From assembly GCF_036588685.1 (NCBI RefSeq), contig NW_026963290.1, positions 5,270,001 through 5,334,000 on the forward strand: a stretch of 64,000 bases of DNA, given 5' to 3'. This DNA is from Mytilus trossulus. Its lineage: Eukaryota. The translations under genes were made by a program, and so were the position numbers. This document shows positions 1 to 64,000 of the stretch, one piece after another (position 1 is the first letter of the stretch; each line of letters begins with the position of its first letter). The notes below the pieces were generated by a model, which was given only the letters and a program-made list of their open reading frames with translations, did no database searches and had not been told where the DNA came from.

Positions 1-2419
1 TGTTATATTTGTTAATTATTCTCATAGGATTTTGTCTAATGCTTAGTCCGTTTCTGTGAGTGTTACATTTTAATGTTGTGTCTTTGTTCTACTCTTATAT
101 TTAATGCGTTTCCCTCGGTTGAAGTTTGTTACCCCGATTTTGTTTTTTGTCCATGGATTTATGGGTTTTGAACAGTAGTATACTTCTGTTGCCTTTATCT
201 ATTCGTATGTAAAAGCAAAACAATTAATAACCCAGTTCATTTATAGGATTTTAGTTTGGAGCCACTTAAAAAATACCGACATAGCTAGATAATACAATTA
301 ATTATCTAATTACTAAACACAATTCTATATTAATAAAATTGTAAGTGTTATATTATACGTCAAATGTCAAAATTACATACATGATTTTGAACAATATAAA
401 AAAAATGAAATTACCTGTAACGTCACTTTTGTAACATTATCATCGTGTGACAATGTAGATTTTTTACGTTTTCGCTTTTATTCTGTGGTAAGTCCCCACT
501 TTAGTGTTGAGATGAACATCAATTATAAGGTCACTTTTTTATAAATTCACTTTTAGCAAGGGTACGAATTATTCTACTGAAATAGTACGAATTTTCTTGT
601 CCCATGTATAGATATAATTAGTCAGGAAAATGGCAGTTGTTATCTTATACTAGTTGTTTCTGTGTGTGTTACATTATCGTTTTGGTGTTTTGTTGTACTT
701 TAGTGTTTCTGTTATTTCGTTGTTTTCCTCTTATAGTTGATGTGATTACCTCAGCTTTGTAACCCAGAGTTGTTTTTCTCTCAATCGATTTATGATTTTC
801 GAATAGCGGTATTAATTCTACTGTTGCCTTTATTTATTTTTTGTAGTTCAAATAATTATAATATTGCTTTTCCATAGCATTATTGTCATGAACATTGTTT
901 GGACGAATATTGTAAAAAAAATATATGCATACATCCAGATTGCATGTGAGTTATATACTTTGTTTATTTGTTTCTCTGTTCTGAAAAAATAAAAACTCCG
1001 ATGAAAATTCAAAACGGAAAGTCCCTAATCAAATGGCAAAATCAAAAGCTCAACTTATCAAACGAATGGATAACAAATAAACACATCATAGATACCAGGG
1101 CTAAAATTTGTAAATACGCCAGACGCGTGTTTCGTCTAAACAAGACTCATCAGTGACGCTCGAATCCAAAAAAGTTAAAAATGCCAAATACAGTACGAAG
1201 TTGAAAAGCATTGGAAATGCATATTCCTGACTTGGTACAGGTATTTTCTTATGTTGAAGATGGTGGATTGGACCTGGTTTTATAGCTACCTAAACCTCTC
1301 ACTTGTATGATTGTCGCATCAAATTCTATTATATTGACAACGATGTGCGAACAAAACAAACAGACATGATAGGTAAAAATGTCAAATTGACAATAACACA
1401 TCAGTCAACATTGTACTAAAAAACATACAAACATGTAACAAACAGACCAAGGATATCAGTAAAAATTAAAGACAGAATACTCAAATTTACCATAGTACAA
1501 TAACACTGTGACGGGATGTATAAGTACAGAGCCACGTCATATGTAACATGACGAAGAAATATAAAAAGGCATATAGACAAAGTTAGTACAAAGCAAAAAT
1601 GAAAGACGAGCAACAATCAAGTAATCGAAGTAATATATAGGGATAGTAGATCTTCCCATGGTTAGAAAACAAGTGCCTGTGCAAAGCACATTAACAAAAT
1701 GAAGGACAAGACTACGAGAATACGAGAATATCATTAACAATAATGACAGAATGTACAAGTAACTCAAGTATCTTAATACCAATTGCAATAAAAACAAACA
1801 AATGTTTAACAAAGATGCACAAAAAATGCATTGCTTTCTTATTTTTGAATTGTACTTATGTATGTTAAATCCACCCATAAACGATTGAAAGTTTTAAGCA
1901 CTGGGATTGAATGTTCTTGTGTGTGTTTGTGCTGTTTTTCTGTCACGTAGTATTTTAGTTATATTTTGTAACATTGCCATGAAGCGGTTACAGAAACACT
2001 AAAGGGCAACAAAATACTCAATGCAACACACACAGAAACGATCTATAAGTTAAAGTGACTTAGTACAGGACAATGCGCTTTTATCCCTTTTATCCCTTTT
2101 ATGGCAATGTGAAATATAACAATGAAATTAAAACAGTACATGACAGGAATACAGTAGTGATTAGTACAAGACTGATTCAGGACAGAGAAATACAAAAATC
2201 AACAATACAATAGTACATTTCGACATGCTATCCACAGAATAAAAAACGAACACGTAAAACAACACAGGACAGCACACATAAACAGCTCAATAGAACCACG
2301 AACCATCTGTTATACGACTGCATCAACGCAACAAAGTGACGTCACAGGTAAATTTCTAAAAAAAATATAAAATTCAAGATAAGGTTTGTAATTATGTTAG
2401 TTTGATATGTTTTATATCA

Positions 2420-2712
2420 ATCACAAGCACTCTCCTGTATATGAGGTCGGTATAGTGTCAACATACGCAAGCATAACCTGTAAATACAATACGAGAGGGC
2501 AGAGGGTATGTTACTGCTGAGAAATGGAAATTGATGATTGGGAAGTTGTAATCGTCCCGTTTGTTGAGATTTCAGTGTGAAGTCGTCCATTTGTTTCAAT
2601 ATTGAGGTAAAGATCAAGGTATGAAGTAGTCCTTCTGAAATCCTGCTTCATACGAGTACTAAAATAAATCGGTCAGTAGGGATGCACAATTAGTACCCAT
2701 TGGAATACCGAC
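2420..2712 (-). pseudogene. Degenerate reverse-transcriptase fragment of a Penelope-like retroelement
   Basis: The minus strand reads VGIPMGTNCASLL (RT GxPMG motif), then YSYEA, SYLDL and FPFLSSNIPSA (thumb region). It has a stop and frameshifts, and the YxDD segment is missing. Confidence 0.7.
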
Positions 2713-4299
2713 TCACTGTCTGTTGAAATAACAACCCACAATGTTTGCTTAAAATGTCCTGTTCGAAGTAAGGAATATGGCAGTTGTTTTAAATAGTTCG
2801 TTTCTATGTTTGCACGTCGTTGTTCCTGTTGTTCCCTTGTTTTCCTCTTAGAGTTGATGTGTGTCCCTGGTTTTTGGTTTGTAACCCATAAAAATAATTC
2901 TTTTTTTTTTATGTGTAACGATTTATGGTTTTGAACTCCGGTATACTGCTGTTGCCTTTATTTTTTATTTCTGCAAGCAAAATGTCACCTTTATGTGGTG
3001 CACAATTCATTATAAGGTCTACAAGTATCATCTGACCTTGCCCTCATATTATGGTTAATTATCAATGTTAAGTTTTACTGGCAGAGTTTGTTTCTTATAT
3101 ACTTTATTTGTTGTGTCAAATACAGTTGATTCATAGAATGAATGTCAAGTGTACATGCCTGTCTTCCAGGGTTCGTCCGACCTTGACCCCATAGTCATGG
3201 TTCATTGCTTAATATAAAGCTTTTATGGTTTGGTCTGTTTCTTGTTTACTATAAGCAATAATTCAACTACATTCAATGTATGGAATGAATGTAAGGTGTT
3301 AATTTATTTCTGGCTAAATTGTTTTATCCGACATTGACCTCATTTTCTTGGATCATGTTAAGTTAATGTGATCAACGTTATAGTTAGGGCTATCGCATTA
3401 AACCAATGACAGTATAGCAGGCGAGACACTTCAGCGTGTGCACTCTTATTGTATGCAGTTGTTTGAAGACTGTTGTTGGTCTTTTTTGTCATTTTTTGTT
3501 TTTTCATGCCATGATTCTGTCAGCCTCTCCTCGATTTTATTCTCCTGTTATTTCCACTCCACTGGCTGAGGGGGCCGCTCCAGACACGCTTCAGTGATTC
3601 CCTATATAAGCAACCAAATTTTTTTTCAAAAAGGGGGCCCCGGGCCCCCAGCCCCCCCCCCTAAATCCGCCTCTGCACTCATATCTGCCGCCTCTTTTAG
3701 CCTAATATGCTTTCAAAGAGATGTTTCATTAAGCCTTAAAATATGTCATATGTTAAATGAAAAATGTGTCTTGAAGGTGCGGACTCTTGGCGTACGATGT
3801 GTTGATGTATGGACCTACTGTATCTAGTGTCGCTCTTTGTCGCTCAATGACTTAAGAGAACTATGAGGACTTTAATTCCAATTTTATTTTCATTTCTGTC
3901 CTTGAAGTATATATATTATAACGTATGTGTGTGTGTGTTTCGGGGGGGGGGGGGGGGTTAGTTAATAATTCTAACCAAGTTTTTTTTCTTATTGTCTTGT
4001 TACATCTGTACTTTTACTACTAGTATCTTTAATGTTTTGCACATGGTGTTGATTGTTTCTAGTCGGCTGATAGTTTAAACATTTAGGATCCATTTATGGT
4101 TAACAAAGTATATTTCGGTTTTTCCTGCAGTTTGCAGCTGATGCTTCGTGTGTTTTAGTTTTCATTTTCTTGTCGGGGTGCTGTAGAGATGTCAAGTGAT
4201 GTTTTTTGTAGTGAGGTAAAACTGGTATCAGTGTGAAAAGCAGTTGAACCATAACTTAATGAATTATGGTCTGAATGGGTTGTCACAACTGAAACAATT

Positions 4300-4428
4300 C
4301 CACCATACATAAATGTTCCCATTATACATAAATGTTCCCACCATATATACATAAATGTTCCCACCATACATAAATGTTCCCACCATTCATAAATGTTCCC
4401 ACCATACATAAATGTTCCCACCATATAT
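4300..4428. repeat. Minisatellite, ~21-24 bp unit (CCACCATACATAAATGTTC)
   Basis: About 6 head-to-tail copies are visible; they produce the repetitive spurious ORF 4155..4478. Confidence 0.9.
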
Positions 4429-6714
4429 ACTCGACATCCTGTATGTCTTGGCAGTTGATTTAAGAAATCATTGGTCACAAATATCGAATTCTAGACTCTG
4501 TCGTATAAGGTCACGCACAGCTCAGATGTTCTGGATCCGCATTCAATGACGAATCCAGAACTTTGTGAAAAAAGGGGCACTTACTGACCTAAGGGAGGCC
4601 CCGCTCCAGTCATTTCATATACAATGTATAATCAACAAAATTTTCCCCACAAAAGTTAATATAATGGTCATAAGGGAAATAAGAAAGAAAGCCAATCCCA
4701 TCTATGGCCAACTTTGCTTGAGTGAGTAAGAGTTCGGAAAATCTATTCGGCATGCATGGAGGTCCTTGACTTAAATCCTCATTATTCATTCTAATGCAAA
4801 ATACCATATTGGGTTCGTCTTTTGCAAAATGTTTGTGGAGAAATCCTTCAAACCACCACTTTGACTAAACTAAACTATGACTAAAAGTAGCCTACAAATC
4901 ATAACCAAATACATTTGAATTATTTGTCTAGGGAAGTAAGAAATTTATGTTGTTAACAATTTTTATCAAGAAGAAAACAAAATTAAGAAATGAATTTTAC
5001 AAATCAGATCAGTACCGAGCACTGACTTCTGAGTTGGTAATACCATCGGAGACTTTAATAGTCAACCAGCAGCGATTTCAATCCCGTGCTATAAAAAATA
5101 AAAATGTTAACATAGCGGTGTTTGCTGTGCGGTGTTAGCCAATGCTCCGTGTTGAAGACCGAGCGCTTCGGACGCAAGAAATTATCAAACGTGTTGTTTT
5201 CATTATTTTACCATCACTGGGTTCGAATCGTGAGAATCTTTAATTTTATAAGATATCATCTACTAATTACTAAGTTTAATGTATATTATCCAATTTGATG
5301 GTCTGTTCAGACTTTGATCTAAAAAGTTGCGATACCTCTGCTGGTGGACTATCAGTCCCCGAGGGTACCATCAGCTAAGTAGTCAGTACTTCGATAATGA
5401 CATGATTTAACAAACTTTACTCAAATTGTCCGTTAATAAATTTTGAATTTATTAAAGAAACTTAGGTTTCAATTCCCTGAGGCAAAATTGCTCTTCAACG
5501 GTTTCGGTACTTCTACATCTTTGGATTTCAAATGTTTGGCTTTGAGCGTTAACTCCTGCATGATGGAGGTAAATCCAGAAAAGCGCTTCGTACGCAAGAC
5601 ATTATTAAACGTGTTGTTTTCAACTTTTGACCTATAATGGTTTATTTTTATAAATTGTGACTTAGATGGAGATTGTCTCATTGGCAGTCATACCACATCT
5701 TCCTATATCTATATCCCACATTTAAATAAGGCCAAATAAATTGCAGTGTGGTTCCGTCGTAACCAAATCTTCCGAGTAGGTAGGTAGGTAGGTATTTTTG
5801 TGTACAGTGAGTCTATATATATATGGGCCTGAGGGAGCAACATTTTGACCTTAATTTAATGTAAAATAACAAAAAATCTTTAGAGTAGGCTATCATTTAG
5901 ACTAAAAAGTAGGGTTGGTAGGGTCTATCTATCGATCTACATAATACTTCTTAACTTCAATATGTTGAAGATTACAAGAAGGCACATACTAGGGAAAAAA
6001 TATAAAAACTAAACATATTTACAATAACTGCAAAAAACATATATTTTTTTTAAATTTGTATATAGATAAAAACATGATTTGGTTTAACAATACGTATATA
6101 TATATGTGGTTTTGCACCAGACTTAAAAGCTTCTAAGTCTGGGCTACAGGCCATCCTTGGTATGGCAGGGAAATCCACAACCTTATTGTTCTAGGAAAAA
6201 AATGAATATAATTAAATGATAGTTTGTGGGGGAGAATGGCTGTATAAATGTATGTTCTTTAGGTGGTATTAGGTATGTAACTGGAACCACACATACATTT
6301 TTATTTTGTCTAATGTATTATTTCAAGTATCACCAAATTAGGCAAAATGCAAATTCACAAAGAAAATTAGAATAGAACTTATGCCAAAAAAGTACATAAA
6401 ATCAACAGGTCACGGGCGGCATCTATCCGTATAACAGGGGATTCCAACCTTTTGATCCCATTCAAAAGCACTGATCGTTAATTAACGCGCACCTGGACAC
6501 CCTCCCCCCTTTGGATACGCCACTGGACCTCTACATTTTGTTTTACCGAAGGATAGAAGTCAAAATTTGAAGGTGAACAAAAACTTTCTAGATTGAAATG
6601 TTTATTTATTTTTTATCGAAATTTTATTTTCGAATTTTATTTTCAAGTTGCAAAATCACGAAAACATAAAATCTTTATTCATGTCAAAACAAAAATATCC
6701 TTAATGTGCCTCTT

Positions 6715-7152
6715 GTTAACGTCATACGTCAACTGTCTCGTGTTGCATATTTTACGAGTACGGAAAGTGCCGAACAGGCTTATTCTCTCGTGTGATTGGT
6801 TAAAAATTGTACTCTCGTGATATCACGAAGATTCACGGCCATGTTCTCGCCCGTCATTGTAGATCACCCATTGGAAACCAAATTTGCATTAACATTGTGC
6901 TATCGATTAACAAATCGGGTTGAATAATAGTGGAAATAGAACCCTTTAACTAATTTAAATGTGCCCATATATTCTTCATTGAATTTTGATGGAAAAAGAC
7001 ATATGTAATAAGTGAATACTGGACTTAAAAGTGAATATAAACCTTCGTTTATCTTGATTTCCTTGGAATATTTACGAGCGCCATTTGGGAGATGTGACTG
7101 ACAGGCTACATCTAAGAATATCAGTTTTAATGACTTTTAATCCTTCTAGATC
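6715..7152 (+). promoter_or_regulatory. Putative GSK3 promoter / 5' UTR
   Basis: Locally CpG-richer stretch upstream of ATG 7153 with three TCTCGTG motifs, a reverse CCAAT (ATTGG) and a YY1-like CGCCATTT near 7079. Confidence 0.5.
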
Positions 7153-18395
<11,243 letters not shown>

Positions 18396-21300
18396 AGATA
18401 TAGTACGATTTTAGTGAATCTACAGCAGGGATGTCACCAATGAATAGTTTTACAATGATGTGATATGATAAAAATTCGTTGATTGGAGATTGGCATGTTT
18501 TAATTTTGATCATCCTCTTACTGCAAGTAAAACATTGGGATGATGATGATGATAAATTGTTGACGGATATTGTTGAAGCTTGTGATTATAGAAAACAATT
18601 TTTATCTGAAATAATCAATGGCATTTTTATCCACGATTTTATTAGTTATATTCATACAGAGTATGAAATTTTTAATAATGATTGTTCAGCGGATGCCAAA
18701 TAGACTCCAATCATACTGCCGAACATTTGTTTGACGGACAGAGTTTGCATGAGTGTGTAAATGAATGAATGAATTGTTGTGAATGTTACTTGTTATAGCA
18801 GTACAGAGTACCAGTATACAGAAGAAAGCATTGTAGACATTACCTATTTTTCGGGCCGACTACAATGCTTACTTTCTAAGGTTGGGGAGCATTTTTAGTA
18901 AAGTGCTTTCTTGCCTATAAGTTATGATGATAGTCCTAACTTCGATGTCTCCTTATTACTTAATCTGCATTCTATCGATTCAGTTTTATATAACAAAGAA
19001 ATTGATGGAATGTAGTATGTGATTCATATTTTTATTTATTTGAGCAGAACTTACTTTGAAAGTGAAGAAATTGTTTTATTTAAACAAGGAGTACTGCATC
19101 ATATGGATTACATTAAGAAAGAGAGAAAAATACTGATAGTATGTAATATATTTATTGTTGGGGCTATTCAAGAAAATGTCCTGGGTCCTTTGAAGGCATT
19201 AATTTTTGAGGATGATAGGGCAAGGTGAAATTATTTCAGTGAATTTAAATAAATAATATGTTGATGTTAGGAATCAGAAAAACGTTCCTTAAACATGTTA
19301 AAAGAAATCAATTTTTTGGGAACATCCAGATTTTTTGATATTTTCCATGAAAAGGACTAACTGAATTTCAGTCTATCAATATTGGGACAAATGTTTCCTG
19401 TGATTTTTTATGCTCTTTTGAGATTTGTTTTTGTGTTTCCTTCTCTTATGCTCAATAATTTAACAGATAGATAGTACAGCTTTGGTTATGTAAGAAACTA
19501 TGATATGCATGATGTAGCAAGTTTTTTAAGTCCAGAGTATGTAAATATTGAATTCAGGACATGGATTTTTATTTGCAGCTAAATTCTACAATAAGGAGTA
19601 AATAAATACAGCTAGCTTAGGAATTAAAAATGCATCTGAATTTTACACATATTCAGTTATAATAATCATAGTAAATGACGCAAAAAGGTTCTTCCTCTAG
19701 TTTTTTTTCTAGAAAGAATCCAGAAGCTGACTTATTCGAAAGTGATTTATAGTTTTATTTTTACACATTACCATAAACCAATCTTACAATCAACTGTTTT
19801 TACACGTTTTATTAGACCTTTCACTATTTTAAATGAGATGAATGTTATTTTACTGCAGGTTAACAGCCATATTGGCACACTGGTCCACAACTATGATCAC
19901 ATGCTGATTTAAACAGAACAAAAATCTAAATGCAGAAGTGTATGCCTTCTTCTTTCAGCTTTAATTTAAAGAACACTATTGTTTCACACTAGTAATCGGA
20001 AACAAATAGAAAAGGGAGCTTCAAATTAAAGGAGAATTTTCCCGTTATATGTTCTAATAGTATTTATTGATTATGTGATTTTATGAACATAATGAAAGCG
20101 TTGACACAGTATGTATGAATCCTTGGAACAAGAGGTCACTACAATGTTGTAAAATTTCCTTGACATCTATTTATTTGCATTAGCAAAGACACTGTTTCTT
20201 ATCTTCCATTCATGTTATTTATTATTTTCTATATTGTAACATTTTTTTCTATTGAAAATATTAGTGGAATATATTAATACAAATGAATTCAGTCTCCAAA
20301 TAAAAGGAAAAGTGTTTTGTTACTAGTCAGGAGTGGATTTCACAAAAAAAACTTCAGACTAAGATTGGTTGTACATGTTAGTCCTAAACAATACAGTTTA
20401 CTGATGATCAATCTTAGTCATAAGTTTTTTTTTGAAACTGACTCCAGATTCCTTTTCTGTCTAAGACTTTGGACCTAGAGTTTTGGGGATTGGTTTAAAT
20501 ATCATTATTTGTACTTTTTATCTTAAAAAAAAGTTAACTTGAAAGATAATTTTACAGACTTTCAATTGATAAAAACTGAAAAAAATAAATCCTGAAAATA
20601 CTAAAAATATGTTGCTAATGTGTTATTGTTATTTTTTCTTTGTGGTAAAGAATTTAAAATAGAATAAATAATTTGTCTGATTTTGTCTACTTATTTTTAT
20701 ATTATTCTAATAAATTATTAATGACTTGATTATGAAAATGAAAATAGAAAAATATAAATGTTATACCAAAAAGTTAAGTGTCAAGTCTTTTCTATGCCAA
20801 TACTATGTTCTTTACTTCTTAAATTGTTTTTAAACATTGTACAATGAAAGTTTATAGAAAAACATTTCAATTCAATGTTTTGTGATATGTTTAAATCAGA
20901 CTGGAATCTTCAATGACAAGTCTTATATTGAATTAAGATTCTATAAAATTGTTTCCAGCCATTTACATTTCATGAATCATTATAATGGTATAAAAATAGA
21001 AATCTTAAATTTGAATCAGTTACAATTTATTTTACCTATAAGATTTCTTTTAAGTCATTTCACTTTCTTTCTTTTTTGAAATTTGTACAAACGATGAATA
21101 ACAAATCCTTAGTGAAAAACTATTTTTAAGGAATAAATCTGAAAAAGAACAAGGCACTTTTACACGAGACATTTTAAATTCAGATTCTGCAAGAAAAACA
21201 TTGTTTTCATTACATAACCAGTATTATAATCACAGTAATCGATCACATGCAGTGACATATTTCTGTCCTGAGATTGAAAACATGTCAGCACTGTATTCTA

Positions 21301-24300
21301 GTTGACATAGTGAATAATATTTAGTAAATTCTGTGTAATTTGAACATTATGATCAGTGAGGAAAGGTGTTTGTTTTAGACACATTTCACTGTAGTTACTA
21401 TGAATACGTGCATTTTAGGTGACCACATCTGTTCAGTTGTGTATGATGTAAAATGTTGGTAAATAAAAATTAAAGATGACAATAAATCTATGTCTTTTTA
21501 TGTCTATTGAAATGATGTTCTAATTTATTAATAATCAGGTTTTTATGGCCTTCAACATTGAGCAAAACAATACCGCACAGCAAGCTATTAAAGCTATAGG
21601 ATTCTGCTTCATAATATTTCGAAAATGATCCTTAATTCATGTACAATTTTATGAACATTCTATGGGCATTATGCTTTTCAGTCTTCATTTATTTTTCTAT
21701 TTGTTCATGCATCTGTCTGTCTGTCTGTCTTGCTCTCCAGGTTAAAGATTTTGGTCATGGTCGTTTTTGATTAAATTGAAGTTTCTCATAATAAGATTCC
21801 TCTAATTTTATTGCCAAATTAAGAGTTTTGACCCCAATTTCATGGTCAACTGAACATAGAAAATGATAAGATGATAGGAGCATCCATTTTTTATGGACAC
21901 ATGTAATAACTTGAGAACTAGTCTTGCTGTTCTTTTCAAATTTAGATATTTGGTTTCTGGATGAGAAAGTGTGTTGTTTGATCTTGACAATATCCACTTA
22001 TGCTGTTCAGGAGTTGTGGCATATGCTAACTTTTACAATGACACATTGTTATACCATTATACACATGTCACTATAACAAACATTATACTTAGTTACTTGT
22101 CCAGTAGTGGATTTGCTTCTATCCAAGATTTCAACCCTACAGCTAGGTCAAAATTTGAAAAGATGAAAATTTTGACTAAGTACATCAGGAAGGCATACAA
22201 GACCCTGCATTTTTTACAAAGTACCTAGCAACCATAGATTTCTGGTATCAGCAGAGCAGCATCTTTTAACAGGAGCATTCTGATTTTAATATATTGCTAT
22301 TCCAAATTTTGATGCGAGTATCATTTGCACTTTAATCAAAGTTTAATGACTACTCAGTCAAATAAATTCCCTTATATAAATCAATATCAACGACTGGTGG
22401 TGTCTTATCCTTGGTAATCTCTTGAATTTATTCATCAAGACCTTCATTTTAACTACAAAGATGAAATACAAGCCAAACCAAACAACCAATTTTATTAAAT
22501 TTTACAGAACTGGAATGTCTTCTAAAAATTTTATCATTTTATTTCAACAGGAAGAAAAACATGTTGCAAATGACAAATTTTCAAAAGTTCTGATACTACA
22601 AGCCAATAATTTCTACTGGGAGAACCTCTACAAATTCCTAGTTGCCTCATTTAGAAGTTGTGCAGTTGGTAAACATGGGGGGTATTTGTGACACATTAAA
22701 GTTTCCAGTTACTGTATAGAAATCATTTTTTCATCCTCTCCATAGGGAAATTTGGGCAAAAGTCCTCAGTGTTTTGACTAGAAACATAGTGGCCAAAAGC
22801 AATCTTTTACCCTGATTTCAACAATTTTAATAATAACTTATTTTGCACAATTTTACACCTTTCCTAGATTGATAATAACATTTGAAAATTTATGAAAGTC
22901 AAGACTTGCAATCTTTCTAAATATAAAGTGGGTCTCATTTGGGTCTAAGCATGACGCGGGTTTGCTGAATTTTTTGTAAGTGTGACACGTGAAAGTCAAA
23001 TTATTGTATCTTGAAAACGGGAAATGAGGTCTTGCGGGCCCGGTAAATGAAAAAAAAAATGAGAATTGCTTATGTACATACATTGTAGTGTAAGCAGGAT
23101 ACAGGAATCTGACAAAACAGCAAGCAGGATCCGGGATCATAACCCCCCAATGAGACCCCCTATAAATGAGTAGCTGATTATATTATACAGGTAATATGGT
23201 TGAGAGCTTCTTTTCCAAAAAATAGGGGTACAAAAATATACCTTTTGATTGTCCTCTCTGTGATCTTTTTACTTGTGTAACTATCTATTTAGAGATTTCA
23301 TAGTTGTTGTGAATGACAACTATTCTCATGGCATATCAATCGTTTTTTTGGATATGGCAAAATCTATGTTTTGTTTCATAACCCACAAACATCATTCTGA
23401 TCAATCTAAAAGTATTATAAACAATTAAAAGAGCTGGGGGGTATTGTGAGACATGAGCCCAAAGACACAATTTCAAACAACCAATTTCTGAAGAGTCTCC
23501 AGAGATTTTTTGAATGGTGTGTGTTAAAACACCACTTTCAGCATTATGTCTACATCATGGAGGCCAGTTTTTATTGGTGAAGGAAACCAATTTATTTTGT
23601 TGAGGAGCGCATGAAAAGAACCAACAATGTTAAGCAGAAATCCAAGTCAAATAATAATATTTAATAGTTTTAAAAATAGGAGTTACAGATGAAAGACCAT
23701 GCATGACATTTGGATTGGCAAACCCAAGGACTAAATATCAATGATACTGGTGTCAGCAAAATACAGCGAAGAGCGAGATATAATTGTAGTTATGAACCAA
23801 TTGCAGTGAAAAAAAGAACACACACAATAATAGAATGGTATTTTATTTAATATTGTAAAAGGTAAACATACATATTATAACATGTAAAATCAAATATTCA
23901 AAATTAACTTTCCATTAAAAAAAACATCTAATGGATTATTGTAATCAAATCAAAATCTCTACTCAAAAATTTTATGAAGAAAACATAAAAGTTGAAGTTT
24001 TAATCAGTGTAGTTCAATTTTTGTCTCCAAAACTGGATGAAGATACAATTGGTTATTTGAATGATGACAAAAACAAAGTAGAAAGTTATTTTAAAGAGCA
24101 TTTACAGAGGTTATGTTTCATAATTTATTTTCATAACTATTTTTCCTAATCAGCAGCTATTGGCTATTATAAGATATTTTGGTAAAATTAAAATCACAAA
24201 AATACTGAACTCGGAGGGAAAATCAAGAAAGGTCCCAATTGGGTATTTTTAGCATTTTATTTTTACAACCTTTTTGATGTGTCACAAATTTTTGTAACAC

Positions 24301-24917
24301 AGTCAAAGTTCGATGGTAGCTGATCGATAGTTTTTTTGTATTTTAGGGATAATGACTTTTTTAAGCTGGGGGGAATTAAAAGGAGTAATGAAAGCATAAC
24401 TATAAATATTCTTTTCTTTAAAGCAAAAACAAATCAGGTCTTTCTTATACCCCAAAAAATTAAAAACCCTTGCCATGATTATATAAAAGTTAATTTTGTG
24501 ATTGAATAAACAAATATTTCATAAATAAGGTACAAGCTGAGGACAAAATGTACAGTTGACTTGGATCAAAGTAGTATAATAAATAAATGACAATGCCAAT
24601 ATTGAGCCTTGATATGTTTTTGTTAATGAATTTATCAATAACCGGAAAACAAATATGAATACTGTTTATTTAGTTAATATCTAGATGTTTTTATCATTGA
24701 GATATTATAATAGGGGGTATGTTTTGAAAAAATGGACAGTAAAATTTGGTATCATTTTTTGTATCAAGCATTTCCCGGAATCATAAAAACAAGTCTCACA
24801 TTATTTCATCAATTGCATTTGATCAACAACTGCAAGAATAATAGTATGAAAATGTCTGACTTACAATACTACATATACTAAGAGATGAAAACAAATCATA
24901 ACAGATAAATTGGTAAA

Positions 24918-25688
24918 AAAATTTGTAAGGGTTCGGCGGAACCCAGTGTCTCGCCTATTTTTGCTGTAAATCGCAGGCTCAACAACAATGAGGAGAAAAT
25001 CAATAAAATATTCCTCTTGTTACTATTTTATGATTGTAAGAAAATCTAAGTCCATTTAAAAGTAAATTACAGAAAAAACTGAGTATTTTTTTACAAACTT
25101 TACTACTGGATACAATCTTATGATCATAAATAAGCTTCTGTCAAAGTTTGGTACAAACCCAGGATAGTTTAAGAAAGTTATTAAAATTTAAAAACTTTAA
25201 CCACAGAGTGAATGTAATGGTTCCCGCAGAAAAACTACGTCCATTTAAAAGTAAAATATGGAAAAAATGGATTTATCAATTTACAAAATTTACTTCTGAA
25301 TACTATCTTATGATCATAAACAAGCTTCTGTCCAAGTTTGGTACAAAGCCAGGATAGTTGGAGAAAGTTATTTTAAAAATTCTAAAAACTTTAACCACAG
25401 AGTGAATGTTTTGTTTCCCAGCAGAAAAAACTAAGTCCATTTATAGTAAAATACGGAAAAAATGGATTTTTTTTTTACAAAATTTACTTCTGAATACTAT
25501 CTTATGATCATAAACAAGCTTCTGTCAAAGTTTGGTAGAAATCCAGTATAGATTAAGAAAGTTATTAAAATTTCAAAAACTTTAACCACAGAGTGATTAT
25601 TTGTTGACGCCGCCGCCGACACAGACGATGACGGAATGTAGGATCGCTTAGTCTCGCTTTTTCAACTAAAGTCGAAGGCTCGACAAAA
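24918..25688 (-). mobile_element. Helentron/HINE-like non-autonomous element with internal ~185-bp tandem array, copy 1
   Basis: GTCTCGC motif near both ends, terminal hairpin (TTCAACTAAAGTCGAA), GCC/GAC microsatellite, 3-4 internal repeats containing ATGATCATAAACAAGCTTCTGTC, and A/T-run flanks. It is the reverse complement of 60966-61652. Confidence 0.75.
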
Positions 25689-26814
25689 AACCTGAGCTTT
25701 TTTTATCCCTTAATACCATTGTCTTAAATGTTTGAGACCTTCGAATTTGTATACAAAGAGTATAAGACTAGTTCTAAACAAGATGAATAGCAAATATGAT
25801 ATGACTTTACCAATATAGATTTGACTACCAATTAAAAAAAAATAAAAAAATAAATAAATAATAGTTGGTACAATGAGGTAAATATCAATGTGACACAAAA
25901 ATAAATAAACATCTAGAGGACTAGAGGTCAACATAAGGTCTCCAACAATGGACAAGTGTCTACAGAGCATGTTTACTTCTAACTGCTTTGATCCATACAG
26001 TAAAAAAGTGAATAGCTGTATTTTCAACTTGTATAGACTAGGGCGATATAGTCAATAAAAAATTCTGTAGACACATGTTTTTATTGCTGAATGTTGATTT
26101 AAAGATGTCTTTTGGTTTTTTGTGATGATGGGTTGCTGTCTCATTGACATATATTCTACTTTAAAATCTTCCATATTCCTATTATAACTATCCATACATC
26201 ATGTACATTGAAACATGATAAAAAAACAATCATACAAAATAAATCTAGTAGAAAGTGTACATGAATATCATTTTTCCAAAAGAAAGAAGATGACTTCTTT
26301 GAAATTCCTCTTGACAACTTAGAATTGCTCTATATCGAAACGAAAACAGAAGCAACTTTTACACATCAGGGACATTGGTGAGTGTTTTATGTAAAATAAA
26401 GAAATTGGAAGTCTGTGAACCAGTTCTATTAAACAGACAAAAAGGCTAGAAAATTATAATGTTTTCTTTTACAGAATCTATTGTCATTTTATTACTGGTC
26501 TTTTACTGCTGAGAGATGTATCTCAAGAATAAATAATAATTCTAAGCACTATTTCAACTATTAATAAAATGTAGCACTTCATATACCGTTTTGTTTTAAA
26601 ATAAATGTTCTAATAAATATAACAATGTGGATATGTAGTGTATAAATGGTTTATAGGATAGCGAGCTAAAAGTTTTAGGTGCACTTCAAAACAAAATACA
26701 CTCAAATAGTCTCAATGGTTTGTTGTTAATACACTAAATCTTCTTTTGGCATTGAGAATCACAACAAGAAATCTCCATAGAATCAGCCCAGTCATACTCT
26801 CTTGGTTGTGGCCA

Positions 26815-29800
26815 TCAACCCAGCAATACTTTCTTGAGCTTGGCTCTAGCTGTATCCTCATCATCTGTGTCTGTGTCACTGTTTGGTACATATGGCGAGG
26901 TTCGACACTTTGGTGAGCACAAATACTGAAGTAACGGGAGTCTGTACTTCCCACAAAAGTCAACAAATTTCACATTTTCCACTCTGGAAGCAAAGTATAC
27001 ACCTAAAGGAAAAAGATAACAATATATAATATCAAAATTTAAGACTCAAAATGATTTAAATTTGGTCATATTATGGTATGGAGACTTGTTTCTCCTCATT
27101 AAATAATGTACATGTGTATTGACCTATAAACATGATATATGTTCATTTTGGTTGCTGTGTTTCTGTCTCCTTGACATTTATCCCATATTTTTTATAAATT
27201 AATTAAACGCAACACAATAATTTCTGAAATTACCGTATATTATAAACAAATCCTACAATAAAATTTAGTAGTAAGAATGTTTTACCTTTGCATTCAGGAT
27301 TAACACATCTCCGACAGGAATCCAGATAATTGAGTAGGTTTTTCGGCAGATCCTCTTGGTTATATTTGACTTTTTCAATCTTAACAACTCTAGCAGAAAG
27401 TTCTAGCAGAGAAGGCACTTCATAGGTTAAATCCTGAACGAATTTTACAACTAATGGATTGTTTCTTAGACTTAATTCTATTAAATTAAGTGCTACAATT
27501 TCTGAAGGAAGGGTAGATAATTTGTTGTTGTGAAGACTCAAAGACTTCAAACGATGAAGGTTGACTAAGGTAGGTGGAAGACTTTGGAGTTGGTTATCAC
27601 ACAGGACTAAAGATGTCAGGTTATATAGTTGTCCTATCTCGGCTGGAATGTCTGTAAGTCTGTTTCCACCCATATAAAGAATTTCTAACCTGAAAAACAA
27701 ATAAATTTTGATACAAGACAATACAATGGTTAACGTTGTTCAAACATTTTTTTTAATTTATGCAAGGCACAATTGAAAACTTTCATGTCAGAATTATACA
27801 AAATACAAAGCATATTTAAAATACAAATTGATGTATACTGTGCTTTAATAGTTTAAGTGTACATGTATGTATATATATATATTTTGTTGCGAAGTAGCTT
27901 TTATAAAATTTCAATCCACAACACTTCTTTCCTAGTCATTTGCTAGTTGATAATAACACAGAATGAGACTTCTAATAAAACCTTTACTATGTTTACTTGC
28001 AATCCACCAAGTACCATTTTTTAATGATACATTGTATAAAACTGTCAATGACTGTCATCGACTATTGCATGTATTGTCAAGTGGTCCACTTTTCATGTTT
28101 TTAAAATTCACAATTTGTATCTGTAAGGCCAAACTCCTTGTTCTCATACATGTAAGATTTACAGTTGTATTTTCCTGTGCCTAAATCTGATGTCCTTAAA
28201 AGATTTCAAATTTACATACTTGTAAGACAGGTAAGAAGATTCTTCCTGATAAATTTTAATCCAAAATTATGCAAAAATAATTCCCTTAAAAAAGATCCCA
28301 CTTAATAACAGTATACTGTAGCTCGTGTTACTGAACATGTACAACTTAATAGTTTGTACATACATGACATGCATGCATCACATAAGCAACAAAACACATG
28401 TAAGTGTAACTAATCATGCATGACAATAGAAAAATTTGTTAGGGTGATCAACTGCATGTATTTATCAATCAATATTGATTTGGCAATCTTTATAATTTGT
28501 GTAGTCTTACAAAATTTATCTGTTCTACTCTTTCTGTTGATCATGGGATTTAAGTCATAATAATGTATATAATGCATGTAATGTGTCTGTTGTCTCTTGG
28601 TTATTTTTTTTTATTGCACTTTGAGTAAGTAGTAATCATGGTAGTTTATGATTTGTTTATTGAACATTAAATTTTTGAATTTGATTGTTTTCTTGACATG
28701 CCTAAGCCCCTGTCATGCCTGTTGTGGTCTTTGAGAAAAAAACTACTTTGTTTTAGAAAGAATGAAAAATGTTATAAACATGATGATAAAAGTTTTAAAA
28801 AACTGGTAAGTTTTCTCTTCCACCAAGTTTAATTTGTTAATACATTTCTACTGAGATCTCTTAGTCAACATTACACTTGTAAAGGTAGGTGGTAATTACA
28901 AAGAAATATATACATGTAATACAAGTTTATCTCATGATGTATCTATAAAACTCAATTGCATGTGTATCCTTACATTTACTTCTAAATCTCATTCATCTCT
29001 GATATATATACTCAATTGCATACATGTGTATCCTAGCTTACATATATACACTCATTCACACAATATATTTTTCAACATAGAATTAAATTTCTACTTATAC
29101 TTGTTATAATTAACATACTAAATATGATATAGGGTGCACGTGTATATCAATATTATTTTCTGAACCAGCGAGTTCAAAGATGCATTAAAATATTAAAGTA
29201 TCAGCTGTGCCACTTTATCAGCTTTTTATAAATATTATATATAGCAAAGTTTCAAATATACTGTAATTTTTATACGATTTAAAACTAAATCAAGGCATTG
29301 CTATTTCATTTTTGGTATTTTCTTCTCACTGTTTAATGACTGCCCCATTGTCAAGATCTTACTATACAAATCCTTGATGTATTTAAAACTCAACATGCAT
29401 ATGCATGACATGTTAAAAAACATACTTAACTAAGTACTACATGTATAATCATGATAATGTCAGACTATAAAGTATACTCGTTCATTTGTTTTTACAGTAC
29501 TTTAAACATCGGTCTCTAAATGTACTCAAGGATTTGTATAGTAAGATCTTACTATACAAATTAAATCCTTGATGTATTTAAAACTCAACATGCATACTAT
29601 ATGCATGACATGTTAAAAAACATACTAAACTAAGTACTACATGTATAATTTCAGACTATAAAGTATACTTGTTAATTTGTTTTTACAGTACTTTAAACAT
29701 CGATCTCTAAATGTACTCAAGGATTTGTATACATGTAGTAAGATCTTACTATACAAATCTTTGATGTATTTAAAACTTAACATGCATATATATCATGTAT

Positions 29801-30543
29801 ATGCATGACTATTAAAAAAAATACTAAACTAAGTACTACATGTATAATGTCAGACTATAAAGTATACTCATTAATTTGTTTTTACAGTACTTTAAACATC
29901 GATCTCTAAAATACTCAAGGATTTGTATAGTAAGATTTTACTATACAAATCCTTGATGTATTTAAAACTCAACATGCATATGCATGACATTTTTAAAAAA
30001 ACATACTAAACTTAGTACTACATGTATAATGTCAGACTATAAAGTATACTCGTTAATTTGATTTTACCTAGACATATCCCTAATCAACGATGTAATGGAT
30101 GAGATGGCATTGCCACCTAAGTATAATGCTTTCAATCGAGGTAGTTCAGTAAACTGTGGAGGTAACTCTGTAAATGAATTGGCAGAAAAGTTCAGCACCT
30201 CTAGAGATCGTAATTTACTAAAATCCTTTGGTATAGTTTTACATTCTAAGTCGTTGTTCTTGGCTATCAAAGTTCTTAATTGTTTTAAATTAACCACAGC
30301 ATCATCTAGTTTGTGACAGTTGTTGTTGCTAATATCCAAAGTGATCAGGTTAGCAAACACATTTATAGACTTAGGCAACACTTCTATATTGTTATGGTGT
30401 AGGCACAATGCTCTGATTGACTTCGAACGATCAAATAAATATTCTGGTATGGCTGTCAGGTCACCATATGACAAATCCTCAGCTCCATCACTTAAATATT
30501 CATTCTCAGAACAAGAAGTTGTTTCAGACAAATATTCAGCCAT
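26815..30543 (-). CDS. LRRC58: Leucine-rich repeat-containing protein 58, 355 aa, 3 exons
   Basis: Exons 30543-30068, 27689-27286, 27002-26815; GT-AG and in frame (1068 nt). LxxLxLxxN repeats, BC-box-like VPSLLELSAR, C-terminal CVNPECKGVYF...FVDFCGKYRLPLLQYLCSP and terminal KVLLG, all typical of LRRC58. Confidence 0.93.
29353..30060. repeat. Tandem repeat, ~190-bp unit, ~3.7 copies, next to the LRRC58 exon 1 donor
   Basis: Units begin AAGAT(C/T)TTACTATACAAAT near 29353, 29543, 29739 and 29932; copies are highly similar. Confidence 0.9.
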
Positions 30544-30932
30544 TTAATCGATCTCTATCAACAGATAATGATCTTTACTCATGAAATATATTCCATATTC
30601 TGTATCTCTCTTTACTGTAAGTGGCAACGCACATGACACGAAAGTGACGAGTGATTTTTGTTCTAAATTGTGTCACCTGGTACAGGCTATTATTCAATGG
30701 TTCAACATTTGGAAATAACAGAGGTGAAGGTCATTTTTAGCTTTGTCCATTTCAAGACCGATTCCCTCTTTGAGTTTATAGATTATTGTTTTTAAAATAA
30801 AGACTTATTTGAAATATAGTTTATTATTCCAATTTTTGTACGACAAACACATTTAAGGAAAAATAAAGAATATTTTTTACGATCACGTAAGGGATATTTA
30901 TTTTTTCAAGAACATCAGGGGGAAAAGGCGTG
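30544..30932. promoter_or_regulatory. Putative bidirectional promoter shared by LRRC58 and PEX19
   Basis: Only 389 bp separate the divergent start codons (30543 on -, 30933 on +). Upstream non-coding exons cannot be excluded. Confidence 0.7.
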
Positions 30933-33900
30933 ATGGGGGATGAGAGTAAACATTCGACAGAAGCTATTGTAGAGACCAGTATAACCAATACAAAGAAAGA
31001 AATCAAACAGAATGTACAAAGCAATAAGCAGGATGAGGAATTAGATTCATTGTTAGACAGTATGAGTCATCAATTAACAGAATACCAATACACAAGATAT
31101 TTTATTGGGATAGAAATAAATTATATCTGTATAAATCAAGATTTTTTTGGGGGCAAGAGAGTAGAAATTGTGTACCCCACATGATTATTACCAATAAAGT
31201 TTTATTTAATGTAGAGTTAACAATACATGGTAATCTCCATTTATAGCTAACATCACTCCAAAACAATAATCAGGTATAATGCTCATTTGATTTTAAATTC
31301 ATGTGTACGATGGTGGTAAAGGGGGTCCCTTCATTACATTTAATGGTAAAACTTCTTTTCAAATGACAGTAATTATTGGTGCATGACATTAAAATGTACA
31401 CTTTCCTTTAGAATATCTAGACAGTAATAAAGAATTGCGCTAAATTTTGAATTAGAATTTAACCAATTCTGTTATCCGGCGTGACGTAGCAGCCGGTAGT
31501 TACAGCATCCGGGCATCACTGTAGGTGACGCTTTTCCCTAGATACTTCAATCACCGCTAATGGTCAGTGGTAATACCCGAGGGTAAGTTAATTGAGATAA
31601 CACTTTACATTTATTAATTAAGGTGTAAACAATAATTAGATGGCATACAATTATTTTGATAAGCTAGACAGTGTGGCACAAGGTCGTTATAGTACCAAAT
31701 TAGTGTTAATTAACAGTGATGAATGTCCATACAAGTTCCCTGCAGGTGTTTGGAAAAATAACCCATCTTGTTGGCCAGATCTCCAGTTTGGAGATGTGTA
31801 TTCATATTTAGGCTTAAATTAAAATATTGTTTGTTTGCAGTTTACCGACCGACCCTTGAAAATCCTCCCGACTGTGAAAATTTTATTGCTTTAAATTTGA
31901 AGAATTTTTTTTTAATACCTCTATTGACGCGATCCGGAACTTTGGGTCCTTTCCGGAATGATTTAAAGTCTGGGTCAATTACGCATTTCAAGTTCGGTTT
32001 TACTTAGCTTCCCGTCAAGCGTTCATGTGACCATTTAAGGTAGAGAAGGACACTGACGACCAAAAAAATCTAGCCAATGAAATTTCTTAAATTTCCCATA
32101 TATTGTTCATTGGGGTGTACCTAACAAAATATCAAAATTTGAGAATAGGTTTCCAGGCTATTTTTAGAAATATTTTTTGAAAAAGTTACCTCCCTTTGCA
32201 GTCCTAAAAATGTCATTATTTAGCCTGTTTAAGCTATAAAGGTTCCTTCCAAAACCGGCATATATAATTTTTTTTTAACTTTTTCTCTGAACATTATGAT
32301 AAATGAATATTTTAAAATATTTTAGACAAAATTTATTTTAAATTTTTTTTTTTTTTTCAAAATGGCTACCCTTTTTTGCAATATGCCTGTAACCGTCTTG
32401 TGTACAATTTTGCCAAAAAAATATTGTAAAAGTAAAAAAAAAAAAAATTGTGTCAATGAATTTTTTTTTTAAACTGGAATATAAAATACTTTGTATCCAT
32501 GCTACAAGTCATAAAAAAATAAAGATATGCTTCCAGGGAAAATAAAAAGTTACGGGGGTAGAATGACACCCTGTCACACACCCTTTTATGCAGATTTCAT
32601 GAAAAATGTCAAAATTTTCATTATTTTTTTTTAAATATCTTAACTAAAGGTGGGATTGTTTCTTCAATGATCATTGGTTTTGCAGCTTCCATGTCTTTGC
32701 AATACTTTTTTATCCTTTCAATTAACCTTCTTTATGCTGAGAGGAGGTTGCATCAGTTTTGAATATTCAGGAAGTTGACAGTTGACCTATGAGCATAAAC
32801 ATCATTTTCATGGTTAATAATCCTTGATGAAAAAAAAAAATCTTTCATACAATAAGTATTCATAACTATTTATCATACCTTGTTTTTTTCACCTCATGTG
32901 AAAAGGATTGTCCTACTAATTAATATATATAATTACAGTGTATTATGTGTTTTTCGTGATGTTTTAATTTTAAATTGTATGATTTTTGATATTCTCATGC
33001 TCTTGTTTATTGGTTTTGTTGAGTGGTCACTGCTTGGAAATACCTAGATCTTTTAATTGACTGTTGATGTTTATTTTACAAATACACCTAAACATATAGA
33101 CTATTTGGTAAGGGCTTTGCTCATTGTTGAAGGCCATACGGTGACTTATAGTTGTAAATTTCTGTGTCATTATGGTCTCTTGTGGAGATATGTCTCATTG
33201 GTAATCATACATCTTTCTTTTTTTATATGAATAGTGTAATGTTTGATCTGAATGATTGCTGTGAAAGTCTTGGAAGTGCAAAAATCAACATACACATAAA
33301 TCACTGTTCATGATTTTAATGATGTAGCAAAAAAGAAAATATATATGTAAAATAAATTTTATTTCACATCATATTTTTTTTGTAATTACCATCCACATTT
33401 ATAAATGTAAACAAAACTCAAGAGCAGACATTTTACAGACAACAATTGATTTTGATCTAGACGGACCATGTCTCAATAATATAAAACAAACAACTGTATT
33501 ATTTATCAAAATATTAATATAACATCAATTTCCAATACATATCCAGAATGAGAATGTGGATGACTCTTGTAAAAGGACTCACTAGAACATTTGTCCAATT
33601 TCATGAAAACTGCATTCTCTGAAAATATATTTGTGAGTGACTTGGTCCAGTTTATTAACCAATAAATTCCTGTAAAAAAGTGTTTAATCCTTAATATTAT
33701 TCTTTAATTTTGGCAAAAAAACAAAAAAAAATCCACACTCGTTATCACCATAATAGGGTAATACATGTAGTATATTTGTGTCATTGAATTGGCCAGGCAC
33801 ATAAATTAATTTGTTGGTTCATGCAAAAATATGTACTCCATGTCACTAAAAGTCTTATTATGATCATCAAAGGAATTTTTTGTGTTTGTATTCAAATAAA

Positions 33901-36900
33901 TAGTTTTAACATTGAGTCAGATTATGTTACATGTACTCTAGCCTCATTGATTACAAATAGAAGTTTGGTTAACGTCCTCTATCGAGAAATAAACAACTTC
34001 ATGAACAACTACTGGAGGTCCTTTCAACCAATTTTATAAAAGTATTCTCTATTATCATGATTATGCAAATCATATAAGAAGTATGATAATATAATATCAA
34101 CATATATATATCCATGTCATTCAGAATGTGGATTAAACTTGCAAAAGTGTTTAGTCTCAAAAATAAATATGGGGCAGATTCAGTTTCCAAGGGACTCACG
34201 TGCACTGAAACGTTTGTCCAATTTCATGAAAACTGCAATCTTTAAAAAAACATATTCCATTAAAACTTCATATAAAACAATTGTTTTGCCCATAGATCAG
34301 ATTGCTACAACAAATCTTTAAAAAAAAATGTGGAAAAAATGGTGGGGTGGGGATGGGGCAAGATGGTAAAGCATTGGAACTGACAATATTGTTACTTTTA
34401 TAAGACCTTATGAGTCCCCCTCATTTCTGATTTATGGCCTAGCCTAATGCTTATTATGTTGGTTTTTAGCCTAATGCTTATTATGTTGGTTTATGTATAT
34501 AAATTAAAGTTATCTCCCCTTTATTAAGAATCAGTTGATAACTTTGATAACTATGGACTTATATTGTTACAATAGCACCTACTTTTGTATAAAAGTTCAT
34601 AATGATCTGATGAAAAATTGGTCAATCAAAATAAAAATCTATATGAGAAATAATCCGTCAGGCTTCAGGAAGTTATCCACCATTATTGACTAAATGGAAA
34701 ATATTTATTCTGACAGGAAAATACTTTACTTGTTGTGAATTATTTTTTTTCACTCTGTCGAGGCAAACTTGATTTATTGTACAGAAAAGGAAACTGTGAC
34801 AGACATACAGACAGAGTAATTATTAAACGATGCTGCAATTTTATAACAAATCCCTAATTCTTATATATATTTTAAGTGTGATTACTCTTTGGTTACTCAA
34901 AATTTAGTAAAAACTTCACTTTAATCATAATCAACTATTATCAAGGGTTGTTTCAAAAGATTAGATTTTTAGATAGGCATAACCAGTTTTTCTATAGAAT
35001 TATAGCATATAAATATGAAATTTATGAGTCTTTAACCACATTTACAGTCTATTCCTCTTTTTCAGAAAAAAACTTCTTGAATACATTTGCTGTTTTCCCT
35101 TTCAAACCATGTTCCTGCATGATGGATTTTACGCCATCGTCATTGTTTCTTTTGTAAGCAAGTTCCAGGTGATGAAGGTTGAGACCTGTGCAGGACAGTT
35201 TCCTTGCAGTGTCTTTAGAAATAATCTTTTTAACAATGACACTAGAAAAACCCTCTACAATTGACAAATAATTAAATGGAAATAAATCCTTTCCAGAACA
35301 TGTCTGTTTCAGCTTCAGATGGAACAGTTTGTATAAACTTCTAACATCCTCCTCAGAATTATGAGCATCATAAACAATCTCCAGAAACTTTTGAACTAAT
35401 GTTTGCTGCTTATAATTTAGAACATCAGCTTTTGGTATTTCACGTTTTGCAATTTTCAAAGTGTCAATGCATCCATAAATTAGGTCATCAAAAGAACTCA
35501 GCAGATTAAACTCGTGCAACAAATTTCTTAGTACAGGAACATCATATGAATGGATGTTATGACCAACAAGCACAGGACGAGATTTTTTCTGTATCATTTC
35601 AATTAGTTGAAGTAAGGCTGTTCTAATACAAACACTTTCAACTGGAACACCATGGCAATACATTTGGTTTCTTTCAAAAGAGAAAGTAATACCGGTAACA
35701 TCACTGGCCTTTGATGAAATAGATTGTCGTGGAGACACATACAGATTTAGCATGTTTGTCCCATCATATGCTGATATTTGTGTAATATCAGAGGTTCTTG
35801 ATAACCCAGTTGTTTCTAAATCAAAAACAATATAATTGTCTATGCCTTCCAAAGAATATTTTGTTGGAATTTTTTCAATGTCTCTTACCGACACATTTTC
35901 TTCAATTTGTGGTTGATATGTTTCTCCTTCTATAACAGCTGCCTTAATTTGTTGAAAGGTTTTCTTATTCTAGAAAAAGACAAAAAGAACATATTTTTTT
36001 TTTGTTTATACCTGGTTGTATTGTTACATGTACTTTGTAAAATAAATGGGTTATAACTCTTAATAACCATATCATTCTTTTCAACTGTCATCATCTTGTT
36101 TTCTATTTTTTGGCAAAATTGCAATTTCTATTGTCTTTGTCAATTTATATTATAGTTTACCCTTTTTACAATTTAACAAAATTCACGTAAGTTTCACCAT
36201 GTCCCTGTGCTTATATATTTTAAAGTTATGGTGTTATCATTATTGAGATAACTTCTCTTATAGAATAGAATGGAATATATTTATTTTCCAAATTAGGGCC
36301 CAGGAGGGCATATGATACAGACAATATTATTATAAACAATAACATATGCAATACACACACAATAAAAGATATATAACAAGTGTTATAAAAATAATAAAAT
36401 AAAATAATATACCACAGAAAATACACTCAACAAAATAGTAGCAATGTATTATTATTCAATGAATACTATGTTGAAATTGACTCAAGTGCATATTTATATA
36501 TGCCACATCATGCTTTCAATTGTACAACAGTTGATATACTCAATTTTAAAGACACACACCACCTATTCTTAGCCCTCTTTCCTATCCACATTGAAATTAT
36601 CACTTCAAAACATTTTGTGGAAGCGAGATCGATATACCTGTATTTATACAGCAGAGGGTACTGCACTGATAAATAAAAATTTTGATGACCTAATAAGGCA
36701 CTTCATATCTGAGAAACAGGCTAAATATGTCTCCAATTTTAGAATTCAATCATATATGTATGTATTATTAACAAGTGAAACTGAGAGCTACTGCTCACTG
36801 ATGATTCCCCTGCTGCAAGTGGATAATATTAGTAGTGTAAATATATGCAAGTGTTCGGGAAACAGGAAGTTGTTGCTGAAAACGCATCACACGGTATAGT

Positions 36901-39900
36901 TGACTTATATAAATCCTGAAACCAAATTTCAGAAATCCTTGTTTTGTAGATCCTGAGAAAAATGTGATGAAAATTTTCAACTTGGCTATCATGTGTAAAA
37001 TCATACAAGTGTTCGGTCAACAGGAAGTTGACAAGTGATCAATCTGAAAACGCATCACAAGGTAAAGCTGACTTAGATAAACCCTGAAACCAAATTTCAG
37101 AAATCCTTGTATTGTAGTTCCTGAGAAAAATGCGACGAAAAATAATCATGGGAACGGACGGACTGACTGACTGACAGATTGACGGAAGGACAGACCGAGG
37201 GTAAACAGTATACCCCCCCCCCCCCTTTTTTAAAGCGGGGGTATACAAATTATAAATAATTTGCAGTGAGGTGAGAATTTTGTCCGTGTTGAGGCTTTAG
37301 TGTAACTTTGGGATGAAGAATCGCAATAAAAGAGCTGTTCCTTCGCTTTGTGTGTCTTTTGTTGTAAATGTACTTGATATCCCATATCCTTTGTTTTTTA
37401 TTTATATGGCTGTCATTAATTTGACTAATTATATGCCATGAAGTTTTACCTTTCTTTTAAATCTGTCACGTTTGAAAAGAACTGAGGAGCTATTCTTCTT
37501 TTGCCAGAGTCTCTTTCTGTCAATCCTCTGTCCAACTCTTACAGAGATTGTGCCTGGTGACAACAATGCTTTCTTGTTAACCTAAAACAAGGTAAACTAG
37601 TGAGAAATGTTTTAGATGACAAAAAACATAACCATCCCCTTAAATTCTATATTTAACCTTTAGATCGGGTCGCATGAAGGTCAACCACACACTGCTTTAT
37701 ATTCAAACAATTAAAAACCAAATTAACATCATTTACCAGGGTATGTGTGGACAAACATTGCTAAGAAAAAGTTGATTAAAAAAATACAATAACTTCCAAT
37801 TTGAAATTGATCACCTTTGTAAGGTCATTCACCTTTGCATCAAATTTGGCAAAAATCACTGTATCAGTTTTTAAATTATTGTTGAGAAACCTAAATTGAC
37901 AGGTCACAACCATTATACTATGTTTATGTTACATGGGGTAAGATGAAAGAGGAAATACACATTATTTATAATATATAAGCTGTAACACAATACCTTGTTA
38001 ACCCAGGTATAACCTTCATTCTTCTGAAGAACTGCAGCTGAAACTCTTGCTTTTAATGAGCTGGTTCCACCATATGATCTACAAAAAGAAATTTCACAAA
38101 TTTCAGTCATTTTAAAGTTAATATTGTAAAGCAGCTGTCAGAAATTTAAACTAGCTAAAACAAGTGAAACTGCGAGCTACTACTCACTGATGATACCACC
38201 ACTGCAAGTGGATAATTTTAATAGTGTAAAAATATGCAAGTGTTCGGTAAACAGGAAGTTGTTAAGTGATGAATCTGGAAACGCCTCACACAGTATAGCA
38301 GACTTGTATAAAACCTATAACTAAATTTCAGAAATCCTTGTATTGTAGCTCCTAAGTAAAATGTAACGAAAAATATTCATGGGTCTGACAGACAGACGGA
38401 CAGACAAACTGATGGACAGACAGAGTTCAAACAGTATACCCCCTTTTTTCAAAGCGGAGCGGGGGTATAATAATTATTATAAAACTTTTCAGAGGGAATA
38501 ACTCTTCAAATATTTTTGAAATGTATACTTTTGTTTCATAAGATCTCATATCAGTTTTTGAATTTTTAAATTATATCTTTTGAGGTTTTGGAGTTTGCCA
38601 CCTGCCATTCCCTGCCCCCTAATATCACAATTTATTACATTGGTTGCAATGAATTACATTGATTTCCCAGTTGAATAAAAACCGATAATTTCACATGTGA
38701 AATAATCGTGGTTATTTCACTCTCTGACGTCATACAACAATAGGCGTTGTCAAGACGTCGATAACGTCGGAGCAAAACAAATTGTGAATGCGTAGGAAAA
38801 TAATATAGTTCCTTACATTTTCTACATTAATTTCATAAAAAAAAAAGCCATTAGCCAATGTAATAAAAAGTATAACTAATCGCCGTATTTGAATAATCAA
38901 AAATAAGACAACTTGTGACCGAACGCCGCTATGGATTAAACTCGTGCTGCGCACTCGTTTAATCCATGCGTCGTTCGGTCACGCGTTGTCTTATTTTAGA
39001 TATTCAAATACGGCGATTAGTTATACTATAATTAATTTAATAAAATGAAACTTAAGTTTATATTTAACTGTTTGCACTGTTGGTTATTTTTTGTTTATAC
39101 AATGCTATCAAAATGAAGGATTGTTTTACATTTGATCATAGTTTAAAAATAGAATTCTGCTAATTTAGATAAAAAATTCTTAAATAGTCAATTTTCATTT
39201 GAAGGACAAACAGCAATCATCTCCCTTCAAAAATGAAAGACCTCTATTCTTTATTGCTATGTTTGTTTGGCTGGATGTTACTGAAAGGTTATAATCAATT
39301 TTTTTTAGTTACTGACCTATTTTTTGGAGCCTTGCTTGCCACTATATTGTTGAAATTTTCATTGCTCTGTGTTGAGCCTAAATCTACAAGTTGGCTTGAT
39401 CTTTTCTTGTAATTTTCTGTCATTGTCTCTAATTGCTTACGCAGGTTTTCATTTGACAATGGTTCACCTTTTGGGAGATGTTTAAATCTGAAATGATAAA
39501 AAAGAAAATAGTTGAAATGTCATACATTTATATGTATGTTGATTTATGGCAATGTTTCAAATAGATCTAAACTGTACAATTTTATTTACCACTTAGTTAC
39601 ATAGTTGAATATTCCTTAAGCTGCTGAACTGTGTGTTATTCATTATGAATTGTAATGCATTTTTTTATAACAAGGATTTTGATTGGACAACCTCACCTTT
39701 TCCTCAGGGGGTTAAACTGATGAAGAACCTGTTGGATGAAGTTTTTTGCACTGTGCAGCAGATAACATTTCAAAATTATAAAATATATAAATTTCTTTAA
39801 AAATAAAGAGTAAATGTGCATAACAAAAACTGTGTTGTATTTGAATATTTGGTCTTCAATTTTTACATGTATGTTACCGGAAAACTAATTTTGTGATAAT

Positions 39901-42900
39901 AATATCACGGATGGAATAGTCCATTAGCAAGTATACTAGTATATTCAAATACAACACAATTGTTGTTTAATTCCAGGAAAAATTGTTCTTCAAGAAATCT
40001 TTACAAGTCATTTTATTGTCTGTAAATTATTTAGGAGGTCCTAGTTAATGATGCTATACCATAAGTTATCTAAGTTCATATCTGTAGTAAGGATATTTTA
40101 ACACCCTGAGGCAGAGCCGAAGGGTGTACAGGGTACTAAAGGGTGGGGGGGGGGGGGGCATAGTATTTTCTGGAACAGCCCTAACCTGAAAACAACGTTT
40201 TTTTTTTCATTATTTAAAAAAAAATTATTGGAATTTTATTTGCTTTATAGAATGAGAGGATGTACTTGTTTTATTGTATATTGTTTTTTTCTGCAGTTTT
40301 ATGACAAAATTGGTTGTCAGCATTTGAAATAGCAATATGAGAACAGCTCCCAAACTTAAATTTTGTTCTGACATAATATCACTCATAATAAAAACATTTA
40401 AAAGACTTTCTTTTATATGTATAACATCCTTTAAATTTAGTTAAATTTAAACCTGTAAGTTTCTGGTTGCTTGGAATATGTGCACCAATCCCCAGAACAG
40501 CCTGAATGGTCTCCAAATAGGTGAGGAACTATACTGTCTAATCTTTCACAAAGATCATTCTCCTTTGACTGGTTTGAACTTATGGCATACATATAACATC
40601 TAAGTATGTATGGAATGACTCCTTTCCCCTTCAGCTCTTTGTACTTATTTGCTGCTGCATACAGTTGTTTCGACAGATTTTTCTTGACATGGTTTTTATC
40701 GTCTCTTTTTTTTATGTTTGCAAACTTTTGCTTTAGCCTGGATGATGTTGTAGAGTCATTGTCTGCGTGAATTATGCCGACTGTGCACCCTCTGTTGTCC
40801 ATCCTAGTAACCATTGATAAAGCCATGTCAGGCTCCATGGCTTTACTTGATCCTGTAACAAAAAAGGACATTGTAAATACTACAATTACTTACATTTATA
40901 AGAACTATTTAAGATGACTGAAACATATTTCATCTCCCTTTTTTTACAAGTAACTTAAAAAATTATATAGTTGTTTGACATTATGACTGTGGCAGATCCA
41001 GGGTGTTTGAACCCCACTTATTTTTTTAGACGATGAATGCATTTGAATGGGGACATATAGTTGGAACCCCTCCCCCCCTTTGCCCTGGGTTGGGAATCCC
41101 CCCCCCCAACCCCTTTTTAAAATGGCTGAATCTGCCCCTGTTGGGATATGGTCAACATACATACTTGGTTTGTGAGCGCATAGCCATAAGGCGGTGTTAT
41201 GACTATGTAACCATAAACTAAATATCATTGTCCTTTTTTCAATGAAAAAAAAAAGTTGGGTTTTTTGTAACTGTTATAATTAAAACTAGACTCATTCAGA
41301 TGAAACTTTGTGGGCCTGCTGTGAATTATGAGTGGAAAATATTTTGTATCTTTACCATTATGGACATTAATTGTCAACTAAAACCAATGTATGAAATCAT
41401 AATGATTCTCCAGATATATAGGGGACAAAAGTTGTTAGAGGCGGGCATACTATAGGACAATTGCCATTTTGAGTGTTCGCTATAAAAAATTGTCTGTAGG
41501 TGCTAGTCATGGTCACACCTTGTGATATTCTTATTGTTGTTGGAATGATGAATTTGCATAAACTAAAACAGATCCTGGATAAGGAGACCTTCTCACAGAA
41601 ATCTGGATTAACCTAAATCATCGTTATTGGATTTTGCTTGAAAAAGACATTTAAAAAAAAATGTTGTTTGTGTACCATGCCAATTACTGTTGCATTGATG
41701 ATTTGGAACTGTTTCCTTTCTTCCCAAATGATGCTGGCATATACTGCATAGTTTACTTCTTACATCATAGTCTAGAACTTTACCAGTCTTTACACCAACT
41801 AGACTGGAATGTCCTGCAAAAATACAAAGTCCATGTCATTCTTATGCACATTAGAAAAGGTTAAAAACAGTTTCTGATAATTATATTCAAAAATGAAAAT
41901 ACATGAATAATGTCTGAAATTTTACTCCCACGTCATATGCATTGTCCCTTTACGCCAACATTTTACACCTCGCTAAAATATTGGTCATAAGGGCCAAGTT
42001 CCAGCCAACCCATGGTAAAATCTTGATATATTGAACTAATTGAAGCCCCATGAATTATTTCTTTAAAAAATATATGACACAGATGTAAATATGAGTTTTG
42101 CTTAGCTTTTTTGGCTGTTGAGCCGTAAGTTGCAAATAAACCTAAAAATTCCAATATAGCGGGTACATCTGACATCTGTTTCTGTTAGAATATCAAAATC
42201 TAACTTATTACCAAAGTTCATTGAAATAAAATAGTTGCTGAGAATTGGACCTTAAATTAGGCTGTTAGTTTTCTGGTTTGAATTGTTTTACACTGTCATT
42301 TCTTGACCATTTGTGGACTATGTTGTATGGGATTTGCTCATTGTTGAAGGCTGCACAGTGACCTATAGTTGTTAATTTCTTTGTGATTTGTCTCTTGTGG
42401 AGAGTTGTCTCATTTGCAATCATACCACATCTTCTTTTTAATACTTAACAGAAACAGATTACTGTAGGATAGAATGGCCTATATTTTAGTGAACCCAAAT
42501 GTACAGTTCTACTAGTTATTCCTATGGAAAATCTTTTGAACAAGTATATTGGTCTACCATGTAAAGTAGTTTGAATATGACCCTAAACAAAAAAACTTAA
42601 CCATGATCGTGAGGAAAGGAAACATATATACAGAGGGACAGTGGTAAACCTATATGTACCAATTATTTTCATAGTTGAAACCTAAATAGTTATTTTGGAC
42701 AAGTTTATTGATGTGTAAAGGTGACAGTATATAAATAACACATAGCTGAGAGGGTGATAGAGCAGATTGGTACCCCGAGAAAACATTGTCTGACAATGCT
42801 TTTTCAAGGGGTACCAATCTGCTCTATCACCCTCTCAGCTATGTGTTATTTAATTTATTATACTGAACGTCCTACCGTTTTTGTCTTTTAAAAGGATTTT

Positions 42901-45900
42901 CTATGACGTCACGTACATAACAACGTTACGAGTATTAGACATAAACAACAAGATGTTTTTATTTTTATTTTGACAGTTAAATAATAAAATTTGATCCAAA
43001 ACATACTTAAGCATTGTATTGAACTACTTGATGTAAATTCAATCCATTGTTTTTTAAATTGTCGATTTTTGATTGGTTTAGACGAGAGGGTAACATTCAA
43101 AAAAATTGTCACCCTCTCAGCTATGTGATAGAGTAGAATGACACCCTCGTATTAGCCAATCAAAATATGGCATTTTAACGTGAAGTATAATAAAATTAAT
43201 TATCACACATGTTTTACATCATTTCCTTCCGACTTGATTCAGTTTCTAAGCAACTCAGAAGCATTTACACATCAATAAACTCCTCAATTGCTATTTCTAC
43301 ATGTATAATATTGCTGATGTTGACTTGATACCTGTGTTACTGTTATATTGCCAACCAGAGCCTCTTGTTTGCCAACCAGCGTCAAAACTGCATTCTAATT
43401 CATCACTTGGAGAAATAGCTTTTTCTTCTGCACTAGCAGTTATGCAGGAATCAGATGCCTCATCAATAAGTGACAATGCTATGCATTTCTCCTTCTTTTT
43501 CAGTGTCTTAGGATCAGGTGGGGGTATGTTACATGTGCTGAGAAAATTCACAACATGATCAGGACCCATTCCAGAGTGCATCATTGCTGAAATCATTATA
43601 ATTTACTATAATTATTAATTTTTACTACCTACATGTACATACTGCATATACATATCTTTATCAATCAAATCAATTACAAATCAATAAAAGAGCAGGTGAC
43701 AATTGATAGCGCTATTACCTACTTGTAACTCAATACCATAATTCATTATGACTTTTTTAATGTTCAAGCAGAATTACAAAGAAAATAGAACTTCCTTACT
43801 TAAAATCAATTTAAGCCCATACATAAAATAAATTATTGGTTGCTGTTTACTAACTAGTCATGCTAGTGAGGTTATGAAGATAGGATTTTCTTTTCTGAAA
43901 GATGCCAAATATCCTCTGAGTTAAAAAATAGTGTTCTAAAAATAGAATAAAAAATGTTGTCCTGGGAAAGATGAAATATTTTTCTTAGTTTTACGTTAGG
44001 CAAGTTTTTAATAAGAAAGAACAATATATCATATGTACAGCCACTGCAGTGATTTGTAATAGCTACACTGTAAGCTTTATTCAATTCAATTCAATAGTTT
44101 ATTCGAAATAGCACAATAGAGGCGGCCGCGTGATCCAAATACAGACAATTGTAAATATAATAAAGATGCATGTAACAACAAGTCATAAGTCAATTTGATG
44201 CTTTATAGACATGTTAGAAATCATTGGTGTAAGTAACACTGTAAATAAAAAATAAGACTACACAGTACCAAAATTTCAACACCTATTACCCTTTTTATGG
44301 GTTTGAAAGAAACTACTTTAGAAACATTTACAAAATGTACATGTCAGAATGATAAATGAAGTACAAAATATTAAAGCTTTTTGCACTTACCAAGAGCGAC
44401 TTTTGAGTTAATATCAAATGCTCCTTTCTCATTCCGCTTGCCTGTAGATACCAGTTTCATACCAGAGCATATCTGACATGCCACCTCCAAAAGACTACCT
44501 AAGCCGTACCTGTAAGATAAAAATTTGATATAGTTATTATAATGAACAGTAGCTTACATCATTTTGGTTTATCGGGAGGCCAAACTTAAAATATATGTTG
44601 TTTCCCCTTTCAGACAAAAAATATATTTACAGGGACTGGGTAGGTGCATACATGTATACAATAATGTACCTGAAGGTTCATGTAGGAAAAATAACTTATG
44701 TTGTATTTATGAAGGGAAGTTTACCAAAATGTCAAGAAATTTACATTTTTATTATCTACATGTATCATAGTCTATCAATAGACTTGAAAGAAAAGAACTA
44801 TTTCTATTAAGAATGTCAAAACAAAATATTTTGAGTAGGGTCTGTAGGGACATTTTTGTTGGGTAGTTATATATATAGGTTGCATTATATAAGGGAAGAG
44901 GAAAGAAACAAAATTTTATTTATATATGATGTGGTATGATTTCCAGTAAAACAACCATCTACACAAATCTCAACAAGAGACCAAATGATGCAGAATTTAA
45001 CAACTACAGGATATTAGGTCAGCCAGGGCCTACAAAAAATGAGTAAAACCCATATAGCATAGAAAAATTAAGAAATAATTACAGTGGAGTCCCCGGTGTC
45101 CGCGCGGTCCGTGATATCGCACATTAGCTGATTTTGTCATATCAACACAGTAACACAAACAAAATCGTTCTTGTTATTGTTTTAGCCTTCCGAAGGGATG
45201 AAAAAGAACAAAATTGATAAGTTCAAGAGTTAAATAATAACTGCAATCCTGTGATTTGCCATATTTGGCCATTTTCCATTTAAAAAATACATCATAAGAT
45301 AAAATTTGTTTTATTTAAGTCAAACTTGTATCAGATTGAAATAATTTTTTCTCTGCATCCTTGGCAGTGTATTTGATTCAAACTCAGCTATATTTCGTAG
45401 TATAAAATCTTCCCTTTATTTAAAATAAGCTATTTTTGGAAGGCATGCACGAACTCACTGGACATTGGAGAAACTCTCAGAACAGGGGTTTCCCTAATTT
45501 TAGACACACATTACACAAAATCTAGAGAATGAAAACATGCAAACAGAAGATTTTATGAAATAAAAGTATGTTATGAATTTCTTCACACAATATTATCCAA
45601 TTATTAGTTTTATCAGTTGAATGAAGTAAATTCGTAAGTCTTAGGTGCACGGATACACCGGACTGCACTGTACATGAATTATTTCATGACATGCTCTATG
45701 CTCATTTTAACATGGGTAGGCATTATATTTGTTAATATCTTAATACTGAGGGTTAGCTATATAACATGCCAGGAACTGAGGAATGTTTCAAATCTAACTT
45801 GATTTTTCATAGCTTGCCTTAGTCCAAATAATTATGTATTTCCTACAAAGTACAAGGGTTTAGATTGAGAGAAAAATTGTAATGATTTCTGACAGCAGGA

Positions 45901-48900
45901 CATATTTGAAGGTGAATTGCAATCATATTCCTACAAACTTCACATGGTTTACATAGTTTTGTAAAAAATGAAGGGGTGCTGAAAATTATTGTTTACCTCA
46001 TTTCACCAACTATATCCTTCAGATGGAGTGGGGTGTTGCATCTGTTGCAGAAGAGTTGTTCCGCTAGAACTTCCAACTCAACAACCCTCCTGCCTTCATT
46101 CCATGAGATGTTTTTACTCTGTCCGATATCAGTTGAAACCGTAACATTCGAGGCAATGTTTTCAACTAATACCGGTGTCTGTTCTTTTGTCGGTTCCGAT
46201 GGCATTTCTCCCCTCGAACCGTATTCATGGTCTCCCCATTGAATCAAATTACCACTCTCATTTAAAGAGTCCATCCTTGTGGATTTTTTAAATCTGTCTT
46301 TCCTAATAAACCGACCGCGAACACGAAGGCGGTCGCGGTCGTCTGCCATTTTGTTGTTTATCTTGTCTACGGATTGCGTAAAAAAAGAATCGGAACCGAT
46401 TTTAATTACGCAAAATGCACGTGCTATAATAGGTCATGTGATACCCGTCCGTCTCTACCTTAATGATAAAGCACATGGAAACTGTTTACAGGTATCCATG
46501 AAGTCACGGAGGAGTACTTTACGCTGTCGTCTCGTGTCAATTTTAAGACAAATAACAAAGAAACAAGTTTATTAGTAAACTGTTTATACAGATTCAGGCA
46601 CATGTAATGATGTGTGATGATATCATTGACGATGATGCAGCGGATATTTATAACTGACACGATAACCATTCTGCCTCAAACAAATCGGGTTCAGAATCTG
46701 TGGAGCCTGACTTTATTGAACCAATTTCAGTGGTTTAATAATTCGACAGCAGCTTGAAGTATGACATATTTTCTACAAATTGTTGTGAAGACGACAAAGA
46801 TGAAACCACTCCTCCGTGACTAAAATCTTCATGGATATCTGTAAACACGCCTGTACGGAGGAAGGGCTCATTTCAATGTTAATGGATATAGATCATGCCA
46901 AATCAATAAGAAGCCACCCTAACTACACAAAGATGTAGAGAAAATGAATGGTTAGCTTGAGAAATAAATATACTCTCTCTATATCTCTATCTTCGATTGC
47001 AATGAGTATGCTCCTTTAGGATAAGGGGGGCTGCCCCACTCATTGCAATTATTCTCTTTCTCACAATATTAAATATACCCAAACTGTGTGGCCTGTGTGA
47101 ATTCAATTAAAACATGTCCTTAGGAGCTATGCTGCCAATTTTTGTTATGCATTAAAAACATTCAGTACAGACCATTTTATACTTTTAATGGGGTGCTTAG
47201 CATTGATTTCACCCCAAACTTTAGATTTCTTTGGTTTTCATTAAAGCCTGGCAAACATATAACCTTATCACATATAATTAAATATTGTTAGAAATATGAA
47301 AACAGTCGGATGTTTTTTTTAAATTGAGGAAGATTCAATGGTTATTTTTTTTTATTAAAAATACACTCTTTAATAATTGTCTTATAAATCTATAATATAT
47401 ACATTTTTCTAATGAAAATACTCTACTCATGAAAACATTCTAGTCAAGAAGCATACATGTCTGAATATATTTCATTAAAACAGTTCTAGTCATAATGACA
47501 TTCCTTGTTTATAAGTGTTCCAGTATTTAATAATTATGCCATATTTTATGTCATAAATTGGATAATGACACTATGTTTAAAGTTTCAGTTTTGGTTAAAA
47601 AGTTTTTTTATCTGAAAATGCCTGTTCATTTGATGTTGGTTTTCAGCATGTCCAGTGTTCTTTATTTTAAAATGTTTTTTTTTCTTCGCAAGAAACTTGG
47701 TTTAGTGTAACTGCTTGATTAAACTGTATTTTGGCTGATAAAATAAAATATTTTTCCTACCTACCGACCCTTCAGTCTGAAGGTACAGTCGGAAAACTGC
47801 AAACAAACATATTTTTAAGGTTGGCCTTAATTGACTCGCCAGGTATTTAGAATTAAAAATTATTAAGCTGAGCACACCTATATATAACTTTAATTATTTT
47901 TTCCGGTTTTGAAGAATAAGGGTGTGCCGATTTATGCAGTGAAATAATAGTATGGAACATATATATGTCTCTGTGTATTAAAAGTAAGCAGAAAAATAAT
48001 AAACACATCCTTGAAATAACTAACAAAATATAAAAAAATATATATTCACGGCGATATTATTTAGAACTAAACACAGATTGATACATATGTAATATAGATT
48101 TATTGTGTAGCAAAGTTAATTTTATAATTCTGTTCTTTTAAGTTTGATTTAAAAAACAAAAATTAAATGTAAAGGACGCGGACCATGATAGAAGTTGTTA
48201 TAAATGAAGATGAGATGACACATCTTTGGGAATAAACTTTGCACAGTGGGTGATTTCCTCCCAGGTCAGGTGTGAAAGGATAGATTTTTATATTCGTTTA
48301 GTGTCCATGTAAACTTTAATTAATACACGAAGTTATAATTATGATATGTGTCAAGTTTTTAAAATGACATGAAGCTGAAGATATAGATTAAAATAAAAAG
48401 TGAATAACTTTTAAGAATGTTGCAGAATATTACTTTAATTTATTAGGAATAATACTAGGTTACGTATTAAATGTTTTAAACATGTGTTTTAAAATATTTG
48501 TCAGTTATACTGAAAATTAAATAATGTACAAAAAAATGTACAAAGCTCCTTGTATGCTTAAGGTACTATGGAACAGAATAAATTCTTTTAGCCTTCGCCT
48601 TTTTACAAAAATCTGTTATTTTTTTTTCTTCTAGTAATTTAAATTGTTTTTGCTTATACCGGTATCTTGACATATATGTGTACCATATTTAGAGTGAACT
48701 TTTTAAAAAGGTTAATATTGGAACCTATTAAATTTAAATTGAATATAGGACAGTAAATACACCCAGCCGCAAGGACTTATTCTTATGTTAGTCAATATAT
48801 GATTTTCAGGCATTTTTACCCGAGCAAGTATGAAATCCTATAAGACAACTATTTTCAGTCAGGATGGGTTCAGACAGTTTACAGCTATAAGCCTGCCACC

Positions 48901-51900
48901 AGTGCATACACTATACTGAAAGCAGATGTTAGGCCTTCACAAAGACTGAACGAGGAACCTCATCACCCATGGGTTGCCCTCTCTGGAGATGGTTCAGTAG
49001 CCGTGGCTCACTGCAATTGCATGGCAGGGTAGGTTTTAAAATCGTATTGAAATCATTTATATTTATTATATGCATTCAGGTTACTTTGAAGGTTGTTCTC
49101 TTTTTTTTTTGATTTGCTTACGACTGTTAATGTAAAGACAGGAAAAAAGTAATGGAAAAAAGGTCACAATATTTTTTTATGTATGAAACTTGTCATAATA
49201 GTCTGTACACATATATCTTTAGATAGCAAAACAAAAATCCTATTTTTTTTTAGGCTTGCAGAATCATGTTCCCATATTGCAGCCCTTCTCTTCAAAGTAG
49301 AAGCCGCTGTGAGACTGGGATATACCACTAAACTTTGCACTGAGCTACCATGCAAGTGGAATGCTGATTTCGTTAAAAAGGTACAGCCTGCGCCCGTAAA
49401 AGACATCCAATTCTATAAAACCAGCTGTATAAACAAAGCAAAGAAGGTAAAAGTTCGACATTTGTCATCAACCCAACAAGAACAACAGACTCTTCTTCAA
49501 ACTTTGCATGCTTGTAACAGCAAACCTTTGGTTTTAAGTACATTTGACAACTTCTCTGACAAATTTCACTGGCAAAAAACTGTTTCCTCAGATCCGATTG
49601 TACCACAATGTCTTAGATCTCTGTACAAGACAGAGTATGCAGACTTCACAAAAATAGATTTAAGCAGGAAATGCTCCGAAATTAATGATAGTTACAGCAT
49701 GAATAAAGAGACAATCATGTATATCTACGATGTTACTCAAAAACAGAGCTCATCTTTAACATGGCATGAACAACGCATTGGTCGAATAACATCTTCAGTA
49801 GTGTACAGTGTTTTACATACAGATTTCAACAATCCAGCGCCATCACTACTTAAAACTTTGTGTAACCCTAGTTCAAAATCACTTCATCATGTACCTGCAA
49901 TTCATTGGGGTAAAGAAAATGAAAAAGTTGCGCTGCATCAGTACAGTGCAACCATGAAGACACAACATCAACATTTTAATATGAGTTCTGCAGGCTTCCT
50001 AATTTCTAAAGAAACCCCTTTTATTGGTGCTAGTGCTGACTCTGTAGCCAGCTGTTCCTGTCACGGAAATAGAGTTATAGAGGTCAAATGTCCGTTCAGT
50101 CACAAGGAATCGACATTACAGGAGTATGTAAAAGACCCTTCATCCTGCATTGTGGCTAATGGCAGAGAGGTGAAGACTACACACAAATATTACTATCAAA
50201 TCCAGCTTCATATGTACGTGCATGATGTAAATTTATGTGACTTGGTAATTTATACATCAAAGGTAACAGCGATATTTTATATTTTACGCAATGACATCTT
50301 CATTAAAGATATGATAACAAAACTGAAAGATTTTCACATTCGTCATGTGATGACAGAATTATTGACGAGACAATTGGAAAACAAGATTAAACAAGTACCT
50401 TTGAGAAATGATAAATTGTATTGCTACTGCCGATCAAAGGATGATGGAAAGGAGAATATGATTGGTTGTGACAACCCACAATGTAAAACTCAGTGGTATC
50501 ATCTTAAATGTTTAAAAATGAAAAGAATACCAAAAGGACAATGGTTATGTAAAGACTGTAAAAACATTCCCGTTACTAGCTCTTAATAAATACTTTTGCA
50601 TGTGGACCTGTCACCATCAGAAACGTATATAATAGTGTTCAACTTTTGTAGTTATTTATTGTTACAATTCTGTTTTTGGAGACCATTACAGCAAATTTCC
50701 TAATGCATGTAAAGGAAAACTTTGTTGGCTTGTTTGCTTTGTTTGTATAATTGTTGACACAAAAGCATAGTTAAACTGTATAAATAATATTTGAATTTAA
50801 TTGGGTGTTATCCTAATGATTGTACAATATGAAAACAAAGCAAGCAAGTTAACTTAAGTCTTGCTCTACATGCTGTAGGAAATGAGCTGTAAATGTTGAA
50901 CTCAACAACAGTCAGATATTGATCATAAGTAGATATAGGAAGATGTGGTGTGAGTGCCAATGAGACAACTCTCCATCCAAATAACAATTTAAAAATTAAA
51001 CCATTATAGGTTAAAGAACGGCCTTCAACACGGAGCCTTGGCTCACACCGAACAACAAGCTATAAAGGGCCCCAAAATTACTAGTGTAAAACCATTCAAA
51101 CGGGAAAACCAACGGTCTAATTGCATGCATACATGTATATGTAACCTAGAACTACATATATTTTTTATTTACTATGTATATACAGTCAATATTTGAAAAT
51201 AATAAACATTTATCATTCAGCCACTCTAAAAAGGATGTTCTAAATTAGAGGTATTGTTAATCACTTTCCTCATTGTAGACAATTCCTTCCCCCATGTTGG
51301 TTAATGATCCGCAAATGCGGACGAGTTTGTCTATTCGAGCTTGCTTCTTGGTGGATGCTAAAAGGAAAATCCACTTCACATCACCAGATTTAGCAGTGAA
51401 AAGGGTGAAATTTTTCCTTTTAGCTACGTTTTCATAACGCTCTATTTTTTTCTGTTGAACTGTCTTTGTATTGGTTACAGCAAAGGAGAACACGGAAGGC
51501 ACATAGTCAGGGTGGTCGTGATCTTCATTTGGTTTACCTGAAATATTATATTTACTCAATTCAGTTAATGGAAAAAAATTGATTAGAGGTTAGATAGTCT
51601 AGATATATTTTTAAATACATGTACTATACAAATAGTTCAAATCGAGAGGTGTATTTATTTGAATTTGTTTTGATTTTAAACAGCGTATTTTAATGACCAA
51701 TAAATTCAAGGTAACATTTAAAATTCGGGTTTCACTTGTCTTAATGCAAACACAATACTTATTTATGTTAATGTGGTCAGAATCACCTTTCTGTTAATTA
51801 GTTTCAATTCAAGATAAACAGTTCGTATGTTATCAGACTGATCAACTTGTTAGCACCTTATAAAAACAGCTTGATTCTAAATTTTATCTTTGCCAGATGA

Positions 51901-54900
51901 CCACATCTACCTGTTATCTTTGATGTTTGTAATTTTAATATCGCAATTAATTTCAACAGGAATACGATCGTGGCTAATCAAACAAGATATACAATCGCAC
52001 ATGGCTTGGGATTCATTAAAATAATTTCTAATATCCATTTGACTTCAAAATGTTTTATTTTACATCAATTATAAAGGTATTGCAAACGGACTTAAAATAA
52101 GTTAAATTAAATGAAAAATATTCAAAAACAGGATTTTAAAAACTTGTCTTTAGGAATTAAAAAATAACAAGACGGTAAGTGCTGAAAAAAAATATTTGAA
52201 GGTGTGTGTTTGTGAGTTGAAATAAAACAGTTAAGATGGTGTATCTGTATGTTTTAAACAGAGTAATTAATTAATTTATAATCATTTTAAACATGAAGTG
52301 AAATACAAATGAATTACCTGTGATGAAATGCTCGCTACATATTACTGAGTGTTTTGTTGGAACCCACGGTGTACCGTCTGGTTTGTCTCTTTTAAGTGCA
52401 GCTAACCACTTAATTTGTCTGTCGGCATTTCTAGGAAATCTAAAGAATGATAATCTTTTCAGCATTAAGTTGTGATTTTTACAGCCAACTGCACAACATG
52501 ACTTGGGCATGTTTCAATTAAAATAACAATATAAGACACAGGTGCATTCACGACAAATTCTTTATTAAAAATGAGCATCTGCCCTATTATCTATACATCA
52601 AAGCTTCACCTCCTTGACATCGGAAATCGGCGTAACTAGGAAAGGGAGATTACTCGTTTTGAAAATGCCCGTATGTTCGGATAACAGAATTTGACAATTA
52701 CTGTAAGAAAAGTTGTAACTACATCTAAAGATGCCATTATTTTTATCAACATACAAGTGTATGCTACTCTTCCCTAGAAAAAAAATTGAAATATACATAT
52801 TTCAAAGATTCTACAACCGCATTTTTGTGTCGTTTCTCGCGTTACTTTTTGCTTCCGAAGAGCATAACGCTGACTGATTTATAGATAATCATCACCGGCA
52901 AATTCGTAACTTTTGCTTTCAAATAACAAAGAACATCGACCAATAAGAATAGTCAGAAGAAAATGCCGAGAACTATAAGCATTTATGTAGCAGATGTAAG
53001 AACAGTGGCGTGACTTTTGTGTCCGATTTCGTAACGCAAATTTTAGATGATGTAATCTGCTTTGTTGTACAGTAATAGAATTCTTAAAAACAATATGCAA
53101 ATATGAACTCTCGCGAGATGTTTAAACAGGTAAATCAGAGATGATTTACATTCTTGTTTTGATCTTCGTAATAATTAAGTAAGAAAATGACGTTATCGTT
53201 ATGCGTTACATTTCACACGAAACAGAAGTCCAGTTATTTATTAAAATTGTTTTTGTCCTTAAGTTCTAATCATTTCCGGTCATACGTGAAACATGTGACT
53301 AACATGTGATCACGCCCTTACAGCCGCACATACGATATACTAGTTCCAAACATTGTTTTTGTTTCCAACGGGATGTTAGCAAACATAATCTGTAGACTTG
53401 TTTCGACTTGTTTTAAAAAGGAAAATACACTTTTCAAAGAGATTGCGCCGGGGGTCAATTATTTTTCCTATGTGCATAATGTTACATACGATCTTGTGTG
53501 AAAATAAATGCCCAATTACTTGACAAAATCGATTTCAGATTTGACCGACGTTTAAACACACTACGTTTCCCAATAACGATGTAAAGGGTCCTTGGAAAAT
53601 GCAATCGAAATTACGTCTCTTATCATGGTGCCGCTGTTCATTGGATTGATTTTGCTTCAGCAGTAAATATTACTGGATAATTTAGGTGAATAAAGATAAT
53701 TAAATGAAAAATGCATGTTAATATACCGTTACACTTGGAATGTACAAAGTTGGTAACTTTGTCACAATTTTTAATTAATTTTTTTTATTCATGTTCTGCT
53801 AACACTTTTCAGAAACGCAATAAACTTGTCAAAGGAAAAGTAAACTTTTACCAGGCATGATTTGAAAGGAAGTACTTTATTGATTTTAGCCCACTAAAGT
53901 AGGTTAAAATGTGGAAACCATGTAGATGGTGTACAGGTCACAAATATCACATGGTGCCTATTTTAAAGATTTTAATTCCAAGTTAAAAGTTTTTTTCTTT
54001 ACTGGATTTAAAGAATTTTACATTGCCAATGATTTGGAATAAATTTTATATAACTGGAATTTCAAAACCAAATATAAATATATTTTTTTGGCCAAAACAT
54101 CAAGATACAACGATTATGGTATCCTGTATCAATGAAGAAAATATGGAAAATTCTGAATAAATTGTACTAATTGTTTTCAAAACAAGCACATATTTAGGAG
54201 TTTTATAATACTGTTACATTTAAGATGGATTTTAAGAAAAAGTATACTGTTCAGATTATTTTAAGCAGATTTTGCATTAAAATAAAACTAAAAAAATGCT
54301 TTCGGTTTCTTATGGTTTCCTGTCACATTTAAAAAAAACTTTAATATAACATCATGAACATTGAAAATAGATTTTAAATATTAACATGAAGCAAGTAACA
54401 CTAGTTATGGTGTTTATTTATGCTTTTTGAATTATATTGTGCAAAATAAAGAAAATAAAGATTGGTTTCCTGTTTGGTTACCTGTCACGTAAACGGTGAA
54501 TCAAAATGTATTAATTTTTTCTCGAAAAACTCAGTTGTTCCATTCATACTATTCTAACACCAACACAACCCACAAAATAAAAGTTAAAATTTTAGAACTT
54601 ATAAAAAAGGATACAAAAAGAAACCAAAGGCCGAATACCAAATTATGGTCCGTATACATTGCATGACATTGTTATATTTCAAATTGTTTTGTAAAAGATA
54701 ACATTATATAGTTATTAATTTTTCTTTTGAAGAATTCTTTTGTCATGTTTATTCATAATTAGGATTTTGCATTGTTAACATACATGTCAAAAGAATTTTC
54801 AATCTTCACATTTGAAGTTGAATTCAATTAGTACAACAACAAAAATGCAGTAATGCTAATTTTCTTCAACATACATGTACATATATTAATATAAGAATAA

Positions 54901-57900
54901 TTTATGTTATAGCCTACATTTTGAGTTTTTGTTATCTATATGTTTGCATTCTATTAAAATACATTTTTTGTGTAATTATTAATTTTATTTATAAATAGTG
55001 AATCCTATTCATTTTGAAATCAATTTAAACTTTTTTTAGGTGCTTTGAAAGATTTTGATGAAGTAAAGCCAAAAACAGCAACAAAAGAGGACCAGGGAAG
55101 TGCCAAGAAAAATGATTCCGTAAGCTAAAAAACAGCTTTTTGTTATGTTATATAATTTGTATATGTACCTGTAAGGTAAATGTCCATTCTATACAAATTT
55201 CAGAGCACGGTTAACAACATTTCCGTGGGCATGTTTTCTTTAGACTTGCTGACATCTCTATCATGTCTATGCTTCAAATTTATGTCTGATCATTGTATGC
55301 CCACAAGGCCGTAACTACCCTTGAGGCAAGTGAGGCAATTGCCTCACTAAAATTTCGACACTGATTATTTTTTTTATACATATATATAAATATAATAGTC
55401 ATTTGTTGTTCTGTCTCAACCTTTATGTCTATAACTTGTCATTATTCCTTTTAAACTATTCTTCCTGGATATAACTCAGCATCTCAACGGGTGATGTTTC
55501 TCGATTACATTAACCTAGTAACGATAATCATCATGGATCTTCAGTTAAAAACAGGCTCTTGCAGAAAAAGGAAAAGCGACACTTAAGGTAAATAAGGAAT
55601 AATTCTAGTAAACCAGTTTATTTGTGAATAGAGTCTGAGTATTGCATATAACTTCATTAGGATAAGTAGACTGACAAATCAAGTACTGGTCTCTGGAAGG
55701 GGGGAGTACTGTCTGTGTATTCATTTCAAGAACTTTAATCTTTCTCTTTACAGATAAATAAAATATAAATAATATGAAACATGAATGCATGGATTAGCTT
55801 TTATCCATGATGATGTTTCTTTAACCTTAAAAATTGAAAGAATATTCCATATTCCAATTTGATATTATTGAGAAATGGTAGAACCTTTAACACAGAATTT
55901 TGTCTTTACTTATTCGGGACTACGGAATTTCGTTTTTTTTATATACGGGGTTTCGGAATTGGACACACCCAACCCCTAACCCCTAAATTTATAGATTCTG
56001 GAACTAAAACATGTAAAATACCACCAACTATTTCCAGAAATTATAATTTGAAATTACGGAACTACTATATATGTAAACGTCAATTATAAACTCCATTCCA
56101 ATTCCCCTGTACCCATATCATATATACTTACTCTATAGATAGAATCATATATAGATATAGGAAGATGTGGTGTGAGTGCCAATGAGACAACTCTCCATCC
56201 AAATAACAATTTAAAAATTAAACCATTATAGGTTAAAGTACGGCCTTCAACACGGAGCCTTGGCTCACACCGAACAACAAGCTATAAAGGGCCCCAAAAT
56301 TACTAGTGTAAAACCATTCAAACGGGAAAACCAACGGTCTAATCTATACATGTATATCTTATCTCATTCGTTCCCTAGTTTGTCTACTCTTTGTCAGCAT
56401 AAAAGCGAGTTTAACATTTTGAGACCAAATCATGATTCTGAAACGATTTGACTGAACCGGCCATAGAAAAAATTGGCAAACTCTACTGAATCGATGTTAG
56501 TTCTATGTTTTAGCAGCAGACTCAAATCAGTGATATTTGGATGATTATCTTACATATAAATTTAAATAAAGTAATGAAAGTTGTTACAAATTTGGTGTTA
56601 GTAATTAAAAGTCTTAAAATATGAAAAATTTATATAAAAAGTGTCCAAATTCAAAACATTATCAAACTCTCTAAAAATGCCTAGAATGCAGGATTTTGCA
56701 CCATTCATTTCATACCTTCTCAAAAAAAATTAGTTTGCCTCACTAAAAAACGATGCCTAGTTACGGCCTTGGCCCACCATCATTGTCTGATGATTAAATG
56801 CCAGCCATCAATATCTGTACAATGTATGCCCACCATCAATATCTGTACATTGTATGCAGACCATCTATATCTGTTCATTTTATGCCCACCATCAATATCT
56901 GTACATTTTATGTCCACCATCAATATTTGTATATATTGAATGCCCACCTTCAATATCTGTACATTGTCAAAGTCAATGATTTTGAAGGTGTTCATTTACA
57001 ATACTTGCTTGTATAATTTCATAAACAATGCAGGTAAAGTGATTATGATGATAAAAAATACAGCCATTTATTTTTAGAAAAAAAAGTAAAAAGTTATGCA
57101 GTCAATACATTGATGTGTTTATATTTAAAAAAAAATTAATCATGTGTTTCAGGCATCACAGAAATCAGAAGCCTCAGGGGATCCATTGTCAGACATGTTT
57201 GCTGATGAGTTCTCAGATGATATGGCTAAACAGTTTGAAGAGGCCATGAAAAGTATGGTTGGTGAGGATCCTGAATTAGTTTCACAGATAGAAAAACTAG
57301 CAGCTGCTGCTGGCAGTGCAGGTATTGGTTTAATTGTTGAAATGATTTATAAGTCTATTACGTAGACAGCAAAAGGGGGAGGGAGGGAATTTGTCATTTT
57401 GATAATAAAAAGACTGTTACATATATATGTATGAAGACAATCTAACTAGGAGAAATTTGGACATAAAAAATTAGCTGTTCAAAGATGGTCTATTTCAATG
57501 TAAGGGGTGAAAATCATGATGATAAATAAGGGGCTAGTTAGTAGTAGTGGTACATTTTTTATTACATAGGATTTTTTTCAGAGTTTATAAAAACAAGGCA
57601 TCGTTGAATCTCAATTGACATTTATGAGTCCATAGTGTAAATTTAATATTAACTAAATACTCATTTATTTTATCAGGAAGAGGTATGAATGCATTATTTA
57701 TAATTTCAATTTTTTTGGATAGGCGATTCACAAGAAGCACAGCAAGAGTTTGCTAAAAACTTAGCACAAACCATGTCTAGTCTTGATGAGAATTCAGAAG
57801 AATTACAGGTATGTGGTAAAAACTCTGAATAATTATAGACTATCTATGGTTCTAACAATGAGAGGGAGTTATAATTAAAAAGAAAGACAAGTTCCTCAGG

Positions 57901-60900
57901 TTGAAAGTCATAGATAGTCTATTTATTGGCTTTTTATTGCTACTTTCTTAGGTAATGACCTTGACTTATGAAGATATTATATGGTCTCACTGCACTTTAA
58001 TTTAAAATACACTTGTAATCAAGTAGAAGGAGAAAAAAATGATTGCAACAAAAAAAATCAAAGCAAAAATTAAAAAAAAGGGGTAAATGGTTTTTTCTTT
58101 TGTTTTCCACAGAAGCCAATAGTTGGCCAAATATTCCTCTACTTCAGTTCTGGAAATCTCCTAATTCAGTAACATTAACAAATTTGGTAACAGTTACGGA
58201 ATTCAATAACTGAACTACAAATGAATTCAGTAGATTCAGTGTTTATTTGGTTTTATAAACATAAAATGGCATGCTGGGAACAATTTCAGACTGACAAATT
58301 TCTAAGATTCTGCCTGGTAAAATTAAAATCTATCTTTTGGTTGATTAAAACCGATATCAAATGTTCCAAAATCCTTATCATTCTCTTATTTTATTTATAA
58401 ATATTAAAGCCAAATAAATTCTGAAATTACCAAATTCATTAATGGTTCAGTTAATGAATTCGGTAACTGTTACTTCAGATTTCCAGAACATGACTTCACA
58501 ATTTTCTATGTCTACTTTTTTGTCAACTATAAAAGTTATGCTAAACATGCACTATCTGCCTTCTACTTCCTAAATCAGCCTATAACTTAAAAAAGACAAA
58601 AAACACAGATGTCTTAACTCTGTTTGTGAGAATTTAATTTTGTTGAACTTAATTAAATCTTAAGCCCAAGCTACACTGTTCTTTTTTGTTTAATGATAAA
58701 TTAAGTTTAGGAAGAATATACTTTTGTGAACAACGTTCATAATAGAAGTGAAAAGTGTTTGCTTGTATTATATTCATCAGAACTAAATGTATTAAGAGGA
58801 TTTTCATCCATCTTTTTGAAAAAAATGAGGTGAGTTCAAGGATTTTATTCATTTTAATTTTAATTTTCTTATGAACTATTACATAAGGACTAGAGTGTGG
58901 TAATTTACAATTATGAGTATATCTATTGCAGGGTCAAATGTCAGAAGATGATTTGATGAAAGCCTTCACTAGTATGGGTATGGAAGATGGACAGGAAGGG
59001 TTTATGCCAATGATGCAGGGGATGATGAAGTCATTGTTATCTAAAGAAATCTTATATCCATCATTAAAGGAATTATCAAAAAAGGTATAATCTTAAAACC
59101 AACTTATTTCATGACTTTTGTAAGTGGAAAATTAACACCTAGTAAGAGGTAATTGCAAATTGATTATTCTTGAAAATCAGTTGGTTTACAGTAGTGTTTA
59201 AATTTTCATATGTTGTCAAAACTTAAAAAAAAAACAAAAAAAAAACACATTTGTTTTTTGATTTGGGCAAGATTTATTTAATTGAGGATATCTTATGTAA
59301 ATTTTACACATTTAGCATTGGAAATTCTTTTGAATTGGAAACAAATTCATAATTATATAAAATTTATGAACAAAACACGCTATCGAATAAGACCAAACCA
59401 ATATAATTTAAAAAAAAAAGCAAGTCTTTTAAATGTCAATGATTAATTTGAACAAGTTCTAAAACTGTTGGGGAGGGGGGTGGGGAGGCATTGAGTTGCC
59501 ATCCACACACATCTAGTTGAAATCGTAAATTGTACATAATGGTTGACTTTTTCAGTACCCTCACTGGTTAGATGAAAACAAAGATAAGACAGCTAAGGAC
59601 CAGTTAGAAAAGTATTTACAGCAACAGAGGATTGTGGGTGAAATCTGTGTAGAATTTGAAACAGAACAGCCTTCTGAAACAGATGAAAGGAAGAAATTAC
59701 GATTTGAAAGAATAATAGATTTAATGCAACAGGTAAGATAAAATTGAAAAGAAAATTGGGAAAATTGAGAATGAAATTGGGAAATCAATCAAAGAAACAA
59801 CAACCTGACCAAAAAGCAGAACACAGCTACTTAAAGGCAATTAATGGGTCTTTAACACAACAATAAAAATTCCACTCCTGGGTGAAGGCTTTAGCTGGCA
59901 CCTATACAAATATGTGTACTAGTTTAGTTAAAATGGACCTCACATTATACTCCAAAAAAAAAAATAAAGGAGTTAGAATTTATAAAAACATACAACACTA
60001 ATGAAGGCCAGAAGCTCCTGACTAAAGACAGACACAAAAATGTGTCGGGTTAAACATGATTTGTTTGATTGCAACTCTCCCCAAATACCTTTAAACTATT
60101 AGAATAAACAAACACACAGAAATAAGGTTAATAAAAAATTACAATGAAATAGGGTTAGATTTGTGACAGTTTGGCTCCTGAAAGGGTATTGACTTTGTAG
60201 CTGAAATTTTTATCAATGTATTTTAGTCAAAAGAGATTTCAATCATTAGCTCATCTGATATCTGTCATCGGTTGTTGTTATCTGTCAACTTTTACCAAAA
60301 TCTTAAATATTTTGTTGAACAGTTGTACATGTACTAAAAAAGGGAGAGTGGAGAGGATTTAGTTTTATGTGCTATTTAAATTTTAGGTGTGTTAAGTGGT
60401 GATGTTTAAAGTTTTGGATCAGTTTTAGGTTTGATTTAGCAGTTATTTTATGTGAATAGACATATTAGCACAATAAATTCATATAAACATCAAGATTTAA
60501 ACTATCCAAAACATAGGTCTAAAGGTTTGTCCAATTTTAAATTCTTGGTTCATTGATACTTCCTAATCTTCATAAAGGTAAGGTATACTGATAAATTAAT
60601 TTCTTATTGGCTTTTAGTGTACATTTGGGAACATATAATTCAAATTGATTTTCAACTGAATAATTTTTCTTTATATCAGATGCAAGATCTTGGACAGCCG
60701 CCAAAGGAAATTGTGGGAGATATGGTAAGTTTTGTGTTGTATTCAAAGGTGATTTTCCTTTGCAATTGTTTTTTAAAAAAAATACTAAAAAATATTATCA
60801 TCATTGTTCAATGGTAACTTGCAAATGTATAATTCACCAACAGTAGCTGTGAAATAAGTGCCAATCTGTCTAAGAATCAGGCAGTGATTGAAAGACCTAC

Positions 60901-62939
60901 TATTTCGAACTCAGGATGAGGGTAACTTCAAAATAGGATGGAAGGTTTGTTCCAGCCATGTTCCATTTTTGTCGAGCCTTCGACTTTAGTCGAAAAAGCG
61001 AGACTAAGCGATCCTACTTTCCGTCGGCGTCGGCGGCGTCGTCGGCGGCGTCCACAAATATTCACTCTGTGGTTAAAGTTTTTGAAATTTTAATAACTTT
61101 CTTAAACTATACTGGATTTCTACCAAACTTGGTCAGAAGCTTGTTTATGATCATAAGATAGTATCCAGAAGTAAATTTTGTAAAAATAAAATTCTATTTT
61201 TTCTGTATTTTACTTATAAATGGACTTAGTTTTTTCTGCGGGGAAACATTACATTCACTCTGTGGTAAAAGTTTTTAAAATTTTAATAACTTTCTTAAAC
61301 TATCCTGGGTTTGTACTAAACTTGGACAAAAGCTTATTTATGATCATTAGATAGTATCCAGAAGTAAATTTTGTAAAAAGACAACTCCATTTTTTCTTTA
61401 TTTTACTTTTAAATGGACTTAGATTTTCTTCCAGTGAACATTACATACAGTCTGCAGTTAAAGTTTTCAAAACATTTATTAGATTCATTAATTATTCTAG
61501 ATTTTTACCAAACTTGGACAGAAGCTTCTTACAATCATAAGATAGTATCAAGAGGAATATTTTTATTATTTTTTTTCCTCATTTTTGTTTAGCCTGTGAT
61601 TTACAGCAAAAGTAGGCGAGACACTGGGTTCCGCGGAACCCTTACAAATTTTTTTTGGAATTACCTGATTCTAACAAACTAACAAAGACTAGCACCTTAA
61701 AAGTTATTTTTCCGATGATGTTTGAATTCTTTGAAAGTTACATTTTAAGTGTTAGATTAAAACTGATTTTATAATAAAAATATTATTTGTTTGAACAAAT
61801 GCTGCTATGAGAAAAGTGTTACAGATTCTCATTACTTGTTTTCTTCAAACTCATAATTGACCATTAGATGGTATCTTTATGTAGTTATATTAATGATTTT
61901 TATACGACTGCAAAAAATATTTTGGGACAGAGTTTTTTAAATAAACTCATAATTGACTATTCAGATGTTTTTTTTATGTAGTTATATCAATGATTTTTAT
62001 ACGAGTGCAAAAAGTATTTTGGGATAGTATAATGGTATGATGTCCTGGTCTGTGTCGTTGTCGACGTCGTCGTTGTCGTTGTCCAAGACACATAAGGTTT
62101 CCAGACAATAACTTTAGTTCAAAAGAATGGATCTCTATGAAATTTGATAAGATGGTACACTACCATAAAGGGAAGGTTGGGATTGATTTTGGGGATGATT
62201 GTTTTAACTGTTTAGGAATTAGGGGCCCAACAAGGGGCAAAAACAGGATAAAACTTGTTTATAAGTATTTCAATTGATCTGAAAGTATACCACAATGTTT
62301 TCAATACCACAAGTAGATTCATTTTGGGGGTTATAATGCCAACAGCTTAGAAATTAAGGGCCAAAAGGGGGCCAAAATCAAGCATTTTTCTAGTTTCCAG
62401 ACAATAACTTGTGTTTAAGAGTATGGATCTCTCTGAAATTGTACTACACGGTTCCATACTACAAAGGAAATACTGAGATTTAGTGTGGGGGTAGTTGCTC
62501 AACGGGGGGATTAAAAAGTTTTGTGGGTTCCAATTTGTAAGATATTGACATTTTTTTTTATGTCAGAAACCTATACTCTGTCAAAAATTGGATCACAATC
62601 CAAATTCAGACAGTATGAAGCTTGAATGTTGTGTCTTAATTTGCCCCAGCTGTTCAGGGTTCAACCTCTGCGGTCGTATCAGGCTTGCCTCAGCGAAACA
62701 GTTTATTTAGAGAGAATTGTGTTAATTGGAACATTGCTTTTCATTTTAATATCTAAACCTGTGCATTGCATAGAAATACAATGTAAATGACAGACTTTAA
62801 AATGACAAACAGACTTAAAATATGTCAATGTTGTTATAGAACTTATGTATGTTTTATTTTACAGGCACCCGGTTTAGACTTTGATGAAAATGGTTTACCT
62901 AAATTACCAGGGACTCAACAAGGATGTTCAATCATGTGA
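30933..62939 (+). CDS. PEX19: Peroxisomal biogenesis factor 19, 303 aa, 8 exons, intron 1 = 23,980 bp
   Basis: Exons 30933-31059, 55040-55119, 57153-57321, 57723-57808, 58932-59084, 59556-59732, 60680-60724, 62865-62939; GT-AG and in frame (912 nt). The PEX3-binding motif [16 protein letters not shown] spans the exon 1/2 junction. Also [33 protein letters not shown] and the C-terminal CAAX box CSIM. Confidence 0.95.
35049..46349 (-). CDS. Zinc finger + DDE transposase fused to a C-terminal DEDDh 3'-5' exonuclease, 857 aa, 9 exons
   Basis: Exons 46349-45997, 44509-44391, 43586-43332, 41813-41676, 40852-40453, 39487-39317, 38078-37994, 37581-37450, 35969-35049; all GT-AG with matching phases, 2574 nt, no internal stop. 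Zinc motifs CNRC...CQIC and CSIC...H.C; putative triad [10 protein letters not shown] / HADNDS / TQSNENFN; DKNH; HLFGDHSGC...WC; EGETY. Exonuclease motifs [28 protein letters not shown]. Confidence 0.88.
36771..37246 (-). mobile_element. Helentron/HINE-like insertion in transposase intron 8
   Basis: ACAAGTGAAACTG...AGCTACT...CTCACTGATGAT end, internal repeats, GACG/GACT/GACA microsatellite, terminal hairpin TATACCCCC...GGGGGTATA. A paralogous shorter copy lies at 38160-38471. Confidence 0.7.
38160..38471 (-). mobile_element. Helentron/HINE-like insertion in transposase intron 6 (same family as 36771-37246)
   Basis: Same terminal sequence, GACA microsatellite and TATACCCCC...GGGGGTATA hairpin. 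Confidence 0.7.
38869..39027. repeat. Long imperfect palindrome (foldback), 159 bp
   Basis: AGTATAACTAATCGCCGTATTTGAATA...TGGATTAAAC / GTTTAATCCA...TATTCAAATACGGCGATTAGTTATACT. Confidence 0.9.
42732..42852. repeat. Near-perfect palindrome (foldback), 121 bp, part of a ~460-bp insertion reaching ~43193
   Basis: TAAATAACACATAGCTGAGAGGGTGATAGAGCAGATTGGTACCCC / GGGGTACCAATCTGCTCTATCACCCTCTCAGCTATGTGTTATTTA; a partial arm recurs near 43109. Confidence 0.92.
45082..45670. mobile_element. TA-flanked Tc1/mariner(pogo)-type MITE in transposase intron 1
   Basis: TA|CAGTGGAGTCC ... GGACTGCACTG|TA, with imperfect ~25-bp TIRs. Confidence 0.75.
50930..51121 (+). repeat. 192-bp interspersed repeat, copy A
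   Basis: TAGATATAGGAAGATGTGGTGTGAGTGCC...CCAACGGTCTAAT differs from 56152-56343 at one position that I could find. Partial or related reverse copies lie near 5630-5712, 12870-12946, 13610-13690, 33120-33215 and 42330-42435. Confidence 0.9.
51257..52510 (-). CDS. THAP-domain protein, 157 aa; internally deleted ISL2EU-type transposase
   Basis: Exons 52510-52318 and 51537-51257 (GT-AG, 474 nt, open). THAP C2CH signature [10 protein letters not shown]...FFRFP...W...ICSEHF...DYVPSVF. Ends in [19 protein letters not shown], resembling the last helix of Harbinger/ISL2EU transposases; no DDE core lies between. Confidence 0.8.
55304..56771. mobile_element. Non-autonomous TIR element, CA...TG ends, 5-bp TSD, in PEX19 intron 2
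   Basis: CAAGGCCGTAACTA / TAGTTACGGCCTTG; GCCCA at 55299-55303 and 56772-56776; subterminal TTGCCTCACTAAAA near both ends. Confidence 0.85.
56152..56343 (+). repeat. 192-bp interspersed repeat, copy B, nested in the 55304-56771 element
   Basis: Near-identical to 50930-51121. Confidence 0.9.
56798..56966. repeat. Minisatellite, ~28-29 bp unit (ATGCCCACCATCAATATCTGTACATT)
   Basis: About 6 copies; source of spurious ORFs 56780..56995 and 56798..57016. Confidence 0.85.
60966..61652 (+). mobile_element. Helentron/HINE-like element with internal tandem array, copy 2 (PEX19 intron 7)
   Basis: TTTTTGTCGAGCCTTCGACTTTAGTCGAAAAAGCGAGAC start, CGGCGT microsatellite, ~185-bp repeats, GGCGAGACACTGGGTTCCGCGGAACCC end followed by a T-run. 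Confidence 0.78.
61896..62703 (+). mobile_element. Second HINE-like family (PEX19 intron 7)
   Basis: TTTTTATACGACTGC start (duplicated near 61994), GTC microsatellite, internal repeats (GTTTCCAGACAATAACTT twice) and inverted GCGGTCGTAT near the 3' end. Confidence 0.6.
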
Positions 62940-64000
62940 TCTCATAACATTCAAAACATGTGACAGCTGTGATATTGATCATGTGATATAAACAATAGAG
63001 CAGAAAGGGCAAGGAGGCATAGTTTTGGTGGATATAAAAATATTCGAAACTGATGTTGGTAGTAAAGCATTCTGGTTGTGGCAAACTTATATTGTCCTAT
63101 TTATAGGAGAGCTGTGTTTGTGATTAAAATAGCATACTGGTCTTTTATTCTTTATTTCTTGTTCTAAAAAACTTATAAAGCATTTGATAAAATAAGCATC
63201 TGATGTTAAAAATGAGCCTCAAATACACTTGGTAAATGTGATTACATTTACTTTATATTATCCTAGATCCCTATGATTAAAAATATTTGAAATAAGTAAA
63301 GGTATAGACAATTCATGTTTTTTAATGTGCATTTTTTTTAGATCATGAAGATGATTTTTTTAATCTAAAATATGCCTTTTTTGAAAAATAGGTGATATCA
63401 TATTGATTCACGGTGTTCATGTTAAAAGTATATCCATTCTTGTTTTCAGTTTGGACCGATATACATGTACTAGTTGAAAATTAAAATTTTTATAAGCGGT
63501 GCAGGGTTTTGAACCTTGTTATACAATTAGTTACACAAATGAGTGTTACCTTCTTTTCTTTGAAATTTAGCTATAAAAAAAACCCGATATATATTATAGG
63601 AATCCAATCAAATGTAATAAAACTTTCTTGTAGTTTTAGTCTATCAGAAATAACCCTTGTCACATTTATATCAGTGGAACTTATTTCATTAATAGTTTTC
63701 AACACAACAGTTTTATTGTTTATCTTGTTTTAATGTTAAGAAATAATATTTTATTCTGTACTTTCTATTTTTTAAAAAAAAATATATTGTGTTTAAAATT
63801 ATCAGTGATTTCACTCTCTAAAATAAAGTGGAAATACTAAATCAACATGAAATTATGTTTATTAAATTTGCATTTGATTAAAATGAATGTGTCTGAATAT
63901 TCTATTTTTTAACAAAATTTTAATATGCTAAAATATACATAGCAACTTTATCATGAACAAGTTATTACAGGTATAATTGCTTAATTATGAATTAAAAAGA

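What the first reader, a model, noticed from the sequence alone, without database searches (positions are those of the whole stretch)
31060..55039. Three-level nest of DNA transposons inflates PEX19 intron 1 to 24 kb
Seen: an ISL2EU-like element (31465-52691) contains a GGC/TTA element (31811-47826), which contains the Kolobok-type element (32039-46459), which contains MITEs. Each layer has its own TIRs, and the two inner layers have exact TSDs. Subtracting the nest leaves ~2.75 kb of intron. All three left ends lie within ~1 kb of the PEX19 exon 1 donor. Inference: repeated insertion into open chromatin next to the LRRC58/PEX19 promoter, and a likely presence/absence polymorphism in an essential peroxisome gene.
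Basis: partly seen in the sequence, partly recalled or inferred. Interest (0 to 1): 0.7.

Follow-up and report, generated by a model that had tools for sequence, protein, structure and literature searches.

The report
Stacked transposons inflate a PEX19 intron
In this genome, likely a mussel's, the first intron of the peroxisome gene PEX19 is 24 kb long because known kinds of jumping DNA sit inside one another there; the four other sequenced samples checked lack the stack, and its youngest layer keeps an unbroken predicted transposase gene and is likely still mobile.

Summary
The nest is real. An ISL2EU-type element (true ends 31468-52688, AT duplication) holds a 1.6-kb non-autonomous element (TTA), which holds a 14.4-kb KolobokD-type element (TTAA). 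Sister copies elsewhere in the genome show the empty middle and inner sites, so the order is proven and mis-assembly is unlikely. Contigs from 4 of 4 public runs laid on the left junction lack the insertion. RNA contigs from 3 of 3 studies join exon 1 to exon 2.

Corrections: the 2.75-kb remainder is mostly a fourth, older 2-kb transposon that lacks its left end. About 0.6 kb was likely deleted beside the ISL2EU copy. Most 'MITEs' are cargo shared with sister copies.

The open-chromatin explanation is untested: the clustered sites also lie in the ISL2EU element's own first exon, and 3 of 14 sister copies carry multi-kb nested insertions too.

The best residue is the KolobokD copy: an open 857-aa transposase-exonuclease model and sisters at 0 and 0.15% divergence, so likely recently active. 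The scan noted a broken KolobokD elsewhere in this genome before. Ordinary nesting of known families, well documented.

The parts
27230..30540 (-). LRRC58-like gene, first coding exons; head to head with PEX19, 393 bp between start codons
   Evidence: LRR Pfam hits; PDB LRRC58 chain 9t7v_B at E 2.5e-52 is the second hit and has the longest stretch, reaching past the LRRs
30933..31059 (+). PEX19 exon 1 (coding part), phase-1 donor
   Evidence: its last 30 bases precede exon 2 in RNA contigs of 3 of 3 runs
31060..55039 (+). PEX19 intron 1, 23,980 bp; only about 0.8 kb (31060-31465, 54656-55039) lies outside the four large elements
31305..31413 (.). old dispersed repeat fragment, about 75-81% identical to many places
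31468..52688 (.). ISL2EU-type DNA transposon, outer layer; AT duplication at 31466-31467 and 52689-52690; intact sisters are 6.0-6.15 kb; both genes of this copy are broken
31640..50586 (+). ISL2EU second gene (YqaJ exonuclease + PHD finger): exon 1 31640-31810 and 47830-47842, split by the middle element; exon 2 from 48810 with a 13-bp deletion after 48845; exon 3 49254-50586, open
   Evidence: the deletion is absent from all 10 sister loci checked (5 distinct copies)
31811..47826 (.). middle layer: 1.59-kb non-autonomous TIR element (longest open frame 71 aa); TTA duplication at 31808-31810 and 47827-47829; Harbinger- or Zator-like, superfamily not settled
   Evidence: exact 3-bp duplication in 18 of 19 full-length sisters
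32039..46459 (-). inner layer: 14.4-kb KolobokD-type transposon; TTAA duplication at 32035-32038 and 46460-46463; GG...CC ends
35049..46349 (-). predicted 9-exon KolobokD gene, 857 aa: DDD/E transposase fused to a DEDDh exonuclease; antisense to PEX19; open in this copy
38635..39031 (.). 397-bp high-copy repeat with a 159-bp palindrome and no terminal inverted repeats; in an intron of the KolobokD gene; shared only with the C6 copy among 8 sisters fetched
50931..51125 (.). 195-bp common short repeat inserted in the outer element; absent from the 4 full-length sisters
51257..52513 (-). remnant of the ISL2EU transposase gene: THAP exon kept; about 1.1 kb with the HTH and DDE core deleted; 57-bp inversion at 51357-51413
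   Evidence: its right junction is also in run X2, which lacks the nest
55040..62939 (+). PEX19 exons 2-8, open frame ending in a CaaX-type motif (motif name recalled)

Best explanation
PEX19 intron 1 holds a stack of three DNA transposons of described kinds beside a fourth, and the stack likely grew by ordinary serial cut-and-paste insertion on one haplotype that other sampled animals do not carry. Shown: the order outer, middle, inner; the absence of the stack from 4 of 4 runs; the exon 1-exon 2 splice in other samples. Inferred history: (1) A 2-kb non-autonomous element entered an intron of about 1.4 kb. (2) A 6.1-kb ISL2EU copy inserted at an AT 409 bp past the donor. (3) About 0.6 kb next to its right end was deleted, with the left end of the 2-kb element. 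(4) The ISL2EU copy lost its transposase core and took a 1.6-kb passenger in the first exon of its second gene. (5) A coding-intact KolobokD copy inserted last, at a TTAA in that passenger. Each later hit fell in already dispensable DNA, so it likely cost little beyond intron length. PEX19 is likely still spliced from the carrier allele, perhaps less efficiently.
For: Empty sites: 6 of 6 outer sisters and 24 of 28 middle loci. Duplications typical of each family: AT in 5 of 7 copies, 3 bp in 18 of 19, TTAA at 22 of 22 ends found in 26 loci. Domains: THAP, HTH_Tnp_4, DDE_Tnp_4 and YqaJ for the outer family; PF20700 and RNase_T for the inner. Absence elsewhere: contigs of X1 and X2 cross 31468 and go on for 601 letters, X3 for 40 (two haplotypes), X6 for 47. 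The depth of bin 31438-31478 equals the sum of flank contigs and repeat contigs in all four runs, leaving no room for a junction contig (my arithmetic on its tables). X1 has 0 substitutions in 769 bp of left flank; X2 has 3 there and 0 differences in 670 bp on the right. Inner layer youngest: 0.064% private substitutions against 0.50% for the outer. Nesting is common here: multi-kb insertions in 1 of 6 ISL2EU and 2 of 8 KolobokD sisters.
Against: No long reads or RNA from the carrier were seen, and no intermediate allele (outer only, or outer plus middle) was found. The middle copy looks older than the element it sits in (1.67% private substitutions, nearest sister 2.7%, against 0.50% and 0.7%). 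That needs either re-mobilisation of an aged copy or an unsampled donor, since only 19 of at least 40 copies were compared. The two secondary sites cluster more than uniform chance predicts (0.4-0.6%, post hoc).
Confidence: 0.85

Rival explanations
1. The shared LRRC58/PEX19 promoter keeps the first kilobase of the intron open in the germ line and drew in all three elements.
For: Sites lie 409, 752 and 980 bp from the donor; the chance that both secondary hits fall this near the left end is 0.4-0.6% under uniform insertion, with no local excess of target motifs (39 of 548 TNA, 11 of 101 TTAA). Both genes are found in RNA contigs or holder runs.
Against: The statistic is post hoc. The same stretch is the 5' end of the ISL2EU element's own gene and CpG-rich. 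A sister copy on C9 was hit about 0.68 kb from the same end. The 195-bp and 397-bp insertions lie far from the promoter. Nesting is common in sister copies. No chromatin data were seen.
Confidence: 0.3
2. Part of the nest was built elsewhere, and the outer element carried it into PEX19 as one unit, moved in trans by an intact sister's transposase.
For: The outer ends are intact and two sisters (L023, L026) show unbroken main frames for both genes. The outer copy has 0.50% private substitutions and several deletions, while its flanks are nearly identical to empty haplotypes.
Against: No second composite was found: 6 of 6 outer sisters are empty. Recombination near the site would also give near-identical flanks (inference). 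The inner element is so young that arrival in place is simpler.
Confidence: 0.15
3. The 24-kb intron is an assembly artefact made by collapsing repeats.
For: The locus is on an 8.1-Mb contig outside the large ones. None of 4 runs shows the junction. A C6 copy is identical over 11,351 bp and begins at a run of 100 N, so the assembler may have had trouble with this repeat.
Against: Each inner layer sits in an exact empty site with the right duplication, and both flanks belong to one element. The outer copy has private deletions and an inversion. The C6 copy has a different right flank.
Confidence: 0.04
4. The nest makes a weak PEX19 allele: the exon 1 donor would splice to the sense-strand phase-1 acceptor of the ISL2EU second gene at 48810, run into the 13-bp deletion and be degraded.
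For: The acceptor is on the PEX19 strand, in the same phase as the donor and 6.2 kb ahead of the true exon 2. The KolobokD gene is antisense. The allele was in 0 of 4 runs.
Against: No RNA from a carrier; four runs say little about frequency; most young insertions are rare without being harmful (general knowledge).
Confidence: 0.15

Closest known systems
KolobokD lineage of Kolobok transposons (Kojima and Bao 2022, PMC9587614; passages read; supplements searched)
   Same: TTAA duplication, RR...YY ends, DDD/E transposase with DxxH and both zinc fingers, DEDDh exonuclease, mollusc host.
   Different: The passages give no family from this genome, no length and no statement on fusion. Here the two domains are one predicted 9-exon frame in a 14-kb element with near-identical copies. 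Tree placement was not tested.
ISL2EU group of PHIS transposons (Han et al. 2015, PMC4482050; passages read)
   Same: AT duplication; one gene with THAP, HTH and DDE; a second gene with YqaJ.
   Different: The ends begin TC, not the usual GG. The second gene adds a PHD finger. 2 of 7 copies lack a clean AT duplication. This copy is dead in both genes.
Non-autonomous PIF/Harbinger elements (TWA duplication, PMC4482050) or Zator elements (recalled, not from a call)
   Same: 3-bp duplication, TTA or TAA in 13 of 19 copies; GGC ends; no coding capacity.
   Different: No autonomous partner was identified; TCA, TGA and TGG targets also occur.
Nested insertion in DNA transposons, e.g. MULEs of maize and rice (PMC3903597; abstract and outline only); hemizygosity and presence/absence variation in bivalves (seen only as a sentence and references in PMC10294476)
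   Same: Over a third of coding MULEs carry nested insertions, many carry two or more; structural variation is reported as widespread in molluscs.
   Different: Here all large layers are DNA transposons in an animal intron, with empty sites on hand for every layer.

Membership tests
KolobokD | TTAA target site duplication | tested here: met
   window copy; TTAA at 22 of 22 ends found in 26 loci
KolobokD | 5'-RR and YY-3' ends | tested here: met
   GG...CC
KolobokD | DDD/E transposase with C/DxxH and a CCHC finger after the first D | tested here: met
   PF20700 on 4 exons, E 1e-30 to 5e-6, the weakest just under the curated cut-off; motifs at about D226, D319, D340-H343, E465 and the finger assigned by eye in the model
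KolobokD | DEDDh (DnaQ) exonuclease | tested here: met
   RNase_T E 2e-7, Exu_RNase_H_like E 1e-5 (below cut-off), PML_C E 1e-10; motif residues present
KolobokD | placement in the KolobokD clade of the transposase tree | not tested
   no reference sequences under that name in 4 supplementary files
ISL2EU | AT target site duplication | tested here: met
   5 of 7 copies, this one included; the empty allele matches to 31468, as expected
ISL2EU | transposase with THAP, HTH and DDE | tested here: met
   sister L023: DDE_Tnp_4 E 1e-48, HTH_Tnp_4, THAP; the window copy keeps THAP only
ISL2EU | second gene with a YqaJ exonuclease | tested here: met
   YqaJ E 2e-19 in the window copy
ISL2EU | ends usually begin GG (a tendency in PMC4482050, not a rule) | tested here: not met
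   ends begin TC in all 7 copies; filed as ISL2EU-type on target site and genes
PIF/Harbinger or Zator (middle element) | 3-bp TWA-type duplication | tested here: met
   18 of 19 exact 3-bp duplications, 13 of them TTA or TAA
PIF/Harbinger or Zator (middle element) | transposase of the family, or an autonomous partner with the same ends | tested here: inconclusive
   longest open frame 71 aa; partner not sought
MITE (397-bp repeat) | terminal inverted repeats and a fixed duplication | tested here: not met
   ends are not complementary; right flanks vary among the 5 loci printed of 7; rolling-circle kin is a recalled lead only

The most novel reading that the evidence does not exclude
The inner element is a live, autonomous KolobokD: a 14-kb transposon whose transposase is fused to a 3'-5' exonuclease with a PML-like tail, still jumping in this population. 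It would be a ready substrate for the first test of what that exonuclease does. Its landing turned a short intron of the only PEX19 copy into a segregating 24-kb allele with a same-phase exon trap, a natural experiment on promoter-proximal stacking and splicing.
Probability: 0.35. Interest if true: 0.55.

Novelty: new member of a known kind. Interest (0 to 1): 0.3.

Why it matters
The nest itself is a clean worked example of a known process. It adds three things. First, a 21-kb presence/absence variant in a conserved single-copy gene, with the order of events readable. Second, a caution on dating: the middle layer looks three times older by divergence than the element it sits in. Third, a coding-intact KolobokD family with near-identical copies. 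KolobokD occurs in 1 paper of the held library, and the passages read there only propose a role for the exonuclease.

Tried and rejected
A metagenome scan for the left flank gave one 24-base match in a bacterial-looking contig with no further likeness; rejected as chance. No second copy of the exon 1 region or of the PEX19 exon searched, so no alternative haplotype in the assembly (only top candidates are scored). Earlier-findings look-up by place: nothing. The idea that the 601 extra letters of X1/X2 are the fourth element was rejected: 464 of its first 600 31-mers are shared with sisters, so a contig would break there. The idea that they are the intron right of it was rejected for X2: a different, 679-base contig covers that part. 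X6 had no cover over exon 1, which proves nothing. Only 7 of the 20 holder runs were laid. Runs with small shares were not used to name a habitat. A Pfam scan of two small KolobokD exons and two frames of the L028 insertion found nothing, and the Atlas could not read the 652-aa frame. Paper searches: Kolobok, ISL2EU (32), Zator (35), nested DNA transposon + intron + Mytilus (45; 8 papers, none on such a locus by title), KolobokD (46), nested insertion and chromatin (55); listings only, except the four papers named. Subscription papers and Repbase were not searchable, so the families may already be catalogued. No folding or complex job was run.
Full report
Setting. The window is G000:C15:5270001-5334000, in a 1.30-Gb assembly of 541 contigs; C15 is 8.1 Mb. 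The host is likely a mussel. An LRRC58-like gene and PEX19 start 393 bp apart, head to head. PEX19 has eight exons in an open 303-aa frame, 2 of 4 exons scanned hit Pfam Pex19, and one locus was found. Intron 1 is 31060-55039, 23,980 bp; the other six introns are 401-2,140 bp.

Outer layer. Six other places match the left end at 99-100% from 31466 and six match the right end. The ends are 31468 and 52688, with AT on both sides in 5 of 7 copies. Four uninterrupted sisters are 6,044-6,148 bp. Sister L023 encodes THAP, HTH_Tnp_4 and DDE_Tnp_4 on one strand and YqaJ plus PHD on the other, the ISL2EU layout in PMC4482050 (passages). The ends begin TC rather than the usual GG. The window copy is dead. 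About 1.1 kb of transposase is deleted, with a 57-bp inversion at 51357-51413. The second gene is split in exon 1 by the middle element and has a private 13-bp deletion in exon 2. A 195-bp repeat sits at 50931-51125.

Middle layer. All 6 outer sisters read across the site without it. It is 1,591 bp without the inner layer and duplication, and has no frame over 71 aa. Searches returned 40 scored matches from 425 and 132 candidates. 18 of 19 distinct full-length sisters have an exact 3-bp duplication: TTA 9, TAA 4, TCA 2, TGA 2, TGG 1. Its superfamily is open.

Inner layer. 24 of 28 middle loci show the empty TTAA site. Of 8 sisters fetched, 6 have both ends, each with TTAA. A 9-exon model on the minus strand gives 857 aa with Kolobok transposase motifs and a DEDDh domain. 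The model was picked from 8 open combinations of my own candidate splice sites, so exact borders of exons 3 and 8 are uncertain, and no RNA was laid on it. It is open in the window and in 6 of 8 sisters; one is cut at a gap and one is internally deleted. Synonymous to non-synonymous changes are 11:5, 11:5, 14:12, 14:20 and 1:2, an excess of synonymous change over my recalled neutral expectation of about 1:3. This fits KolobokD (PMC9587614, passages). The C5 sister differs at 21 of 13,976 aligned bases. A C6 copy has no difference in 11,351 bp but starts at a run of 100 N, so its identity may partly reflect shared reads. Small repeats inside the element are mostly shared with sisters. Only the 397-bp repeat is limited to the window and C6 copies; it is high-copy (1,401 candidates) and lacks terminal inverted repeats.

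Right of the outer element lies a fourth element, 52696-54655: 40 scored matches at 92-97% from 635 candidates, about 2.0 kb when whole. This copy lacks about 60 bp of its left end. Only about 0.8 kb of the intron is outside the four elements.

Other samples. 20 of 24 listed runs hold part of the promoter stretch; I laid 7. On the left junction (X1, X2, X3, X6; three studies) every run has a contig that follows the window to 31468 and goes on in other sequence: 601 letters in X1 and X2, 40 in both X3 haplotypes, 47 in X6. The depth in bin 31438-31478 (14.2, 78.3, 18.9, 7.32) equals flank plus repeat contigs, so no filled junction is seen in 4 of 4. Contigs drop rare variants and a filter removes some, so this shows the empty allele and does not prove absence of the filled one. 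X1 has 0 substitutions and 17 gap letters in 769 bp; X2 has 3 substitutions. On the right, X2 matches 54626-55295 with no difference and begins with 30 letters of the fourth element, one short of the tool's bridging rule. So the fourth element likely predates the nest. The 601 letters are not that element and not the right flank; the simplest reading is at least 0.57 kb of unique intron, lost from the window allele with the element's left end. The letters were not displayed. RNA contigs of X8, X19 and X15 (three studies; X8 is RNA by guess) put the last 30 bases of exon 1 before 55040 and exon 3 after exon 2. Exon 1 is therefore the real first coding exon, but these animals' introns are unknown.

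Ages. Private substitutions: outer 24 of 4,784 (0.50%; sisters 0.27-0.50%), middle 21 of 1,255 (1.67%; nearest 2.7%), fourth 18 of 1,839 (0.98%), inner 8 of 12,487 (0.064%) (5, 19, 12 and 4 sisters). The middle layer must have entered after the outer one existed yet looks older. This runs against a simple clock and suggests an aged copy moved by cut-and-paste or an unsampled donor.

Why here. The sites lie 409, 752 and 980 bp from the donor; uniform chance for the two secondary hits is 0.4-0.6%, post hoc. Against a host-specific cause: the stretch is the ISL2EU element's own 5' gene end; sister L028 was hit about 0.68 kb from the same end; two other secondary insertions are distant; and 3 of 14 sisters carry multi-kb insertions. 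[quoted passage not shown] I commit to serial insertion with tolerance in dispensable DNA (0.85), with promoter openness as a possible contributor (0.3).

Effect on PEX19. Untested. The ISL2EU exon 2 acceptor at 48810 is on the sense strand and in phase with the exon 1 donor, and leads into a frameshift; the KolobokD gene is antisense. Either could lower output.

Verdict. Observation confirmed and extended; known families and a known process; new member of a known kind. The scan had noted a broken KolobokD copy elsewhere in this genome; its PML-like tail agrees with my PML_C hit. Interest 0.3, carried by the shown presence/absence and the intact, young KolobokD.

Noticed in passing
L028:886-8850 (G000:C9, inside an ISL2EU sister): An 8-kb insertion bounded by 2,985-bp direct repeats that are 99.93% identical, each with a 652-aa open frame, around a 2-kb core with a 240-aa frame; no Pfam hit for either. 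It replaces about 3.2 kb of the ISL2EU copy. Composite-like or LTR-like; unexplained.
   Followed up: partly
G000:C2:5257800-5276200 and C9:63926100-63945750 (L103-L106): KolobokD sisters with nested insertions: 4.4 kb with 790- and 339-aa frames (DIRS-like by recall, not tested) and 6.3 kb with inverted ends.
   Followed up: partly
G000:C6, L097-L098: KolobokD copy identical to the window's over 11,351 bp, starting at a run of 100 N; true twin or shared reads.
   Followed up: partly
window 30935: X1, X2 and X3 have three more bases just after the PEX19 start codon, an in-frame difference of one residue; the window allele also lacks 12 bp after 31296 relative to X1, X2 and X6.
   Followed up: no
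   Followed up: partly
L008-L011 (G000:C15, C11): Four near-identical loci with an 81-bp piece about 90% like the ISL2EU left end, 570 bp from a copy of the fourth element; they look like segmental duplicates.
   Followed up: no
window 29353-29963: Tandem array of about 190-bp units in LRRC58 intron 1.
   Followed up: no
window 55301-56771, 56144-56357, 60980-61640: Further short repeats in PEX19 introns 2 and 7, seen by eye and by self-comparison.
   Followed up: no
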